Virus record (IMG/VR): IMGVR_UViG_3300046536_000804
Length of the DNA: 64,000 bases
From: an uncultured virus (IMG/VR IMGVR_UViG_3300046536_000804)
Taxonomy: Duplodnaviria; Heunggongvirae; Uroviricota; Caudoviricetes
Strand: one strand, 5' to 3'
Notes under the pieces: model-generated
Database searches by the model: none
Seen by the model: the letters and a program-made list of their open reading frames with translations, nothing else
What the model was told of the DNA's origin: nothing
Program-made: the position numbers and the translations under genes
In this document: positions 1-64,000 of the stretch, piece by piece
How positions within the stretch are numbered: position 1 is the stretch's first letter
Layout: each line of letters begins with the position of its first letter

Positions 1-288
1 AACAACCAGTACCCGGTGCTCGAAGAGCGACCGTGGCGTAGCCGCAAGCTGACCACCCTCGACGATACCGATGCCCTTGCTCAGGATCAGAGTCTCGCAA
101 GCGACTTTGACTCGCAACGCCGCGTAGCCGTCCGGCTGACCTTGTCTCAGCAGCTCTTCTGCCGGACGAAGTTTCGGCAACCATTCGGGATGCTTATCGC
201 ACCGCAATAATGGAAGAGCCATGTTACTGGCGACCAACTCAGCGACCGCCGTCTTCCCTGCCCCTGACGGACCAGTGATGCACAACAT
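1..288 (-). CDS. P-loop NMP-kinase-like protein (runs off window edge)
   Basis: Manual translation from ATG at 288 gives MLCITGPSGAGKTAVAELVA... (Walker A GxxGxGKT) and a later IVEG motif; AAGG-type RBS upstream; not in the ORF track because it is truncated. Confidence 0.7.
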   Translation of the reverse strand, partial: MLCITGPSGAGKTAVAELVASNMALPLLRCDKHPEWLPKLRPAEELLRQGQPDGYAALRVKVACETLILSKGIGIVEGGQLAATPRSLFEHRVLVV

Positions 289-311
289 ATCCTTACCCCA
301 GCAAGTGTACG

Positions 312-349
312 AAAAAAGCCCTAAGTTGCACTTGCACAACTTAGAGCTT
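312..349 (-). terminator. Putative intrinsic terminator after the tRNA cluster
   Basis: Inverted repeat CTAAGTTG/CAACTTAG followed by a T-run on the minus strand (A-run at 312-317 on +). Confidence 0.55.
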
Positions 350-476
350 CGGCAAGTTCAGAATCTGAACTAGCTATGCTGCACCACGATATACTGACAC
401 ACTTTCGAGGCTAATTTAGCACAAATGGACCCAATGACTTTTGTCGTCTTTGACCCGACGCAAAGGGTTAGTGAAT

Positions 477-549
477 CGCCCTCGCTCGGATTCGAACCGA
501 GGTCTCAACCGTTTAGAGCGGTAGTGCGATGCCGCTTCGCCACGAGGGC
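477..549 (-). tRNA. tRNA with CUA anticodon (amber-suppressor-like)
   Basis: Minus strand folds as GCCCTCG-TG-GCGA/TCGC D arm-ACCG[CTCTAAA]CGGT-CTCGG[TTCGAAT]CCGAG-CGAGGGC-G; anticodon CTA. Confidence 0.85.
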
Positions 550-1140
550 TTTATTCCTTCCGCAGAATGTTTCTGTCTGCGAGTTGCAGTTTGGGCACAG
601 CAACCTCAGGTTGCTTACGAGACCATTGCGACGATTTCCGTCTATGTGATCCAAGATAAGTACAAGCGGTTTGCCGAACCAAGACGGTGAATTACCGCAT
701 TCGTAGCAGTTGTTGTTCAGGATGCCTTCGGCGATCAGTCTTCGTTTTCTACCGCCACCGATGGGGTGGTCACTGTCTGCAACTAACACCTCCGCCCACG
801 GCGTACGTTGTCTGATTCCTGACGTGCCGTGACTTAACCCTTTCCAGTGGCTGGTATCAAGACCGTGTCTCGCCACTTCGCGTTTCACCCAGCTATAGGC
901 AGAGCCTACAATAGCTCGATTCATCTTGCGAAGGACTGCTGATATGCTCAAGCTCTCTGCAACAGCCTGTTTGAACGCGTCAACGTCGTATCCTTGCCGT
1001 CGGTTACTTACTAGATGGTCAAGGCGGTGTTTCTTGATCCACCAGCGAACAGTTGATCGCGAACAATCAAAATAATCGGCGATCTCCTGTAGCGATTCGT
1101 CGTGGATCGTCAAACGCTGCTCGAGAATATTTTTGTCCAT
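505..1140 (-). CDS. HNH homing endonuclease with N-terminal HTH
   Basis: CYECG...LDHIDGNRRNGLVSNLRLLCPNCNSQT HNH/zinc motifs; N-terminal SLQEIADYFDCSRSTVRWW HTH; likely start ATG at 1140; 3' end overlaps the CUA tRNA. Confidence 0.9.
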   Translation of the reverse strand: MDKNILEQRLTIHDESLQEIADYFDCSRSTVRWWIKKHRLDHLVSNRRQGYDVDAFKQAVAESLSISAVLRKMNRAIVGSAYSWVKREVARHGLDTSHWKGLSHGTSGIRQRTPWAEVLVADSDHPIGGGRKRRLIAEGILNNNCYECGNSPSWFGKPLVLILDHIDGNRRNGLVSNLRLLCPNCNSQTETFCGRNKALVAKRHRTTALNG

Positions 1141-1167
1141 ACATACTATCGTAGCACAACAGGAGTG

Positions 1168-1207
1168 GCGGAGCAATTCGCTGCTCTGCCAATTGAGCTA
1201 CGGCCGC
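1168..1207 (-). pseudogene. Truncated tRNA 5' half
   Basis: GCGGCCG-TA-GCTC-AATTGGCA-GAGC-A-GCGAA...; canonical acceptor 5' strand and D arm, but no T arm or 3' acceptor strand before the HNH gene. Confidence 0.6.
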
Positions 1208-1213
1208 TTACAT

Positions 1214-1287
1214 TGACCTCGCCTGGAGTCGAACCAGGATTACGACCGTTTAACGGGTCGGGAATTAGCCAATTATTCGACGAGGTC
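1214..1287 (-). tRNA. Atypical tRNA with 8-nt anticodon loop CGTTAAAC (likely UUA ochre-suppressor-like; UAA possible)
   Basis: GACCTCG/CGAGGTC acceptor, GAAT/ATTC D stem, CGACC/GGTCG anticodon stem, CCTGG-TTCGACT-CCAGG T arm. Confidence 0.75.
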
Positions 1288-1292
1288 TAAAG

Positions 1293-1464
1293 AGCCGGTG
1301 GCAAGATTCGAACTTGCGTCCAACGGTTTATTAAACCGCTGCTCGAGCAGTGTCAGCTCTGGCGTTCTTCACCGGTTGTACTTCCCGGCTATCACCGCTT
1401 TCGCTTGGCTGCCAGATCATCGCAACGTTAACGCCCGCGACGATCCCCACTGAGCTACACCGGC
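1293..1464 (-). tRNA. tRNA-like gene, anticodon AAT, with a 107-nt D loop
   Basis: GCCGGTG/CACCGGC acceptor; GCTC/GAGC D stem enclosing 1345-1451; GCGGT[TTAATAA]ACCGT anticodon arm; GCAAG[TTCGAAT]CTTGC T arm. Confidence 0.7.
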
Positions 1465-1468
1465 ATAG

Positions 1469-1587
1469 CGGCGGTGGCTGGATTCGAACCAACACCTCCC
1501 AGCAAGCTGGGTGCTCACCACCCCGGAAGGGGAGTGCCGATCTTTGCCGGCGAACCGGTTTCGAAGGACACATTGAGCTACACCGCC
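1469..1587 (-). ncRNA. tRNA-like RNA with a 58-nt D loop and no canonical anticodon loop
   Basis: GGCGGTG/CACCGCC acceptor; GCTC/GAGC D stem enclosing 1517-1574; CCCAG[CTTG]CTGGG arm; GTTGG[TTCGAAT]CCAGC T arm. Confidence 0.7.
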
Positions 1588-1624
1588 GTTGTCCTCTTTC
1601 ACCCGAGGCCAAGGGTTATCTGTC

Positions 1625-1981
1625 TCACGCTGCTGCCAGGGACAAGCCCCGCAGCAACTTCTGCTTACGGAACACCCGCCGCTGCTCGCCCGACACCAAC
1701 TCGGTGGCAAACGCCGTCATCTCGTTGTCGAGATCCTCTTCCCAGAACTCGCTGCAGCGGATGCCGGCAGCTCTCGCAGTCTTCAGCATCTCGACGAGTT
1801 CTTTCTCGTCGGCGACGGTGCAGATGACCAGGTTGGGACTCTCGACGTCTTCAGGGGTGAGATGGTTGCGTGCCGATTTGATGGCAGCATGGCAAGCCTG
1901 GACGGCCTGCTGTGGGACAGAAAGGTCTTCGCGGACGACGCAATAAATGTACTGCGTTGGACTGGAGATCTAGTGAGTCAT
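1625..1981 (-). CDS. Peptidyl-tRNA hydrolase Pth2-like protein with in-frame TAG at codon 4
   Basis: AAGGAG RBS, then ATG ACT CAC TAG ATC...; read-through gives MTH*ISSPTQYIYCVVREDLSVPQQAVQACHAAI...LVICTVADEKEL...FWEEDLDNEMTAFATE (Pth2-like YxVVRxDL..QxxHA pattern); missed by the ORF track. Confidence 0.7.
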
Positions 1982-2060
1982 GACTCGCTCCTTGGGGTTG
2001 AAGATGACCACAAACACATTGTAAGCTCCGGCCTGGCGCCGGCAAGGGGAATTCCGATTT

Positions 2061-3096
2061 TTATTTATCGAGCAGCTTGATCAGGGCCATCGCCTCGATC
2101 TGCAGATCACCGACCGGTGCGTCGATGTAGGTGCCGTCGACGACCCGGACATACTGCTTCAACAAGTCGAGAAGCTTCGGCGCGTGGGCCAGCAGCACGA
2201 CCCGCGGAAAGGTGACCTCGTTGTCGTACGCCTCGTCCAGGGTCTTCGGAATGATCGCCACGATATCGTGGTTATCGGTATCGGGATCACGCAGGAGCCA
2301 GTTCTCTAGGGTCTCCTCGTCGTTCTCCCAGTCAAAAGGTTCAGCCAACGTCAGTTACTCCTAAGTTGGTTTCATAAGGAACGGGGCTTTGCAGGTCGCC
2401 TGCATCTTTTTCATCGCGTCAACAAGATCGCTGAACGTGGGTAGATCCGGGGTCGAGCTGTTCGTGAAGGTCATCTCTGCCGAGAAGCTCGGCTGCTCGC
2501 TGCCAGGATCGACGCCGATCCCGTTGGTGTAAGGAACATCCATCAAAATCATCTTCTTGATACGGTCCCAGAGCTCTGGGTGCATCACGAGCGTATCGAG
2601 CACGCGATACGCTGTGTGCATCGGCTTTGTGACCCAACGGCCGTAATTGCAGGCTTTCGCCCAGGATAGATCCTCTGGGCCGTACTCGACGAACCGGTCT
2701 TTCGGAAACTCCCAGACCCTATTCGTCATTGACCGGTCCAGAACCACATTCAGTCCGCAGAATAACCTTGGGGGCATCGTTGATCACCTCTTTGACGGCC
2801 TCGTCGAGCTCCTGGGCACATCCCAACAGCATCTCACGAAACTCTCTGCTACGCCAGTTCTCGGCGTCTTCCTCCATCTCCAGGACGTTGGCCCGCCAGG
2901 ACTCGGCCAACTTGCTCATCTTCTTGACGAGCTCGATCGGTGCGATCGGTTGGCCTTCGAGACTGAGCACGCCGGCAGCCAGTTTGCCGGCCGCATACTG
3001 CTGCAGGGCTCTGGCGGTTTCTTCGTCCTTGTCCACCTGCTCGGTGGCCATCTGAACAACACGGGCGAACTCGAACAAGGTCGGGTCGATCATCAT
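2061..3096 (-). other. Three small hypothetical genes (2061-2348, 2361-2777, 2719-3096)
   Basis: Tightly packed or overlapping co-oriented ORFs with protein-like composition. Confidence 0.65.
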
Positions 3097-4091
3097 TACT
3101 CCGTTTTGGGAAGATCAGCGGCCGCCTTTCGCAGGCAGTCGAGAATAGTCGCGCCTGCAAACCGATCTTTATAAAACCCATTGTTGACGATTTGGTGCAA
3201 CTCAACGAGAGCGTCAGGGCCAGCAAAATCCGGATTGCATCCGATGATGTGCAGTTCAACGTTGTCGGATTCGGTTATCTTGTGCACAAGCTCGACGAAC
3301 TCCTTGTCGGTCGATATCTGGGTATCAGGGATTTTGATGCCAGGACGAACCGTCACATCCGTCACTTTCTCGAGAAACCGCTGCATCTGCGGCAGGATCA
3401 CATACACCTTCTCGAGAAAATCGCCAAACTCTGTCTCTGTCGAAATGTTTTGTGCCTCTACGACTTCGTTCAGAAGTTGTAGCGCTTCGGCTTTGATCTC
3501 ACCGTCCGCGGTTTTGGGTACGTCTGGCACGATCTCTTGCTTCTCGAAGTCAACCTCACGAACGATCTCGACTGGCGTTCCGTCGCTGGTGCGATGCGTG
3601 TCGACGTGGTACACTCTTGCCGGCTTCACCATCTTATGCCTGAGCACGCCGTTGTCGTCGCACGGCCCGATATTCGCCCTGACCCACGAAACGGCTTCAT
3701 CTCTCGAAGAGAATCCAGCGATGTTCGTGTAGACGTCCTGGCCAGGCGGAATGAGCCGGAGGCGCCCAGGCAGGCTGATGTGGAACGCGTCGCCCTTGGG
3801 CATGTCAGTCATGTTGGGCTTGCTTGACGACGATCGGCAAGTTTCTAGTGATTGGAACGCTGTCGGAATCTTAGGCGGCTCGGTAGGCTCAGCGATCCGT
3901 TTCATGATCGATGCAGCCATCGCCGACGCCTCTTTGAAAGTGGGGAAGACCACCGTCTCGGTGTCGCCACTGTTGAGCACCACGCAAAGTTCGCTGAAGT
4001 TGCCGTCTCTCGTTCTTGCCTTGACGACATCCACTGTCGTCAGGTCGACCCACAAGATTCGCTCTGCCGGATCTTCAAGTTGCATCCACAT
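3096..4091 (-). CDS. Hypothetical protein, paralog of 4121-4735
   Basis: 331-aa ORF sharing MWMQL start, EVDFEKQ and EAxxWxRxxxGxCDDxG blocks with its neighbour. Confidence 0.75.
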   Translation of the reverse strand: MWMQLEDPAERILWVDLTTVDVVKARTRDGNFSELCVVLNSGDTETVVFPTFKEASAMAASIMKRIAEPTEPPKIPTAFQSLETCRSSSSKPNMTDMPKGDAFHISLPGRLRLIPPGQDVYTNIAGFSSRDEAVSWVRANIGPCDDNGVLRHKMVKPARVYHVDTHRTSDGTPVEIVREVDFEKQEIVPDVPKTADGEIKAEALQLLNEVVEAQNISTETEFGDFLEKVYVILPQMQRFLEKVTDVTVRPGIKIPDTQISTDKEFVELVHKITESDNVELHIIGCNPDFAGPDALVELHQIVNNGFYKDRFAGATILDCLRKAAADLPKTE

Positions 4092-4120
4092 TGTCCGTGT
4101 CCCCTTTTTGTTTGAGTTGT

Positions 4121-4735
4121 TTAATTGTCAGGGCAATAGGTTATCAGATTGACGTTCCCCTCATCATCACAGACGCCAACGTGACTGCGAATCCATTCGA
4201 CGGCTGCTTCCTTTGTCATGCAAGAGCGAATGTGCACCCAACTATCTTCGCGACCCTCTATGCAGTAATCAGGTCGAGGTAGATCGATCATGAATGGTCC
4301 GCGGGATTGCGTATACTTGGCGTCCTCTTTCCAGAGCTCCAGAGCGTCTCTCGGTTCAGATCGCTCCGGTTCACCGCTGGCAATCGTTTGTTTCTCGAAG
4401 TCAACCTCTGTCGTTGGCCAACCGTCTTGCATTTGACGTCTCGCCACCAACCGGCGTTCGAGACTCTCGGGCTTCTTACTCGAACTACGGCTGGACTCAT
4501 CGCGGGTGAACTTCGTCGGATCTATTGCGGTGAGCTGCTTCAGGAGTGACGAAGCCATATCCGCGGCGGCAGCGTAAGTCAGGAACGACAAGACCCTCTC
4601 GTGACCGTCGATCACCAGTTTGAGCGTTCCGAACTGTTCGTTTCCTACAGGCTTGGCATAGACCTGAACGAGTGACAGTTTAGTCAGGTCGATCCAGATT
4701 GCCTCGTGAGTCATGCCATACAGTTGCATCCACAT
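4121..4735 (-). CDS. Hypothetical protein, paralog of 3096-4091
   Basis: 204-aa ORF; near-identical upstream/RBS sequence to the paralog. Confidence 0.75.
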   Translation of the reverse strand: MWMQLYGMTHEAIWIDLTKLSLVQVYAKPVGNEQFGTLKLVIDGHERVLSFLTYAAAADMASSLLKQLTAIDPTKFTRDESSRSSSKKPESLERRLVARRQMQDGWPTTEVDFEKQTIASGEPERSEPRDALELWKEDAKYTQSRGPFMIDLPRPDYCIEGREDSWVHIRSCMTKEAAVEWIRSHVGVCDDEGNVNLITYCPDN

Positions 4736-4769
4736 TGTCCGGTTCCCCTTTTTGTTTGAATGCGGTTCG

Positions 4770-5288
4770 TTACGATGCTTTGTCGGTTTGCTTCGTTGCT
4801 ATCCAGGCGAGAAACTTGCGTAGCTTGTGATACTCATCTGGCTGTCGGCATCTCAGGAACTCCAGAGCGCGAAGGCACGTCTCGTCGTCCTTCAACGCGG
4901 CAGCCCATACATGCCTCCAGACTCCCTCGTCGTGGGCGAATCGCGGATCGACATCGTGTTTCTCCAGCCTGAATTCCAGATCGGATCGGTAGAAACTGAT
5001 GCACCAACCTTGCGATCTAGCTGAGACGATGTCTGAATCAGTCCAACGAGGCAGGCCGAATTCTGGCACGATGTCCGTCGGTTTGACCTTCTCACAGGTG
5101 ATACCACGGAAGTGGAAGCTGCCGTTATCGTGTAACAGTATGACGTCGAAGGTGTCGTCTGCTTTCGTTGCACCACTATTGAGCCTCTCGATCATGACCA
5201 ACGATTCCGGCAGTACCATCATGGCCTGGTGGTCTCGATCTTTGCCGGCTAAGTCGACGACCGTTCTACCGATCATGTTAATGTGCAT
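4770..5288 (-). CDS. Hypothetical protein
   Basis: Start MHINMIG at 5288 behind a GAGGAG RBS. Confidence 0.65.
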   Translation of the reverse strand: MHINMIGRTVVDLAGKDRDHQAMMVLPESLVMIERLNSGATKADDTFDVILLHDNGSFHFRGITCEKVKPTDIVPEFGLPRWTDSDIVSARSQGWCISFYRSDLEFRLEKHDVDPRFAHDEGVWRHVWAAALKDDETCLRALEFLRCRQPDEYHKLRKFLAWIATKQTDKAS

Positions 5289-5331
5289 AATAACTCCTCT
5301 TCCTTTGATAGGTAATTGTACGCATGTTAAT

Positions 5332-5357
5332 ATGCCGCAATTTGGTCGATAATTTAG
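5332..5357 (-). promoter_or_regulatory. Putative phage promoter motif CTAAATT-N12-GCGGCAT (also 394-419, 32125-32150, 40981-41006, 41069-41094, 45565-45590)
   Basis: Six intergenic copies with the same 26-bp span, each upstream of minus-strand genes. Confidence 0.6.
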
Positions 5358-5359
5358 AC

Positions 5360-5395
5360 AAAAAAAAAACCGCAGCCACTTGCGTGGCTGCGGTT
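5360..5395 (-). terminator. Intrinsic terminator after the major capsid gene
   Basis: AACCGCAGCCAC-loop-GTGGCTGCGGTT hairpin followed by about 10 T on the minus strand. Confidence 0.85.
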
Positions 5396-5434
5396 CGCGG
5401 GACCGGCGGAGACGTAAATCGTAGGGGCTTCGTG

Positions 5435-6358
5435 TTAGACGAAGGTCGTCTTGGCGAAGCTGATGTGACCGAGGGAGCAACCGATGCTCTTGTAGAAGTA
5501 CCATTCGAGCATCGGACCCTCGCGTTTGCTATACATCGTTGTTGGCTCGAGAGTCAGGTTTTTCCCGATGAACTTCGCTTCGGGAAACTGATAGACAACC
5601 TCATCCGGCACAAGGTCGTTCTTGATGGTCACAACCCAGTTGCGATCGAGGAATCGCGACATGTGCATGCCGTTGACGATGATGTCTTCGGCCTTGTCGC
5701 CACCCATTTCGTCGCGGCCCCACTTCATGAAGTTGAGCCACGAGGATTGGTTGGTGAGGCAGGTGTGCGAGTTGAGGCGGAAGACCGTCTGCTGGAGGAT
5801 CTTCAACATCTCGACGACCTCGGTGCGGCCCATGGAGCCGGAGATCTGCCGGTTGAGGATCGTGTTGGCCAGCGTCTGCGTGGTGCCGACGTTGCCGATC
5901 GCGACGCCGACGCCATAAATCAGGTTTCCATCTTCTTCCGCTAACATGTCCTTGACAGCATTGTCCGACATGACCTGCCGCACGTCCATGACGTACGAGC
6001 GGAGCAGATCGAGATCCTTGTTGAAGCGAACCGTCTGCAGCCGGCAGAACTGGACCGCGTAACGATCGCCAGTGATCGTGTAGTTGGTCGGCAACTGAGC
6101 GAAGCCGAGCGTGATCGCCGCCGGCGAGCCATTTTCCTTGTCGACCACGTACCACGGCATTTCCGTATCGACCCGCCGAGTCAACTCGGCATTGGTGATC
6201 GTCTGCTGCGGGATGATCTTTTCGAGAAACCCATCTTCACGCATGGTTGTACGCGTGAAGCTCTCGATCGCGTCGGTACCGCGCTTCTCCAGCCCTGGGC
6301 TTTCCAGGTAGCTGATGATCGTTTGGTTCCGTTCGCGAGTGGCTGCAAAATCGCTCAT
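5435..6358 (-). CDS. Major capsid protein (likely HK97 fold)
   Basis: 307 aa with capsid-like size and pattern; strong AAGGAG RBS and strong terminator; last gene of a protease-scaffold-decoration-capsid series. Confidence 0.7.
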   Translation of the reverse strand: MSDFAATRERNQTIISYLESPGLEKRGTDAIESFTRTTMREDGFLEKIIPQQTITNAELTRRVDTEMPWYVVDKENGSPAAITLGFAQLPTNYTITGDRYAVQFCRLQTVRFNKDLDLLRSYVMDVRQVMSDNAVKDMLAEEDGNLIYGVGVAIGNVGTTQTLANTILNRQISGSMGRTEVVEMLKILQQTVFRLNSHTCLTNQSSWLNFMKWGRDEMGGDKAEDIIVNGMHMSRFLDRNWVVTIKNDLVPDEVVYQFPEAKFIGKNLTLEPTTMYSKREGPMLEWYFYKSIGCSLGHISFAKTTFV

Positions 6359-6420
6359 CGTTGGCTCCTTCGTTGCACTCTTTCACCCGAGGCAGGGGGG
6401 TTATTATTGTGGCAACTCGA

Positions 6421-7059
6421 TTACACGGACTGCGTCGGATGCCCGGGCAGGTAAACCGGGTAGAAGCAAAGAATCGAGACGTTGTTGATGTTGGTGAACT
6501 TCGGAGTCGTCGGCGCCGTACCGCCTTGGCGGATGTTCGGCGAAGACGGAATGATCGCGACGCCGCAGATGGCGGTGTACTTGCTGCTCTGGCTGGCAAT
6601 CGTGTCCGAGATGTAGATGACGCCCTGGTTGGTCAGACGGCCGGATTCGAGGCCGCCACCACCATGCACGTCGATCGCGGCATTGCCGATCGGAGCGCGG
6701 AGGAATTGGTTCGGCAGATAGTTCTGGGTCGTGTCGAACTCGGTGGTCCAGAATTCCATCGGCGCGAGGCCGGGGAAGCAACCGATACGGCCGCGGGGCA
6801 CGACCGGCCACCAGGTGGTGCCTGGGGTGTTCATGACGTCAAGCGATGCCGAACCGCCGAACAGGAAGAACGGCATCTGCAAGGCGATGACGCCTGGTTC
6901 GAGTTCGCCCGCGGAGTTCTGGTGACAGACCTGACCCGGAGTCAGATCGTACAGAACGTTGGCCGAGGCCTTGTACGAAGCATCCAACGCGCTCGGGGAC
7001 GGCCAGCCCTTGCTGGCGTTGAGAGCGTGGGTACTCATGGCTGCTGGTTGCGATGGCAT
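6421..7059 (-). CDS. Putative head decoration/cement protein
   Basis: 212 aa, Gly/Pro-rich and beta-like, directly upstream of the capsid gene. Confidence 0.5.
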   Translation of the reverse strand: MPSQPAAMSTHALNASKGWPSPSALDASYKASANVLYDLTPGQVCHQNSAGELEPGVIALQMPFFLFGGSASLDVMNTPGTTWWPVVPRGRIGCFPGLAPMEFWTTEFDTTQNYLPNQFLRAPIGNAAIDVHGGGGLESGRLTNQGVIYISDTIASQSSKYTAICGVAIIPSSPNIRQGGTAPTTPKFTNINNVSILCFYPVYLPGHPTQSV

Positions 7060-7179
7060 GGAACTCGCCTCCGTGGACCGTTGCAGAGTGGATTGGACTC
7101 TGCAAGTTATTGTTTACGTAATTGAAACACACTTTCGGTCAGAGTGCAAATCGGGACATGCCGATGCACTCTGACAAAA

Positions 7180-7630
7180 TTACTGACCCCAGCCAAGCGC
7201 CCGATCAGCTTCTTCGGATCGTCGACGTTCGAACTCGGCGCGACGGCTTTCGACGCTCGAAAACACGCTCGCGGCCTTGGTGGTCGTGGCGCCGTTGAGC
7301 GAGCCGTTCTGGCCGACTTGTCGAGCCGGAATGCCCGTCTTGCTGGTCATGTCGGTAACCGTCTCGGCGGCGAATTTCAACAGCTTGAGAACCGAGACAG
7401 GCTTGAGCAGCTCAATGTCGGCGGCGTCCTTCTCCGTCAGATCGAGAAGACCAGCCTTCAACATCGCAGCCACTGTGCCGGGAATCTCGGCCTGAGCAAG
7501 CGCCAATTCGGTGGCGTAACGCTGACGATCGCTGGCAGCCTTCTCGAGCAGCACGTTGTTGATCTCGATGATCTCCAGCGTGTTTTCCTCGATTGAGGCG
7601 GCTGCAGCTTTCTTTTGGGTATCGGCCATT
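7180..7630 (-). CDS. Head-module helical protein
   Basis: Start MADTQKK at 7630 with GGAG RBS; Ala/Glu/Lys-rich. Confidence 0.55.
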
Positions 7631-7707
7631 GCTGTTCTCCGTTGCACACTGTTACCCGGTGCAATGGGTTGTAGTCGAATCAGTATCACCCGGTTCGCGA
7701 CAGTGGG

Positions 7708-9033
7708 TTACTTCATCCGCAGCACTTCACGTGCGTAGTTGAGATAGTCAACCTGAGCCTTTTGGTCGGTGGCCTGCTTGGAGTTCTTCGCGGGACGGAT
7801 GCGACGGAACTGGCCGTTCTCCATGATCTTCGCGACGGAGTAGGCACACTTGTAGAGGCCTTCCATCTCTTCGCGGGTCATGGCCGAGCCAGCCTTCTCT
7901 TCGGGCGCCGGCGGGGCGCCTTCGCCACCACCCCCGGCTTCCGGAGGAGCACCCTCACCACCGCCACCCATCTGGGCCGCGACGGCTTCCAGGGCCTCCA
8001 TCAGCTTCTCCGGCGGGATGCCGGCTTCGATCATGGAGTTGGCCATTTCGTTGATCGCTTGGATGCCTTCATCGGCACCGCCACCACCGGGAGCGCCACC
8101 TTCACCGCCCGGAGGCATTCCGCCGCCACCGGCCATCGGATCGGCCCCTGGAGGCATGCCACCGCCGCCGCCCATCTCGGGAGGCATTCCGCCGCCACCA
8201 CCCGGAGGCATTTCACCGCCACCGCCGGCGAGAGCCGGAGGCAGTTGCTGGCCATCGGGCGGCATCATTTGCTGTTCTTGCTCGGCGTTCTTGTAGAGCA
8301 GTTCGCCGACGAGATCGGCCGCGTCGCAGGCTTCTTTGATGATGCTGGCGACCAGATCGTTGACGGCCGCCTCTTTGGTCGAGTTGGCTGCCGCGAGATC
8401 GGCTAGCGCGTAGCCGGCAGCGGCTGCTTCGGTCGGGGTAGGAGCAGGAGTCGTCTTTGCGGCGGGATCAGCAGCAGCTTTCGCATTGGTGAACGTCTGA
8501 CCGTCGCCGAGGCGAGCCAGAAGGTGTTCGGTCTTCGCGATGCTGAGGTTGTACAAAGCATCGAACGACATGGAGGCGAGCTTCGTGGACGAATACTTTT
8601 CGCCCATATCCTCACCGTCGAGCGGGGCGCTGGTGCCGGGATCTTCCTTGGTGCCCTTGAAGGCATTCTCCGCGGACGGGTCTTCGCCGGTGGCGGATTG
8701 ATGCAGGCCGATGTTCGGGCTGTCGTGTTCGTTGGTGGCGTCCGACAGGCTATTCGAGACGGCACCGGGGGAGTTGGCAACGTCGCCTTCGACGTCCTTC
8801 TCGTTCTCGTTGGCCCGGGCGCCGAAGCTCGGCTTCTGGGTGTTGCCATCCAGCTTGCCGGTCGGGCTGGCCGTCGGGCCTTTGACGCTACCGGGGTCGC
8901 CGCCGTCGGAGCCTTTCAGCTCGCTGGCCTTCTTCGCGTTCGCCTGCTTGACGACATCCTCATTGATCGAGTCGATCAAGTTGCCGATGTTGCCGAGCAC
9001 TGACTTTTCGCGGATCATTGTGGCTTGGCTCAT
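7708..9033 (-). CDS. Putative scaffolding protein with GGGGMPP low-complexity repeats
   Basis: Acidic, disorder-prone composition; lies between protease and capsid genes; start MSQAT at 9033 with RBS. Confidence 0.55.
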   Translation of the reverse strand: MSQATMIREKSVLGNIGNLIDSINEDVVKQANAKKASELKGSDGGDPGSVKGPTASPTGKLDGNTQKPSFGARANENEKDVEGDVANSPGAVSNSLSDATNEHDSPNIGLHQSATGEDPSAENAFKGTKEDPGTSAPLDGEDMGEKYSSTKLASMSFDALYNLSIAKTEHLLARLGDGQTFTNAKAAADPAAKTTPAPTPTEAAAAGYALADLAAANSTKEAAVNDLVASIIKEACDAADLVGELLYKNAEQEQQMMPPDGQQLPPALAGGGGEMPPGGGGGMPPEMGGGGGMPPGADPMAGGGGMPPGGEGGAPGGGGADEGIQAINEMANSMIEAGIPPEKLMEALEAVAAQMGGGGEGAPPEAGGGGEGAPPAPEEKAGSAMTREEMEGLYKCAYSVAKIMENGQFRRIRPAKNSKQATDQKAQVDYLNYAREVLRMK

Positions 9034-9088
9034 GAGTAGACTTCCTTTGTAAGGTATCTCGCGATTATTACCGCTGATCTCCGTGCCG

Positions 9089-10570
9089 TCAAGTTGATGA
9101 CGGGCATACGGCGTTCTGAACAACAAGCAGCTTCAAGATTTCCGGCGACTCTTTGACGTTCTTCAACATCAAATAGGCCGCCGCCAGCTTGTAGATTGCA
9201 TAGTGTTTGGCGACCTCTTCCACTGCGGGAGAGCACGCTCCTGCAGTCTTGACCATCGACGGACGTGTGATGTCCGGCAAGACTCCATTATCTCGGATCG
9301 CTGCCAGCATCGCACGTTTTTCCACAGTCTGCCGGGTGAGGGCATAGTCCTTGGCCAGCTTGGCAGCCCACGTCTTGACGCTGCGGGGCAAGGCACGGGT
9401 GGCTGGCAGGAAGGGGCTACCTTCGATCAGCCGAGAGAATTCTCCACTCTTCACCAGCCGACCATAGATGCCGGGAAGGTGTTCGCGAACCTGGTCGGCG
9501 ATCCTCGCAACACCTTCATCCGACTGGCGGATAAGACTGAGGAACCCTTCCACAGGCATCGCGATCTTCTCTTCAGCCAACGCCTGCAACGTATCACCCA
9601 GCTTGTTGCCTGAGGATACCCAGTCCACTTTGGGCTGAACTGACGAAGCGAAAGCCAAGCGCTCACGCCCTGACTCGGCAACCTTCTCTTCAAGTTCGGC
9701 CATCTTCCAGGCCAATGTATATAGCTCGGCCTCAACACCATCAAGCAGGAGATCGTCGGGAGCACTGAGCCCTAGCTTCTCAGCCAGGGCAGCACCGCCG
9801 AGGACGCGGCCGTCTGCAGACTTGGTCAGGCCCATCGCGAAAGCGATGCGATCGGCGCCACGGGCCACCTTCGACTTGTCAAAGAACAGCGGATGCGGAT
9901 TGTCGGCGTGGTTGATCGGGTTCTTGTCATTGCCTGTGACCACGGCGATCTTGTTCATCAGCCCGCCGCCTGGGCAGGAACCACCCTCATCAATGCCGCG
10001 GCAGTATTCACTACGATTCTTGGCGCGGTTGCCGCACGCCGAACAGACATCGTAGGCAACCTTGCAGGCCATGCTGGTTGGGAACGATTCGCCACGGTTC
10101 AACAGCTCAACCTCTTCATCCGCCAGAAGACCACCGTTTCGATCGGCCGCTTCTTTGGTGCCGTTGTAAATGCTGATGAGCTCGATCCGCTTCATGCACT
10201 CATTGAAGTCGGAGAACTTGATGAAGCCATACGATCGATCGGGATTCTTGTTGTCGTGATTGCGATAGCACCTGCCGTGCTTGACGAAGGTCGGATGGTA
10301 CGCAATGCAAGCGGCCACTTTGAAGCCGTCACCGTTGCGGTTGGGGCCAAAGAACTCGGTGGCGCCGACGATGATATCGTGAGCTGCTACATCACCAGGC
10401 CGCAGATCGAGATGTCGAATCTTGTCAGCAAGTGCGTTTCCTGCCCGCTTGATGAAAGACTGTAAGTCGTTACCTCGCAGACCCCTCGACGAGACCTTCA
10501 CCAGTTGTGAGGTCGGCTCGTTAAAGGACCAGCCACCCGGAGGTATGATTTTGAGAAAAGGCATGGTCAC
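9089..10570 (-). CDS. Prohead (maturation) protease with Cys-rich insertion
   Basis: GPNRNGDGF, YRNHDNK and TSMACKVAYDVCSACGN motifs resemble HK97-type prohead proteases of large phages; head-module synteny. Confidence 0.65.
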   Translation of the reverse strand: MTMPFLKIIPPGGWSFNEPTSQLVKVSSRGLRGNDLQSFIKRAGNALADKIRHLDLRPGDVAAHDIIVGATEFFGPNRNGDGFKVAACIAYHPTFVKHGRCYRNHDNKNPDRSYGFIKFSDFNECMKRIELISIYNGTKEAADRNGGLLADEEVELLNRGESFPTSMACKVAYDVCSACGNRAKNRSEYCRGIDEGGSCPGGGLMNKIAVVTGNDKNPINHADNPHPLFFDKSKVARGADRIAFAMGLTKSADGRVLGGAALAEKLGLSAPDDLLLDGVEAELYTLAWKMAELEEKVAESGRERLAFASSVQPKVDWVSSGNKLGDTLQALAEEKIAMPVEGFLSLIRQSDEGVARIADQVREHLPGIYGRLVKSGEFSRLIEGSPFLPATRALPRSVKTWAAKLAKDYALTRQTVEKRAMLAAIRDNGVLPDITRPSMVKTAGACSPAVEEVAKHYAIYKLAAAYLMLKNVKESPEILKLLVVQNAVCPSST

Positions 10571-10572
10571 AG

Positions 10573-13500
10573 TTATCTCCGTGCACCTGGGTCAAGGTGC
10601 CGACGACGACACATCTCGCGAACCTGCTGAAGGTACGGGGCCAGCTTCGGATCATCAAGTCGGCAAAGATGATCGGCAACTCTGAAGGGAATGACCTTAT
10701 CAGCAGCCATCGCTTCGTAGTATCGCTGCTTCGCTTTCGCGTAGTAGGCCGCTCGTGCCGCTGCCCTGCTCGGACCGACCAGCAGGCCGACGATACCGGC
10801 GAACGTCAGGACGAACCATTGTCGACGCGTCATCGCTTGCCTCCTGGCTGATTCGCCTCGATGAGTTGCTGGATCGGCTTCCGACCTGACCGATGTCCGC
10901 GGCCGAGCCATTCACGGTAAAGGAGCGGGATCGATGCCGCGGCAGCAGGGATGGCGGCAGCGCCCAGACCATGCATAATTGATTTTGGCAACGGTGATTT
11001 TGTCGCTGATGGCTTTGTCTTGCTGACTGCGCGATCTAGTTCATGACGATGCACGAAGTGAGATCCTGGCATCGGACCGTGCGGAGCACCAGGCGTTCTC
11101 ATTTCGTGTGGACGCTTGTCGAACAATCGGGTCAACCACTGCAATTTACCTGGGGCGGCTGTGGTGGGATGCCAGTTTTGCCAGGTCTTGGCCTTATCGC
11201 CTAACGCCGCCTCCATATTGGCGGATGCATCAGACCCCAGACCGTAAAGCATTTCTCGGCGTGACATGTGCCTCTTCAGTTTGTCCAGAAAATTATCAGG
11301 CTGGACAATGTGCTGAATAGTGGCTGCAGTACCACCCAGTCCGAGTGATGCTGCCAACGTTGTCGGACTGAACTGTCCTGACCAGGGCAGTATATTTTTG
11401 ACGCCAGCAATGTCGGCTTGAGCTAGTGCATCACCAGGACGTCCTTGCTGCAAGGCCGTACCGATTGATGCTGGAATGTTGTTCAATTGAGTCCCTATAC
11501 CGGGAACCGCAGCGTGCATTCTCACATTGGCCACCATCTTGCCGATCCTACCGCCGCGAAGCGCTTCGATTCCCTGGTTGATCTTGGCCTCGTCGGCCCC
11601 GAGCACACCCAACGTCTGACGTGCACTCTGGGACGTGCGCGCAGAGTCGGCAGCTTCCTTATGCATCTGCGCAAGCAGTCGACGTTCCGCGATCATGCGA
11701 AGCGTCTCTTCAAACGTAGCGGAGGCCAGATCCATCACTTATTCCTCGGTGCCGGCATGCTCTTGCGGTGCCTTGTCCCGCATCTTGATCTTGGTCTCGA
11801 TGCCCAGCAGTTGATCCATGTCGTGCGGATCGGCCGCACCCTGCGACGCCAGTCGACGCATCGCGGCTTCCAGCAACATCGGCTGGTCAGCCATACGCGG
11901 CGACAATCGGGTCAGGTTGTTGAACAGGCCGGTCACCATCTGCGGGTCTTCACCCTCGAAGTGCGGGCCATTGAGGATCGAATGCAGCGATGCCTGTGCC
12001 CTGATCGCACGGAGCTTGGCTTCATGAGAAGGGTCGCCAAGGTCTTCGTCCGCATCAGCTTTGAGCTTCTCGTCGGATTTGGGTGCGATCTTGCTGAAGA
12101 TCGACCGGCTAGCGTCGGCACCTAGCCCGATCCCGGCACCTGTCAGAGCGGCGCCCATGAACGCACGCTTCTCGCCCTTGATTCGCCGCATGATCGACAG
12201 GCTCGAGTCCGGCGGCATGGGTTTGGCTCGGTCCCCCTGCAGGGCGTGCTCCAGGCGGAACTCCAGAGCGACCGCCTCCTTCTCAAAGGCGGCTGCCTTG
12301 TTGAAGGTATCGCCGTATTGGATCGCCGCGGCGATGAACTGGTCGATCAACGAATAGGGCGCCTGACTGCGATCGACACGGTGAAATTCGGACCGCTTGA
12401 GCAAGACCGTTTTCTCAGCTTCGGTCTTCTTCTTCGTTTTCTTGATCATCACCGGCTTTGTGGACGAGCAGCAACTCTCCATCGCCGCCAGCTTCTCGAA
12501 CAACAGCTCGGCCGGGCGACCATGGATAGCAATGGCATTCTTCTCGACCGCTTCTCGGGGGAGAGCGGTCGTGCCGAGGAAATAGTCGTGTAGATCGTGC
12601 ACCAACGAAGCGCACTTGTCCCATTCCTTCTGGCAGGCATCGCCCCATTGGCGGCGTTCCAGCCGGAGGTTCTGGAGATAGTGGTCGGCCAGCTTGCAGG
12701 TCTGAGCCGGATCGAGTGTCGCGGCCGATTGCTGTACCGGTGCGTCAAGTTCAACGCCAGATCGGAAGTCTTCGGCCATCTTGACGGCAGCCCACGTGGG
12801 TGCCTGGTCGTACTCTTCCGATATCCGGATATCCTGAGCTTCCGAGGCCTTCTCGATCTTCGGTGGGTAGATCGCTTCCAGAATCACCTTCGGATCGGCC
12901 AGTTCAAATGTCGCCAGCTTGTCGAACAGGTTTTCGCTGTCCACACGCTGCCGGTTGGTACGGCCCGTGTTGTAAGCGTTGACCATCAACCGAACGTGCC
13001 CGGCCGGGATCTTGGTGTCCGAGGCGACCTTGATGATGGCCTGATTCGGTGACTCACCGTTGCCGGTAAGTTCGGCAACGCGAATCAGGCCATCATAGAT
13101 CCGCTTTTCGTCTTCGTGAGTGATTGCCATGTCGGTACTCGTTAGAGTCAACTCAGTGTCAAGGTGACACGTTACGCAAGTGGAAACAGTAGAGGCAAAG
13201 ACGCTCTCGCGACGACGAAGCCGCTACCCGTCAGGAATAGCACAATGCCCAAGATCAGGCAGGCAAAGAAGGCCAGCCACGGTGATGCGTTAGGCGTTCC
13301 AACGGCGCCCAGTAGGGTGAGCAGCCACAAAAACATCACCATCGTGAAGCACACCAGGAGGACGATAAGAATCGGATGCATGAGGCACCACCTTTCAAGG
13401 GGCGACCGGTTAAGTCGACGCTAACTCGTCGGGCAGCAGCATCGGCGACGGTAACACATCGTAGCCGAGGGCTCTTTCAACAAGCTGAGATGACCGAAGT

Positions 13501-14864
13501 TCTCGGCCATTATCGTCCCAGCACTTCTCATCGCCGGTGGGTTTGTCACTGGCGATCGTAAAGCCGAAAGTGCTCACCATCTTGACAATACTGTTGACGA
13601 TGGCGCCCTGTGTTTCAGCACCCGCTCCGTTGGCTTTCTCCAGCTCTTCCATTTTCTGGTAAGTAGCGAAGATCAGACCTTGATTATAAGCAACCGGAAC
13701 AGTCTGCGCGGCCACCAGAGCTTTGTTCTCGAGGGAGAGCTTGAACAGATCCCGAGCCATCGAACTACCCTGATCGTACGATGTCATGCGGGTCGGCTGG
13801 CCATCGCGTTTGATGAACCGGTCGAGGAACAGCGGGCCACGCAGCAGACCGAGCAGCTTCCACAGCAGATCGTACTTACGATCGGTCAGCCCTGCATGGA
13901 TCGAAGCGCCGAGCACTTTGTTCAACATGTAGAGCCAGTGCTTTTGCTTGCCGGCCACATCGAAGAACAGATTGGCATAACAGTAAATGCTCTCGGGATG
14001 CTCCCCGATACGAGTGGAGATCTCCTTGATGGTGGCCTCGGCACAGAGATATGCCTCGATTGACCATCGTGTATCACTCATCTCGTCACTGTAGAACTCA
14101 AACGCCGAATACACGCCAGGATAGCGTTGACGCAGCCGTTCGAAGGCAGGATGACTGTCGCAGCGGTCCCACTCATTCTGAAACCGATACGCCATCGACA
14201 CCCAGGAATCGTCACGTCCTCGACGCGAATACCTCTTCTGTTCGCGAAGCCAGCGAGCACGCTCCCAGCGCCAGTTGGGTGGCAGCATGCGATTGTGCGA
14301 ACTGGGCAGGATCTTCAAGGACGGAACCGACATCACTTTCTCCTGATAGCGTTGCTGACATCATTGACACGATGCAGAGGGTTAGCGAGCGGTCTCCACG
14401 CGAGCCTGTAGGAAGGCATACCAATTCGTTGCAGTAATCGCACCAGTCGGCTTGATGACCAAATAGAGGAACCCCTCACTGTCACCGCCATCCAGGTTGC
14501 GGTAAGCAAGGCCGATCTCATTCGTGGTAATGAGGACTGCCGCACCGGCATTTGCAGTGAGAGCTGCGGTCTGCGGCGACTGTACTCGATAAGGCGTCAT
14601 ATCAACAGCCGGTGCGTCGGTCGTCGCATAGGCAACGCCAGGCGGATATGGAATCTGTGACGTCAGCAGCTCAACCGTGAAAGCGACCGATGTGCCGCCA
14701 CCGCCGGCCGCCGGTTGTTGCATCACCACCAAACGGGTCAAGTAGCCAGCCGGCTTGAAGGGAATCTGGAAAGACCCCATCTTGGCGCTCGGAACCAAGA
14801 GTACGGGCCTCGCCTTATAGAGCCCGGTCTGGTCCGTGTAGGTGGCTGTGTAGATATCAGGCAT
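10573..14864 (-). other. Putative virion/late hypothetical genes (10830-11738, 11739-13151, 13172-13381 membrane, 13410-14336, 14382-14864)
   Basis: Long contiguous co-oriented ORFs with abutting stops and starts; several are rich in K-x-A motifs. Confidence 0.65.
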
Positions 14865-14884
14865 GAGTAAAGATCCGTAGTGAA

Positions 14885-17356
14885 TTACTGGTTGGCAATG
14901 CCGCCGAGATCGACGTCGGTGCCGTCCGCGGCGAACGGTTCCACACCCTTCTGACGCAGCTTGAGCACCAGATCACCGGTTCCTTCGAAGGTGTTACGAA
15001 TTCCATCTTCGAGCTCCGGCAATTCAGAGGCGCCGAAACGATCTTCAAACTCCTGACCGTGCCAGAGGTACTGGAGGTAGATCCGACCGAGGCTGTCCAT
15101 ACCCTTCATCAACGGCCCGATGTACCGGTCGATCATCGACTCTTGCCGCACTGTACGCAGCATGGAACCGATCATCGCGGTGTCGAAGACTTCCTTCTGG
15201 CCGGTCTGGGCTGCCCGGCTGGCGGTGTTCATGGTATCAGCATCAGGACCGATCGGGCGGTACAAATCTCGGTTTCCCGAGTTCGGCTGCATGCTCTCGA
15301 CCGGCTGGGAGTACGTGTGCTGTAGTTGCGCCGGCAGGTGGGACCCCATGTCCGAATCGACATCGTTGGGGAACTCGTACGGGGAAGGTGCACTGGGGCC
15401 ACCGCCCTCGGTCAAGAACGGGCCAGCACGCTTGATCCAGTAGGACTGCTTCTGGTGCTGGGACGCCTCGGCCTCAGCCAGGATGACCTCGGCTGCAGCC
15501 GCTCGCAGGTTCCAGTCGATGACCAGGTGCTTGAACGCAGCTTGTTTTCCGAACGTTCGCTGGTTCATGACGAAACCAGCTTTGGTGCCGACAATATCCA
15601 GAGTCGGCATGCCGTGGTTGATCGCCGCGGCGACGTCGCTCAGATTGCCCGGCTCGATCGGCGGCTTGTTCTCGTAGGCGATCTTCAATCGCTTGAAGGT
15701 CTGCGGCACGTACAGCTCGTCGTAAGTGAGACGGAACTGCGAGCCGGACGGCGTCAGGCGCACGAGACGGGCGTTGGCCTTTTCCTGGCAGCCGATAGAC
15801 TTGGCGATATCATCATGCACGCAACGATCGATCGAGCCTTCCGAGGCCTTATTCTTGCTGTACGAAATGTTGCGATTGTCCTCGCTGCAGTAGTCGCTGA
15901 AGTGAACGCTGTAGGACGGGCCTGAAGACGAGCCGTCGTAGCGCGAGGTCAGAGACAGCGGGACGGTGCCCTGGCCCTTGCGGCCGAGGAAGATCATCGT
16001 GTCGCTGTAGTCGTTGTTCTCGGTGGACGGATTGTCGCCGACGTCGGGGAGGGAATCGATCCAGGCCTCCCACTCCTTGTTCGTGTACTGACTTTGACAC
16101 AACACCTTGGCCGGATGGATCTTGAGGCAGGTCTTCTCACCCTCGATCGGGATAACCAGGCAGTACGGCTGCTTGCCGTTGCCGGAGTACGGCGAGGTGA
16201 CGATCAGGCATTTCTCGAACTTGTCGGGCTTGACCAGCACCTCATAGAGACCGGTCTCCCCCGGAGAGAACAGGCGGACCGTCGAGGTGGTTCGGTAGGC
16301 CAGGCTGGTCTCATTGTCACGCCGTTGGTCCTTGACGATGTGCTCCTCGGTGAGGAGGGTCTTACGTTCCGGATCACCGACCCATGGGGCGTCCTTCCTC
16401 TTGTCACCGAAGACATCGGCGCGTGTGAGGACTTCGACCTTTGGCTCGGACTTGCTGTTCGGCTTGCTCTTGAACGGCAGGTCACCCTCCTGAGGTATCC
16501 CATCGCTAACGACTTTCACCGTGGTGGACTCACTGGCCAGCTTTTGAAGCAAGCTGTTTGATTGCAACCGTTTACGGTCATTCTCAAGTTCACCGACGAG
16601 CTTCGTCATGCGGTCCTGACCATAGAACTGCATGGTCGCCCGATAGATGGTCGGATATTCCGAGGCCATCTTGGACATGAACGAGGCGCCGTCGCTGCCG
16701 GCCTCCTTCAAGACCTTCAGGAACATGTCCTCCTGGAACGCCACCTTGGTGAGAACCATCTTGGCGAGCGTCGGCAGGAACTCGATCGTCCACTGCGGCA
16801 GCTCAATGTCACTCCGCTGTGCGGAGGCCACTTTGTAGGGCGATCGCGAGAGCTGATAAAGATTCGGGGCCAGCACGCCGAGCTGGGACAGATTCCGATC
16901 GACCGCCTTGCCAAGGAGGTTTTGCTTGCGGCCGAGGAGGTACGAGATCCAGTTGTCCTTGAGCGGGACGAACATGTCCTGCGACTTCAGATAGAGCAGC
17001 TCGTGGCCCTTGAGGTCGCCGTTGAGAAAGAACACCGGGCAGTAGAGCCACTGATTGCCGACCTTGAAGCCGAAAACACCGACCGCACGAGTGGCATCGT
17101 CGGACCGCTCGATGATCTGGAAGCCGACCTCGTACTCGAGGAGCTTCGGCGCCTTCTCGGAGATATAGCTGTGTGCGAGGTTGCTAAATGCCTGCTCGAA
17201 CGGGGTTTCCGGCTTGCCACCCAGCTCGGCCACCTTGATGGAGGTGCCGGCCATTGAGCAGCGTCGGCACTCTTCACGCCAGTACGAAGCAGACTTGGTC
17301 CGCCAGTTCTTCGTGGTGCCGGTGCGACGATCCACAGGATTGCTTGTAGCGAGCAT
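14885..17356 (-). CDS. Large hypothetical protein (probably virion-associated)
   Basis: 823-aa ORF with many K-x-A motifs; exact start uncertain. Confidence 0.75.
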   Translation of the reverse strand: MLATSNPVDRRTGTTKNWRTKSASYWREECRRCSMAGTSIKVAELGGKPETPFEQAFSNLAHSYISEKAPKLLEYEVGFQIIERSDDATRAVGVFGFKVGNQWLYCPVFFLNGDLKGHELLYLKSQDMFVPLKDNWISYLLGRKQNLLGKAVDRNLSQLGVLAPNLYQLSRSPYKVASAQRSDIELPQWTIEFLPTLAKMVLTKVAFQEDMFLKVLKEAGSDGASFMSKMASEYPTIYRATMQFYGQDRMTKLVGELENDRKRLQSNSLLQKLASESTTVKVVSDGIPQEGDLPFKSKPNSKSEPKVEVLTRADVFGDKRKDAPWVGDPERKTLLTEEHIVKDQRRDNETSLAYRTTSTVRLFSPGETGLYEVLVKPDKFEKCLIVTSPYSGNGKQPYCLVIPIEGEKTCLKIHPAKVLCQSQYTNKEWEAWIDSLPDVGDNPSTENNDYSDTMIFLGRKGQGTVPLSLTSRYDGSSSGPSYSVHFSDYCSEDNRNISYSKNKASEGSIDRCVHDDIAKSIGCQEKANARLVRLTPSGSQFRLTYDELYVPQTFKRLKIAYENKPPIEPGNLSDVAAAINHGMPTLDIVGTKAGFVMNQRTFGKQAAFKHLVIDWNLRAAAAEVILAEAEASQHQKQSYWIKRAGPFLTEGGGPSAPSPYEFPNDVDSDMGSHLPAQLQHTYSQPVESMQPNSGNRDLYRPIGPDADTMNTASRAAQTGQKEVFDTAMIGSMLRTVRQESMIDRYIGPLMKGMDSLGRIYLQYLWHGQEFEDRFGASELPELEDGIRNTFEGTGDLVLKLRQKGVEPFAADGTDVDLGGIANQ

Positions 17357-17420
17357 GGTCTTGCCTCGAAGGAAATCTCGATTTTCTTATCATAACGCAT
17401 CCGCAGACTTGCAATAGCTA

Positions 17421-17450
17421 AAGAAAAGCCGAACCCGGGTGGGTTCGGCA
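17421..17450 (-). terminator. Intrinsic terminator
   Basis: GCCGAACCC/GGGTTCGGC hairpin with a TTTTCTT tail on the minus strand. Confidence 0.7.
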
Positions 17451-17798
17451 GTTTACAACGTTGGTGCTCAGACGGAATTAGTTCCGCGAGCGTTGACGGA
17501 AATTGCGGACGCTGCGGCTCCAGAGTTCCAGATCCTTGATCGAGCAGGTCCCATTCTTGATCGCGGTACCGATGATCAGATCGGCAATCTCGATGCGCGG
17601 ATCATCCAGACCGCCTTTCGGCAGCTTGTCGATCGCGACGAGAATCGCTTTGGCGTCGTACTTGGCACATAGAGCTGCCCATGCGGCACTTGCTGCGGCC
17701 TGGGCTGCTGCGGCTGCTGCCGCCGGAGATTGACGCTGACGACGCTGACGGTTCGGTCTACTTGCTGGTGGCATACGATGTCCTCAACTGGGGCCAGC

Positions 17799-18506
17799 TT
17801 AATCGGCTAGCCTCAGCTCGGCCTCGATGGTCTCGATGCATGTCATAACAGGATCGAGACTCCCGAGTCTTTCTTGCCAGTGATGCAACAATGCGATCAC
17901 CTTTTTGCGTAACTGTGCGCGCAGAGCTGGCGTTGCAGCCCGTATCTCTTCGACATGCAAATCGTTCCACGCAGTCAGCAACCCTGCGTCGATACGATTT
18001 GATTCTGCCAAAGCGTCTACAGATCTGCATACGTCGGACAACACCCCTTCCGTCATCGGGATGAGTGGTGACCGACACGCCTTACTGCTGCCGGCAGGAG
18101 CCGGTGCTCTCAATTTCCTTACCTCACTGCGGGCCATCCTGCACGACCAGCCAGAACTGATAGCGTGCAGAATGGCCTTATTACGCTCGTGTCTTCGCGG
18201 CCTCGTTGCAAAGGTCAACAACAAGTCGGTTGGCAACTCTTTACCGATCTTTTGTGCTGCATCGGCGAATAGGTAGATCTCGGCTCTGGTAAACGATGTG
18301 GCTATGAGCAGGTAATTGTTCATCGCGGTCTGGCTTATACGGAAACCGTTAAGCAGATCGATGAACTCTTTAGATCGTTTGCCGAATTCCAGAGAAGTGA
18401 TTACCGTCAGAAGCGTTTCGCCGATTTGCTGATTGTTGATCGCAGTACGTCGTTCGGCCAGAAGTGTTGCCAACCTTTGCTGTTCAAGACTGAGGTCTAC
18501 TTGCAC
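17799..18506 (-). CDS. Hypothetical helical protein, possibly DNA-binding
   Basis: 235-aa ORF starting immediately after the RNAP gene stop. Confidence 0.6.
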   Translation of the reverse strand: MQVDLSLEQQRLATLLAERRTAINNQQIGETLLTVITSLEFGKRSKEFIDLLNGFRISQTAMNNYLLIATSFTRAEIYLFADAAQKIGKELPTDLLLTFATRPRRHERNKAILHAISSGWSCRMARSEVRKLRAPAPAGSSKACRSPLIPMTEGVLSDVCRSVDALAESNRIDAGLLTAWNDLHVEEIRAATPALRAQLRKKVIALLHHWQERLGSLDPVMTCIETIEAELRLAD

Positions 18507-18507
18507 A

Positions 18508-20871
18508 TTAGGCGTCCTCCTTTTTGACGAACCTCCTTAGATCTTCCGCCAGATCGTTGGAGGAGTCGTGCAGTCGTGGGTGGTTTGACATCAGCGGCGC
18601 GAAGGTCCGCAATAGCTGATCCTGCTCCGGCAGAGTGCACTGGTGATACATCTTGGTCTTGGTGCCGTACAGACCGGGTCGGTGGATCTCGAAGCTGCCG
18701 GACTTGCCCTTCGGATCACTGCCTCGGAAGACTGCCATCGGTTTACCAGATTCGTCGTGGTGGGTCGCCATCCGATGCTGGGGCAACGGATAGACCAACG
18801 ACTCGGCTGGCTCGTCATCATCCCCATCGTCAAAGTTGATCTCGTGGCCAGCCTCGTGCTCCTTCTCTGCGGAGAAGATCTCGTGATCGTCCGGCAGATG
18901 GTACGAGGCGGCTTTGCTGAACTCCGGTTCGGGCGGGGCGTTCATCTGTGCCAGAATCGAGGCCGCCGGCTTGGGTGGCTTCGGGATATCGTTCGTCGCG
19001 GTCCAACCGCGGAGCGGTGCCGCTTTACCGAAGTCGACTGCCCGGGCGAGCGACGGCACGAAGCTGGTGCCTGTCTCATGACTGGTATCACCGCGGTGGG
19101 CGCCGGCCAGCAGACCGCGCTTCAGGTACGAGCCAAGAAGCCTCGTCATCCAGTCCGGATCGTGGGTGAGGTTCTCCATGCCACGAACCATTCGCGGCTG
19201 GAAGGCCGGCGGTTCGGCGTGCACAGATACGTTCTTGACGCCGAACTCATTCAGCTTCTTCACGACCGATGGCCGGACCAACGTGCCGATCGAGTAGTGC
19301 AGGACCGGCTGTTCCAGGTACTTGCCCTTGGCGTAACCGACGGGCACCACCTGGTGGCCTTTACGCGGTTCATAATTGTGTTCGATCGCGTTGTAGGAGA
19401 CCACGTCGCCAGGAAGACGGTCACCCATCTCGTCGGCCAACTCAACATGGTCGATGAGGGCACGAGCCAGGACTTCTACATTGCGGCGGTGTACTGAGAT
19501 ACCGGCGTCTTTGTAGGCCTGAACAAAGGCATTCACGAAGTAGTGACGACCCTCGCCGACACCTTTGTGTTTGACGATCTCGGCCGGATTGGGCAGTCCA
19601 TCCGAGAGAACATCGCCGGCTTCAACTTCTTGGCCGACCTTGATGATCGGGTCGTAGCCTTGCCCGATGTAGTGGTTATGCCCGGAGATCATGACGTAGG
19701 TGCCGCCCTGCGGTGCTGGAGCTATCGATGCAACTTTACCATCCTCCTGAGCGTGTGAGGCGCCACCCTTGAACGTTCGAGGGACTTGAATGTACTGCTC
19801 GATGAGCGGGAATCCAGACGGGCCGACCGGTCGAGAACCCTTGGCCACGCCGCCCGAATGTTTTTCGCTTAAAGCTGCCTGGGTAAGGGGTTCCGACAAT
19901 GCCTGGCTCGCTGCAATGCCGACAAAGTCACCGATCGGTGCTAGGCCGCCCTTCTCCCGATGACCTAGATCTCTTGAGTACAGACCGCTCGCTGGGCCAC
20001 CGACGATCGGACTGCGCACCAGCATGCGTTCGAAGCCTCGGTCACGGATGTCAGCGATGACTTTGGGAGTCAGAACTGTGTTTCTCTCATAGGGTCCAAC
20101 CTTGACCGCCAGCAAAGCTCCCTCGTTATGCGGATCGTCGACCGAGACCGGCAAGCCTCTTGGTGCATCATCAGCGTGTTCGTCATCATCACGATCGACC
20201 GCAGTGACCACCAGCCGGTGAGACGCCTGGTTCAACTGCTTGCTGATCGCTCCGGTGTCACGTACCGACATCTTGGTCGACAGCACACCTTTGCGTGCCC
20301 CGAACGTCCCGGCGAAGTATTCAGCCGGGGAAAGCCCCTGACTGTAGCTATGCAGGATCGGCAACGGGATTGGTCGATTGCGGTGATCCACATAGAGAAG
20401 ATCGCCAGCCCGGAGAGATCGCAGGTTGGTGGGATTGCCGCGGGCACCGGAGATGATCTGCATGCCGAACGGATTGTGCTCGCTCAGGGATTCCCGAAGA
20501 ACGTCGTCGGTCAGCTTGTCGCCGGCTCCAGAGAGGAGATTAACGATGCGTTCGGACTTGGCTGCCTCGTCGAGCTTCTTGTTGGAGTAGATCGATTTGA
20601 TCTGGGCGACAAGCTCGTGCTGGGCACGCCGGCCGGCGACGCTCAGCCGCAGATGTTCGGTGCCGAAGCTGTTGCCACCGGTGAGCTGTGCGGCGTGTTT
20701 GCCGACTTGCAGGAGGTGTTGAGCCACTTCACGATAGGTGTCCGGACCAAGAGCCTCGGCCCTCTTGAGAAGATTCTCCAGGCCTTTCTTGTCGAGCACC
20801 TCATCGAGCCCTTGAAGCTCTGGAGGCAGCCCGCTGTTGACCGCCAAACGACCAATGGTGGTTTTCAGCAT
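18508..20871 (-). CDS. Phage RNA polymerase beta' C-terminal half
   Basis: SGARGN; GLSPAEYFAGTFGARKG...DTG (bridge helix); GDFVGIAASQALSEPLTQAALSEKHSGG (trigger loop); HRRNVEVLAR. Confidence 0.92.
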   Translation of the reverse strand: MLKTTIGRLAVNSGLPPELQGLDEVLDKKGLENLLKRAEALGPDTYREVAQHLLQVGKHAAQLTGGNSFGTEHLRLSVAGRRAQHELVAQIKSIYSNKKLDEAAKSERIVNLLSGAGDKLTDDVLRESLSEHNPFGMQIISGARGNPTNLRSLRAGDLLYVDHRNRPIPLPILHSYSQGLSPAEYFAGTFGARKGVLSTKMSVRDTGAISKQLNQASHRLVVTAVDRDDDEHADDAPRGLPVSVDDPHNEGALLAVKVGPYERNTVLTPKVIADIRDRGFERMLVRSPIVGGPASGLYSRDLGHREKGGLAPIGDFVGIAASQALSEPLTQAALSEKHSGGVAKGSRPVGPSGFPLIEQYIQVPRTFKGGASHAQEDGKVASIAPAPQGGTYVMISGHNHYIGQGYDPIIKVGQEVEAGDVLSDGLPNPAEIVKHKGVGEGRHYFVNAFVQAYKDAGISVHRRNVEVLARALIDHVELADEMGDRLPGDVVSYNAIEHNYEPRKGHQVVPVGYAKGKYLEQPVLHYSIGTLVRPSVVKKLNEFGVKNVSVHAEPPAFQPRMVRGMENLTHDPDWMTRLLGSYLKRGLLAGAHRGDTSHETGTSFVPSLARAVDFGKAAPLRGWTATNDIPKPPKPAASILAQMNAPPEPEFSKAASYHLPDDHEIFSAEKEHEAGHEINFDDGDDDEPAESLVYPLPQHRMATHHDESGKPMAVFRGSDPKGKSGSFEIHRPGLYGTKTKMYHQCTLPEQDQLLRTFAPLMSNHPRLHDSSNDLAEDLRRFVKKEDA

Positions 20872-21238
20872 AGTCCGCTGGTCACTTTCTTTGACCCGAA
20901 GTGAAGGGTTAACACAGGCATATTTTCGACGTTCTTTGACCCGAACGAGAGGGTTACTGATATCCGGATATCAACGGCCTTCCGGTTTCTTCAGGGTCTT
21001 CACGATCACCGTCTTGTTGATCCCGTGATCCTGCAACTGGCTGAAGAAGTCTTCGTCACCAATGTGGAAGGTGGTAACGTGCCCGGGTTGTGGTGAGACC
21101 GAGAACGAAACGGGGTTGCCGAAGTCGTCCAGCACCAGCACCCGTGTTGCTATCACACGGATGGGCCGATTCAGGTGGTCATGGATTTCAACCAGCATCA
21201 GGAGTAATCCGCTTTCGTCTTTCACCCGACGAAGAGGG

Positions 21239-22108
21239 TTAGATCGCCCGGGCTCGACGCGCCAGGAAGATCTTATTGATCGCCGCGGCTTTGCTGCGGA
21301 CCTTCGAGCTGGCGGTGATACACGGTGTGCCAGGCCCGCACGCCTTGCCATAGATGGCCTCGTCTTCGCTCTTCTTCTCGACCACCGGCTCCTCCATCAG
21401 CAAGTCCTCGAGGACTGCTTCGCGGTCCTTGATCGCCGCATAGAGTCGCAGGACGTCCGAGGCTTCCTTGAGGATGAACGCCGCAGCCTCCGCCGGACGC
21501 ATGGCCGAGGCTTGCTTGGGCATCGGCGACGCCGACTGGATCGGTTCGATCGGCTGAATGGCGCCCGGCGTCATCTGCGGGGCCGGCGGCACGTCCGAGC
21601 CGCCCGTCGGGCTGGCGGACGCATTGCCAGTGTTCGGATCGCGGTTCGGACCGTCCAGGATGTCAGGCGGCAGCTCAACACCCTGGCGACGCAGGTAGGC
21701 CAGGAACATCTTCTTGAGCTGGAAAAGGTCGGTGGCAACGACGTTGATGTCCGGCTTGGGTGGTTTGCCACCCGCTCCGGCTCCGCCTGCACCACCTGCA
21801 GCAGGGTTGGCGGTCTGCATCGCCTGCTGGACCGCTTGCTGAACCTTGGCGTCGATATCGCCCATCGGGGCGCCACCACCGGGCATTGGCGGCATACCAC
21901 CGCCGCCCATCATCGCCGGATCAGGCGGAGGACCGCCTGCACCAGGATCGCCACCGGAAGGCGGGCCACCTGCAGGCGGTCCCGGCGGAGGTCCGCCACC
22001 ACCCGGAGCCGGCGGCTGACCGGCGGAGGCTACAGCGTCCGAGGGGACGAAGGCTTGTTTGACGTGGCGACGACGAGCAAGTTCAAGAAGATCGAGATTG
22101 AGTGGCAT
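21239..22108 (-). CDS. Gly/Pro-rich hypothetical protein (probably virion)
   Basis: 289 aa; stop codon overlaps a pseudoknot element. Confidence 0.7.
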   Translation of the reverse strand: MPLNLDLLELARRRHVKQAFVPSDAVASAGQPPAPGGGGPPPGPPAGGPPSGGDPGAGGPPPDPAMMGGGGMPPMPGGGAPMGDIDAKVQQAVQQAMQTANPAAGGAGGAGAGGKPPKPDINVVATDLFQLKKMFLAYLRRQGVELPPDILDGPNRDPNTGNASASPTGGSDVPPAPQMTPGAIQPIEPIQSASPMPKQASAMRPAEAAAFILKEASDVLRLYAAIKDREAVLEDLLMEEPVVEKKSEDEAIYGKACGPGTPCITASSKVRSKAAAINKIFLARRARAI

Positions 22109-22173
22109 AGGGGCCTCACGCGGTATACGAGAGTAACTCGCTCTCAGTATACCGCGCGGCCCGGTTGCCGTGG

Positions 22174-23384
22174 CTAGTCATTATCGGGCAGGTAGTGCCT
22201 GGGATCCATCCCGCAGGCCCTGAGCACGGCGTCTGGGATTCCGTGCTCGTCACCATCGTTGATGTTGTCGTGGTCCATGGTGAAGACTTTGATATCCGCC
22301 GTACTGACGTGCGAATTGGTGAGAACTCCGCCGAATATCTCGCAGACTACATACAACGGTTTTGGCTCCAGGTAGCAGAAACACCGACACTCTGGGCAGT
22401 CACCGGCAGGTATCTCCTCGCCGGGAACCAGCCGCTCGTAAAGGTCGCAGCACTTGCCGAAGGGGGTGAATCCCTCCGACGTGTCTTCACCTTCCCATTC
22501 GCAGTTGTTACATCGGACGATCATGAGCGTACCTCAGTTGGTGAAGCCGGCGATTGCCAGCAGGGCTGCAACGTGACGACCGGCATCAGTGAGAACCCAA
22601 TGGTCCCCGTACGTTTCGATCGGGCAGCGTTCGATCAAGCCGCGACGCTGCAGATAATTGGCCGACGACTTCAACGTCATCGAGAGGCCGGTATTGCGGC
22701 TTTTGGTCTCCTCACTTTTCTTTTCGTAGCCGGCGAAGATCAGCAGCTCAGTTATTGCCCAACTGGTGAGGTTGATGTGGAAGGCCGAAGAGCGTGCATA
22801 CTCGGCAAAGTTGTGGTTAGCCACGGGTTCTCCTGGTTAGTGTCAGATTCAAGAATGTCCAAGATCTTGTTGATCAACACGTCGGCTTCTTCACCCATCG
22901 CCTGCGGTATGGGCTGACTGGCGACATCATCGTCGTCGGTGTAACTGGCAGTAACAGACAGCCACAAAGCCTCGCGACTTATACGCGTTGGCATCGCGAG
23001 GACTTTCGCGTATTCGTTTAGCAAAAGGCTGGCCGTCGGTTCTGTGGCATAACGAAGACGCCAGTCCACAAAGACCGCGAGAACCTGCAGCTCTGTAGCA
23101 CCAGTCAAGGTTGGAAACCTTTCCATCAGTTTGTCGATGCGAATGATCATCGGTATCCAGGCATCGATTGTGCCACCGTCATCGATCCACGGAAGCAGTC
23201 TCGCCAACCATCCCGGGCACATCGGAAGATGGCAGTTGCTCGGTCTGGCTTCTGCATAGCCAGCCAGCCCGGTGAATAGGCACATTCCACCATACTCATT
23301 GCTCCAGGTACCTCTGAGCAGTTGCTTGCTTTCAAGTAGCTTTTTGATAACACCCATGATTTCCCCCAAGGTAAAGACCAACAC
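22174..23384 (-). other. Small hypothetical genes (22174-22524 Cys-rich, 22534-22824, 22752-~23357)
   Basis: Packed ORFs; CxxC pairs in the first. Confidence 0.6.
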
Positions 23385-23415
23385 GGCCGAACCGTTCGGC
23401 CGTGTTGGTTTGATG

Positions 23416-24393
23416 TTACGACACGATCTCGTACGGTTGATGCTTCATCCCGGTGATCTCGGGCAGACCGTTGACCTCTTCCACCTTGGCGCCGTAGAAG
23501 AGAAGCGGGAACTTCGCCGCGACCAGATGGTAGGCCTGAGCATAGATGGCTCGGATCTCCCACTCAGCGTGCCGAGAAGTCCGCACGGTGACGATGTGCC
23601 GAAGCGTTCGGATGTTGAGCGACATGCCGATCTCGTTGGCCTGGCCGTTCGGCGCGATACGGCGGATCGCCGAGGTGATCTTCTTCCGCTTCTCGAAGTC
23701 AAAGCTGTTGTCGGGAACCCATTTCATCTTGTCAGCGACGGGCGTCTTCGACTCGCCCTCCGCAATCGTTATATGCTTGGCTGACAAAGACTCTTGCTCG
23801 TAAACCTCCAGCCACGTCGTGGGGCCGGCATTGGGAAAATCCGGACTCGGCTTTCGTAACCCCAGCTTGCACTCGGACAGGTAGATAACCAGTTCTGTTG
23901 ACTTCAGATGGTCATTCCACAGAGCTGCCACCGGATCGAGAATCGGGTCGAGGATCAGGTTGATCCGGTCAAGACGACAGAACCGACCGCTGGTCTGACT
24001 GTAAGCGGCAATGCGGTGCCTGACCTGCTCGTGCGTGTAAACACGCGAGCAGTTGCGAACGATGAAGTTGATCTGACAGTGCTCAAAGACCGAGCCGTGC
24101 CCGGTATCGAAGCAGCCTCGGAAGTTGTCAGGAATGTCGCGGATGCGACTGACGTTTGTGTTCTTTCCCAGCGTCAAAGACGCATAGCACAATTTTGCGA
24201 ACAGGCTGCACATGATCTCGCCGTCGTGCATACCAGCAGCTCTCGCGGCTGCAACCGATTCGAGGAACTCTTCGTTGCCGGATGCCTTCAGGTAATCCTC
24301 CAGGCCTTCCTGGTAGAGAACCGAAAAGCCGACCATGAAGACCTCCGGTTGGACAAACCGCGTGTACTGCGCATCGTGCAACACATCAGGCAT
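23416..24393 (-). CDS. thyX: Flavin-dependent thymidylate synthase
   Basis: GHGSVFEH and HEQVRHRIAAYSQTSGRF (RHRx-SQxSxR ThyX motif); HAEWEIR. Confidence 0.93.
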   Translation of the reverse strand: MPDVLHDAQYTRFVQPEVFMVGFSVLYQEGLEDYLKASGNEEFLESVAAARAAGMHDGEIMCSLFAKLCYASLTLGKNTNVSRIRDIPDNFRGCFDTGHGSVFEHCQINFIVRNCSRVYTHEQVRHRIAAYSQTSGRFCRLDRINLILDPILDPVAALWNDHLKSTELVIYLSECKLGLRKPSPDFPNAGPTTWLEVYEQESLSAKHITIAEGESKTPVADKMKWVPDNSFDFEKRKKITSAIRRIAPNGQANEIGMSLNIRTLRHIVTVRTSRHAEWEIRAIYAQAYHLVAAKFPLLFYGAKVEEVNGLPEITGMKHQPYEIVS

Positions 24394-24420
24394 GGGTACT
24401 CCTTAGGTAGTTGACAGGGA

Positions 24421-26058
24421 TCACTCCGACGCGACGATCGCCTCGGCTTTTTTGGCCCGGTTGAGCCGATCGGCTCTTTCCAGATCTTTCTTCGTCAGAC
24501 GCCGGCCGGCAAGCTCGACATTACGGGCATACGTCCCGATGGCCTTGCTGACGAACTGTGCCAGACCACCAGCCGAGTTGTGGAAATTCTCGTAGAACTC
24601 GGGGCTGTGATGGTGCGTCTCCGACGACTCGTCATTGTGCGTCAACTCGTGCAGAAGCACACGACCGATCTCCACCCAGCCGGCGATGTCGGTGCCGGTC
24701 TCCTTCAGAAACTTGCGGTTGAATGCCACATAGGTGCTGCCGTCGGTCCAGGCATGGGCTGTATCGGCTTGCCCGACCATGATCGCTCTGGTCTCTGGCG
24801 GTTCTTCCATTCCGCGGATGAGTTGCTCCTGTGCCGTCTCGATCGTGCGCACGACGATCTTCTCCATGTCAGTCATGTCTTTCGGCGCAACGATGTCGAA
24901 CTTCGTACTCATCGCCTTGACGAGCTGCTCGAAGTTCGTCGCAACGAGCCGATACGCTGCAGAGCTCTGCGTGTGATTGTTCAGCAGCTCGACGAAGTCT
25001 TCGAAACTCTCGGCACCGAACAACGAGACGCATTGCGACGAGAAGACGAACGCAATCTTCTGTTGCATCAGGCGATCACCACGCATGTCGCCTCGATTGG
25101 CAAGCGTAACAAAACGTGTCCGCGACACGAAGTCACGGACGCGGAAGAAGTTGTAGTGGCGGCCGTTTACCGAGGTGAAGATGGGCAGCTTCCCTTGCTC
25201 GTAACTCCAGTCCGTCGAGAACAGTTCTTTGGCGATCCGCTCGCGCTGGGCGTCCGTCATCGGCTTCTTCTTGTCGACCGCATCACGGTCAGACATGATC
25301 TTCAGTTGCTTGACGATGTTGGGCCACACCGGACAGTCGTCCATGATGTCGTTGCGGGCGAAGTTGAGCTTGAGTTGCTTCTTCGCAACGACGATCGCGC
25401 TGATACCGAACTTGTAGGCTCCCCACTCGCAGGTGCGAATGCCGAGATTGAACAACACGCTGCCGCCACTGTCCGCCAGGGAGATGTAGCAGAACTCATC
25501 CTCGTAGTCCCACTTCTTGTCGGCAGGATCCGAACTGATCGGCTTGCCATTCACGAAGACTGGGACTGGCGAATACTTCGCTGCGGCATGCAGACCGTCA
25601 TCGAGAATCCGCCGGTCGACGAGACTCAGCGGCCGGTAAAGCTCGATGTCGATCCGGCACCCGGGCGTCGGCTTGGCGTTCTCCCGAAGCGTGTAGTCGA
25701 GACCCTTGTTCTTGATGTCGACATGCATCTCGAACTTGCCCGTGCGCCAGTGGTTAACCCCGAAGGAGAATAACTGGCCTCGACCCATCCGGAACGTGCC
25801 GAAGATCTTGTTCTCCGCCTCATCATGAGGCTGACCGAACATCTCGAAGAACGATTCGATCTCCTTACGGTTGCGGAATCCTTTCCCATCGTCAGATACG
25901 GTGACGCGAGTTTCGTTGACCGTGATATCGATACGACTCGCTGCCGCATCGATACCGTTCATGATTCCTTCAAGAACGGCTTTGGTGAGAGTACCAGCTT
26001 GCCGCTGGATTACGTCGAAAAGGAGCTTGGGGTGCATTTTGAACGAACGGGTTTCCAC
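24421..26058 (-). CDS. GHKL/HATPase_c ATPase with C-terminal HExxH motif
   Basis: EGIMNGIDA, VSDDGKG and GTFRMGRG ATP-lid motifs; LLHELTH near the C terminus; GTG start at 26058 with GGAGG RBS. Confidence 0.8.
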   Translation of the reverse strand: METRSFKMHPKLLFDVIQRQAGTLTKAVLEGIMNGIDAAASRIDITVNETRVTVSDDGKGFRNRKEIESFFEMFGQPHDEAENKIFGTFRMGRGQLFSFGVNHWRTGKFEMHVDIKNKGLDYTLRENAKPTPGCRIDIELYRPLSLVDRRILDDGLHAAAKYSPVPVFVNGKPISSDPADKKWDYEDEFCYISLADSGGSVLFNLGIRTCEWGAYKFGISAIVVAKKQLKLNFARNDIMDDCPVWPNIVKQLKIMSDRDAVDKKKPMTDAQRERIAKELFSTDWSYEQGKLPIFTSVNGRHYNFFRVRDFVSRTRFVTLANRGDMRGDRLMQQKIAFVFSSQCVSLFGAESFEDFVELLNNHTQSSAAYRLVATNFEQLVKAMSTKFDIVAPKDMTDMEKIVVRTIETAQEQLIRGMEEPPETRAIMVGQADTAHAWTDGSTYVAFNRKFLKETGTDIAGWVEIGRVLLHELTHNDESSETHHHSPEFYENFHNSAGGLAQFVSKAIGTYARNVELAGRRLTKKDLERADRLNRAKKAEAIVASE

Positions 26059-29000
26059 TGTTTCCCTCCATAGAGGACGATAAACTTCGTCGGCTCGTCG
26101 AGTTCGTGCCAGAAGTACGGTAGTACCGCATGTTTCTGCCAGTGAGCCCACGAGCTGATGATCATCCTCTCGAAATCCTCGGGTTTGTTTGTCCAGTCGA
26201 TCACGGCCTCATGACCGCAACCATAGCAATGGGCTTTGCTGCCCGGCTGGAAGCCACCGCGACTGACGAGCAGTTGCGGATCATCGGCGCCGGGATCACA
26301 ACACTTGCACCAACCGATCCACTGGGCGTCTTTGCCAGGGACCGGATAGTCGCTAGGACGGCTGAAATGGGAAGCCAGGTAGTTGAGTATCCTGGTAAGC
26401 ATTTTCATCTCCTTAGTCCATGGCCTCCGAGTAGCAGTCGAAGCAGATATCTCGACCAGACATTCGAACTTCGATGCTGAGGCGGTCGTTGCAACTCTGG
26501 CAGTAGATCGTGTTGCCGTAGCTATCGCGAAGATCTGAGTCAAAGGGCTCGTCAGCATCATCGCCGTCATCCTCACCTCCGCCACCAAACTCGGAGTGGT
26601 CTTTTTCGACGCAGGCTTGGCAGACCTCTCGACCGAACAAGATGGATTCGTACTCGACAGGGCGACCGCACAACATGCACGCGAGGTCTTCGGGATCTCG
26701 ATCCGGCATCACCACGATGATGTTGCCTAACGTCTTCCAAGTCATCGATGTGATAACCTCCATCGACCCGTCCGCGGCGGTCACGCTGTAACCTCGCGAG
26801 CACGACTCGGGTGACTCCAAGCGATACCTCGTACGGTCACCGCCAAAACTGAACTCCCAGTCTCGCAGACCGGCTAGCCAGAGTTCCTTTTGCAGGATCG
26901 CTGGCCCGGTCAGGTTCGTCATCTGGATTGTTAGCGCCCACGGGTTCAGTTCGAACTTGAAAGACATCCCGCTAACAAGCAGACCAACTGGCGTATCGCC
27001 CGTTGTCCATATACCTGGCCACGGTTCACAGGACTTGATCCGAAACACGTTCTCTGCCTCGAAATCGAATGCCCATTTCAACGCGATGAGAGCGTTGTAG
27101 AATCGATACAACGGCAGAGACTGCTCGTACGGGTCCATATCGGTACCTCCAAAAAGTTAACCCCTCTGCGACGCAGTTCGAGGGATGTTGTAAACTTCGC
27201 GTTTTTCCGGCACGATGGGTTGGCTGCCGGACTTCCAGGCCTTCTCAGACTCGTCGATCCGCTTCTTGATGAAGTCCTGATCTTTCATCTGAGTCTTCCT
27301 GTGACTCTGACACACGCAACAGTATTCGTCGCCACCACTCCGATAGCCGCCGCGGCTGATGAACTGCGTCCACTTGGCGCAGTGGAGGCAGAACCCGTTG
27401 ATGAAGGCGTCGAGCCCGACAATTGGATACACAAGCGACGCCATAACTCCCTGAATGAGGTCACCCCAGGCGGTTGTTTGCCGGTAGATTCCACCAGAGA
27501 AAGGATACCGGCCATCCAGGTTGATGGGGCTGATATCGCCGCAACCGAGGATCGAGAAGCCGTAGATCTCGGTCATCTCTTGGAATAACGCTTCACGATA
27601 CTTCTCCAGAACTTCTGGCAAGAAAATCGAGTCCGGCACGTCGATGACGAGAACGTTAAGAGGCAGACGGCAGTCGTCCTCCGGGTCCATGCCGTCGCAG
27701 TCCCATTCGATGTCCGCTAGGCGGATGTGCATTACGATTTACTCCTTGGTTTGGTTGCCAGCCAGTTTTTGAGCAGGTCGCGGACATCATCCGCCTGTTT
27801 GGTAACCCGTCCACACTCAAGCTCTGCCAGCACTGCTCGCATCAACGCGCTGTCAATCAGTTCTTTGTCGTCGATATCGTCGACAACGATAACTTCGACT
27901 GGCTGATTCGCTTTCATAGAGGCCGCCACACCGTCTTCGATGGTGATGACAATGCGAACCGGTTTGGCTGGTGCGATCGATTTTCGCGGACCGCTCGGCG
28001 GTCCTTCCCAATCCACACCGGTCATAATCTGCTTCAAACAGTTGTCGATATGGAAGATAGCGACCTCTTCGTCCGGCTCGTCGCAGGCCTCTTTTCTGGC
28101 AGTCTGAAACTCAGTCTGGAACTCCACACACAACTGCGGTTGCCAGCCGAGTTTTCGAAGCTCTTCCATTTCTACACTGTTAACGGCGCCGACGATCCAG
28201 GCCATGGTTAATCCTCCTCGTTAGTGTCGACAGGTTTGAATGCTTCAGCAACGAGCTTCAGGGCGTCGACGAACCGCGAGCTGCGACCCCTGAATTGATC
28301 GGCCGTCAAGAGCTTCTCGAACAACAAGTCGATCGGAATACGAACTTCGATCCAGAAGTCGTCGTTGGCTTTATCGTCGACGCGAACGGCAAGCTCGTCT
28401 TCCCGAACGATGCAGCTCGCATAGAGCCTTGGTGAGATCGACGCACCGTCGTAGGCATGCCGCCCGGATACCCGGATATCCTCGTCAGCCATCTCCGGTC
28501 TCCTTCGTGAGTTTCCCTCGCAATGCTGCGAGGAGTTTATCGCACTGCTTGCCGGTAGCGAGTGCCTGAACCGCTTTCAGACCTTCCAAAAGCTTCTTCT
28601 TGGTCTTGGCCAGCTCAACCATCGCCTCGAGGACGACGGCCAGAGTATTGGGCGCGACGAGAGCACAGTACACAGCAACTGGCATGTGTTTGCTGGGCAA
28701 CTGGATCTTGTGGTTGCGCACGCCGACCAGATACTCGCTGAACTTTGTCCTGCTGGTGGTGGTTATCGTGGCCGGCATCACGACCGTAGCAGCAGATACA
28801 TCAAACGGTAGGGTCTCTGCGAGGTCGCAGAGCTCTTCTCGCGACATATTGGCCATTAGCTCATCGACGAGCTCTCGCTGGCCATTCAGCGAGATATGAA
28901 AACTGGCGTCCCAGCGGCCGGCATCGGCGAGCTGGGACATGGGCACGATTGCGACTTTCACATTACCCCCTAGTGATAGATGGTCTTCGTATCGGATTTG

Positions 29001-32000
29001 TTACCGGCGAAGTCTGCAGCGTTGACCAGGACAGCCTGGATGAATCGTAACCTGACCTCAGTATTGCCGACACCGCACCGTTGCCGACGCCAAAAGCCGC
29101 ACCGCCAATGCGGCTTGACCTTGCGACCTGTAGGCACTGAGTCGGCGGCGGGTGAGGATTCGCGACGGTAGAGTTCGATGTTCTGGGCTAGCGTCAGGAC
29201 CCGCGGCGCCATCTTGTTGAGCATGCTCGGGACGGCGAGCGGTTCCTTTCGCTTCTGGGCTTTCTCGATGTTAGCGAGAAGACGAGCTCGGAACGATGGG
29301 TTTGGATCGGTCGTCTTGGCGCCGTAGTTGACCATCAACGTGCTTGCACAGAAGAAGATGTTCAGCAACTGCTTGTGCAGAGCGATCTCCAGCGTGTTGC
29401 ACATTTTGCCGAACAGCGGGATACCGCTCGCGCCAACAAGACGATCGGCCTCTTCGCCACCTGCCGCAATTTTGGCGATTGACTCGTCCAAAACCTGGCC
29501 GGCCGTTTTGGACGAGTTCTTATCAACGATCAGACGTCCGGCCAGGCAAGCGCCGTCCGCCATCAGGATCATGGTGTAGAGTACGCCGATTTCTGGTTGG
29601 AAATGCCCAAAGATTGCCAGCGGTCGGTGATCGGGACGACTCTCACCGGCCTCCGTAGCCACAGCTCGCTGCTTGCCATAGTTCGACGGCAATTCAACAA
29701 CGAACGCTGGATACGGCTGCCGGTACATGTTCAGTGGAAAATTGGGATCCACCATCTCCATGACTTCGCAGTCGCGGTCAGAGGGGCGAAAGACCTTGAG
29801 ACCGTCGTTGAGGACGTGACCAATGCACAGGATGGTTGACAAACCAACGACGGATCCTTGCCCCATGATGGTGTGAATGAACTCGGTCTGATGCGTTGAG
29901 ATCTTCTCCCAGTTGATGGCAAACGCAGGCTCGCCGCGCTCGTTGAAGTTTGTGAAGAGGATTTTGTCGCGGATGATTTGGTAACTGCCCGCAACAAGCC
30001 CGTTGGACGGCTGCAGAAACTCCGTCAAACTACTGAGTGGCTGTGCCAAGGTACCGTCATCTGGAGGATGTTTCTCGCTTGTGGGTGGTTTGATCAGGGT
30101 GTGCACGCGTACTCCTTGCGTTGGTTAGAACTCGATGTCGCCGGTTATCTTCTTCCTTTTGTACTCCTCGTCAGCAAGACCGAGAAGCACGTCACCGCGG
30201 TTGATCCAGCGGTCGATCTCGTCTTCGGCAAAACCTTGCATGTAGAGATGGCCGATACCGGCTCCTTGCATGTGATTGCTCGCGATGACCATCCGCGGCC
30301 GGACGATTGCGTCGGCAAGGATGAGAATATGCGTTTTGTCCGAGCCGAACAGCATCGGCCTGCCGCCCGACGTTTGGAAGACGCCGGCAACTTTGTCACC
30401 GTCGCGAAGCTGCTGGACGATAAAGTTCAACGGGATGTGAAAGCCGTTTTCACCCATCGCGAGCTTCGTTATGTCCAAATTGATCATCGGATTGTCAGTC
30501 GACATGTTCGCACTCCTAGATGAAGTATTCAGGTTGAAACTTTTTGTTCTTGGCGATGTTGTCCTTAAACGCCTTCCAACGAGCTACCCTTTCAGCCTCG
30601 AGCTTTTCCACGGCGATCTCGTTGGCACTCAAGATCGGTAGCTGCTGATAGAGCCTATAAAGCTCTTCGCAGCGAGACATCGGAAGGCCGGTGAATCGAT
30701 GGATTTCGGCCGGATCAGTACAACCATCGAGAAGGTCTTGAATCGCTCGGTACATTTTTCTGAGATGCATTATCACTCCTCATCTTCGTCCCCGGTGGTG
30801 GGAGTGTGGTAATTCGCACACTCTTGACAGACGTGCTCTGTGGCAAACTTGTCGGACGATTTTCGTTCGCCACATAGCTCGCACTCATCCGCGTGCTCCT
30901 CGCAATAGTTGCTCTCGTCGAGTGGATAGAACCGATCACAGTAATCGCACTTCATCGGATACCAGACGTCGTGACCGGTACTGTTGGTATGCGTGTATTC
31001 CGGACCCCAGTGGTCGAGCTGGTTTGCCTCACACAACTTGTTGACGATGCTCTCAGTGACCCTGCCAACGATGGTATCGTTGGAAATGATCCAGATGGCC
31101 TTGATACGTCGTCCTGCCGCCGTGATAGAAGTGATCCGTTCGAGGTGGTCACATTCCTCGATCTTGCGCAGGCATTCGTCGGTTGCCTTCGTAAACATCG
31201 AGACGTTGACCGGCACCTTGGCTTTTGGTTTCTTCATGACTTGGCGTCTCCCAGCAGTTCTAGTTCAGTCATGAACAATTCGAGCCGATCGAAGAAACTG
31301 CGGAGAAACTCGAGTCGACCGGCGTTGGTGCGATCGATCGCGAGCAGACCCGTTACAATGATCACAAGATAGACGTCCTTGTCCCAGTCCTTTGCATTCT
31401 TCTGGATGTACACTTGCCATGCACTGAAATCGTCTCCTGGCTTGGGAGGTTCAATACCGAGTTGCTCCATGCCAGGCCAGATCTCATAGAAGAGCTGCGG
31501 CGTCAGTTCGATCTTGCTAGGATTCTTCATAGAAGCTCCGAGTGGGTTGTAAAGGTTTCGGTAATCTGCTTCCACTCTGTCGGGTTCGTGGCGAGAATCG
31601 TTTTCGTGACAACGATACACCGATTATGGATAACCGCAACGACCTGATACCCCTCGCCTGAACCGAGATTCTGAATCGTCTCGCCGACGCGTAGATCGGC
31701 AAATTCTTCGTTGGACATGACTTCCCCTCTGCGATTAGTTACCAAACCAGGCGTCTCCTGGTCACTCGGTCACACGTTCCTCAATGACACGAACAATCGG
31801 TTGCGACTGTGCCGGTACGATCGCTTCCACGACAGTGTCGCACTGCTCGATTTTCAACTTGATCTTGATCCGCCTAGCACCGGCCGGCATGTCGTTGTAG
31901 GCTTCGGTATACGCCATAGTCATCGTCTCGATGTCAACACCTACGGCGTACTGGCCATCATCGTCCACCACAACGAACACCTCGATCTCGTGAAAGGGCA

Positions 32001-32001
32001 T
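26010..32001 (-). other. Cluster of about 14 small hypothetical genes (e.g. 26413-27138, 27157-27732, 27732-28205, 28208-28492, 28485-28961, 28970-30106, 30125-30505, 30773-31237)
   Basis: Tightly coupled minus-strand ORFs with GGAG RBSs; several CxxC-rich; 28970-30106 ends in a PHWRxGFWRxQxxG motif common in phage hypotheticals. Confidence 0.7.
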
Positions 32002-32068
32002 ACTTCCTCCTGTAAGAGTAGAAACGAAAACAGCCAGCAACACGCTGGCTGTCCTGAATGGCCTACCC

Positions 32069-32098
32069 GTCGCACTGTATAAGCCCAGGCGAAGGCTT
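32069..32098. repeat. Solitary degenerate copy of the CRISPR-like repeat
   Basis: GTCGCACTG-TATA-AGCCCAGGCGAAGGCTT versus array repeat GTCGCACTG-ATTG-AGCCCAGGCGAAGGCTT. Confidence 0.75.
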
Positions 32099-32153
32099 AA
32101 AAGCCTAAAGGCACCCAAGCAATAATGCCGCAAAAAGCTAAAAAATTGAGGCG

Positions 32154-35100
32154 TTAATGGTGGACGATCTCCACCGGATCGCCGGGCTCTAACTCGCCCG
32201 CGTGCCACGCCCGCATCGCATCCGCCTTGGTTGCGAAGACCCTCGGCTTCTTCTTGAGCTTCGATACTGCGGTGGAAGCGTGCAGACCACCAACGAACTC
32301 GACGCTCGGTTGGTAGATCGGCTTCTTGAAGTCGGACACCGCCAGCAGATTGCGACTGGGCAGCATCTTCTGGGCGGCTTCCTTCGCAGCATCGTCATCC
32401 GCGACGACCTCGTAGTTCATCATGTCGCCATCGTTGTCGGCGTTGAACGGCTTGTAGACCAGCGGGCTCATCTGGATCGTGTCGCTGCGGGACAGCCGCG
32501 GGAAGAACGCCATGCGACCGAACTTGTGGAGCACCGGCGCCCGGCTCACCATCACCGGCCGGGCGTCCATCTCAGCGATAAGGGCACGCCGTGCGATAGG
32601 ATCTCGGTTCTCGACGTTCTCCAGAGCTTTGACCCGGCCGACCCCTTGCCGCACCAGCCGCCGCACCAGGAACGGCGAATAGACCTCCCAGGCTCGGGCT
32701 TCGGGCAGAGCAATCTCGTCCATGGATAGGTCCGGGTTCGGCGCCAGCACTGCCCGGCCAACCAGATCGAGAGTGGTGCCGAGCAGCTTGCGCTGGAGCG
32801 AGCCGTACTTCGGACTCGACCCGAACACCTGAGCCAGCAAGCCTTTAACGTTCCTCTCCTGGTTCTTCGGTTGAACTGGGTCACCCAGTCCTACCAACGC
32901 CTTGAACGACTTGTAGAGCGTTGACCGTTCCTCAGAGAGATCGTCTACCTGCCCGTGCAGATCCTTGAGGTTCTGATTGGCGTCGAAGACCTCTTTGTAG
33001 AGGTAGTTGGCGTCCGACACGAGCTGCTGCTTCGACTGCATCTGCGAGATCGGCCGAAAGATCGGCGGCAGCACCGGCACCTTGGTGAGCATCCAGTCGG
33101 CCGGAGTCAGGCCTTGCTTCTCCAGACCTTTGAGGTATCGCAGGCGACGTACGGCGGCGTCGCGGGCCATCTTGCGGCCGTTCTGAACGGTGTCACGCTC
33201 GTTGACGATTGCCTTCGGGACGTCGATCTTCTGCAGGGCGGCCTGGATCGCCAGCGGCCCGGTGCGGCCGTCCAGAGGTTCCTGGCCAGCCAGGACGGCG
33301 TGGAACTGCTTACCGGTCAGCTTGAGGAGGTAGCGGATCGGATCCTCGAAGACCGGGTTCGGCATCGGCTCGTGGAGCTTGATGTAGCTCCATTTGTTGC
33401 CGCCGTGGCCGCCGGTGAGGTCGGGAGCGAACAGACCGCCAGACTTCGGCTTCATGCCTTCCTGCCAATCAACCGTCTCGGCGTTCTTCAACTCGCGGTT
33501 CTCAGCGAGATCGTCGATGTGCTTGTCAGTCAGCGCCATGAGGTGCTGCTGATCGCCGGTACGGTGCACATTGATACCAGATGCCCGCAGACTCTCGATG
33601 AACTTGTGATACACCTGCGGCGAGGACGGAGACGGCGGGTTGAAGCCGGCCATACGCGTGGCCCAGTATTCCTGGTTGTTCTGCCCGCGGATCAGCCGGG
33701 CGTCGCGGAGAACTCCCGTGGCGCCGTGAGCGAGGATGGCATAGATGTCCATACCGCTCAGGCGTTTCGCAGAGCCGACATTACCACCGAGCTTGGCGGG
33801 AGCACCCTCCGACGTGTATGAACCAAGACCGCGGCCTTGGCCCTTAGACTCCACCTGGTGGTGAAGCTTCATGTAATACCGCACGCCGGTCGCAACGTTG
33901 ACGTTGTGACCGGTCTGCGGATCTTGCACAGTCTCCGCACCAGACATACCGTGTTTCTTTAGCTCTTGCTCGGTCCAGTCGAGAAGATCGCGATCAGCGA
34001 AGTCCTCGACGGCATAGGTCTTGCCCGTCTTGGCAGCGATCTTGCCGAGCCAGCCTTCAACCATCTGAGCCGGGTTGCCGCGGGTGATGATACCCAGCGG
34101 ATTCGCAAGCACCTCATAGGGTTGCTTGGTGACCGGATCGATCGGCATCTCGTGATCGGGGATGATGTGTCCAACGATACCCTTATCGCCGTACACCCCT
34201 GAGAGCTTGTCGCCTACCCGCATCGGCTGCACCGTCTTCACGGCAACAACCACACCCTTCGCCGTCGGCATCACGTCGGTAACGACACCGTCCTCGTCGT
34301 GCTCCCAGAGCACCGATCGATCGGCGAAGGAGCCCTTGTGGGAAGCGTGCACGGTCTTGTGGGTCGTGGGGCGTTCTGCGGCGGCGAGGATCAACGGATC
34401 ACCGTGCTTGACGATAGCACCCGGCTTGATGTAGCCGGCATCGTCAAGGTTGTTCAAGGTCTTCTTGTCGAACTTGCCGGCGAAGATGGCCGTGAAGTTC
34501 TTCTTGCCCAGCCGCTGATTGGGATCGAACTCGAGCTCGTGCTGGTACAGGTGTTCCGAGGAGAGCTTCTTTGCAGCCGACTCGGAGATCGAGGTAGCAT
34601 CTTCGAAGTTCTTACCAGCCCACGACATGTAGGCGGTTCGAAGGTTCAGACCAAGCGCCAGGTGACCTTTATCGTCGGTGTAGTTGCTCTTGGCCAGCAA
34701 CTGCCCCGGCTGAATAGGATCGCCCTCTTGCACAACGGGGGTGTTGTGCATCAGCGTCTTGCGGTTGTTCGGGAAGTTGTTGTAGAGCTCGTGCGTTTCC
34801 TTGGTGCCGTCGGCATAGCGAACCACGATCTCGTCCGGGGAGATGCTATCCACCCGGCCGGCTTGATCTTTCGCATGAATGGCGCCCATGTGTTTGCCGT
34901 GCTTCTCGGCGAACGACATTCCAGGCGAGCCAGGTATCTGCGAACGGACCAGCGGCGCCTCTGCGTTGAGCAGCGGCAGAGCCTGGACGAGAAACCGAGA
35001 ACCCATCGAGACGCGCTGACCTTTGGCGGCGTTCTTGAACGGCACCAGGTTGGTCACCGGGCTGAACCATTGCTCTGCGTGCGGCAGGACCAGGTCGACC

Positions 35101-36596
35101 TTCTCGCGTTCGACATATCTCGGCTTGCCCTTCACCAGGGCCTGCACGTGCGATTCGCCCTTTTCCATCTCGCCGGGGAAGGCGAGGACCATCCCGGTGA
35201 CTTCCTTCGGGTTCTTGTAGACGACCTTCTTGGTTGTCGGGTTGGTGTAGGGGGCGTACAGCCGGCCATCGCTGCCTTTACGGGCAGTGTAGGCAGTGCG
35301 GCTCTCCACGCCAGCCGAGAAGCTCTCGGGCGTCCGGATCAGGTCCAGGTAGCCAACGTGGCTAGGCAGCACGCTGCGGGCCTCATCGGGCACGGCGTCT
35401 GACGAGCTGATACCGCCGCGACCCAGGCGGGTGACCGCGGTCTGCTGATCGAGCCATTCGACTGGGTTGGTGTCTTCGAGTGACATCCCAAGACCGCTGT
35501 CCTGGATGGCGCCACGCAGATGTCGATCCAGGGCGTTGACCGGCACCGATTTCAACGAGCCGCGGGTCGAAGCACGCCAGAGGAGCTGGTGCAGCAGCAG
35601 CCCTGGCCGCTTCAGCCGCTCGGACAGCAGGTCTTCCGGCCCCATGACGTGCTGGTAGGCCAGGTGATCGCGGTCGTCGGTGTCCGCATCGCCACGATTG
35701 ACGGCCAGGAGCTTGCGAGCGACCGAAAGGATGGTTGCCTGATCGAGGTGCTGATGTCCTTGCCCTAACGTGCTCTTGTTGACGTCGGGATCGAATTCCA
35801 TCTTCGACAGAGCTGCCACGACGGCTCCGGCTTTGTCTGGTTCTTCCTCGCCAGCCTTCTTCGTGCGAATGAGCTTCTGATAGAGCTTATCGATCGCCCG
35901 AGGATCGACCTTCTTGGCATTGGCGGCGTACAGCTCGTTGCCCCACTCCTTGCGGAGCTGGTCATCGGTCATGCCGAACGCCTTGAGGACGGAGATCAGC
36001 GGGATGCTCGACTGGGCGAACTCCATCTTGAATACCCCGGTATCGGGCTCAAGACTGTAGCGATGGGACATCCCTTTGCCGGGACGAACATTGGCGTGCG
36101 ATTCCAGCTCGCCGTTCTCCTTCTGGCGAGTGTAGATGCCAGGGTCCAGACGCATCTGGTGCTTGAGGGAGTTCTGAGTGCCGTTGAGGATGAAGGTGCC
36201 GCGTTGAGTCAGATACGGAACCTTGGCGAGGGTGATCCGCTTGCGTTCGACCTCTTTGCCGTCGGCGTCGCTGAGCACCCAGGTGCCACGCAGGCGTCGA
36301 GCGGCAGTGCCGTTGCTGAGAATGAGCTTCTTCTGCTGCTGGAGCGAGAGATGCTCTGGGTCTTCGTAATCGACGTCGTGGAGGGCAAGCTGGAACCTGG
36401 CATTGGAGACCGGCTGGATCGCCTTGGCTGCGTCCAGAACATTGGTGTAGATCGCCTGACGTGTGGCTGCGGAATCACCAAAGTCTCGCATAGACAAAGG
36501 CTTTGGCGCCTCCGGTTCTTGCGGCTTTGGTTGAAGAGCCTTCAGAGTTGGCTTGGCAACCTCCGGGGAGGATGCCGCCGTGAGGATGCTTGGCAT
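32154..36596 (-). CDS. Phage RNA polymerase beta subunit fused to beta' N-terminal (catalytic) half
   Basis: Beta motifs GKNFEDA, VGDKLSGVYGDKG, NPLGIITRGN, YYMKLHHQV, KRLSGMDIYAILAHGA, then beta' motifs VPVLPPIFRP, LLGTTLDLVGR, RAPVLH and NADNDGD. Confidence 0.93.
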   Translation of the reverse strand: MPSILTAASSPEVAKPTLKALQPKPQEPEAPKPLSMRDFGDSAATRQAIYTNVLDAAKAIQPVSNARFQLALHDVDYEDPEHLSLQQQKKLILSNGTAARRLRGTWVLSDADGKEVERKRITLAKVPYLTQRGTFILNGTQNSLKHQMRLDPGIYTRQKENGELESHANVRPGKGMSHRYSLEPDTGVFKMEFAQSSIPLISVLKAFGMTDDQLRKEWGNELYAANAKKVDPRAIDKLYQKLIRTKKAGEEEPDKAGAVVAALSKMEFDPDVNKSTLGQGHQHLDQATILSVARKLLAVNRGDADTDDRDHLAYQHVMGPEDLLSERLKRPGLLLHQLLWRASTRGSLKSVPVNALDRHLRGAIQDSGLGMSLEDTNPVEWLDQQTAVTRLGRGGISSSDAVPDEARSVLPSHVGYLDLIRTPESFSAGVESRTAYTARKGSDGRLYAPYTNPTTKKVVYKNPKEVTGMVLAFPGEMEKGESHVQALVKGKPRYVEREKVDLVLPHAEQWFSPVTNLVPFKNAAKGQRVSMGSRFLVQALPLLNAEAPLVRSQIPGSPGMSFAEKHGKHMGAIHAKDQAGRVDSISPDEIVVRYADGTKETHELYNNFPNNRKTLMHNTPVVQEGDPIQPGQLLAKSNYTDDKGHLALGLNLRTAYMSWAGKNFEDATSISESAAKKLSSEHLYQHELEFDPNQRLGKKNFTAIFAGKFDKKTLNNLDDAGYIKPGAIVKHGDPLILAAAERPTTHKTVHASHKGSFADRSVLWEHDEDGVVTDVMPTAKGVVVAVKTVQPMRVGDKLSGVYGDKGIVGHIIPDHEMPIDPVTKQPYEVLANPLGIITRGNPAQMVEGWLGKIAAKTGKTYAVEDFADRDLLDWTEQELKKHGMSGAETVQDPQTGHNVNVATGVRYYMKLHHQVESKGQGRGLGSYTSEGAPAKLGGNVGSAKRLSGMDIYAILAHGATGVLRDARLIRGQNNQEYWATRMAGFNPPSPSSPQVYHKFIESLRASGINVHRTGDQQHLMALTDKHIDDLAENRELKNAETVDWQEGMKPKSGGLFAPDLTGGHGGNKWSYIKLHEPMPNPVFEDPIRYLLKLTGKQFHAVLAGQEPLDGRTGPLAIQAALQKIDVPKAIVNERDTVQNGRKMARDAAVRRLRYLKGLEKQGLTPADWMLTKVPVLPPIFRPISQMQSKQQLVSDANYLYKEVFDANQNLKDLHGQVDDLSEERSTLYKSFKALVGLGDPVQPKNQERNVKGLLAQVFGSSPKYGSLQRKLLGTTLDLVGRAVLAPNPDLSMDEIALPEARAWEVYSPFLVRRLVRQGVGRVKALENVENRDPIARRALIAEMDARPVMVSRAPVLHKFGRMAFFPRLSRSDTIQMSPLVYKPFNADNDGDMMNYEVVADDDAAKEAAQKMLPSRNLLAVSDFKKPIYQPSVEFVGGLHASTAVSKLKKKPRVFATKADAMRAWHAGELEPGDPVEIVHH

Positions 36597-36607
36597 GTGG
36601 CTACCTT

Positions 36608-39449
36608 CTACTGGTTCAACTTTTGAAGCAGGACGTCGATCTCGTCAGGTGTTGCCGCTTCACCGGTCCCACTCCTGAAGACGACAATCCCGTGCGGCTC
36701 CATGCCGGACTTGTGGAACGTGAAACGTTCGGTTTCTCTGGCCTTATCCAGAATAGCCAGGATGGCCGTGTCTGCAGGATTTGTCTCTGGCCTACCTACA
36801 CATCCAGGACATAGATCCGACTCCGGCCAGCCGAAGGTTGGGTTGGTTGGCGGACTACCGTGCGACTCGACCAGGCCACCGGTAACAACCCCACATACGC
36901 GACAACGTTGAAGCATGATTATCTCACTTGACAGACGGTTCGGTCGGCGACGCCTCGTCGATCTTGCCTTCGTATTCGACGGGCACCGGCCGGACGTAGA
37001 GTTCGGGCGGATTCTGCAGACCACGCTGCATGGCTCGACGCTTCAGGGCATCACGCAGAAGCTTGTTGCCGGAACGGCCTTTCAGCCAGCGGTAAGAGCC
37101 CAGGGCGGAGGCCAGACCTAGCAGGCCGGCGCCAACGCCGTACATGCCGGTTCCTTGACCAAGCAGCGAGTCAACATCAAAGCTGCGTTTCTCAGCAGCG
37201 TTTTGTACGAGACGATCGAAACAGAAGTCGAGGGCGTTCACCGGAGCCGAGGCCTCTTTTGGCGCCGCCAGATCGCGGAGCTTGTTCGGATCGTACTGGG
37301 AGAGCATCGCCTCGTCGTACTCTTTCTGGGCGGCCTCAAGCTGGCTGTCAAGATCGGCCTTCCGCTTGCGTCGGAGGGCGTATCGCACCAGTTGATGCCC
37401 ACCATACAGACCGCCAACGGTGGCAGCCGCCGCGGCTGGAATCGCCCACGGAACCGAACGAGGTGCCGTTTGGCTGTCACCACGCAGCCAGGAGGGTGAG
37501 CCGATGGTCGGCATCGGCGAGCCTGGTGTGGGCGACATCATCGAGGCCGCAGAACTGGCCCAGTCTGCCTGCTTGGCACTGGGACCGAGATCGGTCATCG
37601 AGTCGACTGCTTTCTCGGCCAGCGGTCGCACCAGCGGGTAGCTGGCGGCACCGGTGGCACTACCCAGCAAGGACGGCACAACAGTCTCGCCACCTAGAGG
37701 CTTGATCGAGACCTTGCGGCCGAAACCGACCGGCATCTTCGGCGGCTTCCAGCCCAGGCCGGGGACGCGTTTCGATAGCAATTTGCCAACACCGGCGCCG
37801 AGCAAGGAGGCCGGAACTGTGCCGATCGCACTGGCGACGTTGACCGCTGTGTCGTGCGGGTTCAGCTCGCTGACGCGTTTCCGAACGCGGGAGGCGACAC
37901 TCTTTTCTTCTGCAGCCTTCTTCTCGTCCTTGTCTTCCTTTTTCTTCTTAACCTCTTGCGGGTAAAGAAGATCCACGTCCGTCCGTAGAGGGTAGGACGG
38001 GATGGGTTTCGGACCGAATAGTTGGGGAAGATGGAGTGCAGCGGTCAGGCCGACGCCGCCGCCGAGGCCGAGAAGTCCGGCACGCAATGCGGTGCGAAGA
38101 GCCTGGGCTTTGGCATCTGCACTTGCAGCGACGAGTTCCGGTGACATGCTAGGGACATAAGGCTCGCCGGCCATAACACGACCTATTGAATACGACGTCA
38201 GGCCCGCCGAGCGGCGATGTGCCCATACGTCTGGCACCATTCGAGATACGCAATCAGATGACCGGTGTCCTTGTCACGGTGGCGTTCGCAAAAGACTTCG
38301 CGATACCAGCCGTTGCAGATCCGGTCCTTTATCTGAGTATACTCGGTGCGTTGAACCTCGTCCGATAGGTCGAATTCCTTGCAGTGAAAATCGTAGGCTG
38401 TCTCAAAGGAGTCTTCGAGCTCGTCTTGTTTCATCAGTCCCGGCCTACCGCGAACCGGCAGGCCGAACAGCCCAGGCCACGACAACTCGCTGCCGTGCTC
38501 CTCGCCTTGCTCGTTGACGTACTTGAGTAGAGACATTGCAAGCTTCTCTTTTCGTCTTTCACCCGACGAAGAGGGTTAGGCTCGTAGCGAAAGAGCTGAT
38601 CGACGCTCTCTTGCCTGGCGAGCGTAGTGCTGCAGCTCGTCGATCAATTCTTGCTTCTTGACATCGTCCTCGTCGACTTCCGGATTGAGGGCTTCGTTGG
38701 CCATGTGGGCAACCCCATAGCCAGCGGCGATCGGGGCGCCGATGGCCCCGAAGAGGAGAGCGTTCTGCGCGAAGTTCGTGACCGGCGACGCGAGACCGGC
38801 AGCACCACTCGCCAGCCCCTCAACACTGAGACCTCGCTTCTCGACGATCTCCGCGGCCTTCTGCATAGTGGCGGCGACCTCTGCGCCGGTCATGCCTGCA
38901 TCAGCACAGCGGAGCAGAAACCCGGCCTTGAATGCTTCTTTGCTGTTCATGCTACAACCTCAAAGATTTACCAGACGACGGCGGCCCGAACGCGGGCAGC
39001 TCCCCTGCTTTATCGTACCGACTCGCCTGGTAGATCAGGGAGTGCTTCCGCGCAGCCGCGGGGGCAGTGCCTGGCATGTGGACGACGTGCATCGCGTCGC
39101 TGCCGCCCAGGTAGATGTAACCGCGGGCGTTCCGACGGTCTCGATCCATTTGAGCGATAACCTCCGGAATGAATGGATCGCCTTGATGCCGGGCTTCTTT
39201 GACCGAAGCGCACGCGTTGATGATGAAGTTGGCCGTCTCGTTACGCTCGCTTGGATAGACGTAGCAGCCGGTGTCGACGTTCTTTTTGAACATCAGAATG
39301 GCATCGCGGAAGTCTTCACGCTTGAGAGCCTTGAACGATCCTTCCTGGTCCATACGTTCGGTGCAGATGCAACCGCCCTGCGCCCAGAACAGAAGGTTTC
39401 GGTAGCGGTACGTTCGACCACGCGGGGGTAGTTGATCAAGTCTGGACAT
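36608..39449 (-). other. Hypothetical genes (36608-~36916, 36924-38174, 38198-38536, 38576-38950, 38952-39449)
   Basis: Contiguous ORFs; Gly/Ala-rich hydrophobic segments and K-x-A motifs suggest virion proteins. Confidence 0.65.
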
Positions 39450-39524
39450 CGTGCAGTCCTTGGTAGTTGCTCTCTTTGACCCGAGGCAGAGGGTAAATAT
39501 AGCATACCAGCACTTGCAATGGCT

Positions 39525-39567
39525 AAAAGAAAAACAAAACCCCGACGCGACCAAGGTCGCGCCGGGG
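39525..39567 (-). terminator. Intrinsic terminator
   Basis: CCCCGACGCGACC/GGTCGCGCCGGGG hairpin with a T-rich tail on the minus strand. Confidence 0.7.
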
Positions 39568-39954
39568 CGGGGGAAGGGACAGATCACGGCACCCTTGTTG
39601 TCGGTGATTCTTGTGCAGATGCCGAACTCGGTAAGTTGTGACCACCTACCGGACTCTTCCCATTACACGTCTCCTCGTGGTCATCCGGATCTGGTTCCGG
39701 TTCCTGAAAGCCGAACATTCGCTTTAGCAATTGCATGTGCATCGGGTTGAGCTCGGCCGGCCGACCAGGCGACAATCCATGCAAGGTGACGGACGTACCG
39801 ATCAGGGTCGAAGACAAACCGACAAGAACCAGAACAACTGCGAGCAACGGGTAGTTGCTGCAACTGGCACCGGCAAGGAGGCCGGTCAAACAAGACACGG
39901 CAACCATACCGAGAAGAAACAAATGATCCCGCTTCATGCGAAAGTCCTTTCCCG

Positions 39955-39996
39955 AATAAAAGAAAAAGGGCCGAGGGCATACAGACCCTCGGCCCC
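39955..39996 (-). terminator. Intrinsic terminator
   Basis: GGGCCGAGGG/CCCTCGGCCC hairpin with a TTTTTCTTTT tail on the minus strand. Confidence 0.75.
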
Positions 39997-41118
39997 GAAC
40001 GAAGAGGCAACCCCTTCGCTGCTCCTTGCTTGCAAAAGAATCGGCCGGCTGGGCCTCTGACTGGCTGCGCAACAGGTGATCAGCACCCAGCCGACCGTAG
40101 TGAACTAACCGACGTCCGCCGCCTTGACCTGCGGACCGTCGTCGTCGTCGTCGCGAGACCGCATTGAACCGCGGACGGCGTCCGCGAATTCCTTGAACAC
40201 GCCAGCAACAACGTTGCCGGCTTGCTGGACGGATGCCTTCACCGACGGATCGATATCGCCCTTCATGTCTGCGGCTTCGGGATCATCCTTCATCGTGGCA
40301 ATGACAGCCTTGCGAGCCGCATACTTGCCGATGGTCCAACTGGCTCCGAGAACGAAGCCGGTCGCCGCGAGAGCGGCCGTGGTCTTGAGACCTTCAACCA
40401 GGAAATACGTGAACATCTTACAAGTCCCCTAACAATGACAGGTTGGTTAGGATCCACAACACGCGGATCCGACCGCACCGTCGTTTGCACAACGGCCCCC
40501 GCCGTTGTGAAGATCGCTCAACTAGCAAGTCGATTACCGTTCGGCGCGTTGTTGCTCACGCTCATCGTAATCTTTCAGAATTCTTCGCAACATGAAATTG
40601 CCAATAGCCTTGACGGCCTCATTGGCGGCAATCGCCGCAGCAACCGCAGCAGCAACGACTGCAATTGCTTTGACATTCTTTGACATGATCCCTTCCTCCT
40701 AAATAAAAAGACAAATCGAGAAAGTCACCCGACTTCCTCGCCATTGCGGCCAAAAGAAAAGACAGTCCGATCGTCAGCACAAGCGGATTCGCAGTCACTG
40801 CGCGCAGTGACTGCGGCCATACCTGTGCACGTCTTTAACCCGACGGTAAGGGTGCTCGTTGTTACAACGATCGGACTGCCCAAAGAAGGTGGCCGGCTTC
40901 GCCGCCCCCAGGTCGCCCAAATCCCAAGGGTTGCGTCGCCGGCCATTTGTTCGGAACCGTTATGATGATTCCATGCTAGTATGTCGCGTTTTCGCGACTA
41001 ATTTAGCCAATGCAAATGAACTCCCCAGCTTCATCGAGATGATGAGGCTAAGGTGTCCACACGCTAGTATGCCGCGTTTTCGCTGTAATTTTAGGTAACA
41101 GAAAACGAGAAAGGAGCC

Positions 41119-41227
41119 GTCGCACTGATTGAGCCCAGGCGAAGGCTTTGCAAGGGTGCTTTTGCCGGTACTACCAGCGCCATGGTAAAGGTCGCACTGA
41201 TTGAGCCCAGGCGAAGGCTTTGCAAGG
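41119..41227. CRISPR. CRISPR-like mini-array: two identical 37-bp repeats and one 35-bp spacer
   Basis: GTCGCACTGATTGAGCCCAGGCGAAGGCTTTGCAAGG at 41119-41155 and 41191-41227; spacer 41156-41190; AT-rich leader-like region about 41228-41340; no cas gene in the window. Confidence 0.7.
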
Positions 41228-41374
41228 CTCGATCGCGTAAACCGAATAATTGTAATCCTTTACACAACACTTTGCGAGAGGTTGACGTTTTTGACATATA
41301 ACAAACTGCTGTCGCCCCACCAGAAGATAGTAAATACCGGCACCAGTTGACTTTCTGGTACGCGAGAGGCGTTG

Positions 41375-42460
41375 TTAACGAAAGATCTGAGACGGATTGG
41401 GGAACGCGTTCGGCACGACGGCCTGAAGCATCCCGCTCCACACACCAAGGCGTTGGAGATTCTGTTGACTCTGCGGTTTCAGCCCGGCCAGGACGCCAAG
41501 CGTCTTGCCGACGATCAAGCCGCGCGCGGCACCGGTCGCGGTGACCGCAGCGATGTCATAAGGCGACACCCACGGTGAGTTGCCGCTCGCATACGACGCC
41601 GCATTCACCAGGCCGGTGGTTGCGGCACGCAGCGATAGTGGGGTGTTCGCATCCTGCCAGACCGCCCGACCGAATTCGTCTTTCGGAATCATCGGCATGT
41701 TGCCGATCTCTTCCACCCCCTGCCCAAACGGTTCATCGTCGAAGGCCATCTTCAGGGTCTTGCTTTCCTCTCGGACGATGTCACGCAGAGTGACCGCCGC
41801 GTGCTTGAGCATCGGCGCCTGGTCTTGCGGTCGGAACGGCCAGCCTGAGAGCCAGGCTCGAACTCCTGGTGTTTCTGGATGGGCCTGATGAGCGGTGATG
41901 CCCCAGAGCAAGGCTGGGGCGGTGGCCAGGGCTGCCCCAGCTATTGCGGTGTTGCGGCGAAGCGTGCCGCGATTGAAATCGTCTTCTGGCAGGAGCTGCT
42001 CGCCCAGTGCACCGGCACCGTAGCCTACCCCGGCGCCAAGCATGGCACTGGTGATGGCGGCGGCCAGCGGGCTCGGTCCGCCGATGATCTTGTTGACCTC
42101 GGACGGCTGGTAGTTAAGCAGCTTGGCGGTGGTCGCCATGATCGGGCTGGACGCTGTTTTGAGCCAGACCCACGGCTGTTCACCGAAACCAGGTGGCTGG
42201 CAATCGATCGGAGCGATACAGACCCTCGGGAAGCCAAGATCGAGCAGGGCCGACCGCCAGGTGACGGCATCATCCTCGGCGGCTGCCTTGTCGAGGCCGA
42301 CATACAGATCCCAGGTCTCCGGCTGCAACAGAATATGATGCCGGATGGATGGCAGATTCCGCCAGGCTTGCCGCACAATCCGTGCGGGCGCCGTTGCGGT
42401 CTTCAGGAACTCAAGGGCTTGGTCGAGCGTCGACCGCCACGATATCGGGGTATTCGCCAT
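41375..42460 (-). CDS. Hypothetical protein (probably virion) with hydrophobic Gly/Ala segments
   Basis: Start MANTP at 42460; K-x-A motifs. Confidence 0.65.
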   Translation of the reverse strand: MANTPISWRSTLDQALEFLKTATAPARIVRQAWRNLPSIRHHILLQPETWDLYVGLDKAAAEDDAVTWRSALLDLGFPRVCIAPIDCQPPGFGEQPWVWLKTASSPIMATTAKLLNYQPSEVNKIIGGPSPLAAAITSAMLGAGVGYGAGALGEQLLPEDDFNRGTLRRNTAIAGAALATAPALLWGITAHQAHPETPGVRAWLSGWPFRPQDQAPMLKHAAVTLRDIVREESKTLKMAFDDEPFGQGVEEIGNMPMIPKDEFGRAVWQDANTPLSLRAATTGLVNAASYASGNSPWVSPYDIAAVTATGAARGLIVGKTLGVLAGLKPQSQQNLQRLGVWSGMLQAVVPNAFPNPSQIFR

Positions 42461-42518
42461 GAGGCTATTGTATCGTAACGCCGTGTCTCGTTTGCACTCA
42501 TTGACCCGAGGCAAAGGG

Positions 42519-45449
42519 TCAGTAATCCTGGGCGGCATTCTGCAGACGCTTCAAGCCGTCATCGCTGAGGCTGTTGCGAAGCGCCAGGCCGATCTTCAGA
42601 CACTCCTGATAGATCTTCTCCGCCTTGCGGCTGTCGGTGTCGTAACCGAAGGAGCTGGCCCAGTCTTCAAAGGACGAATAGTTGATGGCATCGGCGTCGG
42701 TAACCAGGCAACTGAGGACGTCCGCCAACTTCGGGAGAATTCTCTGCCGGCCTTTGCCGCTACTGTAGATGTACGGTATGACCATATCCGTGGTTACCAG
42801 ATATCGCCCGCGGATGCCGTGCTCGCACTCAAACTCGAGCAACCGCCGTTCGGCCTGCGGGTCGCCCTTGCGACTGTAACCAGTGCTCGGACAGTGACCG
42901 ACACCGGCCGAATAGTCGATGGCAACCACCAAAGACTTGCGATCGCCCTGCTGGTGGTAAATGGATACCTTCCAGTTGAGCGATCGCCATTTCTCCTCTT
43001 GATGCCTCGACTGCGAATAGGGGACGAACACCGTCTCCATGGTCAAGCCGAGTAAATCGGCAATGTCATCCAAACGTGTCGTCCCCGTTTCGCTACTCGT
43101 CATTTTCTTCTCCCCGGTTGTGGGTATCGAGAGGGCCGCCGCGTTCGACGACCTCGATACCGTCTCGACGCATGTGGTCGAGACCTTCTTGCTGCAAGTG
43201 GTTAAGAACCTTCTCCGACTTCATGTAGGCATCTGGTTCCATGAAATGGAATTCGATGCCCTGCATGAACACGTCCTTGAGATCACTGTCGCGTATCGTG
43301 GCGCCGATGAGCCTGAAGGACTGTCGTTTGTTGATGAAATCGATGATTTTTGCTTCCTGGTGCTCATCGATCTGAATGATGATTCGCGGCATGTTTCCCC
43401 CTAGTCAAAGAGTGCATCGAGTTGATCGGGACTGAACACCTCGCTCCCGACGTCATCGAGAACGCTGCAGACGCGGAAGTCGCCCTGGGTCTGCTTGTCA
43501 GGCTCGAATGTGGCGGTTGGGATACGCTCCGGAACAATAACCGCCAATGAGTCGAACAGCAAGCTCGACGTCACGGCCTCCGAGTCGACTTCGATCGTCG
43601 CGTAGCACTCCACGGTGCAGGCGACAGTAACAAGATACTTCATCGGTCCCCCTTAGAGTAACTGGATGTCTATGTCAGGATCTGTCGTCTTTTAACAGTT
43701 CGGCACGAACCAGAACGGGCGGCTTGACGACCGATTGCGACCATTTATCAGTTAACGAGCATTCAACAGTCACTCGTCCCAGCTCTATCGCTTCCTCCAA
43801 CGACTCGGCATAGAGACTGTCGATCAGCAGTCGCATTGTGTTGAACCTACTTGTGATAGGCTTCTTATACGCCTCTTCTGGAAGAAAGGTTGTCCGTGTG
43901 AACTCAAGCGAATAGTGTGGCATGTTTACTCCTGTGTGTCCCCCGTTGCACGTTTGTGGGCCTTTCGTTCGGCATGTGAATCAGGCAACTCCGTCTCGTC
44001 GACGGTCTGCCATGTTTCTTTGACGACCCAGCCGTCTATCCAGTCACCGTTCTCGAATAGCTGCAGCACCTTTCCGAGTTGAGCGTGGCGGCTAGGTATC
44101 CAACTGACCTGAACGACGTCGTCTCGCTCAAGCTTGCACTGGGTGTAGCTCGCCATCAGCAGCCTCCTCGGCGACGCGGGCGTTGATGAAGGCCATCGCC
44201 GCGTCATCGTCGACGTAGAACTGGTCGATCGGATTGGGCGCGTCAGGCCTCGACTTTCTGAGGATGAAGGCGGCGGCATTTTTGTATCCTAGCCAGGAAC
44301 TTAACAGCCGACCGGCAGCTCCCGTCAGATGGATTGCCCAACCACCGAGGCAGTGCGTGGTATCGCAAGTGTGCCAGTCAATCATTCTCAGTTTGCAACC
44401 AGGTTGGTTGATAGCCGCCAGTATCTGGGTATACGGCTTTTCAAGAACCGGGATCGGTGGCAGGTTCTGCGGTAAACCGACCCATCCGAGTTCGTCGTAC
44501 AGATCGTTGTCAGTCAAGTTTATTCCGAGTTCGGTGTAACGGTCTTGATCAGTCAAGGGTTTCTCCTTTTTCCAGAGCGGCGAGCTCCTCGATCGTGTTG
44601 TGCATTGTTCGTCCGGAACAATAGAAGTTGGGCAAGTAGAAAGTGGAGGGACACGATTTCAGCAGGATCATCCTGGCTGCCTTGTCGGGGCCTACACGAC
44701 CCTCCAGTTCATAACCGTCGTCTCCGGCCAGGTGGATGACCCAGCCGGCCAGGCAGTGCGCTGAGCCACACGCACTGTGCCAGATCCCCATATACAGACG
44801 GCCGGAATTGGTCGCCAAGATGTCGCGGATCTGACTGTAGGGCTCGGCAACTTTCGGTATCACCTGAAGAGGGATACAGAATCGGTCACACAACTTTTCA
44901 TCGGTCCAGATGTTGTCGTTCGTCATTGGGCCTCCGGGTCGTTCTCTAGTTTGAACACTTTTCTCAGATCTTCCGCACTCAACGTCAACACCGTTTCTGC
45001 ACCCGCAACGCCGGCACAAAAGCGATCGACGTCGTCGCGAGATACACGGATCTCGACGCCGAGTTCTTTCTCTGCCGCACTGGCTTCGTCCCACACCTTC
45101 AGTCGGTGCCAAAGGGCCTGACGCAAATGATTCAAGGCTTTCTCGGTCACTTTGATCCTCCACCAAAAGAAACAGGCGGCCTAACAAGGCCGCCTGTGCT
45201 TCCACCGATCACGCGTCACTTCGTGATCGTAACTTCCCACATGTTGGGACCGACCATCTTGGAGGTCAGGGCGGTCCAGCCCGGGTTCTGAGCCTGAGCT
45301 CGCTGATTGGCCTCAGCCGAGTTGCTGGCGATGATCAACACCACACGCCGCTCCACCGTGCGCTGAGTCACGGCCATTGTAACGTCGGCCGTGGTCGCAA
45401 TGGCAACGACGCCAAGAAACAGGCCGAGTGAACAAAGCATACTCTTCAT
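42519..45449 (-). other. Cluster of small hypothetical genes (42519-43103, 43093-43392, 43401-43643, 43675-43923, 44128-44556, 44549-44926, 44923-45150, 45216-45449)
   Basis: Packed ORFs; 44128-44556 and 44549-44926 are paralogs sharing WH-x(1,2)-CxxxHCLxGW. Confidence 0.7.
45162..45197 (-). terminator. Intrinsic terminator
   Basis: ACAGGCGGCC/GGCCGCCTGT hairpin with a TTTCTTTT tail on the minus strand. Confidence 0.7.
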
Positions 45450-45633
45450 AACATTCCTCCTCTGCTGCTTACGTTGCGGCAGTCTTCGTCAATGACCCGA
45501 CGAGAAGGGTTGTTCCGAATCGTCAGCACGCGGAACGCCCGATAGCTGTGATTCTCGCATAATGATGCGGCGTTTTTCGCGTTAATTTAGGGGTGAGAGC
45601 CAGTAGTCGCGATCATTGACCCGACCGGAAGGG

Positions 45634-45978
45634 TTATTGCTGCAACGTCGATGCCAATGAGGGGAAGCCGGATGCCTTAGAGAGGGTCTCCACGATAGGG
45701 GGAGCCTGGGGGCGGCGCCGTAACTTGACTGTGGGCAAGGCAGTACGTGGAATGTGAATTTTGAAGCCCGATCGATGACTTAATCCGACGATCCCTTTCT
45801 CCTCAGAATCGATCTCGAAGTTGTGCGGTTTGGCGACAATCATTCGGCGAAGGATTTCGTGCTTTGCCGGGTATCGGCGGCGGTCGCTTTCGCTCTTGGC
45901 CTTTAGCAACGACGCAACATCGGAGTCCTTGTGCGGCGCCGAGGCGATCTTCACAGCAAGTTCGTCGATAAAGCTCAT
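45634..45978 (-). CDS. Hypothetical protein
   Basis: 114 aa, coupled to the helicase gene; stop overlaps a pseudoknot element. Confidence 0.65.
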   Translation of the reverse strand: MSFIDELAVKIASAPHKDSDVASLLKAKSESDRRRYPAKHEILRRMIVAKPHNFEIDSEEKGIVGLSHRSGFKIHIPRTALPTVKLRRRPQAPPIVETLSKASGFPSLASTLQQ

Positions 45979-47444
45979 TGGTGATGCCCCTCGCTGCCGA
46001 TACTCTGCAGAATGTCAACGAACTTGTGGTTGAGATTCTCTTTCTTGTCCGAGATCGCACGCAGGTAATCGTCGGTAGCCAGGGTCTCCGGCGTTCGATC
46101 GAAGCCCACCCGGGACAGGAGACTGCCGGTCCAGCTCTTTGGCAACCGCGAGAAGAACCGCTGCACCTTCATGTTCTGCATATCTTCGGGCAGACCGATG
46201 TGGCTGTCAAACCGCAGCCCGCGGCCGATCGCCTGCCGTGACCGAACGTTCTGAAAGTGCTCGTCGAGTAACTGCGTCAGGCCGGTGCCTTTGAGCGACA
46301 ACCCTTGAGTACCGCTCGGGCCGAACAGGATGACCCGCGTGTTACCCGCGTTGTAGTCATTCACGATCTTTTTGCGTTCCTCGTCCGTGAGTCCGCCGTG
46401 GAACACGGCATGCGGGATGTTTTCTTTAGCTAACGCGGCAGCGTATGGTTCCAGCCCTGCCGACAGGAAGTTGGCGAAGGCGATCCCCTTGGCCCGCGGG
46501 TCCTTCAAGTGCTCCTTCATGTGCCCCATCGCCGCCTGCAGCTTGGTCGACTGCAAGAACGCCCGATACGGGTCGGGATCGCGATGGAACGGCAACGTTG
46601 AGAGACCGACCTGACGAGGACCGGTCAGAAAGGCCATCGTTCTACGCAGATCGTCCTCGCTCAGAGAGATCTCGTGACGCAGCTTGAATCGAATGGGCCA
46701 GGGCAACTTGCCCCAGATTCCGTTGTAAATCCGGGCCTGCTCTGGCGACATCTCGACATGGATGTCTTCGTACTTGGTCGGCACGACCGGCTTGCCTGGG
46801 TCGAAGTAGTCAACGTGACCTTTCAACTTGGTCTTGAGCTCGTCGGCGTGGTTGACGTCCAGCTCCTGCTTGCCGCCGCGACCGATGATGCGGTGGAAGA
46901 GACTGGGGTACTTCATCCTGCTGGTGACGTATCGCTTCTCGAAGTCCTCGGGCGTCATATGCTCGCCCGTCAGCATACGCAGCGGCACCGATAGTTCGCC
47001 CGGCCGGTTGACGATCGGCGTTGCGGAGAGCATCAAGACCTGGTCAGCACGGTCTGCAGCCGTCATCGCGGCCTGAGTTCTCGCAGATTCTGGATTACGA
47101 AGTTCTTGAGCCTCATCAAAGATCAAGTTCTTGCTGTTCCTGGGCAGCATCCCGGACCCTAACGCCGAATAGGACATGACATTGGGATCGGGATTGTCGG
47201 TGAACTTGTTGATCTCCTTGAGGTAGTTCTGTCGCAGCGAGGCTGGAGCTATAGCGGTGTAGGGCTCGCCACGAGCCTCGGCCGCCGCGATGGCGGACAG
47301 GCTCTTGCCGGAGCCCATCGCATGCAGGAGGAGCATCTTGAGCGGATGGTCGGCAGCTTGCTCGGCCAACGGCTTCTGATGCGGCTGGAGCTGGACCTCC
47401 GGCTTCAGAGCAGCGATCTTCTGAATTAGGAGGTGAGGAAGCAT
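45975..47444 (-). CDS. SNF2-like superfamily 2 helicase/ATPase
   Basis: MGSGKS (motif I), IFDEAQ (II), LSATP (III), QAIGRGLR (VI). Confidence 0.9.
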   Translation of the reverse strand: MLPHLLIQKIAALKPEVQLQPHQKPLAEQAADHPLKMLLLHAMGSGKSLSAIAAAEARGEPYTAIAPASLRQNYLKEINKFTDNPDPNVMSYSALGSGMLPRNSKNLIFDEAQELRNPESARTQAAMTAADRADQVLMLSATPIVNRPGELSVPLRMLTGEHMTPEDFEKRYVTSRMKYPSLFHRIIGRGGKQELDVNHADELKTKLKGHVDYFDPGKPVVPTKYEDIHVEMSPEQARIYNGIWGKLPWPIRFKLRHEISLSEDDLRRTMAFLTGPRQVGLSTLPFHRDPDPYRAFLQSTKLQAAMGHMKEHLKDPRAKGIAFANFLSAGLEPYAAALAKENIPHAVFHGGLTDEERKKIVNDYNAGNTRVILFGPSGTQGLSLKGTGLTQLLDEHFQNVRSRQAIGRGLRFDSHIGLPEDMQNMKVQRFFSRLPKSWTGSLLSRVGFDRTPETLATDDYLRAISDKKENLNHKFVDILQSIGSEGHHQ

Positions 47445-47446
47445 AT

Positions 47447-47564
47447 CGTCTTTCACCCGACGTTGAGGGTTAGCGCGAGCAAAGAGAGTCTCGATCTTTC
47501 ACCCGATCGGAAGGGCTACTGACGTGGCCTACCGCTCACTTCATTGACCCGAAGGAGAGGGTTG
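47447..47564 (-). repeat. Three tandem pseudoknot elements at 46-nt period
   Basis: Copies begin at 47447, 47493 and 47539, separated by unique linkers. Confidence 0.85.
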
Positions 47565-48665
47565 AGGATACAGCCGGCGGAACTCTTCACGAGCCTGCAC
47601 AGCAAACTCGGGGTGCTGCATTTTCAAAAGCAACTGCGGCTTCTTCGGCGGCATCTCCCAGGCCGGCGGTGGGTTCACGTCAGCCGTCGTCTGGAAGTAA
47701 CGCAGTCGCTCGGCCGGGTTGTACTGCCGAATACCCTGATATCGACCACGAGCATCGATCGCCGCGTGCAGCGGCTCCGGACCGGGCGACATCTGGAACA
47801 GCGCCCGCTGGGTCGGATCGGTTGGCGGCACACGCCACGGCAATCGAGTCGTCGAGGGGATCGGCTCGACCGGCTTGTTCAGATCGGCCTGGTTGCGTCG
47901 GTTGAGAAAATGCACACCGGCGCCGAGAGCAGCGGCACCAAGGCCGATACCGCCAAGACGTTTGACGATACGCGGGATGGCTGCCTTCTTGATGCGAACA
48001 ACGAGCGTTCCAGCATCTTTGACCCGATGAGGAGGGTTAGTTGCCGGATACTCGCGGCCGGCGTCAACCAACGAACGAATCCCCGACCCGACGTGCAGCA
48101 CTCGATTGGCTGCTTCGCTGGCCTCCAGGCCACCTCGGTGGCCGAGGAGGCCTTGCTGGTGCATCGTCTTGTAGACCTGGCCGACGTCGTGGGCCGACAT
48201 CCCGGAGTCGTTGGGCATCTGCCGGAAGACGGTCTGGGCCAGGGAGGAGTTCTCCAGAGGCGTTCGTTCTGGATGTGATTGAGAAATCGCGGCGGCCAGA
48301 GACGCTGCCGAGCCTCGATTGCCATGGACCTGGTCCCAGAGATTCGGTGCCATGGTCATCATGTACGGAGCCAGTTGCTTGATGTTCTGGCTGCCTGCTT
48401 CGATCGCCTGCTCGAACTGTGGACCGCGGGGCATCCCAGACGTCGAGACGAGCCCGCGGAGCAGTTGTTTGTAGGTTTCCCGATCGGCGTCAGCCGCATC
48501 GGCAATGGTGTCCCACTGGTTCTCGCGGCCGGCTTGCAGCTTGGCGGAGTCAAAGAGGTTCAGGCCAGGTGCGCGGACCAGACCTGAACCGCGGAGGAAG
48601 TTGCGGACCGGTGGAGCAGCGGCGAGCTGCTGCAGGGTCTCACGATCGTAGAAGGTGGCAGGCAT
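47541..48665 (-). CDS. Hypothetical protein with internal and terminal pseudoknot elements
   Basis: 374 aa; the element is translated as NPPHRVKDA internally and QPSPSGQ* at the end. Confidence 0.7.
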   Translation of the reverse strand: MPATFYDRETLQQLAAAPPVRNFLRGSGLVRAPGLNLFDSAKLQAGRENQWDTIADAADADRETYKQLLRGLVSTSGMPRGPQFEQAIEAGSQNIKQLAPYMMTMAPNLWDQVHGNRGSAASLAAAISQSHPERTPLENSSLAQTVFRQMPNDSGMSAHDVGQVYKTMHQQGLLGHRGGLEASEAANRVLHVGSGIRSLVDAGREYPATNPPHRVKDAGTLVVRIKKAAIPRIVKRLGGIGLGAAALGAGVHFLNRRNQADLNKPVEPIPSTTRLPWRVPPTDPTQRALFQMSPGPEPLHAAIDARGRYQGIRQYNPAERLRYFQTTADVNPPPAWEMPPKKPQLLLKMQHPEFAVQAREEFRRLYPQPSPSGQ

Positions 48666-49101
48666 AACGCTATTCTACCGCCAGGACGAGGTTTCTTCGT
48701 CTTTGACCCGACGAGAAGGGATTTTTTGGTCATCGATAAATTGTTGAATCAACCTGGTCATTATCTCCAGTGATTCAACCTTTAACAGACCGATGCGTCG
48801 GTAGTGCTCGAGCACGTACGGATCTACGAGAACTGACTCTGTCTTGCCCATGCTGCTACCGCCGCGAATGATGTGTGGACTTGTCATGTCTTCATCCTTT
48901 TACCCGATGAGAAGGGTTAACCTCCGCCGATAAACGGTCCCTGGCACTCACCGCCGCCGACGCGATATCGCCAGCACTCGGTGCAAGTTTGCACGTCGGA
49001 CGACGAGTCGCGTTCGTGCCCGCTCTCGAAGCACTGGTGCCAGGTGTCTTTTTTACAGTGCTGGCAATACCGCTCTTCGTTGAAGTATCGCGGTTCCTTA
49101 C

Positions 49102-49599
49102 TCATGATTCCACTCCTCGAGCAATCAAGCCGATCAGGAACAAAACCAGCAGGTGGAACGTGTTGTCCACCACGATGATCGACCATGGCGCCAAGGCGCC
49201 TGTCGCAAAAGCTTCCTGCCCGGAGACCTTCATCATCCACCACTTCGCAAGACCAAAACGGTCCACCGGCCAGTGCAGGACGAAGCACGCCACGACGCCC
49301 CACCACGGCATCCACCAAAATGCACACGCCCAGACGGCGGCTGTGTACAAGAGGCAGTGCACAGTGCAGGCCACATGACCGGTCTGACTAGCCATGATCT
49401 TCTCTCGCCATATCGACGATTCGGTTGTTTCTTTGCGGATGTTACCGCCACTGTCGCCGACAAATAGTTGGCTGTCGTCAAGATACGAAAGACCTGGCTT
49501 GTGCCAGGTCACAGGGTTCGTCTTGTTCTTTGCGAGCCAATCATTCTGAAAAATGTAGTCGCCGAGCAGGTGCCCGACGAGTAGTCCAAACGATTCCAT
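49102..49599 (-). CDS. DUF3307-like membrane protein
   Basis: HLLGDYIFQNDWLAxxK, HCLLY, HWxVD and DNTFH motifs. Confidence 0.75.
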   Translation of the reverse strand: MESFGLLVGHLLGDYIFQNDWLAKNKTNPVTWHKPGLSYLDDSQLFVGDSGGNIRKETTESSIWREKIMASQTGHVACTVHCLLYTAAVWACAFWWMPWWGVVACFVLHWPVDRFGLAKWWMMKVSGQEAFATGALAPWSIIVVDNTFHLLVLFLIGLIARGVES

Positions 49600-49643
49600 A
49601 TAGTCATTTCCCGGCGTTGACCTCTTTCACCCGAGGCAAAGGG

Positions 49644-50021
49644 TTAGATCGGCTTCTCGCCGACGCCGTCCCATGGTAACGCATACTTCTCCGCGATCAT
49701 CTCTGTGGCATAATCCTTACCGTCCGGAAGGACGATCGACGCCAACCACCGGCCGTACTTGTCGATGCCACGCGTCTTGGCAGGACTGACCGTAACCACG
49801 GTGCCGACCGGCACCATTTCAATGGCTCTGGCTTTCGATGCAAGACCACGCGTCTTCTCGTCAGGATTCAGGCTGTGGACCTCCGGAGCGTTCATGCCGA
49901 ACACACGGATGGTTCGGAAGAGCGTGATGTGGAAGCCGAGATCGATGAGATCAAGGTCCGCGGCGACGTGACACGTGTCACCGTCTAGCCAATCGATGAT
50001 CTTGCAAGCATAGGTAGCCAT
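49644..50021 (-). CDS. Thermonuclease (SNase) family nuclease
   Basis: DGDT, IRVFGMNAPE and DKYGRWLA motifs. Confidence 0.9.
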   Translation of the reverse strand: MATYACKIIDWLDGDTCHVAADLDLIDLGFHITLFRTIRVFGMNAPEVHSLNPDEKTRGLASKARAIEMVPVGTVVTVSPAKTRGIDKYGRWLASIVLPDGKDYATEMIAEKYALPWDGVGEKPI

Positions 50022-50064
50022 ATTTCACACCATTGCGCTGCCGTCTTTGACCCGACGTAGAGGG

Positions 50065-52656
50065 TTAAGCTCTGCCTGAGCACATGCCGCCGATCCGTTC
50101 TTCGTCACCACAGTAATGACACCGCGGATGGCCATTCTTGAAGGTCCAGATCGCCGCCTTGAACTTGTGCGGCTTCTGCCCTACCGTCTTGGCTCGTTCG
50201 CGGATCTCTGCGGACTCGTCCTCATAGGAGGGATCAGTAGCTTTGGCGTCTTTGACCCGACGAAAAGGGTTAAACCTGTCGAACAACGATGGCGTCTCGC
50301 GACGGGCCTCGTTGATCAGGCGTTGGCGCCAGGCAGTCACGTCCTGCTGATGCTGCTTACGCTGAGCATTGTGACCCAACCGACTCGCGACGATCCCACC
50401 TGCGGCACCGAGCGTACCGGCAAGGTAGCCGAACGGCGATGCTCGAACCACCCGTGGCAGTACCCGATTGGCTCGATTCAAACCGGACATGACCTTGGCG
50501 GCGGCATTTTCAGCACCACCAGCACCTGAAACGACCCTCTTCGGCAAGACCCAGCGGAACCGCTTGATCTTCTTCGCCAACGCGGCGATCGAGTCGGCCT
50601 GCGACTGCAGCGGCGGCATCGCCCGGTTCAGCGATGTATGTAACCGATCTGCTGCTGCGCCGCTCGCCAGGCTGCCAGCACTCAGGCCCAGGCCGCCGAC
50701 CGTGGCGATGTCGCCAGCGGTGCCGAGAGCCGTACTGGGCTTCTCGGGATAGAAATCTGGAGCGGTGGCTGCGATGCTTGCGTCTTTGACCCGACGAAGA
50801 GGGTCGGCACCGACAATCGACACGGTCTTCTCGGTAACTGGCTTCGAGGTGTCACCGTCCTTGAGCCATTGCTTGAACTGATCGACCGTCATCGACTCCA
50901 TTGAACCTAAACCCTTCCAGCCGGAAGGGTAATGGCTCAAGTACAGCTTCTTGGCGTCTTCAGCAGAGACGGTGCCGAGGACGCCCTTGTGTTCGTCCGG
51001 TTTTCCCGAAGATGGGTCGATCTGATTGATGATAAAGACGACCTCGCTGTCCAGATTGTCACCGACGAACACGTCCACCGCGTCGCCGTCCATTAAGGAC
51101 TTCGTGCGTTTGACATAGCCGTAGTTGGCCGTCATCAGGTTCTTCCAGGGCTTGCCATCCTTGCCCACCCCTCGGCGATACTGGCCCTTGGCTGTCTCGA
51201 TCGAAATCGGGATGCCTTTGTAGTAGATGTGGCCCTTTTTGTAGTTCCCGGCCTGCTGTTGCGGCACCGTCGGCTTCGGGTGCACCCGATTCATCGCCAG
51301 GCGCAGCAACGACGGTGTGACGTGCTGGGCGGTCTTTGCGACCGAGATCGCGCTGTCGTCATTGACCCGACGAAGAGGGTTGATGCTTTTGAGCCAGTCC
51401 AGAGGTTGTTGATACCACGGGACGCCTAGCGGCTGCTGCGGTCTTTCACCCGACGCAGAGGGTTCAGATACCGGGATATCCGCTGATGCCTGTACAGGCG
51501 TAGACACAGGTGGTGCTGGTGGGCGAGGAGCCTGCTGGTGCTTCCTGGCATTGGCGGCCCTTCTCGCTGCGATTAGGCCCACCAGGTCGTCCGCCATGCC
51601 GGCAATCATCAAATTCGGTCCGGCGGCCGCCTTGAACGACTGGGGCATGTCTTTCTTGGTGCGGGAGATCTTCTTCCACTTGCCTGAGCGGTTGGTCGTC
51701 GGAGTGGCCGACTCGTTGTGGTAGATGACATGCTCTTCGCCGACCCGTTTCTGTGCGTAGAGGCCAATCCGCTTGCCGACCGCCTCTTCGCCCCAGTCCA
51801 TGATGTCGATGATGACGATCTTCGGCAAGCCGTCGTGGACATAGACCTCAATCCCGGCCATGTCGCCCGCTGGGAGCTTATCGACGAAGGCTTGCAGATA
51901 GTCCTCCAGTGACGGCCGTCCGCCTAAGGCTGCCTCTTTAACCCGAGGAGCAGGGTTAGCGCGTTCGTCGATGTTGCGGGCGACCGGCCGATTGGACTGA
52001 CTACAATCGGCGCCGCACTCCGGGCAGTTGTAACAATCCGCGGTATCGAAGCCGCTATTGCAGGCGTGGCATGACCAGAGGTGATCGCCGTTGGCGTAGT
52101 AGTTGTCCATCGACGTCTTGGTCGTATCGTTGTCGTGCAGGACGCCCGCCTTACGCAGGGCGACCGTGATGTGATGGTCGTAACCGTTGCGGAGCGGCTC
52201 AAGACCGTACGACTTCCGCAACTGACGCAGGGCGGGCGAATCGACGGTGACGTAGTGGATCATGGAGACGTCCGGCCATCCGTTCGGCTTGACCGTCTTC
52301 ATGTCGCCCAGGGAATAGGTGAAGTGGTGACCACGCTCACTGATGGCGTCCGGCCCGCCGACTTCTTTGACCTCTTCGGGCGACATCACGGTGATATGCG
52401 AATTGAGCCGGCCGTTATGCAGTGGAAGCTCAAGCCCTGGTTCCGACAGGGCGTCGAACATCCCGCGGACCATACTGTTCGGCACCTTCAGGAGCAGCCA
52501 GCCTGAGTCGGACAACTGGAGCTCGCCCGATAGGGAATAGGCCTTGGTCGGCGGGTTGGCGTCGGCCTCCTTGCAGAAGAGGCCGTGGGCTCGGCCGAGA
52601 TGATAGTCGGTGCGGCATTGCTCAACGAAGAAGGACGGCTGCAGAAGGATCGTCAT
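50065..52656 (-). CDS. Polyvalent protein: 2H phosphoesterase + Zn finger + InPase-like domain + hydrophobic segment + Zn finger
   Basis: Two HxT motifs (SHITV, HHITV); CHAC..CPEC; GNYKKGH..ISIE..GKPW..YGY..DGDAVDVF inorganic-pyrophosphatase-like domain; C-terminal CHYC. Confidence 0.75.
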   Translation of the reverse strand: MTILLQPSFFVEQCRTDYHLGRAHGLFCKEADANPPTKAYSLSGELQLSDSGWLLLKVPNSMVRGMFDALSEPGLELPLHNGRLNSHITVMSPEEVKEVGGPDAISERGHHFTYSLGDMKTVKPNGWPDVSMIHYVTVDSPALRQLRKSYGLEPLRNGYDHHITVALRKAGVLHDNDTTKTSMDNYYANGDHLWSCHACNSGFDTADCYNCPECGADCSQSNRPVARNIDERANPAPRVKEAALGGRPSLEDYLQAFVDKLPAGDMAGIEVYVHDGLPKIVIIDIMDWGEEAVGKRIGLYAQKRVGEEHVIYHNESATPTTNRSGKWKKISRTKKDMPQSFKAAAGPNLMIAGMADDLVGLIAARRAANARKHQQAPRPPAPPVSTPVQASADIPVSEPSASGERPQQPLGVPWYQQPLDWLKSINPLRRVNDDSAISVAKTAQHVTPSLLRLAMNRVHPKPTVPQQQAGNYKKGHIYYKGIPISIETAKGQYRRGVGKDGKPWKNLMTANYGYVKRTKSLMDGDAVDVFVGDNLDSEVVFIINQIDPSSGKPDEHKGVLGTVSAEDAKKLYLSHYPSGWKGLGSMESMTVDQFKQWLKDGDTSKPVTEKTVSIVGADPLRRVKDASIAATAPDFYPEKPSTALGTAGDIATVGGLGLSAGSLASGAAADRLHTSLNRAMPPLQSQADSIAALAKKIKRFRWVLPKRVVSGAGGAENAAAKVMSGLNRANRVLPRVVRASPFGYLAGTLGAAGGIVASRLGHNAQRKQHQQDVTAWRQRLINEARRETPSLFDRFNPFRRVKDAKATDPSYEDESAEIRERAKTVGQKPHKFKAAIWTFKNGHPRCHYCGDEERIGGMCSGRA

Positions 52657-52736
52657 GGTGGACCTCAAGTTGTGACAATCCTTATTTTACAGATCCTGCA
52701 CAGCACTGGACGGCATCTTTCACCCGATGCGTAGGG

Positions 52737-54336
52737 TTAAGGCTGCTGACGGACGAAGAAGGCAACGATCTCAGTGACAGTCAGCAGAATAGCCAGACCC
52801 CACCGGCCCGCTACCGTTAGCTTAATCATCGCTTCGTCTACCGCCTCCTTCATTGCATCCGTCTTCATCACTACATGTTGTTCCTCGTCTTCAACCTTTG
52901 GCGGCAATCTTCCCCAGGTGCTGCAAATCGCTACACCAAACAGGATGCCGACAAAAATGTGGGCCAGATCTTTGAAGATATCTTCGTGTGAGATCTTGCC
53001 CTCAACAGGGACTATAAACCGAGCAATACCGAAGCCAACGGCACCGGTGAAGAGAATGAAGTTGAGCATGATGATCTCCACGGATTACTTGACTCACTAA
53101 CCCGAGCCAGGTGGTTAAACCGCACGCCCAGCTCGACGTCGTCGGCATTTGGCCAAACATCGGTTTTCTCGGTCGCGGGTCAAATGGCTGCGGCACGAGG
53201 CTGGGCCGTGCGGGATTGGAAGGTGGGCGGCGTGCGACCTCTATACACCAAAGGTATGACCATTCCCGGGACTCGAACCCAGTTTCCTCCGCCCATAATT
53301 ACGCATGAGGCATGTGTGTTCGACGAATCTCGGCTATCTCCCGCTGAACGCTGTCGTAGAGAAGCGGGTCAGAATCTTTGATCCTGGCCAACTCCGCCGG
53401 CCGTTGCTCGGGAGGCATCTTGAAAATCTTGTTGACGAGGTTCTGGGCAACCGCCACTCGGCTCTTGAGCATGCTGTAGGCGGTGTTCAAAACGAACAAG
53501 CTGATGAGGATGACCCACAACTGCCATATCTGTGTTTCGGTAATACCGAGAAGACTGTACTCGGTTGATACGAGAGCGGCGCCGAAGAGGAAGCCACCCC
53601 ACATGCTGGAAAGATCTCGACAGACGGCCTTATAACTCGGCCAGGCGTCGACCTCGACAACGGACCGCACGACGAAGATGATGAGCGTGATCGTGACAAG
53701 AGTGAGGATTAACATGAGTTGGTCCAACTATTCGTTCCTGCACAGGGGCGATACAAAACATCCGATCGCCCACCGATTTCTCGGTGGGCGATCGGCATCC
53801 TTCAAATCAGAAAACAGCTAATCAGGCGGCTTTTAATGCCGAATCCTGAGCACTGTACGACCACCGAACAAACCCGCACGACCTGTGGAGCAAGAACCGG
53901 CATTCGCCGATGCTCCTCCATGCGACGATCGAAGTCGACTGAACAGGCCTGCCTTGCCACAGCCGCCCGCGGCGCTGGATTGGGTTGTAATGTTTACCGA
54001 GGTGCTTCGCGTCATCGTCCTACCGACCCCGCACGCGCCGTTGGCACAACCTCCGGCTGCTTGCAGCAATGTCGGGCTGGTATCGGCCCAGGTCGGATTG
54101 ATGATGTTCGAATTCGCGGATTCACGGACCTTCTGCGGCGCCGAAGAGAGAGAGCTTTCCCGGAACTGACTGAGATCCGCCATTGCGATAAAGGTATCGT
54201 TGCTGTTCAGGACGAGCTGAGGCTCGTCCATCGGCGGCGGGAGAAGCTTGTCGAGCGGTTGTGCATGCAAGTTTGTCGCGAATACCAGGCTGAGCACCAG
54301 GCCCAGCAAGAGACCAGAGAAAGGGGGACGAATCAT
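52737..54336 (-). other. Membrane/secreted hypothetical genes (52737-53081, 53299-53727, 53833-54336)
   Basis: Hydrophobic helices or signal-peptide-like N termini. Confidence 0.6.
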
Positions 54337-54385
54337 CAGACTACTCCTTTGTGAAGGACAAAACAGAAACCAGACACACTACGGC

Positions 54386-55519
54386 TTAACGCCGCACAAG
54401 GGACCAACGATGATCGATACTACCATCTGCGGCGAACGGATGCCACGAAAACCTGCCGTCATCGCCGCGGCGAGCCTCGCGATAGATCCGACCGGGTACG
54501 TCGTAAAGCTGTCCCACCTGGGCATGGCAGGAGTTGCAAGACATCCCGGCGCCGAGATAACCAGGCGGCGTAAAGTCGCCGCCATCTGAGACAACCGCCC
54601 TTGTCGGCACGAACTGGGCTCGTGGATCGATCTTGGCGGTATACACCGTGCTCGACGCATCCAGACCTTCAGACGCGAAAGTCCATGTCCAGGCTTGACG
54701 CGAGGCGTCGGCGAGTGAGACGGACGGTCGGTAGGTGGTGCCAGTGTCCCACCCATCGGCATTCTTCTCTTGTACTCGAACCTCAAAGACATGTTCCTTC
54801 CCATTCTTGATTCTGAACAAAACGTCATACGCCAGAGTTCCCGTGGGGAACTCCCAACGCCACTTCGGTACGAGCGAGAACGCCCGTACGTCTGTGTCTT
54901 CTTGCCAGTAAGCAATCGGCCCGGAAAGATCCAGGCCGGTCACGTTACGCCACTCTTTGCTGCTGATATGATGCATCCCGCCGCTGGTTCGCCACGGGTC
55001 CACATCGGCAACAGGTGTGATGTCGTTGAACTTCGATCTACCGTTGTTCATGGTGTACATTTTCTGGTAGACCGGGTTCAACGAGTAGAACTTGAGGTTC
55101 TTGCCAACCGGAACGCCACGATCCTTCAGCAGAGCCAATATCCGGGTATTCTCCGGCTTGGGCAGCCACGGATTGTCGCTCTCCTTTGGCGCTTTCCAGT
55201 CCTTCACGTAGACCAGCCAGTTGCCGTCGGTTGACGGCTTCGTGACATAGGCGCCGACGCCCCACGAATGCGTATCGTCTCGAACGATCAAGGCATCGTC
55301 GATTTGGTAGTCAACGCCAACGAGAAGAACCACCGGTAGTCCGGTATCACGGGCTTTCTTGGCAACGACCGCGTGTCGCTCCCGCCGGCGCGTCTCTTGC
55401 GTATCTTCCAGTGGCGGCAGTGCATCAATGATGGGGCCAGGCGGTGGTTGTAGTTGGGCGAGCGGTTGAGCACTTGTCACCGAGGCAAGTAGGAGAAGGG
55501 TAATTGCTGCGTACCTCAT
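54386..55519 (-). CDS. Secreted protein with CxxCH motif
   Basis: Signal-peptide-like MRYAAITLLLLASVTSA; CNSCH near the C terminus. Confidence 0.65.
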   Translation of the reverse strand: MRYAAITLLLLASVTSAQPLAQLQPPPGPIIDALPPLEDTQETRRRERHAVVAKKARDTGLPVVLLVGVDYQIDDALIVRDDTHSWGVGAYVTKPSTDGNWLVYVKDWKAPKESDNPWLPKPENTRILALLKDRGVPVGKNLKFYSLNPVYQKMYTMNNGRSKFNDITPVADVDPWRTSGGMHHISSKEWRNVTGLDLSGPIAYWQEDTDVRAFSLVPKWRWEFPTGTLAYDVLFRIKNGKEHVFEVRVQEKNADGWDTGTTYRPSVSLADASRQAWTWTFASEGLDASSTVYTAKIDPRAQFVPTRAVVSDGGDFTPPGYLGAGMSCNSCHAQVGQLYDVPGRIYREARRGDDGRFSWHPFAADGSIDHRWSLVRR

Positions 55520-55533
55520 GTTCGCATCCTTTC

Positions 55534-55585
55534 AAAAAACGACGCTGCCGGATGTGTACGACAAGTACACCCACGGCAGCGTTTT
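55534..55585. terminator. Putative terminator hairpin
   Basis: AAAAAACGACGCTGCCG...CGGCAGCGTTTT inverted repeat. Confidence 0.55.
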
Positions 55586-56351
55586 CACAGGTTACTTTTC
55601 GACAACTTCTCTCGCCGCTCTCAAAGCGGTGAAGGCTTGCCGAATTGTCTCAGCCCTGGCGTTCCAGGTCTGCAGGATCGCCCGATAGTTGTCGGCAGCG
55701 ACCCGATTTGCTTCATCGCCGGACTGGTCATACGTGTAGCCGTTGACATAGCCCTTTTCATCGGTGATGGGGGTCAGATGACCCCCAAGACCGGCAGCAG
55801 GCGGCATTGGCACATCGCCGATGCACTGCAGCAACGCATCCAACCAGGCAGCGGGCGAATCGTCATACAACGGCACCAGTGTCTTGTCTGGTCCTGGTAA
55901 GTAAGCGATCGCCTCGCTTCGGTGGATTCCGTTGATGATTTCGATTGGCATGAGACTACCACCCTCACCACGTTGTCGTCTTTTACCCGACGCAAAGGGT
56001 TCGCCTGCTTAGACCGGCGAGGTCATCATGACATCCAGGTTAGCATCGGAGACGCCGATGAGCGTGTCGTAGGCCGCACTGACGACCAGGTCACGGTCCT
56101 TGTTCGCCGGGACCAGGCCAGCTTCCTTGAGACGAACGGTAAGAGCGAACTTGGCAGCCTCCGGGTGCCTGCGGGCGAAGCGTTTCGCCGCATTGCCCGA
56201 TGTGCAACCACCTTGAAGCATCTTGAGGATAAAGGCGACGATGTCGGCCCACGGCAAGGAGCCAGCGTTGCTGCCGCCAGCAGCGGTGTACTTTTGCGCC
56301 ATCTTTGCCGCAGCATCGTTACTGTTCATGACTGGCATAGGACGGTCCCTT

Positions 56352-56564
56352 TCAGAAAGAGTCACTGTTCTTCTGGTCGATCAAAGCCGCGGCGTCCAAA
56401 CGAAGGATAGCCGCGATACGCTTGCATTCTCGGTTCGAGATAACGATTCGTCCGCGTTCCATATCGCGGATGTGTTGCCGGGTACAGTCGAGACGCTCGG
56501 CAAGATCAGCTTGCGTCAGGCTGAGCTTCAGACGCTGGTCGCGGATGAGATCGTGATAGGTCAT
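56352..56564 (-). CDS. XRE/Cro-family HTH regulator
   Basis: IRDQRLKLSLTQADLAERLDCTRQHIRDMERG pattern. Confidence 0.85.
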   Translation of the reverse strand: MTYHDLIRDQRLKLSLTQADLAERLDCTRQHIRDMERGRIVISNRECKRIAAILRLDAAALIDQKNSDSF

Positions 56565-56764
56565 CGATCACCGCCCTGTTGTACTCACGCAGTTTGATTT
56601 CGTCGTCGGTCGCTGGTGCCACCGAGACGAATCGCTGCCCTTTACACATCCAACATTTCGTTGCGGGATGGATCTCGACACCCTCTCTTGAAAAGACTGC
56701 CCAGCCATCACTGTTGTTTCCAGATCCGTAACAGTGAGGGCAGTTTATCACCATTCTTCACTCC

Positions 56765-57757
56765 TTATGGCGGAGGTAACGGGTCAACGTGGGTCACCAT
56801 ATACTCACCCTTGGTGAAGGGCGACGAGGATGCAGCTTGAATCACGAGCCCGCCAGTTGTGATCGAGAGCTGTCCGCCTGGAAGATCGGTTCCAAATACA
56901 ATGCGGTACGGATCCTTCGGGATTGGTAATGGCACCACAGGTGGTGCAAACGGAGACGGCCCGACATCCTTGCCACCCAACGACAGCCAGAGAGCTCTGG
57001 CTTCATCCCAGGTCTGCTTGGCCGGCGACAGACCGGTAATGGGATCGAACATATCCGCGGAGAAGCAGATGATGACTTCGGGGCTCACCGACAGCATGCC
57101 GGCCGGGGTCATCTGGATGCCAGGGTCGATACCCCACGTCTCCACGATGTAATTCCCCGCAGCGTTCTTGCCGCTGAGCATGACCGCATGACCGCCGACC
57201 GAACGGCCGCCACCGGTGCCCCAGATCGCATTCGGACCGGCGTTGTTGGCCCAGCCGCTCGGCAGAGAGCAAGTGAACCCGCCACCGCAAAAGTAGTAGA
57301 GACCGATCGCGATGGCTGCGGAGTCTGACGGCTTGACCGTCATCACGTCGAGGATCTTGCGTGGCCCGTTCGGACCGACCACGCCGGTCGTGAACTCAGG
57401 GAAGATGTCCTGATCACCAAGACCGTTGTCACCACCGGCGATCTTGAGATAGCGAGCGATCACGGCGCTGGCATCGAACGCGCACTCGATCCCAGAATTG
57501 CCGGTGTATAGCTGCGCCTGGTGAGCCGCCCAGCAATAGAAACAATCACCATAGTGGTCGTTTCCCAGGATCGGGAACTTAAGAGATCGGCTTTTTGTCC
57601 AGTCAAAACTGGTTGGCGGTGCCGGTACGGCTTTGATTGCCGGTAGATGGTCCGGCACCGCCATCATGCGGCCGTGCAGCTTGAAGCGAAGCTGATCACG
57701 GTCAACGAGCCGTATAGGGTGACCAAGATAGGGAATGACGATATCGGTGAAGCCCAT
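56765..57757 (-). CDS. Papain-like cysteine peptidase
   Basis: LGNDHYGDC (Cys), GGHAV (His) and ETWG motifs; FDW propeptide-boundary-like motif. Confidence 0.7.
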   Translation of the reverse strand: MGFTDIVIPYLGHPIRLVDRDQLRFKLHGRMMAVPDHLPAIKAVPAPPTSFDWTKSRSLKFPILGNDHYGDCFYCWAAHQAQLYTGNSGIECAFDASAVIARYLKIAGGDNGLGDQDIFPEFTTGVVGPNGPRKILDVMTVKPSDSAAIAIGLYYFCGGGFTCSLPSGWANNAGPNAIWGTGGGRSVGGHAVMLSGKNAAGNYIVETWGIDPGIQMTPAGMLSVSPEVIICFSADMFDPITGLSPAKQTWDEARALWLSLGGKDVGPSPFAPPVVPLPIPKDPYRIVFGTDLPGGQLSITTGGLVIQAASSSPFTKGEYMVTHVDPLPPP

Positions 57758-57817
57758 GGAACAATCTCCTCAACAGGATAGGTCTGATCGGTTCGATCAT
57801 TAACCGGATCGACACGG

Positions 57818-60800
57818 TTATTTTGCTGGAAGGAACTTCGACACGTAAGTCTTCACCGAGTTGAGATCAGTGATAGCCACGGCGCCGATCAAGTTGTTCG
57901 ATGCATCGGTCAAGATAACTGCTGGTGAGGTAATCCCAGCAAACTTCGGCCTGGCATCCAACGCAGCCTGCGTGGTGATTCCATAGACGTTGACTCCGTT
58001 CGCCTTGAGCCAGTCTCGGAAACCCTGGTCTTCGGTGACCAGTACCGTCTTCGGTGTTGGCCACAACACTAAAAAGGTCAGCGAGGCTGCTTTGGCATTA
58101 GGAACCGGAGGATTCGGTGGCGGATTTGGCGGATTTGGCAAATTCTCCAACGCTGTCAGCCGCTTGTCGGTCTCGACGCGAAATGCATCCAGCGTGGTCT
58201 TGATCGCCGCCACCGATTTCCGCAGGCTCGCCAGTTGCGTCGCAATATCGTCATCCGGTGTAGGCGATATAGGTGATTTGCTCAGCACCGCGGTAACAGT
58301 ATCCAGAGCAGCAACAAGACTCAGAATCGACTTACCGGTTAACGGCGAATTGGCTTGCTTCTTGGCCTCCGCTACGGAGGCCGTTAAAGATTCAAGCTGA
58401 TCACTGGTAATGCCGCCAGCCTTCACGGTCTCCGTGAGGGCATTCAGCTTTGCTTGAATGCTGGCGACGTCGGTTTTCAGCTTCTCAATGTCAGAAGAAG
58501 GTCCCGGTGGAGGAGGTTGCGGCTGCGGATCTGGAACCACCGGAGGAGCTGGTTTCGGCTGATCGCCGACAAGGACAACGCAGATCTTGTTGGCCGCTGG
58601 GAAGAAAATACCATATTCCGTCCGCTTGGCTTTCCCGTCGGCACCGGGCTGGATCTCGATCAGTAGATTGAAGTGCTTCGGATCTTCAGAATGCTCGCGA
58701 CGGATGATGATCCCGTCAGCCGGATAAGCAAGCCAGTTGAACTGGGCAGGCGAGTTTTCCACAGTGAGCGATGTGATACGCCCGACGGACGCTTTGACAG
58801 ATTCGGGGATCTTGACGGGCATGGTCGGCGTCACTGGCTGGGCGCCCAGTGAGGTGACGACGCTAAACAGTACGAAGGTAAACAGGTGTTTCATGGGTAG
58901 CTTTCATTGTTTGATTTGCCGGCGAGATTGCGCTAAAAGCCTTTGACGGCGTTCGATGCCGTTGAGAATCTCGCCTGCGATTGCCTCATCCTCGGTCCAC
59001 TTGCCGGCTGCATCAGGAGCCGCTTTGACTGCGGCAATTGCTTCTTCCACCCATTGAGTGGCTTCCTTCGCGATCTTGGACAACTTACCGGGCGTGACGA
59101 TAGAGTCTATCGCGGCGGCCAGACCGCCGCCAGGGGGAACTGCGAGTTGTGCCATCTTGGTGGCGATGAGACGCTTGACGTTTGGACCCATAAAAGCCAC
59201 GGAATCCGGCTGACTCTTTCACCCGAGCCGCAGGGTTAGATGTTGCGTCACCTGCACGGGTAGTGTTGCTGCGATGCAGCCAAGGCGCCACACCGTTTGC
59301 AGACGCCACCTTCCTCCTGCGGGCCGTCCGGCGGGACGGCAACCCACTGATGTTTCCTGGTCAGGTCTCGGAACACGCCGAAGACAGTCTCCAGGACAAC
59401 CATGCCGATGATGACGAGGGCCGCGAACACAAACGCGACGAAGATGCCGATCATACCGACAGTAATCTCGAACACGTTAAATCTCCTACCGGATGGCGGA
59501 CTCTTTCACCCGAGCCGCAGGGTCTGTTGATATCCGGATATTGAACTTATTTGGCGTACTTCTGAGCCAGCACAGCAAGTTCTGGCGCCGAGGCGAACGC
59601 GATGACCTCCAGCACCTTGCCGGTGTTATCGAGGACAGCCGCGCACGGCAGCGGGATGTTCTTGCCGCCGAACGGATAGACATCTCCGGCCTGATAGGTT
59701 TTCGCGTCCACGGTGACCACAAACCTGACCAGCATCGGGTCGGCGGCGACCTTCTTGGCATCCAGGGCGGCTGTCGTGTAGAGGATCAGCTTGGTCGTGG
59801 CGAGCGACGGCGGTGTCACGACCGGCGAGGGGCTGACGGGGCCAGGCCCGACGACAGGCGACTTGTCGGCCGGCACCACGATCGGGATCGGCGGCGGAGG
59901 AGGTGGCGGCGGCTTCATGAAGTACGTGCCGACGCCGCCTAGCAGCATCCCGACGAGGATCGAGACCAGCGGCTGGTACTTCTCGGGAATGTACGGCTTG
60001 GCCATGTTGGCAAGCGCGAGGATCGCAGACGTGATCTCCGCCTGCTTGAGGGGGGCGTCTGGCGAATCGGGCGGGATGTTCCGCAGATCTGTGGTCGCTG
60101 CGTGAGCTCGATTGACAATGGATTGGAGGTTGTCAGCCATCGTTCAAATCTCCTAGTTGACACCTTTGACCCGGTGCAAGGGGTTGGTAGAGCCGGCCAT
60201 CCCAACCCAGCGGAACGACCGCGGGAGGCAATGAAGAACGACTTCCTCAGGAGGTTTGGCCGGCTCGGTCTACCAACGTGTCGTTGGACACGAGATAAAT
60301 GGATCACCGTCCTTTCCTGGTTGATGTGACTGAACATCTTACCAATTCATTTTACCCGGCTACGTCCCCAGTGGGGGAGGTAGGCCTGGCGGCATTCCGT
60401 TATTGCCGCGATGAGCTTCTTCGTACTGACGGGCAAAGAGAACTACATCAGCCATCGTCGCTGTAATACCAGCCTGACGACGTGTTGTCATCGTACGGAT
60501 GAGAAGATCAGGATCGCTCGGCCACTCGACCGCAAAGAATTGCCGCAGCTCGGCTCGTTCTTGCTCGCAGTTTTCGTGGCTTTCTGTCAGACCTTTGATA
60601 TGTAGCTCGAGTTGCTCGACACGAAGCATCAACTCCCCCTGACGTCGTTTGACGATCAGGAGGTTGTTGAGGTAAGTGGATATTGCGGTAACGATGGCAG
60701 TCAGAAAGGCAAAGAGGGCGACCCAGAATCCGCTGCCCAAACTCGTCAAAATCTCCTGCATCTCGCAGCCTCCGATGCATAACTGAGTGGCGACAACAGA

Positions 60801-61510
60801 GACCGCGGCTGGGCCAACCGCGGTTCTTGGGATCTCAGATGACAGTCGGATTACGGGGCGGGCGGAGCCGGAGGGGCGGGCGGCGTCGGCGTGTTGGCCG
60901 CAACGGCTGCAGCCAGGGCGGCGTCGGACGCCTTCAGCGAGTCGACTTCGGCTTGCACCGGGGCGAGCTCTGCGGCGGTGGCGCCGTTGAGCAGCGCGGC
61001 ATCGACGGCGGCTTGCATACGCGCCGCGAAACCGTTGATCAGGGCGATGGCGGAATCGACCACACCGGTGATCGAGGTGACCTCGTTGGCGAGGTCGGTA
61101 AGGATGGGACTGGACATGACACATCTCCTTGGGTAAGTGGACATTACAGACACACGGGTTGACCCCGTGCATCTGTAAACTTTACCAAAAAGGTGTCACA
61201 GTTACACGGGTTGATCCCGCAATTCTCAGGACTTATCACTTGCGATCGCTTGCTCCAACTGAACTCGGTGATCGTGCAAAGCGTCGCGCAGTTTCAACAG
61301 CAAGGTATCGTCTTTTCTGCCCTTGATTAGCTCGTCGACCTCCTGCTTGGTAAGACCATCCAGCTTGACGTCAAGCCGAATCAGCTCGTCAAGACCGTCA
61401 AGTTTCTTCTCGATCCGATCAAGTCTTGCGACGATCTCGTTAAGTTTGAGAAGAAGTTTCACGATATCCTCCACGGAGTATTGGGGATGGGCGTCCCCAA
61501 ATAATACCAT
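57818..61510 (-). other. Secreted/membrane/coiled-coil hypothetical genes (57818-58894, 58904-59200, 59248-59475, 59547-60140, 60360-60761, 60851-61117, 61226-61510)
   Basis: Signal peptides, Pro-rich linkers and transmembrane-plus-coiled-coil composition; possibly a lysis/envelope module. Confidence 0.6.
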
Positions 61511-62240
61511 ACCTCACCCGGTGGCGATAGACGGCAATCGTAGTTGGCATCATTTACCCGATGCAAAGGGGTCGTCGGTCGGCGACGGTCCGAGGTTACT
61601 CGGACCGTCCGGCCCGTAAAGCTCGTCATGATACTCGTCGCACCGCCGCTTGAACTCGGGCGACGGGGGTAAACACGGCCAGGCTTCAATGCTTGGAAGT
61701 TCGATGCCGAATGCCTCGGCAAGTTCCTTGCGGTTCTCGTGGCACAGACCATGACCTGCTTCACGAAGGAACCTATCCACTGCAGCTTGAAGTGGATCTG
61801 GCCTAGCCATGGCCTCCTGGATCACAACCACCGCAAATCGATAGGCGGTTGCCATGCCGTCGTGATGAAGGCTGTGAAACGTGTCATCATTCTTCGCCAG
61901 CGACTGAAAACGTACGGCCCTCGCCGAAAGTTCGGCGAGGGCTCCTGAAAGACGCGGGTCGATAATCGGCATAAATATTCCTTGCTTGCGTCTTTGACCC
62001 GACGAAGAGGGTCGTTGGTTAATGATCTCGTCCGTTCGGATAGTGGGGCTTCTCCTTGAACTTTGCAGTGCTATCCGACGGGACGACACGGTAGGAAGTG
62101 CGAGACCCGCGAACGCCTTTGCGTTGCGAGTCTCGCAGCCGTTTTGCATAGCCGAGAGCTTTCGCTCGTTCACCAGTAAAGGCGACGTGCTCTTTCCCTC
62201 GGCTGGTTTTGATGACATCGTAGAGCACGAGTCTCCTCAG

Positions 62241-62690
62241 TTACGCAGCCTTGGTCGTGGCGGCCGTGGCCTCGATCTCCATTTCCACCAGATCCAGGTA
62301 TTGTTTCATGTTCTCGAGGCCACCCACGCGGGTGACCATATCGCGGACCTCGAAGAACGTTACCACCTCGTGGAGCCGTAGCGGGGCTATCTTCTTGTCC
62401 TGAGGGGCGGGGTCGGCCTGAATGGCTGCAGGCATGTGCTTGCCATTGCTGGCGGCGCCGTTGGCTGGCGTGGTCGCTGCGGTCTTCTTCGAAGTCGCCT
62501 TCTTCTTGGCTCTGACCGCCCTGGTATTGTAGACCAGGCCGGCGCTGGTCTCCAGGCCGGTCAAGCGTTCTGTTTCGTCGGCAACGGCCTTCGCCGCTGC
62601 GTCATTAACGCGATCGAGGACCTCGTTAATTACGGCCGTACGGGACAGGCCGATAACGTCTTTGCTGGTCAAGTTCGTCAGGTGTGCCAT
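62241..62690 (-). CDS. Hypothetical protein with basic linker
   Basis: Start MAHLT at 62690 with AAGGAG RBS. Confidence 0.65.
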   Translation of the reverse strand: MAHLTNLTSKDVIGLSRTAVINEVLDRVNDAAAKAVADETERLTGLETSAGLVYNTRAVRAKKKATSKKTAATTPANGAASNGKHMPAAIQADPAPQDKKIAPLRLHEVVTFFEVRDMVTRVGGLENMKQYLDLVEMEIEATAATTKAA

Positions 62691-62751
62691 CTGAAATTCT
62701 CCTTCGAGTAATGATGTTGGGGATAGGGCGAGACAGAAAACGTTTTGATTG

Positions 62752-63195
62752 TTACTTCTTCTTTTCGACCGGTGCCGGACGACTGAATCGCCCGGCTTCG
62801 AGAATGGGCAGGCCGCCTTCCGTCGGCACGTAGATGATTTCACGACCAGTGTTTTCACTGATCCCATGGATCCACAAATACAACAAGTATTCATGGTTGT
62901 CCTTCAGGCCCTCGCCGATGATCCGATTGGCTTCGGCGACGCCTTTGGCACGTTCAATCTCCGCCGCGGCAAGATCCTTGGCGGCTTCACGCTTGGCATG
63001 AGCTTCCTGCATCATGATCTGCTTGCTGCTCTCAGCCTCCTTGAGCTTGGCCATGCCGGCCATCTCTTGCTGATAGACGTGGTAGTGCGGACAGCCCCAC
63101 ATCGGCAGGACGACCATCCCGATTAGAGCGGCCGGGATAATGAGCATGAGGCAACCGATCAGGCCGACCGAAATCTTATCGTCAGAGCTGGACAT
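62752..63195 (-). CDS. SPFH/band-7-related membrane protein
   Basis: N-terminal transmembrane segment; AEIERAKGVAEANRIIG...YLLYLWI...IYVPTEGGLPILEA pattern. Confidence 0.7.
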   Translation of the reverse strand: MSSSDDKISVGLIGCLMLIIPAALIGMVVLPMWGCPHYHVYQQEMAGMAKLKEAESSKQIMMQEAHAKREAAKDLAAAEIERAKGVAEANRIIGEGLKDNHEYLLYLWIHGISENTGREIIYVPTEGGLPILEAGRFSRPAPVEKKK

Positions 63196-64000
63196 TCAAA
63201 TCTCCCTCAGGTTGTTGTAAAGATCGAAGCACGCCGTCACAACCGATGTGAACGGCATCGTGGACGCAAGGGTGTTCGTCCCATGGACAAAGACAGTCCG
63301 GACAAGGTGCAGAACTGAGACAAGTCAGGCCCACCGGCAGCTTGCCGTGGTCAATCAGGTTGCCCAGATTGGCCACCAGCGCACGCAGTTGATGGGTAAA
63401 GTTTGATAGCTCAATGTGCGGCATACCTTGGAGACATCGCATGGGACGGTCCCTCACTTGGTGACATCAAGAAACGTGATCTGATAGAGATCGAGCGAGC
63501 AATAATCTACCCTACCGTCATCGGTCTCGACTAGGGCATAAGTTGTCGAAGAGTTATATCGCCTGATCCAGGCGTGCCAGTAACAATCAAACGCCTGCTG
63601 ATTACCACTGACATGGCATCGCCGCCGACCGGTGACGGCTGACACCAGCGGCGGTGCTGGCGGAGCGGCCAGCATCTCGCGGTAACGTTGAAGCATACGG
63701 ATGAGCCGAGGTTGCGGCAGAGGGTCATTGCTGACCATCACAAGCATCTGATTGACCTCTTCGAGCAGATGCTCTCGTTCAGTGACATCTTCCATGTCTG
63801 GTCTCATTTCATTGCAAGGGGTGAAAAAAGCAGCAGCCAGAAAATAAAGCCAGCAAGAGGGAAGAACGAAATGCCGAAACCCCAGCAGAACCCCTTCAGC
63901 CACCCGTAGTTGAAGCCGTTGATGTGGGCCAGCACTTCATCGCTGGTTGCGTACTGATAGCGTTTCACGGTTTCTCCTTTGGGTGCAGAGTTTTGTTGTG

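Follow-up and report, generated by a model that had tools for sequence, protein, structure and literature searches.

The window analysed here is a 64-kb stretch of the contig of an uncultured soil phage, about 95 kb of which lies outside it. All window genes are on one strand and encode, among 83 ORFs, a two-gene, virion-type multisubunit RNA polymerase (RNAP). About 40 co-directional copies of a 31-base element lie at the gene boundaries. The motif ACCC-N8-GGGT occurs 29 times in the window against 0.76 expected, and the largest count in 100 shuffles was 3. A covariance model run on both strands with filters off gave 33 matches at E ≤ 2.5e-4, all 33 on the minus strand; the plus strand contributed 4 of the 49 matches listed, each at E ≥ 3.6. 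With six weaker variants, 39 copies could be parsed, all on the minus (gene-sense) strand (Table 1), and the repeat family is confirmed. The original prediction of at least 37 co-oriented copies stands, and its 15 listed coordinates and arm pairs were all recovered as described. Two details had to be revised. The region from about 21.3 to 38.5 kb, said to be empty, holds a variant copy (AGCC/GGCT) at 32068-32100, and the longer-looped variant proposed at 7676-7710, which the count of 39 leaves out, gave no convincing parse; a member without the bulge lies nearby at 7640-7672.

Table 1. Copies of the element in the 64-kb window; R1 bits are covariance-model scores.
Position	Strand	R1 (bits)	Features
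439..471	-	49.1	5 nt past tRNA(CUA) 3' end, then promoter-like motif-2
1587..1619	-	43.9	3' end adjoins 5' end of tRNA at 1469-1587
6371..6403	-	28.0	L1 2 nt
7640..7672	-	9.3	variant without bulge, L3 longer
14353..14385	-	42.8	TAA = stop of 160-aa ORF
20880..20912	-	42.0	RNAP beta'-C gene ATG 10 nt on; tandem with 20925..20957
20925..20957	-	35.3	tandem with 20880..20912, 45-nt period
21210..21242	-	48.8	TAA = stop of 289-aa ORF
32068..32100	-	8.5	variant B (AGCC/GGCT, closing pair G-C), then terminator-like hairpin and T-run
38547..38579	-	43.2	TAA = stop of 124-aa ORF, next ATG 12 nt on
39465..39497	-	38.5	past intrinsic terminator and CTATAT -10-like box; ATG 17 nt on
40824..40856	-	37.2	
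41118..41150	-	11.0	variant B, AGCC alternatively pairs with downstream GGCT, then T-rich tract
41190..41222	-	10.4	variant B
42490..42522	-	37.3	TGA overlapping first A = stop of 194-aa ORF
45481..45513	-	41.0	in 5' UTR, ~40 nt past promoter-like motif-2, ATG 33 nt on
45605..45637	-	38.2	TAA = stop of 114-aa ORF, then promoter-like motif-2
47441..47473	-	36.7	tandem trio copy 3, holds likely ATG of SNF2 helicase gene
47487..47519	-	36.8	tandem trio copy 2, GCCC/GGGT = G.U pair in stem 1
47533..47565	-	42.7	tandem trio copy 1, TGA stop of 374-aa ORF within
48008..48040	-	43.8	in frame within 374-aa ORF
48692..48724	-	40.6	TCCC/GGGT, terminal mismatch
48887..48920	-	36.4	L3 5 nt, TAA = stop of 136-aa ORF; 3' half overlaps SD-like AAGGA and next ATG
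49615..49647	-	48.5	TAA = stop of SNase-like gene
50036..50068	-	45.7	TAA = stop of 867-aa polyvalent protein gene
50241..50273	-	44.6	in frame within 867-aa ORF, encodes NPFRRVKD
50775..50807	-	45.9	in frame within 867-aa ORF (DPLRRVKD), directly past InPase domain
51351..51383	-	43.2	in frame within 867-aa ORF (NPLRRVND), ~10 aa ahead of InPase module
51434..51466	-	41.9	in frame within 867-aa ORF, 'stop-codon' frame, GAA replacing TAA
51927..51959	-	44.6	in frame within 867-aa ORF (NPAPRVKE)
52708..52740	-	44.0	TAA = stop of 114-aa ORF
53086..53118	-	13.9	weak, ACCA/GGGT, L3 = TAGT
55971..56003	-	45.3	ATG 21 nt on
57789..57821	-	18.8	compensatory stem 1 ACCG/CGGT, TAA = stop of 358-aa ORF
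59207..59239	-	39.6	
59494..59526	-	38.5	SD and GTG 20 nt on
60155..60187	-	41.3	SD and ATG 16 nt on
61542..61574	-	35.8	L1 2 nt, TGA stop of 222-aa ORF within
61983..62015	-	45.0	SD and ATG 12 nt on

On the sense strand, the copies share the consensus (Y)UA-ACCC-U-(7 nt)-GGGU-NAAA-(4 nt)-(1-nt bulge)-(3 nt)-C. Stem 1 is the 4-bp helix ACCC/GGGU and L1 a single U; stem 2 has 7 bp with a 1-nt bulge, and L3 is the 4-nt, A-rich NAAA. This geometry replaces the one first proposed, a variable stem of 4 bp with an L1 of 4 nt: the last 3 nt of the supposed loop are paired, with the 3 nt beyond the 1-nt bulge that follows the downstream arm, and L1 is 1 nt. The conserved span runs only from -3 to +28, and conservation across copies revealed no -35-like block upstream of it. 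Loop letters and bulge position are kept while stem sequences vary freely. Across the 39 copies, the stem 2 arms take 27 different sequences, with 249 of 273 cells (91%) paired (245 Watson-Crick, 4 G.U). Among 30 copies, both sides change in six of the seven pairs, the covariation score is 0.414 versus 0.117 ± 0.018 when shuffled (reached by 0 of 500 shuffles), and sliding the partners by 1-3 columns drops pairing to 31-41% of cells. In 31 of the 39 copies stem 1 does not vary, so that covariation support there rests on two events, AGCC/GGCU in three copies (variant B) and ACCG/CGGU in one; three copies carry an uncompensated mismatch. Variant B differs from the copy at 42519 by three double compensatory changes, read directly from the sequences. 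The ACCG/CGGT change, at 57795, had already been pointed out and AGCC/GGCT is independent of it; at the level of sequence, the two support a putative knot. Covariation bears out the call for two covarying stems. The element had been placed outside known families, and Rfam gives no match. It is also absent from relatives sharing the virion-type RNAP, and is lineage-specific. The core of the original prediction stands: the element is defined by its structure, its copies share one orientation, it has two interleaved helices and it lies outside known families.

The wobble cells do not favour the sense strand, with 4 G.T versus 7 C.A/A.C in 30 copies, in agreement with the earlier remark that wobbles occur on both strands. 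Nested folding gives the minus strand no advantage either, at -7.56 kcal/mol against -8.06 kcal/mol for the plus strand. This lack of a strand preference counts against the mRNA-based reading that we favour below, and for the folded-DNA promoter considered further on. Classical loop-length rules limit the stem and loop combinations open to H-type pseudoknots, and from them we infer that the knot can close on the sense strand only, because stem 2 is 7 bp, L1 is 1 nt and L3 is 4 nt and A-rich. The earlier verdict that either strand might fold therefore holds for the wobbles, which are indifferent, and weakens with the loop lengths, which appear to narrow the choice to the sense strand. As all window genes share one strand, co-orientation with transcription is inseparable from co-orientation with replication or packaging.

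The copies occupy intercistronic gaps. The upstream ORF ends in or at the copy in 12 of 39 cases, the copy's own UAA or UGA serving as its stop codon in 10, and most copies lie 10-35 nt upstream of an SD and start codon. Start codons fall inside the element in two copies, and an SD in one. Six of the 39 copies lie in frame inside ORFs and are translated through, five of them, all well kept, in an 867-aa ORF where no start codon follows them. By these ORF ends, read-through copies and internal start codons, the element is part of the mRNA. Many copies begin at or just past stop codons, as they might if the element terminated or attenuated transcription by the phage or host RNAP; two fill the slot upstream of a promoter-like motif, as a textbook terminator does at 5.4 kb, and variant B at 41118-41150 can be extended to a long hairpin that has a T-rich tract behind it. 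We nevertheless regard this role as highly improbable, since canonical copies have neither a T-run nor T enrichment at +29 to +44, six copies are inside ORFs, a new promoter would not fit into the 0-12 nt that separate copies from a tRNA gene and from several start codons, and most genes of the co-directional array would be silenced if it held some 40 full stops. Strong classical terminators are present elsewhere in the window, as is a promoter-like motif separate from the element, so that neither task requires the element. Among the three candidate functions offered at the outset, the mRNA processing or stability signal is the one we favour, and a plain terminator is unlikely here.

The separate promoter-like motif also bears on the idea of a folded-DNA promoter, in which a hairpin or knot extruded from supercoiled DNA would be read by the virion-type RNAP and transcription would start just past the element. 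The functional analogues are the hairpin promoters of the N4 vRNAP, which differ in having 3-nt loops and in numbering three per genome. The phage does encode a multisubunit RNAP, and PMC10585845 describes the homologues of this enzyme in Arash as abundant virion proteins. The spacing ahead of start codons, the tRNA that begins at the 3' edge of one copy, the existence of tandem copies and the restriction to one lineage would fit as well. However, a start site at the 3' edge cannot serve the genes whose start codons (two) or SD (one) lie within the element, the five copies in the 867-aa ORF have no translation signals behind them, and one copy lies about 40 nt past a promoter-like site, and so in a 5' UTR. 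Together with the 1-nt L1 and A-rich L3, a hallmark of RNA pseudoknots, these observations make a folded promoter quite unlikely.

Alternatively, the element could be an RNA operator. An RNA-binding protein or a nuclease with sequence specificity, from phage or host, would read its unpaired, invariant letters (UAACCCU, CGGGUNAAAGA) and the fixed bulge, and thereby control how a whole class of genes is translated or how its mRNAs decay. Such control would resemble T4, where RegA and RegB, each acting in trans, target many early mRNAs. Constant loops and bulge position with free stems are typical of protein-recognised hairpins, most copies are directly 5' of an SD (with the SD or start codon inside in two), and tandem arrays of non-identical copies, their stems differing from one another, precede the helicase and RNAP beta' genes. 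Absence from relatives is what a co-evolving protein-RNA pair would produce. Yet none of the 83 ORFs, most of which are without any annotation, was recognised as an RNA-binding protein or a RegB-like nuclease, the six copies inside ORFs are remote from start codons, and ACCC and GGGU, if paired together, are not free for protein contacts. We consider the operator and its switching role, taken jointly, unlikely.

That a single lineage has some 40 copies and its relatives have none would also be consistent with a selfish mini-element, such as a REP/RPE-like hairpin spread by a structure-specific enzyme (a Y1 transposase, or an integrase that acts attC-like on folded single strands), or with a boundary for gene or domain shuffling. 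The latter resembles the PeSL cassettes of T4-type phages, for which short-homology recombination at shared boundary sequences has been proposed. Five of the six in-frame copies share a codon phase, and these copies lie at linkers between modules found separately in other phages; insertion might target the conserved 5' (Y)TA, whose match to stop codons would then be fortuitous, and some stems recur (CTTCGTC in five copies). Still, we found no transposase, integrase or HUH/Y1 domain in the 64-kb window, and no target-site duplications or terminal inverted repeats around the copies. The element's 31-33 nt fall far short of attC size, and attC core boxes are missing. The only module comparison that could be made aligns the element-encoded peptide with residues of the homologue and shows no clean insertion. 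The variety of well-paired arms suggests that the fold has long been under selection and does not stem from a recent burst, and we doubt a selfish or recombinational origin.

Among described RNAs, the element most resembles the 5' domain of SorX, an sRNA processed by RNase E, and the exonuclease-resistant pseudoknots of the coremin type. The Rfam consensus of SorX, compared over 66 loci, starts A-U-CCC-UC and continues with a 7-bp stem with loop CGGGUCAU, resembling the element; SorX is 75 nt long, and its 5' end coincides with a site cut by RNase E (PMC6238624). In eukaryotic RNA viruses, coremin-type pseudoknots, which combine a 4-bp hairpin, a 1-nt L1 and an A-rich spacer, bring a 5'-3' exonuclease to a halt (PMC10520033, PMC10321173). 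By SorX's own criteria the element falls outside that family, as it does outside coremin by coremin's, which tells against an mRNA role modelled on either.

Our preferred reading, held tentatively and at somewhat under an even chance, is that the copies are cis-acting sense-strand RNA elements for mRNA punctuation and end shielding. Constitutive cleavage at the five copies in the 867-aa ORF would destroy its mRNA, and since some copies precede promoter-like sites and others follow them, a pure 5' cap cannot account for every copy, nor can a pure 3' cap. We infer that each copy would fold in RNA into a compact H-type pseudoknot, with stems 1 and 2 formed together; taken singly, the helices are marginal (mean -4.15 and -4.75 kcal/mol in 32 copies). 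Such knots could act as structural roadblocks that punctuate the phage's long same-strand transcripts, and might define and shield the ends of single cistron or tRNA-precursor segments. A cut in the A/U-rich (Y)UAA directly upstream, or by RNase P directly downstream at a tRNA, would leave the terminal bases tucked into the knot, and 5'-end-dependent RNase E, a 5'-3' exonuclease such as RNase J and 3'-5' exonucleases would probably all act poorly on the knotted end. Two copies lie beside tRNAs, one adjoining a tRNA 5' end and the other 5 nt past a 3' end.

The string ACCC-N8-GGGT occurs 29 times in the window, against an expectation of 0.76. A covariance model of the element (R1), built from 30 in-register copies and run without filters on both strands, gave 33 matches at E <= 2.5e-4, every one on the minus strand; the plus strand contributes 4 of the 49 matches listed by R1, each at E >= 3.6. 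With six weaker R1 matches that are recognisable variants, the family comprises 39 parsed copies, and each coordinate and arm pair named in the original prediction was recovered. On the sense (minus) strand the layout is (Y)UA-ACCC-U-[7 nt]-GGGU-NAAA-[4 nt]-bulge-[3 nt]-C, in which ACCC and GGGU form stem 1 and the 7-nt segment forms the bulged, 7-bp stem 2. In the best-scoring parse, loop L1 is a single U in 34/39 copies and loop L3 is 4 nt long in 37/39. The bulge is exactly 1 nt in 35/39 copies, and its base is not conserved. A segment previously read as a four-nucleotide loop (N4) turned out to be paired when each copy was folded. Information content is limited to positions -3 to +28, with no conservation upstream or downstream, and the near-fixed letters are YUAACCCU and UCGGGUNAAAGA. 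We could not convincingly find a second helix in 7676-7715 (minus strand), proposed as a longer-looped variant; this stretch begins TAACCC, contains GGGT and may be a decayed copy.

Covariation in stem 2, predicted at the outset, is significant: in 30 copies the score is 0.414, compared with 0.117 +/- 0.018 in column shuffles, and 0/500 shuffles attain it. Both sides change in 6/7 pairs and 91% of cells pair (30 copies), while sliding the 3' partners by 1-3 columns leaves pairing at only 31-41%. The 39 copies carry 27 distinct 5' arms; their 273 stem 2 cells include 245 Watson-Crick and 4 G.U pairs, and the stem is mismatch-free in 18 copies. The copies are paralogues and hence not independent samples for covariation, but arms so different and yet complementary cannot be accounted for by inheritance from a single ancestor. 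Selection thus acts on the structure of stem 2. Because stem 1 is unchanged as ACCC/GGGU in 31/39 copies, covariation statistics are silent on it. Two independent compensatory variants exist, ACCG/CGGU and AGCC/GGCU, the latter defining the copies that we call variant B; one further copy has a G.U pair, and three have a mismatch without compensation. Copy 42490-42522 and variant B are separated by three double changes; stem 1 has one of these and stem 2 the other two, and each preserves a pair. Evaluated singly, the two hairpins are weak and nearly equal (mean -4.15 and -4.75 kcal/mol, 32 copies), so that a stable fold needs either both helices together, as a pseudoknot, or a bound protein. 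That the element is a protein operator we consider quite unlikely.

The original prediction had left the folding strand unresolved, citing G-T wobbles on both strands. By wobbles and energy this holds: 4 G.T versus 7 C.A/A.C cells permit no strand call, and nested folding energies show no strand preference (minus -7.56, plus -8.06, shuffles -4.9 +/- 2.45). Geometry, on the other hand, would favour the sense strand. In classical H-type pseudoknots, a short L1 crosses the deep groove of stem 2 and L3 crosses the shallow groove of stem 1. The sense strand would adopt this textbook layout, with L1 (1 nt) over stem 2 (7 bp) and the A-rich, 4-nt L3 over stem 1 (4 bp); on the opposite strand, a lone A would need to bridge a 7-bp helix on its shallow-groove side. 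When perfect pairing and an A-rich L3 were demanded, a descriptor scan returned 26 hits on the minus strand, family members without exception, and 12 on the plus strand. In 11 of the latter the first helix is CGTC/GACG, and we interpret these as partial second readings of the CGTC copies. We favour a pseudoknot of sense-strand RNA, and the functional form is probably sense-strand RNA.

The window is 64 kb out of a 159,470-bp contig, and a rhizosphere metagenome, possibly its source, is the only sequencing run listed with its DNA; no RNA run is listed. When 8 kb of the window was compared by Megablast with 50,697 phage records, no match was found. Every long ORF is on the minus strand, where a greedy ORF set covers 91% of the window. 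The phage encodes a two-gene multisubunit RNA polymerase (RNAP), whose nearest cultured homologues, in Vibrio phages and Salmonella phage Arash, are ~27-30% identical; metagenomic relatives with this RNAP number in the thousands at 43-67% identity, many with intein/LAGLIDADG insertions. According to the accessible part of a study of Arash, RNAP subunits and a sigma factor are abundant in its virion, these homologues of the window's subunits being the most abundant virion proteins (PMC10585845). An unusual tRNA cluster surrounds an HNH endonuclease gene (440-1620, minus strand).

Coordinates of genes, tRNAs, variant copies and signals in the window, and of element copies on metagenome contigs
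Feature	Position	Strand	Remark
tRNA(CUA)	477-549	minus	amber-suppressor type anticodon
HNH endonuclease gene	505-1176	minus	inside tRNA cluster
ARAGORN tRNA call	1214-1287	minus	8-nt anticodon loop 'ttaa'
Partial tRNA	1301-1348	minus	
tRNA match, 119 nt	1469-1587	minus	must carry insertion or intron
RNAP beta'-C, 787 aa	18508-20871	minus	two-gene multisubunit RNAP
RNAP fused beta + beta'-N, 1480 aa	32154-36596	minus	two-gene multisubunit RNAP
Polyvalent-type protein, 867 aa	50065-52668	minus	2H-SAK, InPase, Cys-rich end segments
Stem 1 variant ACCG/CGGU copy	57789-57821	minus	
Variant B copies (AGCC/GGCU)	41190-41222, 41118-41150, 32068-32100	minus	
Hairpin-plus-T-run terminators	53795, 39568, 39996, 45197 and 5.4 kb		
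CTAAATTA motif	380-419, 5320-5357, 40970-41006, 45553-45590	minus	
CTAAATTA motif, near-copy	~41060-41097	minus	
Element copy on metagenome contigs	L077:1269-1301, L078:1643-1675, L079:1268-1300(-), L080:1393-1425(-)		

The original prediction could assign the element to no known family, and our searches agree. No Rfam 15 model matched it, and across the 64 kb only tRNAs reached a gathering score; over 47400-52800, a stretch with 13 copies, the lone match at E <= 5 was a chance-level Fibrobacter-1 hit outside every copy. At the level of titles and abstracts, we found no described equivalent in the literature. As a single protein query, the window RNAP retrieved nothing from IMG/VR; a search with a 17-sequence alignment yielded 80 loci. 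R1 gave a single match in these loci (1.69 Mb, E = 6), a single match in the five closest whole contigs (E = 0.85) and none in Arash. A descriptor scan of a complete 194-kb relative and the 80 loci did not find the element; further scans of the relatives, by k-mer, dyad and pseudoknot descriptor, turned up coding repeats and an AT-rich palindrome unrelated to it, and nothing else. One complete relative without the element (G003, 193,694 bp, L163-L172) carries ~10 AT-rich palindromes of the ACTTAA...TTAAGT type. Among 151 alphaproteobacterial genomes, R1 produced one weak match (28.4 bits, T-rich L3), which we judged to be chance. A general 14-base pattern hit 76 loci in IMG/VR, 75 with a single match and one with two adjacent matches, and we take these for chance because no contig bore dispersed copies.

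A 20-base pattern of the CGTC variant found 0 loci in GTDB (one genome per species) and, in metagenomes, four homologous contigs with one copy apiece. This copy is of the R1 type (40.4 bits), has the same bulge and lies in a conserved non-coding stretch; the 220 nt around it are 96% conserved, overall identity among the contigs is 88-99% and their GC content is 61-64%. A SorX-like seed and hairpin follow the copy, and the stretch scores weakly with the SorX model (18 bits versus a cut-off of 46.6). The ORFs of these contigs have no Pfam or PHROG match; a 414-aa ORF of L079 weakly resembles a hypothetical protein encoded by Rhodobacter phage RcZahn. Collectively, the element family is real, strongly structured, uncatalogued and from one phage lineage.

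Copies are placed closely with respect to gene ends and starts. Counting upstream ORFs of at least 50 aa, the last base of the stop codon is the first A of ACCC in 10/39 copies (9 TAA, 1 TGA), and in 2/39 copies a stop codon lies inside the element. In most copies an SD-like sequence and a start codon begin 10-35 nt past the element's end; the start codon falls inside copies 47441-47473 and 48887-48920, the second of which also encloses SD-like AAGGA. Translation passes in frame through 6 of the 39 copies, of which an 867-aa ORF contains five and a 374-aa ORF the other. Two copies border tRNAs: the 3' end of copy 1587-1619 is the start of tRNA 1469-1587, and copy 439-471 begins 5 nt past tRNA(CUA) 477-549. 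Three copies stand in tandem at 47.4-47.6 kb and two at 20.9 kb; the stems and spacers of these tandem copies are unrelated, so they are not simple duplications.

Hairpin-plus-T-run terminators are present in the window, one of which, at 5.4 kb, consists of a 12-bp hairpin and T10 and is followed in order by a second motif, CTAAATTA, an SD and an ATG. This motif has the form CTAAATTA-N16-(A/C)TA-type box, with boxes ATACTA, ATATTA, CATTAT and GTATAT, and its exact octamer occurs 4 times versus 0.29 expected; it looks like the phage's ordinary promoter class. The element precedes promoter-like sites at copies 45605-45637 and 439-471, follows one, within the presumed 5' UTR, at copy 45481-45513, and follows a terminator and a CTATAT box at copy 39465-39497. 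Since it stands both before and after promoter-like sites, it belongs to no particular end of a transcription unit, and with separate terminators and a promoter-like motif at hand it is needed for neither job. A role as terminator or attenuator is extremely improbable: 35 copies show no T enrichment at +29 to +44, variant B copy 41118-41150 being the exception to this lack of a T-tract. Nor does the element resemble a sigma-70 promoter, whose -35 and -10 boxes lie 16-18 bp apart, as its conserved blocks are ~6 bp apart; a promoter scan found 5 sites versus 7.2 expected, none common to the copies in the element's sense orientation. Promoters of the N4 type are hairpins with a 5-7-bp stem and a 3-nt loop on the template strand, used by a virion RNAP. 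The 7-bp stem of the element fits this description, whereas its loop is 8 nt and it has a second, interleaved helix. We regard a folded-DNA promoter for a virion-type RNAP as decidedly improbable; such a promoter would be the first of a structured kind for a virion RNA polymerase with multiple subunits.

We tentatively propose that the element punctuates mRNA and shields its ends. The A/U-rich (Y)UAA would be a plausible place for an endonuclease to enter a transcript of 58% GC. Once cut, the RNA would have its very first bases paired by stem 1, leaving no single-stranded 5' end; at a tRNA, the knot would be left as a 3' cap after RNase P, and tandem copies would reinforce the barrier. Against this role, the in-ORF copies are well preserved, and wobble pairs give no strand signal. 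Repeated, co-oriented, intercistronic structured RNAs are known as T7 RNase III sites, REP operon hairpins and ompA-type 5' stem-loops; these set segment ends and stability, and are plain long hairpins that serve as RNase III targets or 3' exonuclease blocks. The element differs from them in being a ~31-nt pseudoknot with conserved loops and in its far greater density (39 in 64 kb). We rate it as belonging with such intercistronic structured RNA elements, as a new variant. Should the fold act as we propose, it would rank with the smallest self-contained modules for RNA stability or insulation yet known from bacteria and be a portable 31-nt part for operon engineering. Readings as a preQ1-like riboswitch, CRISPR-repeat mimic, frameshift or readthrough signal, or tRNA-like RNase P substrate were dropped by reasoning from copy number and variable stems, and because slippery sites and a free 3' end are missing.

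Other phages also carry short intergenic repeats. The PeSL cassettes of T4-type phages are one such intergenic motif. Cluster M mycobacteriophages have intergenic CR1-CR4 repeats with stem-loops, according to the accessible part of their description (PMC7953290). As far as the available accounts go, both resemble the element as short repeats between accessory genes, in one lineage and sometimes with stem-loops, and both are associated with gene insertions; they are, however, sequence repeats or a promoter plus hairpin, and these accounts describe no pseudoknot with freely covarying stems. Mobility would be another way to explain a repeated element. REP/REPIN and RPE-like palindromes have a cognate Y1 transposase, cluster around master sequences and insert extragenically or in frame. 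In-frame copies exist here too, and no Y1/HUH domain was found among the 83 ORFs of the window (64 of 159 kb) in PHROGs or Pfam; the 27 different stems among 39 copies speak against a recent selfish burst. Integron attC sites span 57-141 bp and have R''/L''-L'/R' boxes (RYYYAAC/GTTRRRY), extrahelical bases and IntI nearby. The element measures 31-33 nt and has no GTTRRRY box, no integrase was found in the window, and the fixed-position bulge is the sole trait that the two have in common. A selfish or recombination element is, in our estimate, distinctly unlikely.

One of the closest resemblances that we found is to the 5' domain of the alphaproteobacterial sRNA SorX (RF02784), which likewise has A-(U/A)-CCC, a 1-2 nt linker and a 7-bp covarying stem. 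The Rfam consensus reads A-U-CCC-UC, 7-bp stem, loop CGGGUCAU. This 8-nt loop contains GGGUCA, and its GGG could pair with the 5' CCC as in the element; judging from sequence, SorX could form the same mini-pseudoknot, which is not annotated in the Rfam model or its structure line. The layout, with covarying stems, recurs in 66 Rhodobacterales SorX loci (L173-L238), for which CCC and GGGTCA were preset by the search pattern. In the accessible parts of the SorX reports, the 5' end of its 75-nt form, position 1 of the Rfam model, is an RNase E cleavage site (PMC6238624, PMC9438474), and SorX is a single-copy, Hfq-dependent, trans-acting sRNA with seed ACCUCCCUGUUGGA and a terminator (PMC9438474). 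Phage copies, in contrast, have neither the seed ACCUCCCUGUUGGA nor a Rho-independent terminator after the hairpin, and SorX differs from the element in its bulge-free stem, its loop CGGGUCAU and its 2-nt L1. R1 matched 1/66 of the SorX loci (17.5 bits), and the phage copies gave no SorX match (threshold >= 46.6 bits), even at E <= 5. The relationship is a one-module resemblance and not membership. It yields a testable idea about the stability of the 5' end that RNase E makes on SorX. The three genomes that we searched have 6-7 SorX-like matches each, in which the seed is common and the 5' hairpin mostly absent.

Among eukaryotic RNA viruses, the accessible parts of two reports describe coremin motifs (xrRNA-C and xrRNA-WCC) as mechanical roadblocks to exonuclease, situated between genes, in UTRs and at times within coding sequence, and sometimes repeated (PMC10520033, PMC10321173). 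To the extent described there, the coremin and the element are alike as small H-type folds with a 4-bp first helix, 1-nt L1 and A-rich spacer, and in their intergenic or coding, sometimes repeated, location. The element accordingly shares the 4-bp hp1, the 1-nt bridge and the H-type pairing of loop to spacer. In the same accounts, however, the coremin has a YGAD/YGNNAD lp1, a spacer ending in CUAC and an hp2 directly downstream, together with a second helix that is non-canonical or has 3 bp, as against 7 bp and a bulge in the element. The element's loop is U plus 7 variable nt, with conserved GGGUNAAAGA and no CUAC, and past +28 there is no conserved sequence or common fold; the three outer pairs after the bulge might stand in for hp2. 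Xrn1, the enzyme that the coremin blocks, is to our knowledge absent from bacteria. The element is not a coremin motif, and by analogy it may act like an xrRNA.

A fuller version of this idea, which we think unlikely, makes the element a phage counterpart of the exonuclease-resistant RNAs of eukaryotic viruses: an end-blocking knot, derived from or mimicking SorX, with a side role as linker. The 31-nt knot would enclose in a helix the leading bases of a fragment made by RNase E, blocking RNase J or RNase E at the 5' side and exonucleases at the 3' side. Used ~40 times in 64 kb, it would split co-directional transcripts into stable messages and tRNA precursors. For the module, the phage would have borrowed or imitated the 5' domain of a SorX-type sRNA of its host; phase-compatible copies would, as a by-product, provide linkers that join or exchange domains of an injected polyvalent protein. 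A fold that works as proposed would suggest that the roadblock strategy of flavivirus and plant-virus xrRNAs is present in phages too.

The five copies within the ORF of the 867-aa polyvalent-type protein lie in linkers and score 41.9-45.9 bits with R1, on par with intergenic copies; no SD or start codon follows any of them. Homologues of this protein match single modules only, and other phages have other combinations: a 599-aa homologue starts with the InPase module ~10 residues past the end of our phage's element, and a 701-aa homologue starts with the 2H-SAK module. As these homologues begin at single modules, the internal copies look like retained former gene boundaries or module junctions, and in-frame copies at such boundaries offer a lead on how mosaic anti-defence polyvalent proteins are assembled. 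Four of the five share a codon phase, encoding N/D-P-x-x-R-V-K/N-D/E; the phase of the fifth is the "stop-codon" one, and GAA replaces the TAA of other copies there.

Follow-up and report, generated by a model that had tools for sequence, protein, structure and literature searches.

The window analysed here, a stretch of 64,000 nucleotides from an uncultured virus, carries on its minus strand a gene for a Pth2-like protein (1625-1981) that is interrupted at its fourth codon by an amber stop, and comparison with its relatives makes it probable that programmed, suppressor-dependent read-through of that stop ties synthesis of the enzyme to the activity of a suppressor tRNA encoded nearby. Comparison of the family's loci shows the early stop to be conserved, selected and matched to the anticodon of the adjacent suppressor tRNA, with gene and tRNA linked and inherited together. 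The arrangement recurs in many distantly related large phages, and so has the look of a deliberate switch, not of a defect; on the sequence evidence it is a conserved device of a phage module consisting of the suppressor tRNA and the Pth2-like enzyme, to which an HD-like partner and a third domain are added elsewhere. The comparison supports an earlier note on this DNA, which had proposed a read-through that depends on the CUA tRNA.

Read 5' to 3' on the minus strand, the sequence AAGGAG (1993-1988) is followed after a spacer of 6 nt by ATG (1981-1979), ACT, CAC and TAG (1972-1970), and downstream of the amber codon by ATC and 113 more sense codons before the terminal TGA (1627-1625), just as the earlier note had described it (a ribosome-binding site, ATG-ACT-CAC-TAG and 114 open codons). 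Its statement that no start codon lies between the TAG and the conserved block is likewise correct: in the window gene ATG, GTG and TTG are absent in frame from the stretch that leads from the TAG to YIYCVVREDL. The earliest in-frame ATG is at 1789 and would give merely a 54-aa C-terminal piece, and the gene callers' version of the gene is a 54-aa remnant (P0002); the full read-through product has 118 residues. The gap 5' of the gene is 80 nt long and begins after the TAA (2061) of the upstream gene. Promoter-like sites occur at chance level (2 found, 1.5 expected in shuffles), and the RNA fold of 2012-1900 is no better than that of shuffles (z = 0.04), which gives no indication that an RNA structure at the start of the gene stimulates read-through. 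The features of the region are as follows.

2018..2045, minus strand: promoter-like TTGCCG-16-TACAAT, a consensus match only and a weak positional hint
1988..1993, minus strand: Shine-Dalgarno sequence AAGGAG, 6 nt 5' of the ATG
1973..1981, minus strand: opening sense codons ATG-ACT-CAC (Met-Thr-His)
1970..1972, minus strand: in-frame amber codon, codon 4 of the gene, next base A
1628..1969, minus strand: predicted Pth2-fold protein, 114 codons, with its stop TGA at 1625-1627
1214..1587, minus strand: three odd tRNA-like genes, co-oriented, between the Pth2-like gene and the suppressor tRNA
505..1176, minus strand: HNH homing-endonuclease ORF inside the tRNA cluster (PHROG HNH endonuclease, 1.1e-38)
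477..549, minus strand: tRNA with anticodon CUA (516-514), found by ARAGORN and by the full Rfam tRNA model at 52.7 bits
312..347, minus strand: candidate terminator hairpin of 11 pairs with an 8-nt loop, then TTTTTT, found by eye

The co-oriented CUA tRNA, which had also been named earlier and is recovered by both programs, lies 1.1 kb downstream of the Pth2-like gene on the same strand; it has a G1-C72 pair, a variable loop of 5 nt and no encoded CCA. Similarity of this tRNA to other tRNAs gave no clear identity for the amino acid that would be inserted at the amber codon. An initiator-type tRNA(CUA) that starts translation at the UAG itself was considered and rejected, in view of the G1-C72 pair and of a ribosome site spaced for the ATG. 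Among the tRNA-like genes, that at 1469-1587 has a 54-nt insert in its D-loop, that at about 1301-1465 has a longer insert still, and that at 1214-1287 has an anticodon loop of 8 nt. The HNH ORF, which also gives weak Pfam matches to HTH and HNH_3, overlaps the tRNA(CUA) with its 3' end. The hairpin at 312-347 is missing from the list produced by the automated scan; it likely ends the gene-tRNA unit as a candidate terminator. In the crude gene set the minus strand carries 70 of the 77 ORFs, tightly packed, and the PHROG matches in the window include multisubunit RNA-polymerase beta-type proteins, a virion-associated lytic domain, a helicase and a thymidylate synthase; the window seems to come from a large phage. 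The DNA matches found to it in the phage collection, near and distant, consist of a 61-nt HNH stretch only, and there are no RNA runs among the sequencing runs listed for the stretch.

The protein behind the stop had been called Pth2-like from its motifs, and both profile and structure comparisons agree. The Pfam PTH2 model (PF01981) matches the 114-aa part at 29.2 bits (cut-off 23), a profile of the family matches PDB Pth2 sequences at E = 6e-7 and 2e-4, and an AF2 model of the 114-aa protein (pLDDT 94.7) was submitted to Foldseek, where the 13 listed matches with E below 0.001 are all Pth2 structures or close relatives (TMq 0.53-0.74). By profile and model, then, the window protein has the Pth2 fold and belongs to a separate, divergent subfamily. 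By phmmer the protein has 1042 relatives at E <= 0.001 among 1.84 billion representatives, and the PHROG label for these families is 'unknown function'. In the HMM alignment, which involves no residue-level superposition, the canonical GKGK loop is 2 residues shorter here with KK aligned to QQ, and the acidic E-P-D (E-E-D in the window) sits one position off the Asp of the DAG motif. The catalytic residues of Pth2 we take to be the Lys of the GKGK loop and the Asp of the DAG motif; with that Lys aligned to Gln, hydrolase activity is not assured. Both CBB and XacN1 have another annotated Pth beside their member of the family. The presence of PTH2 in jumbo phages is already on record in PMC7824862, where it is proposed to act in ribosome rescue.

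The earlier note had left it to homologs to decide whether the stop is a conserved feature or a sign of decay, and the homologs speak for conservation. A tblastn search of 50,697 phage records gave 41 with a match, 13 of which were inspected, and in 9 of the 13 the homolog opens with ATG, one or two codons and TAG (five of the GenBank phages are close relatives, and neither these counts nor those for the wider set of loci are phylogenetically independent). The opening is M-T-H-TAG in Serratia phage BF, M-S-H-TAG in Yersinia fHe-Yen9-04 and M-L-TAG in Ralstonia RsoM2USA, in all three of which the gene is absent from the GenBank record, and M-T-H-TAG in the uncultured phage LR756511 (595 kb); it is M-L-TAG in Salmonella Arash, M-T-TAG in Acinetobacter ME3, M-A-Q-TAG in Pectobacterium CBB, and M-A-H-TAG in Xanthomonas XbC2 and in Erwinia Kaldavass, where the GenBank start is placed later. 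In Xoo-sp13, CM1 and XacN1 the Pth2-like domain is fused behind an HD-like domain and has no stop, and Myrna reads GTG-TAG-GTG with the second GTG annotated as the start. The Met-Thr-His opening of the window gene is thus shared with BF and LR756511, and it is found again in locus L014 and at the beginning of L176.

Further loci were collected from IMG/VR by protein (13), from IMG/VR and metagenomes by a back-translated AVQACHA pattern (71 and 119, a pattern that biases the survey towards members bearing that motif), and from a one-genome-per-species set (4 loci, all in Planctomycetota or unclassified MAGs). A domain filter at E <= 1e-8 kept 69 of 217 loci; subtraction of 15 duplicate fetches and one 322-nt fragment and addition of the four MAG loci gave 57 distinct loci. 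Of the 57, 30 have an early stop after ATG and 1-9 codons and lack any ATG between it and the conserved block (28 TAG, 1 TGA, 1 TAA), and another 3 have the mini-ORF and stop with an ATG directly after it or within 4 codons. A normal start with TAG at one loop position is found in 8, the HD-like fusion without a stop in 3, and a normal start without any in-frame stop in 13; the gate is therefore not obligatory, given these 13 and the stop-free fusions. An in-frame GTG lies between the stop and the conserved block in 6 of the 30 early-stop loci. The ATG of the mini-ORF is always in the frame of the enzyme and in most homologs is likewise preceded by a Shine-Dalgarno-like motif; L074 has a start-less ORF after TAG and no mini-ORF. 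In a maximum-likelihood tree in which the median end branch is 0.51 changes per site, the early stop occupies 28 of the 34 rows of one deep half. All 28 early TAGs are followed by a purine (14 by A, 14 by G), and amber suppressors are most effective when a purine stands 3' of the codon. Mapped on the AF2 model, the early stop sits in the N-terminal tail, ahead of strand 1, and the TAG that the other clade has in a loop comes after helix 1 and ahead of strand 2; on that model both sites should tolerate any residue.

The link with suppressor tRNAs, which the earlier note had suspected from the one in the window, holds across the family and extends to the identity of the stop. In the DNA fetched, the mini-ORF stop and the suppressor anticodon correspond as TAG with CUA in 19 loci and as TGA with UCA in 2 (L061, L017), with 0 mismatched. 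Of 40 distinct family loci from IMG/VR and metagenomes, 28 hold a suppressor tRNA, and among those at least 2.7 kb long the figure is 28 of 33; 7 of the 12 family loci without a suppressor are 620 nt or shorter. Among control loci with the same DNA pattern that do not belong to the family, a suppressor tRNA is present in 0 of 41 viral and 0 of 107 metagenome loci (0/148), 13 of the 148 holding tRNAs. Twelve of the first 13 IMG/VR loci have tRNA(CUA), about 0.3-3.1 kb from the gene, and in the thirteenth the mini-ORF ends in TGA and a tRNA(UCA) lies 60 nt upstream. In L061, where the gene opens M-K-TGA, 6 kb of DNA contain a single tRNA, a tRNA(UCA) that is co-oriented with the gene and lies about 0.3 kb upstream of it; in the tree this TGA locus is sister to the TAG locus L111 (support 99/88). 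Among the loci kept by the domain filter the suppressor tRNA is co-oriented with the gene except in L024 and L080, and it is often the only tRNA of its locus. L110 has an early TAA, yet tRNA(UUA) is absent within 6 kb. All four MAG loci combine an early TAG with tRNA(CUA) within about 1 kb, and tRNA(CUA) was found in all seven isolated phages checked (BF, CBB, RsoM2USA, LR756511, Arash, ME3 and Myrna), labelled in GenBank as tRNA-Phe in Arash and as tRNA-Ser in Myrna. For XacN1 two tRNA(CUA) are described in PMC5852040, in a passage in which its authors read all 18 amber stops through in silico and found no target.

Phage BF (357 kb) was screened as a whole each in-frame TAG being scored by how strongly the stretch after it, which lacks a start codon, resembles coding sequence. 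In BF, where TAG ends 12 of 474 called ORFs, the Pth2-like gene ranks first genome-wide and its HD-like neighbour fifth. Five other candidates (350450, 78591, 113964, 221370 and 115911) have no ribosome site or ATG, and at least one of them is proline-rich; they were set aside as spurious. Credible in-frame TAGs in BF are therefore confined to the Pth2-like gene and its HD-like partner, so that the suppressor tRNA and its visible clients form a closed set. The TAG of the HD-like neighbour is at codon 47 in five of five Eneladusvirus and Mimasvirus records, and Arash and ME3 have Val there. Xanthomonas and Stenotrophomonas phages, and likewise P0011, P0056, P0059 and P0108, have this partner (phrog_14850) fused N-terminally to the Pth2-like domain. 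A model of the fusion protein P0011 (pLDDT 90.7) matches class II tRNA-nucleotidyltransferase-type 'tRNA processing enzyme' entries at E 2.5e-3, with other HD proteins weaker, and the nearest named cluster in the Atlas is 'putative polynucleotide adenylyltransferase', with HD on 15% of its members; these matches are leads and not proof. Pfam gave nothing at E <= 0.01 on the partner proteins, and a sub-threshold HD match (E 0.039) in P0011. In other fusions a third domain (W-G-F-H-P-C ... W-x-R-W-x-R-K) follows the Pth2-like domain (P0006, P0021, P0026, P0037, P0051 and, in more divergent form, P0089), and in L015, L017, L093, L111 and L176 it adjoins the Pth2-like gene; this third domain has no Pfam match and no usable ESM Atlas match. 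A tblastn search of the window for the HD-like and third-domain partners gave no significant match (best E 0.15).

A different account of the same facts is that the suppressor reads the stop to no regulatory purpose, a TAG being tolerated beside a suppressor and then fixed by a neutral ratchet. We consider this unlikely. The stop does lie in what the model presents as an unstructured tail where any residue fits, some members of the family do without it, and the phages of many members look TAG-recoded, with internal TAGs (L015, L024, L025, L080, L093, L111 and L113) that make TAG a plain codon there. However, in 30 loci spread over a deep clade the stop is always found among the first 2-10 codons, and in the second clade TAG is kept at the one loop position in 8 of 9 members while neighbouring residues vary. 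The change to TGA came together with a UCA tRNA, and the credible in-frame TAGs of BF, a standard-code phage, are limited to the two partner genes.

Termination followed by reinitiation, in which the mini-ORF of 2-10 codons would be a leader and ribosomes would restart at or near the next codon with no need of a suppressor tRNA, is in our judgement quite improbable. Such a restart accounts as well as read-through does for L017 and L086, where ATG directly follows the stop, and for L085 and Myrna, where GTG does. Of the 30 early-stop loci, 19 have an Ile or Val codon (ATH or GTN) next to the stop, and ATT and ATC can start translation weakly. However, in 10 of the 30 that codon is AAT, AAC, GGN or ACN, none of them a start codon, and reinitiation does not predict the match of stop and anticodon. 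The stop is TAG in 28 of 30 loci, although TAA is the commonest stop in the two genomes scored. The residues T-G-F-T before the stop are common to L176, L262, L264 and L265 and are kept with synonymous changes (ACC/ACT, GGT/GGA, TTC, ACG/ACC), and the ribosome site is spaced for the ATG of the mini-ORF and not for the TAG. The loci with ATG or GTG right after the stop (L017, L086, L085 and Myrna) may be lineages that have escaped from suppressor dependence.

A reassignment of TAG throughout the genome of the window phage (code 15), for which the presence of tRNA(CUA) and of relatives of the gene in phages that look TAG-recoded might be cited, is very improbable. The earlier note had taken TAG for an ordinary stop elsewhere in this DNA, and all four of its examples (2361, 22174, 28970 and 36608) check out; TAG terminates 10 of the 77 ORFs of the crude gene set, with normal gene junctions after them. 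Over the 64 kb the window gene is the sole frame with a clear coding score after an in-frame TAG (23.1 for the 114 codons after it, 3.2 for the 15-codon stretch before), and no other frame has coding on both sides of a TAG. TAG is thus a normal terminator in this phage, and the amber codon of the Pth2-like gene is singular. At least 9 other window genes on the minus strand end in TAG, with read-through extensions of 1-99 codons; an active suppressor would therefore carry a cost, which the read-through model leaves unexplained.

Finally, a sequencing or assembly error or a decaying pseudogene, a reading suggested by a stop at codon 4 of an otherwise intact gene, by gene callers that skip or shorten the gene and by GenBank records that are unannotated or truncated there, has next to no chance of being right, for the TAG recurs in a second assembly (a Logan contig of 70.8 kb from the rhizosphere run X1, mean word depth 13.8, with 0 differences over 1400-2400, made by another assembler from what is possibly the source sample and hence not an independent one), and each of the 30 early stops has an intact ORF behind it. 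Run X2 covers 1432-1640 only.

Under suppressor-dependent read-through, translation would begin at the ATG at 1981 and the amber codon would enter the A site after Met-Thr-His. Either release factor 1 would then end translation and a tripeptide would be released, or the phage tRNA(CUA) of 477-549 would insert a residue and the ribosome would go on to complete the 118-residue Pth2-fold protein; with release factor 1 and tRNA(CUA) in competition at the amber codon, the amount of enzyme would follow suppressor activity relative to release factor 1. We infer this read-through from the comparison of loci. The predicted enzyme would act on the ester bond of a peptidyl-tRNA or an (N-blocked) aminoacyl-tRNA and so serve suppression: the fold, a partner of the type that works on tRNA ends and the exclusive link with suppressor tRNAs point to the ester-linked 3' end of a tRNA as substrate, most simply that of the suppressor itself. 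In the version that we prefer the enzyme would recycle or deacylate the suppressor tRNA, and product and sensor would then form a feedback loop, of either sign, comparable to that of RF2 with its own in-frame UGA. If its sign is negative, the loop would limit read-through of those genes of the phage that end in TAG; if it is positive, the loop would act as a commitment switch of use to phages that change their code. It is a tentative proposal, and one that we hold with clearly less confidence than read-through itself, that suppressor tRNA, amber-gated enzyme and partners make up a self-contained circuit in which the enzyme acts on the suppressor's ester-linked forms and which serves as governor or commitment switch for the reading of stop as sense. 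If it is true, the circuit would both control genetic-code switching in phages and be a stepping stone towards it.

Many large standard-code phages carry suppressor tRNAs whose targets have not been found (PMC5852040 notes suppressor tRNAs without known targets), and a conserved client gene can now be named. Rak2-like phages have a second client in the HD-like gene, and client and tRNA travel together. In the body text of the literature, as far as it was searched, there is no link of the family to suppressor tRNAs and no description of the early stop. The system offers a natural, testable example of tRNA-gated gene expression and a possible regulator of stop-codon reassignment. It also calls for corrections to GenBank records that omit or shorten the gene and give the tRNA(CUA) as Phe or Ser.

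With the Pth2 of archaea and eukaryotes the window family has in common the alpha/beta fold (TM 0.74 to M. jannaschii Pth2) and the motifs R-x-D-L and Q-x-x-H-A. Unlike canonical Pth2 with its GKGK loop, the window family has a shorter loop with Gln for Lys, is linked with suppressor tRNAs and carries a stop within its own reading frame. In its proposed regulation it resembles prfB (RF2), which is autoregulated through an early in-frame UGA, and infC (IF3), which is autoregulated through its AUU start; in each the gene of a translation factor has a 5' signal whose decoding reports on translation activity. However, prfB relies on a +1 frameshift, whereas in the window gene the ribosome is proposed to stay in frame and to need a dedicated tRNA. 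The prfB product acts on its own decoding event, and the window enzyme may do so too. The minigenes of lambda bar, toxic decoys that are associated with peptidyl-tRNA drop-off in pth mutants and are unrelated to any downstream ORF, are similar in having an ORF of 2-3 codons that ends in a stop and a connection with peptidyl-tRNA hydrolase. In contrast, the mini-ORF described here is in frame and continuous with the hydrolase-like gene. Another close parallel is provided by the recoded phages of Borges et al. (10.1101/2021.08.26.457843), in the available parts of whose text the words 'hydrolase' and 'peptidyl-tRNA hydrolase' are absent. There, as those parts describe it, a 'code change module' comprises suppressor tRNA, aaRS and RF, and translation of genes with in-frame stops depends on a suppressor tRNA that the phage encodes, as is proposed for the window. 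However, in those phages, on the same account, recoding affects many late genes but not the genes of the module, which are written in the standard code, whereas in the window phage TAG is a stop and the gated gene itself appears to be part of the module.

In-frame amber codons are found at further places in the module. The HD-like gene, the partner of the Pth2-like gene in other phages, carries a TAG at codon 47 (ELDTG-TAG-GD) that is kept in 5 of 5 records, and GenBank presents this gene in the five records either as two small ORFs or with half of it unannotated.

HD-like gene with in-frame TAG
L001 1812-2378 (Serratia phage BF 286418-286984): HD-like gene with TAG, directly after the Pth2-like gene
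Corresponding place in L002, L011, L012 and L013: the same HD-like gene with TAG

Within the Pth2-like family itself a second amber site recurs in the loop preceding the 'EHPH' or 'W..N.K' strand (e.g. DP-TAG-V, PG-TAG-D); it occurs at the family loci L024, L025, L080, L113, L150, L163, L190 and L243, and also at L015, L093 and L111. One clade retains the loop TAG in 8 of its 9 members, with variable residues around it. Two members stand apart: at L074/L108 the family ORF comprises 44 codons past a TAG, with neither a start codon nor a mini-ORF ahead of it, and at L110 there is an early TAA (MKRPDT-TAA), with no tRNA(UUA) in the 6 kb at that locus.

A third domain of the module, with the motif W-G-F-H-P-C ... 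W-x-R-W-x-R-K-x-P-x-N-R, is either fused behind the Pth2-like domain or encoded adjacent to the Pth2-like gene; searches of Pfam and Atlas returned no match for it in either.

Occurrences of the third domain
Related proteins P0006, P0021, P0026, P0037 and P0051; more divergent in P0089
L015 9705-10109
L093 3389-3802

Features between the Pth2-like gene and tRNA(CUA)
1214-1587, minus strand: three tRNA-like genes of abnormal anatomy
505-1200 region, minus strand: HNH endonuclease ORF, between an apparent tRNA 5' half and tRNA(CUA)

The tRNA-like gene at 1469-1587 (minus strand; tRNA score 48 bits) carries a 54-nt insert in its D-loop and has an anticodon loop of 4 nt in the model alignment. That at ~1301-1465 (minus strand; 29.1 bits, scored over 1301-1348 only) has a longer insert and the anticodon loop UUAAUAA, and that at 1214-1287 (minus strand) has an 8-nt loop, read by ARAGORN as 'ttaa' (Stop or Leu). 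Window 1432-1640 is present, with 3 differences, in the unrelated sequencing run X2. The HNH ORF is flanked on one side by what resembles a tRNA 5' half (~1200-1150, minus strand) and overlaps tRNA(CUA) with its final 45 nt; it has the look of a homing endonuclease gene that has inserted into the tRNA array.

Because large minus-strand ORFs (window 32154-36596 and 18508-20871) match PHROG families of beta-type subunits of phage multisubunit RNA polymerase, their sequences suggest a jumbo phage with its own RNA polymerase. A one-genome-per-species collection contains four relatives (L262-L265), every one in a MAG that is either planctomycetotal (Planctomycetota) or unclassified; an 8.3-Mb Rubripirellula chromosome carries one of the four. 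These loci may represent prophages or phage contigs that were mis-binned, and their placement hints at the host range of the phage group.

In isolated phages, ARAGORN assigns a CUA anticodon to a tRNA of Salmonella phage Arash (L008 2804-2878), labelled tRNA-Phe in GenBank, and to one of Mycobacterium phage Myrna (L010 1975-2046), labelled tRNA-Ser.

Follow-up and report, generated by a model that had tools for sequence, protein, structure and literature searches.

A strand-specific RNA hairpin element at gene boundaries and between the modules of a phage polyvalent protein

The window analysed in this work is a stretch of 64,000 nt from a 159,470-bp contig of an uncultured virus. Its minus strand carries a long ORF that runs in one continuous frame, with a GC3 of 0.74-0.80, through all of its modules. 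They are arranged in the order leader, 2H phosphoesterase, Zn ribbon, unknown module, linker module, InPase, hydrophobic module and Zn finger. The likely start of the ORF is ATG 52656, which gives the 863-aa protein P0001; a database protein identical to this product is encoded on the 159,470-bp contig. The ORF and its modules are located as follows:

50065..52668, minus strand: polyvalent ORF, 867 aa from TTG 52668 (ORF list and translation)
52147..52452, minus strand: 2H-SAK phosphoesterase domain, aa 73-174 in the 867-aa numbering (Pfam PF22547, E 2.3e-11, 44.5 bits, cut-off 27)
50860..51261, minus strand: InPase (type I pyrophosphatase-like) domain, aa 470-603 (Pfam PF18823, E 2.5e-46, 157.3 bits, cut-off 26.8)
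50074..50256, minus strand: C-terminal Zn-finger module (BLAST matches from query 801-811)

The domains named in an earlier reading made from the sequence only were recovered. Pfam identified 2H-SAK and InPase, and the translation shows CxxC clusters at the C-terminus and after the 2H domain, as well as a Gly/Ala-rich hydrophobic stretch. In the AF2 model, the 2H-SAK region has a pLDDT of 96-98 over about aa 41-170, and InPase of about 89-98 over roughly aa 451-610, with 77-78 at 511-530 (863-aa numbering). BLAST analysis revealed that the Zn-finger module recurs within P0005, P0090, P0129, P0111, P0123, P0105, P0055 and P0128. Further modules of the ORF are common to other polyvalent proteins, and homologues were found on IMG/VR viral contigs. 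The window encodes, on one strand, multisubunit RNAP-like proteins, ThyX and an HNH endonuclease, and yields PHROG matches, as expected of a phage.

Phage polyvalent proteins are described by Iyer et al. 2017 (PMC5512222) as phage polypeptides with many unrelated effector domains each. These authors propose that the proteins are packaged into the virion and then processed into units, and ascribe this step to an MPTase peptidase domain. More generally, proteins of this kind are viewed as multi-module counter-defence toolkits of phages. The present ORF combines two unrelated effector domains, 2H-SAK and InPase; an MPTase peptidase domain was not detected in it by Pfam. Its sequence features indicate that the ORF is a single genuine gene encoding a phage polyvalent protein.

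An element of about 30 nt is repeated in and around this gene. It consists of TAACCCT, 6-7 variable bases, TCGGGTNAAAGA and a 3′ arm complementary to the variable bases; the bases preceding the TAA vary between copies. A covariance-model search revealed 33 copies and 3 weak ones in the window, all 36 on the minus strand (0 on the plus strand) and all co-directional with the genes. The pattern search allowing up to 2 mismatches gave 32 matches in the window, all minus, against 0.05 expected (100 shuffles, largest 1), and a regex search gave 33 minus-strand matches and none on the plus strand. Frame a of the element opens with the TAA stop, frame c meets a stop in the loop in about half of the copies, and frame b is open in every copy. 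Tandem arrays with a spacing of 45-46 nt occur, as do subfamilies with identical stems; the variable stretch TCTTCGT is common to five copies. The locus of the polyvalent modules (45.5-52.8 kb) contains 16 of the 36 copies.

At the gathering threshold, Rfam matched only two tRNAs in the window and none of the elements, and an E-value scan of 47300-52900 gave no match at elements. The viral contigs searched for the element yielded 0 matches, and elsewhere only single matches, mostly due to chance, were obtained. The covariance model found no element in related viral DNA (80 loci, 905,916 bases). The element is an abundant, strand-specific and undescribed RNA structure, and the phage in which it occurs encodes a multisubunit RNA polymerase of its own.

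The element had been called a pseudoknot, and this holds for one of its two stems. In stem 2, the hairpin, both sides changed in 6 of 7 pairs, and 89.6% of the cells are paired; the covariation score was 0.396 vs 0.119 for shuffles (0/500 reached 0.396), and slid controls did not exceed 0.084. Stem 1 (ACCC/GGGT) is nearly invariant, with changes on both sides in 0/4 pairs across the 33 strong copies; one weak copy at 57783-57821 (18.9 bits) shows a compensatory change from C-G to G-C. We regard the element as an RNA hairpin, with the H-type pseudoknot as a possible, candidate topology. Copies inside the polyvalent ORF and non-coding copies were predicted to be equally stable (-7.3 vs -7.5 kcal/mol), which is compatible with either recent arrival or continued selection at the RNA level.

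The H-type pseudoknots that take part in recoding adjoin stop codons or slippery sites. The candidate topology resembles them in its short G-C stem 1, 1-nt loop 1, 7-8-bp stem 2 and A-rich 4-nt loop 3, and in the structure beginning right at the stop codon. It differs from them in having no conserved slippery site, tens of copies and a stem 1 without covariation support. The search for a programmed readthrough or frameshift signal found no conserved slippery site. The other frames after gene-end copies mostly close within 14-167 nt (generally about 12-25 codons), and at the copy that ends the polyvalent ORF they close without joining the next gene. Relative to the element, the downstream genes lie in frames a, b and c in 7, 8 and 7 cases.

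Seven copies had been placed at the polyvalent ORF. All of them are present there on the minus strand; the earlier positions mark the 3′ ends and so lie about 2 nt beyond the matches:

52709..52739 (match 52716-52737), minus strand: E0; TAA 52737-52739 terminates the upstream 114-aa ORF 52737..53081; 45.2 bits
51928..51958 (match 51935-51956), minus strand: E1; frame b, NPAPRVKEA; separates the Zn ribbon from the unknown module; pLDDT<50 segment 214-248
51435..51465 (match 51442-51463), minus strand: E2; frame a, GAA for TAA, EPSASGER; pLDDT<50 segment 365-418
51352..51382 (match 51359-51380), minus strand: E3; frame b, NPLRRVNDD; pLDDT<50 segment 420-442
50776..50806 (match 50783-50804), minus strand: E4; frame b, DPLRRVKDA; immediately past the InPase module, pLDDT<50 segment 616-630
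50242..50272 (match 50249-50270), minus strand: E5; frame b, NPFRRVKDA; between the hydrophobic and Zn-finger modules, low-confidence helix
50037..50067 (match 50044-50065), minus strand: E6; TAA 50065-50067 is the stop of the polyvalent ORF; 44.7 bits

The five peptides that had been read from the internal copies are present in the ORF translation, and the copy in the TAA frame, E2, does carry GAA in place of TAA. Although the ORF makes up 5% of the called coding sequence, it holds 5 of the 8 in-ORF copies (p=1.8e-5). The proposal that the copies fall between domains was borne out, since the AF2 boundaries and the edges of homologue matches agree. Segments with pLDDT<50 contain four of the five internal copies, the fifth (E5) lies in a low-confidence helical stretch (means of 48-52 for 10-residue blocks), and none lies within the two confident AF2 domains. 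The C-termini of eleven homologues map to query 608-640, where E4 occupies 617-626, and the N-termini of three map to 434-459, just past E3. The matches of the Zn-finger module begin at 801-811, and E5 occupies 795-804. Two homologues, P0058 and P0077, end about at E5 when their unaligned C-terminal tails (18-19 residues) are extrapolated. Neither a nucleic-acid repeat at junctions nor a K-x-A edge motif is known to feature in the account of Iyer et al. 2017 (PMC5512222), whose main text lacks the word 'linker'. Here, one nucleic-acid repeat marks the seams of modules both between genes and within a gene.

Across the window, gene boundaries are the usual site of the element. By position, 12 of the 36 copies overlap an ORF end, 16 are otherwise intergenic and 8 lie within ORFs. 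The stop of the upstream ORF is the TAA or TGA of the element in 10/36 copies, and at 2 further copies the ORF ends at the loop TGA. A gene starts within about 200 nt downstream in 22 of the 34 copies examined, 20 of these starts being 13-110 nt past the CCC (outliers, -20 and 184). The tRNA cluster is also flanked by copies. This distribution suggests that the element would act as an RNA signal marking gene boundaries, presumably at the RNA level and perhaps contributing to the processing or stability of mRNA. Such a signal between cistrons could be of a new kind.

The element as an intrinsic terminator was rejected: its hairpin has no T-run, and none of the strong copies in 45000-63000 coincides with one of the 24 terminator-like sites. 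The window has strong terminator-like hairpins elsewhere, e.g., at 53762-53795. The scan for promoter-like sites, which misses promoters of the phage's own RNAP, gave 4 sites vs 6.0 expected, none of them at an element.

Several of the genes downstream of the polyvalent ORF correspond to modules of polyvalent proteins in relatives:

45634..50021, minus strand: downstream genes
49644-50021, minus strand: SNase-like ORF, matching the internal parts of no homologue
47541-48665, minus strand: 374-aa ORF, matching internal parts of 3 homologues
45975-47456, minus strand: SNF2 helicase (Pfam), matching internal parts of 10 homologues
45634-45978, minus strand: downstream 114-aa ORF, matching internal parts of 19 homologues

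Copies of the element in this region are found at 49643, 48916, 48720, 48036, 47561, 47515 and 47469, with 45633 just below it; the junction between the helicase and the downstream 114-aa ORF has none. The SNF2 helicase, 374-aa and 114-aa proteins are thus fused modules in relatives and separate, mostly element-bounded genes here.

The peptide encoded in frame b contains a K-x-A motif that recurs at module edges in homologues. At the N-edge of the InPase module, K is present in 60 and A in 53 of 65 aligned homologues, and K-x-A precedes the Zn-finger module by no more than 13 residues, or spans its edge, in 8/8 homologues; this conservation partly reflects shared ancestry of the modules. Homologues of the 374-aa ORF have PK[SA]AS at the position of the element here, and E3 ends 6 residues ahead of the native K-T-A that opens the InPase module. 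K-x-A is encoded by 4 of 6 coding copies in frame b vs 1 of 25 non-coding copies (Fisher p=0.0022), the counts being small and partly non-independent; E4, E5 and e62011 have a common stem variant. The suggestion of the sequence-only reading that K-x-A motifs may be maturation-protease sites is thereby supported indirectly; K-x-A at module edges is probably a processing site, at which the polyprotein would be cleaved. Among the 63 window ORFs scanned (64,000 nt of the 159,470-bp contig), no protease, recombinase or Y1 transposase was found. The motif is a candidate processing site for polyvalent proteins, and the element a candidate sequence substrate for domain shuffling.

The sequence-only reading left two origins for the internal copies, fusion of former gene-element units or insertion into linkers. 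Both 2H and InPase are present in 78 of the 150 best homologues, a score-ranked list that favours two-domain proteins, and their order is as here in 72. An element-like peptide was found in only one of the 150, P0009, which has HPLRPVNEDA at a junction; the element or the peptide may thus be older than assumed. With 78/150 homologues fused and only one having such a peptide, it is more probable that most internal copies arrived later, in linkers that already existed, than that they are left over from the founding fusion. For the 2H-InPase core, homologues thus show the same fusion without elements, the observation that had been named beforehand as refuting fusion, and insertion into, or retention in, existing linkers is favoured. 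Some junctions may nevertheless have arisen by fusion or fission, because P0058 and P0077 appear to end near E5, E2 lies in the stop frame and several modules are separate genes.

Our preferred reading, to which we give about an even chance, is that of one real polyvalent gene, with a hairpin placed at cistron boundaries and internal copies that entered pre-existing linkers, where frame b gives K-x-A. Insertion would then be the origin of the internal copies, which would have entered, or recombined into, inter-module linkers already present. They would be retained only at sites that leave the frame open and every folded domain intact. Those in frame b, encoding R-V-K-(D/E)-A, would supply or preserve the K-x-A that the family has at module edges. 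The same cassette would mark module boundaries either as gene boundaries, through the frame a stop, or as in-frame linkers, through frame b.

Alternatively, the internal copies could be fusion relics. The ORF would have been assembled in this lineage from neighbouring genes ending in TAA plus element, and stop loss or a frameshift would have left the element as a linker. E2, with its TAA to GAA change, fits such a history, as does a second read-through ORF at 61550-62218, in which CGA replaces the TAA of the element and is followed by an SD-like sequence and an ATG in the same frame. The homologue termini near E3, E4 and E5 and the modules that are separate genes here point in the same direction. 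However, 2H precedes InPase in 72/150 homologues with one element-like peptide among them all, and 4 of the 5 internal copies are in frame b, each of which needs an extra frameshift and an open in-frame spacer. Moreover, E1, E3, E4 and E5 are not followed by any remnant of a start codon, SD or leader, and a word-limited search found no free-standing short homologue of the Zn-finger module. We consider this explanation fairly unlikely.

A further step would be to regard the element as dual-use punctuation, which we hold to be quite unlikely. Frame a would provide a stop and a structured spacer, including in two or more copies an SD-like loop used by the next gene, and frame b a 10-residue K-x-A linker cleaved after packaging. 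One frame change, or recombination between copies, would switch a boundary between 'separate genes' and 'cleavable polyprotein', with the same mature modules resulting in both states. The repeats would also cause the anti-defence modules of this phage lineage to be shuffled rapidly.

The elements might instead be recombination cassettes, i.e., short homologous or enzyme-recognised exchange sites, so that the junction copies would be scars or substrates of module shuffling. Direct copies flank most modules, the polyvalent-module locus is rich in copies (16/36), and P0005, the nearest homologue, shares these modules but orders them differently; the identical-stem subfamilies, with five copies of TCTTCGT, also agree with exchange. 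A precedent is provided by the PeSL cassettes of T4-type phages (PMC2839356), described as small repeated stem-loops that flank variable genes and mediate modular shuffling; here the shuffling would be at the level of protein domains. However, module shuffling is general in the polyvalent family, element-less relatives included, about 30 nt of imperfect homology is short, and no recombinase was found among the 63 window ORFs. The covariation points to a structural role over homology alone, and we find this explanation decidedly unlikely. According to the same source, PeSL consists of a sigma-70-like promoter and a terminator, whereas the present element has no promoter-like site or T-run, and the units that it flanks include protein domains. 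A PeSL-type cassette of promoter and stem-loop was rejected, as no promoter-like site of the kind scanned for lies at any element (4 vs 6.0 expected).

A neutral selfish repeat of the REP or MITE type would make the internal copies tolerated passengers and K-x-A incidental. Enterobacterial REP/BIME are extragenic palindromes associated with RAYT transposases; they form short imperfect hairpins in many copies, have a bulge and a conserved motif alongside, are located just past stop codons in operons and are transcribed. The present element is likewise a short many-copy hairpin after stop codons (12/36 overlapping an ORF end, 16/36 otherwise intergenic), and its copy number, subfamilies, tandem arrays (45-46-nt spacing) and restriction to one lineage, with 0 matches in viral contigs and single, mostly chance ones elsewhere, would suit a selfish repeat. 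Unlike REP/BIME, it occurs in a phage, on one strand (36/36), with a conserved 8-nt loop and some copies read in frame within genes. Its orientation always follows that of the genes, it provides the gene stop in 10/36 copies, its coding copies are enriched in K-x-A, and Pfam matched no Y1 (RAYT) transposase among the 63 ORFs scanned, which makes a selfish origin very unlikely. The idea that in-ORF hairpins are translational pause sites, slowing ribosomes at domain borders to aid co-translational folding, accords with the position of the copies and with a structure kept as well as in non-coding ones, but is hardly plausible, since the hairpins are weak (about -7 kcal/mol), E4 starts about 5 residues past the end of InPase, which would still be in the ribosome tunnel, and most copies are non-coding, so pausing cannot be the main role of the element.

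The mycobacteriophage stoperators and SAS/ESAS (PMC3203893) are described as short asymmetric repeats present in dozens of copies at gene boundaries, all oriented alike, with an additional inverted repeat in ESAS. Stoperators are described there as acting in transcription regulation, the function of the SAS/ESAS/stoperator group being given as still unsettled. Unlike these repeats as that source presents them, the element of this phage is located at stop codons, one of its stems covaries, and it is also read in frame within ORFs.

The element proved to be a repeated minus-strand hairpin of about 30 nt. Alignment of its copies shows TAACCCT and 6-7 variable bases, then TCGGGTNAAAGA, and last a 3′ arm whose sequence complements the variable stretch. 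Across the whole window, a degenerate pattern matched 32 times, on the minus strand only, against 0.05 matches expected, and a regular expression found 33 copies there and none on the plus strand. A covariance model built from the element copies recovered the same 33 and three weak ones, again on the minus strand only. These counts cover the window, which is 64 kb of a 159-kb contig. The seven copies that the sequence-only reading had placed in and around the polyvalent ORF (50065-52668, minus strand) were all found in their positions by pattern search. The peptides it had derived from the five internal copies were present in the translation of that ORF, and the internal copy translated in the frame of the TAA does have GAA in its place. 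Two tandem arrays with near-constant spacing were also seen:
47435-47565, minus strand, three element copies with 46-nt spacing, between a 374-aa ORF and the helicase gene
20874-20957, minus strand, two element copies with 45-nt spacing, 5′ of the 787-aa RNA polymerase gene

The long ORFs of the window, in which genes were called by greedy ORF choice with no gene finder, are nearly all on the minus strand. At 10 of the 36 copies, an upstream ORF stops at the element's own TAA (once TGA), and at two copies the upstream ORF enters the element and ends at a TGA in the loop. Eight copies are within ORFs. The other 16 are otherwise intergenic, among them tandem arrays with a 45-46-nt spacing and copies flanking the tRNA cluster. 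By position, 16 of the 36 copies are concentrated at 45.5-52.8 kb. A gene start was found within about 200 nt downstream for 22 of 34 copies examined; 20 of these starts are 13-110 nt past CCC, with outliers at -20 and 184. A preferred frame of the downstream gene was considered and dropped, as the starts split 7/8/7. At two copies, 48916 and 47469, the following gene starts so soon downstream that the A/G-rich loop would act as its ribosome-binding site. The TAA of copy 48916 closes an ORF (48917-49105, minus strand) that overlaps, in a different frame, the DUF3307 gene. From an internal ATG, the 3′ portion of this ORF would encode a small CxxC...CxxC protein, and it may be a short Zn-ribbon gene. 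The tRNA cluster (477-1619, minus strand) has element copies on both sides (1615 and 467) and contains the following:
477-549, minus strand, tRNA with anticodon CTA (amber-suppressor type)
505-1176, minus strand, HNH endonuclease gene amid the cluster
1214-1287, minus strand, tRNA with an 8-nt anticodon loop, read as 'ttaa' by ARAGORN
about 1295-1463, minus strand, tRNA-like gene with an insertion of ~100 nt
1469-1587, minus strand, tRNA-like gene whose D-loop region holds a 54-nt insertion and whose anticodon loop is replaced by one of 4 nt

The element had been described as a pseudoknot. Its hairpin (stem 2) is borne out by covariation: in a fixed register, 6 of 7 pairs show changes on both sides, and the covariation score of 0.396 compares with 0.119 for shuffles (0 of 500 reached 0.396) and no more than 0.084 with slid partner columns. 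In most copies the 3′ arm has a one-base bulge. Stem 1 (ACCC with GGGT) is invariant in the 33 strong copies, so covariation is silent on it either way. In one weak copy (57783-57821), which supplies the stop TAA of ORF 57818..58894, a C-G pair of stem 1 is replaced by G-C, a compensatory change. If stem 1 pairs, the fold would be an H-type pseudoknot, its loop 1 a single nucleotide and its loop 3 four nucleotides and A-rich; this is reasonable but, given the lack of variation in the strong copies, unproven.

The role that fits best is a putative cis-acting RNA signal marking cistron boundaries, which would serve in processing, 3′-end protection or translational coupling. This reading is based on the co-orientation of the element with the genes, the placement at stop codons and around tRNAs, the covarying stem, the conserved loop and 5′ flank, and the lack of terminator or promoter features. 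The element lacks a T-run and is absent from the terminator-like sites of the window, and promoter-like sites show no enrichment. Scans with Rfam, both at the gathering threshold and by E-value, gave no family at the elements. The phage genome encodes its own multisubunit RNA polymerase, so a role of the element in transcription by this enzyme is conceivable. Two RNA-polymerase-like ORFs were observed on the minus strand: one of 1480 aa at 32154-36596 with Rpb2-type and N-terminal Rpb1-type domains, and one of 787 aa at 18508-20871 with Rpb1 domains 4 and 5. PHROG and Pfam gave no match for the majority of the remaining ORFs, and we therefore regard the virus as a large, very divergent phage. 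Canonical terminator-like hairpins that are strong, carry T-runs and are distinct from the element are present on the coding strand at 53762-53795 and 45172-45197 (minus). Decoding of the element's TAA by a quadruplet or suppressor tRNA (1214-1287) was rejected, because the loop of this tRNA is better read as a UAA anticodon and no logic of frames fits. Stop-codon recoding was rejected as well: although a CTA tRNA is present, the ORF pattern is that expected under the standard code, reading stops as sense gives no more coherent ORF set, and the 62 minus-strand ORFs of at least 60 aa end in TAA (32), TGA (22) or TAG (7), with one running off the window end.

Outside the window, searches for the element gave nothing informative. 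Four single matches were obtained in genome contigs, with no multi-copy contig, and 16 metagenome loci had one match each, with no multi-copy locus. There were no matches in the viral contigs searched, none by blastn against INPHARED, and none with the covariance model in 80 related viral loci, in which a search for analogous repeats gave coding tandem repeats only. Four metagenome contigs (L005, L008, L010 and L011) share one element-like sequence (~401-423) with stem-2 pairing and the one-base bulge, in a single copy per locus and without the TAA; in L010 it is on the strand opposite to the flanking ORFs.

The polyvalent ORF encodes protein P0001. GC3 is 0.74-0.80 throughout all its modules in a single frame, which shows that it is one gene. 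Five of the eight in-ORF copies fall in this ORF, whose share of the called coding sequence is 5% (p = 1.8e-5, from small counts). Domains (867-aa numbering) and in-frame copies (E1-E5, 863-aa numbering), all on the minus strand, are as follows:
aa 73-174, 2H-SAK domain (Pfam)
aa 233-242, E1, in a segment of pLDDT <50
aa 398-406, E2, in a segment of pLDDT <50
aa 425-434, E3, in a segment of pLDDT <50
aa 470-603, InPase domain (Pfam)
aa 617-626, E4, in a segment of pLDDT <50
aa 795-804, E5, in a low-confidence helical stretch
Both Pfam domains are listed as phage-type polyvalent-protein domains by Iyer et al. (PMC5512222). An AlphaFold2 model built with 83 sequences placed two confident domains at aa ~10-175 and ~443-612 (863-aa numbering), and E1-E5 are outside both; pLDDT is below 50 for 401 of 863 residues, so this placement alone is weak evidence. 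Homology supports the claim that the elements separate domains, as E1-E5 occupy the gaps between homology-defined modules. The C-termini of 11 homologues map to query 608-640 and the N-termini of three to 434-459. Homologue matches cover about 252-331 in the unknown module and begin at 801-811 in the Zn-finger module. By extrapolation of unaligned tails, P0058 and P0077 end at about E5. An excess of frame b (always open) over frame c among in-ORF copies (6 vs 0) was not significant (p estimated at ~0.09), because about half of the copies close frame c by a loop stop.

Two origins had been proposed for this arrangement, namely fusion of separate genes with their elements, or insertion of elements into linkers. 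A full-library search gave 11,762 homologues, of which the best 150 were examined by a score ranking that favours two-domain proteins. Both 2H and InPase were present in 78 of these 150, in the same order in 72 of the 78 and with a spacing of 6 to 1280 residues; only P0009 among the 150 had an element-like peptide. Such widespread fusion without the element favours insertion, by which the elements would have reached already existing linkers later. The nearest homologue, P0005, contains these same modules arranged differently, the shared ones being ~55-62% identical. Fusion or fission may nevertheless account for single junctions. E2 is in the stop frame. In ORF 61550-62218 (minus strand, 222 aa), CGA replaces TAA in a copy (62011) that is read through in the stop frame, followed by an in-frame SD-like AAGGAA and ATG, which makes this ORF a candidate second fusion; a strong terminator-like hairpin was also seen inside it (61917-61942). 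Ten homologues contain internal stretches that match the SNF2 helicase (45975-47456), and matches were found for the 114-aa ORF (45634-45978) in 19 homologues, for the 374-aa ORF in three and for ORF 41375-42538 in two. Judged by these matches, several neighbouring genes correspond to fused modules of relatives, and most such genes have an element at their boundaries. A word-limited, and thus weak, search found no free-standing Zn-finger module.

Translated in frame b, the element gives V-K-(D/E)-x. Ala follows (D/E) in 4 of 6 frame-b coding copies, compared with 1 of 25 non-coding copies when hypothetically translated (Fisher p = 0.0022, from small counts). The Ala-bearing coding copies comprise three different stem variants, E4 and E5 being near-identical. 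This enrichment points to a protein-level motif that shaped the coding copies or at which they arose. K-x-A also occurs at module edges in relatives without any sign of the element, a conservation that in part reflects common ancestry of the modules. Of 65 sequences aligned at the InPase N-edge, 60 have K and 53 have A, and alignment occupancy falls just upstream. The 2H consensus has K-x-A a little upstream of the first conserved block, and in 8 of 8 homologues K-x-A is at most 13 residues upstream of the Zn-finger module or straddles the edge of this module. Homologues of the 374-aa ORF have PK[SA]AS at the site of our element. Enrichment of KEAA in homologues (22 vs 4.2 in shuffles) was discarded as independent evidence, since many cases are homologous positions. 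Prohead proteases of other phages cleave leaders and internal proteins, and by this analogy we infer that K-x-A is a putative processing site; a scan of 63 window ORFs found no protease. Compared by eye, the first ~12 residues of P0001 and its homologues P0005, P0058 and P0078 are alike (M-S/T-I-F/L..P..L), and K-x-A follows within ~22-30 residues, both where 2H comes first and where InPase does. This may be a shared leader.
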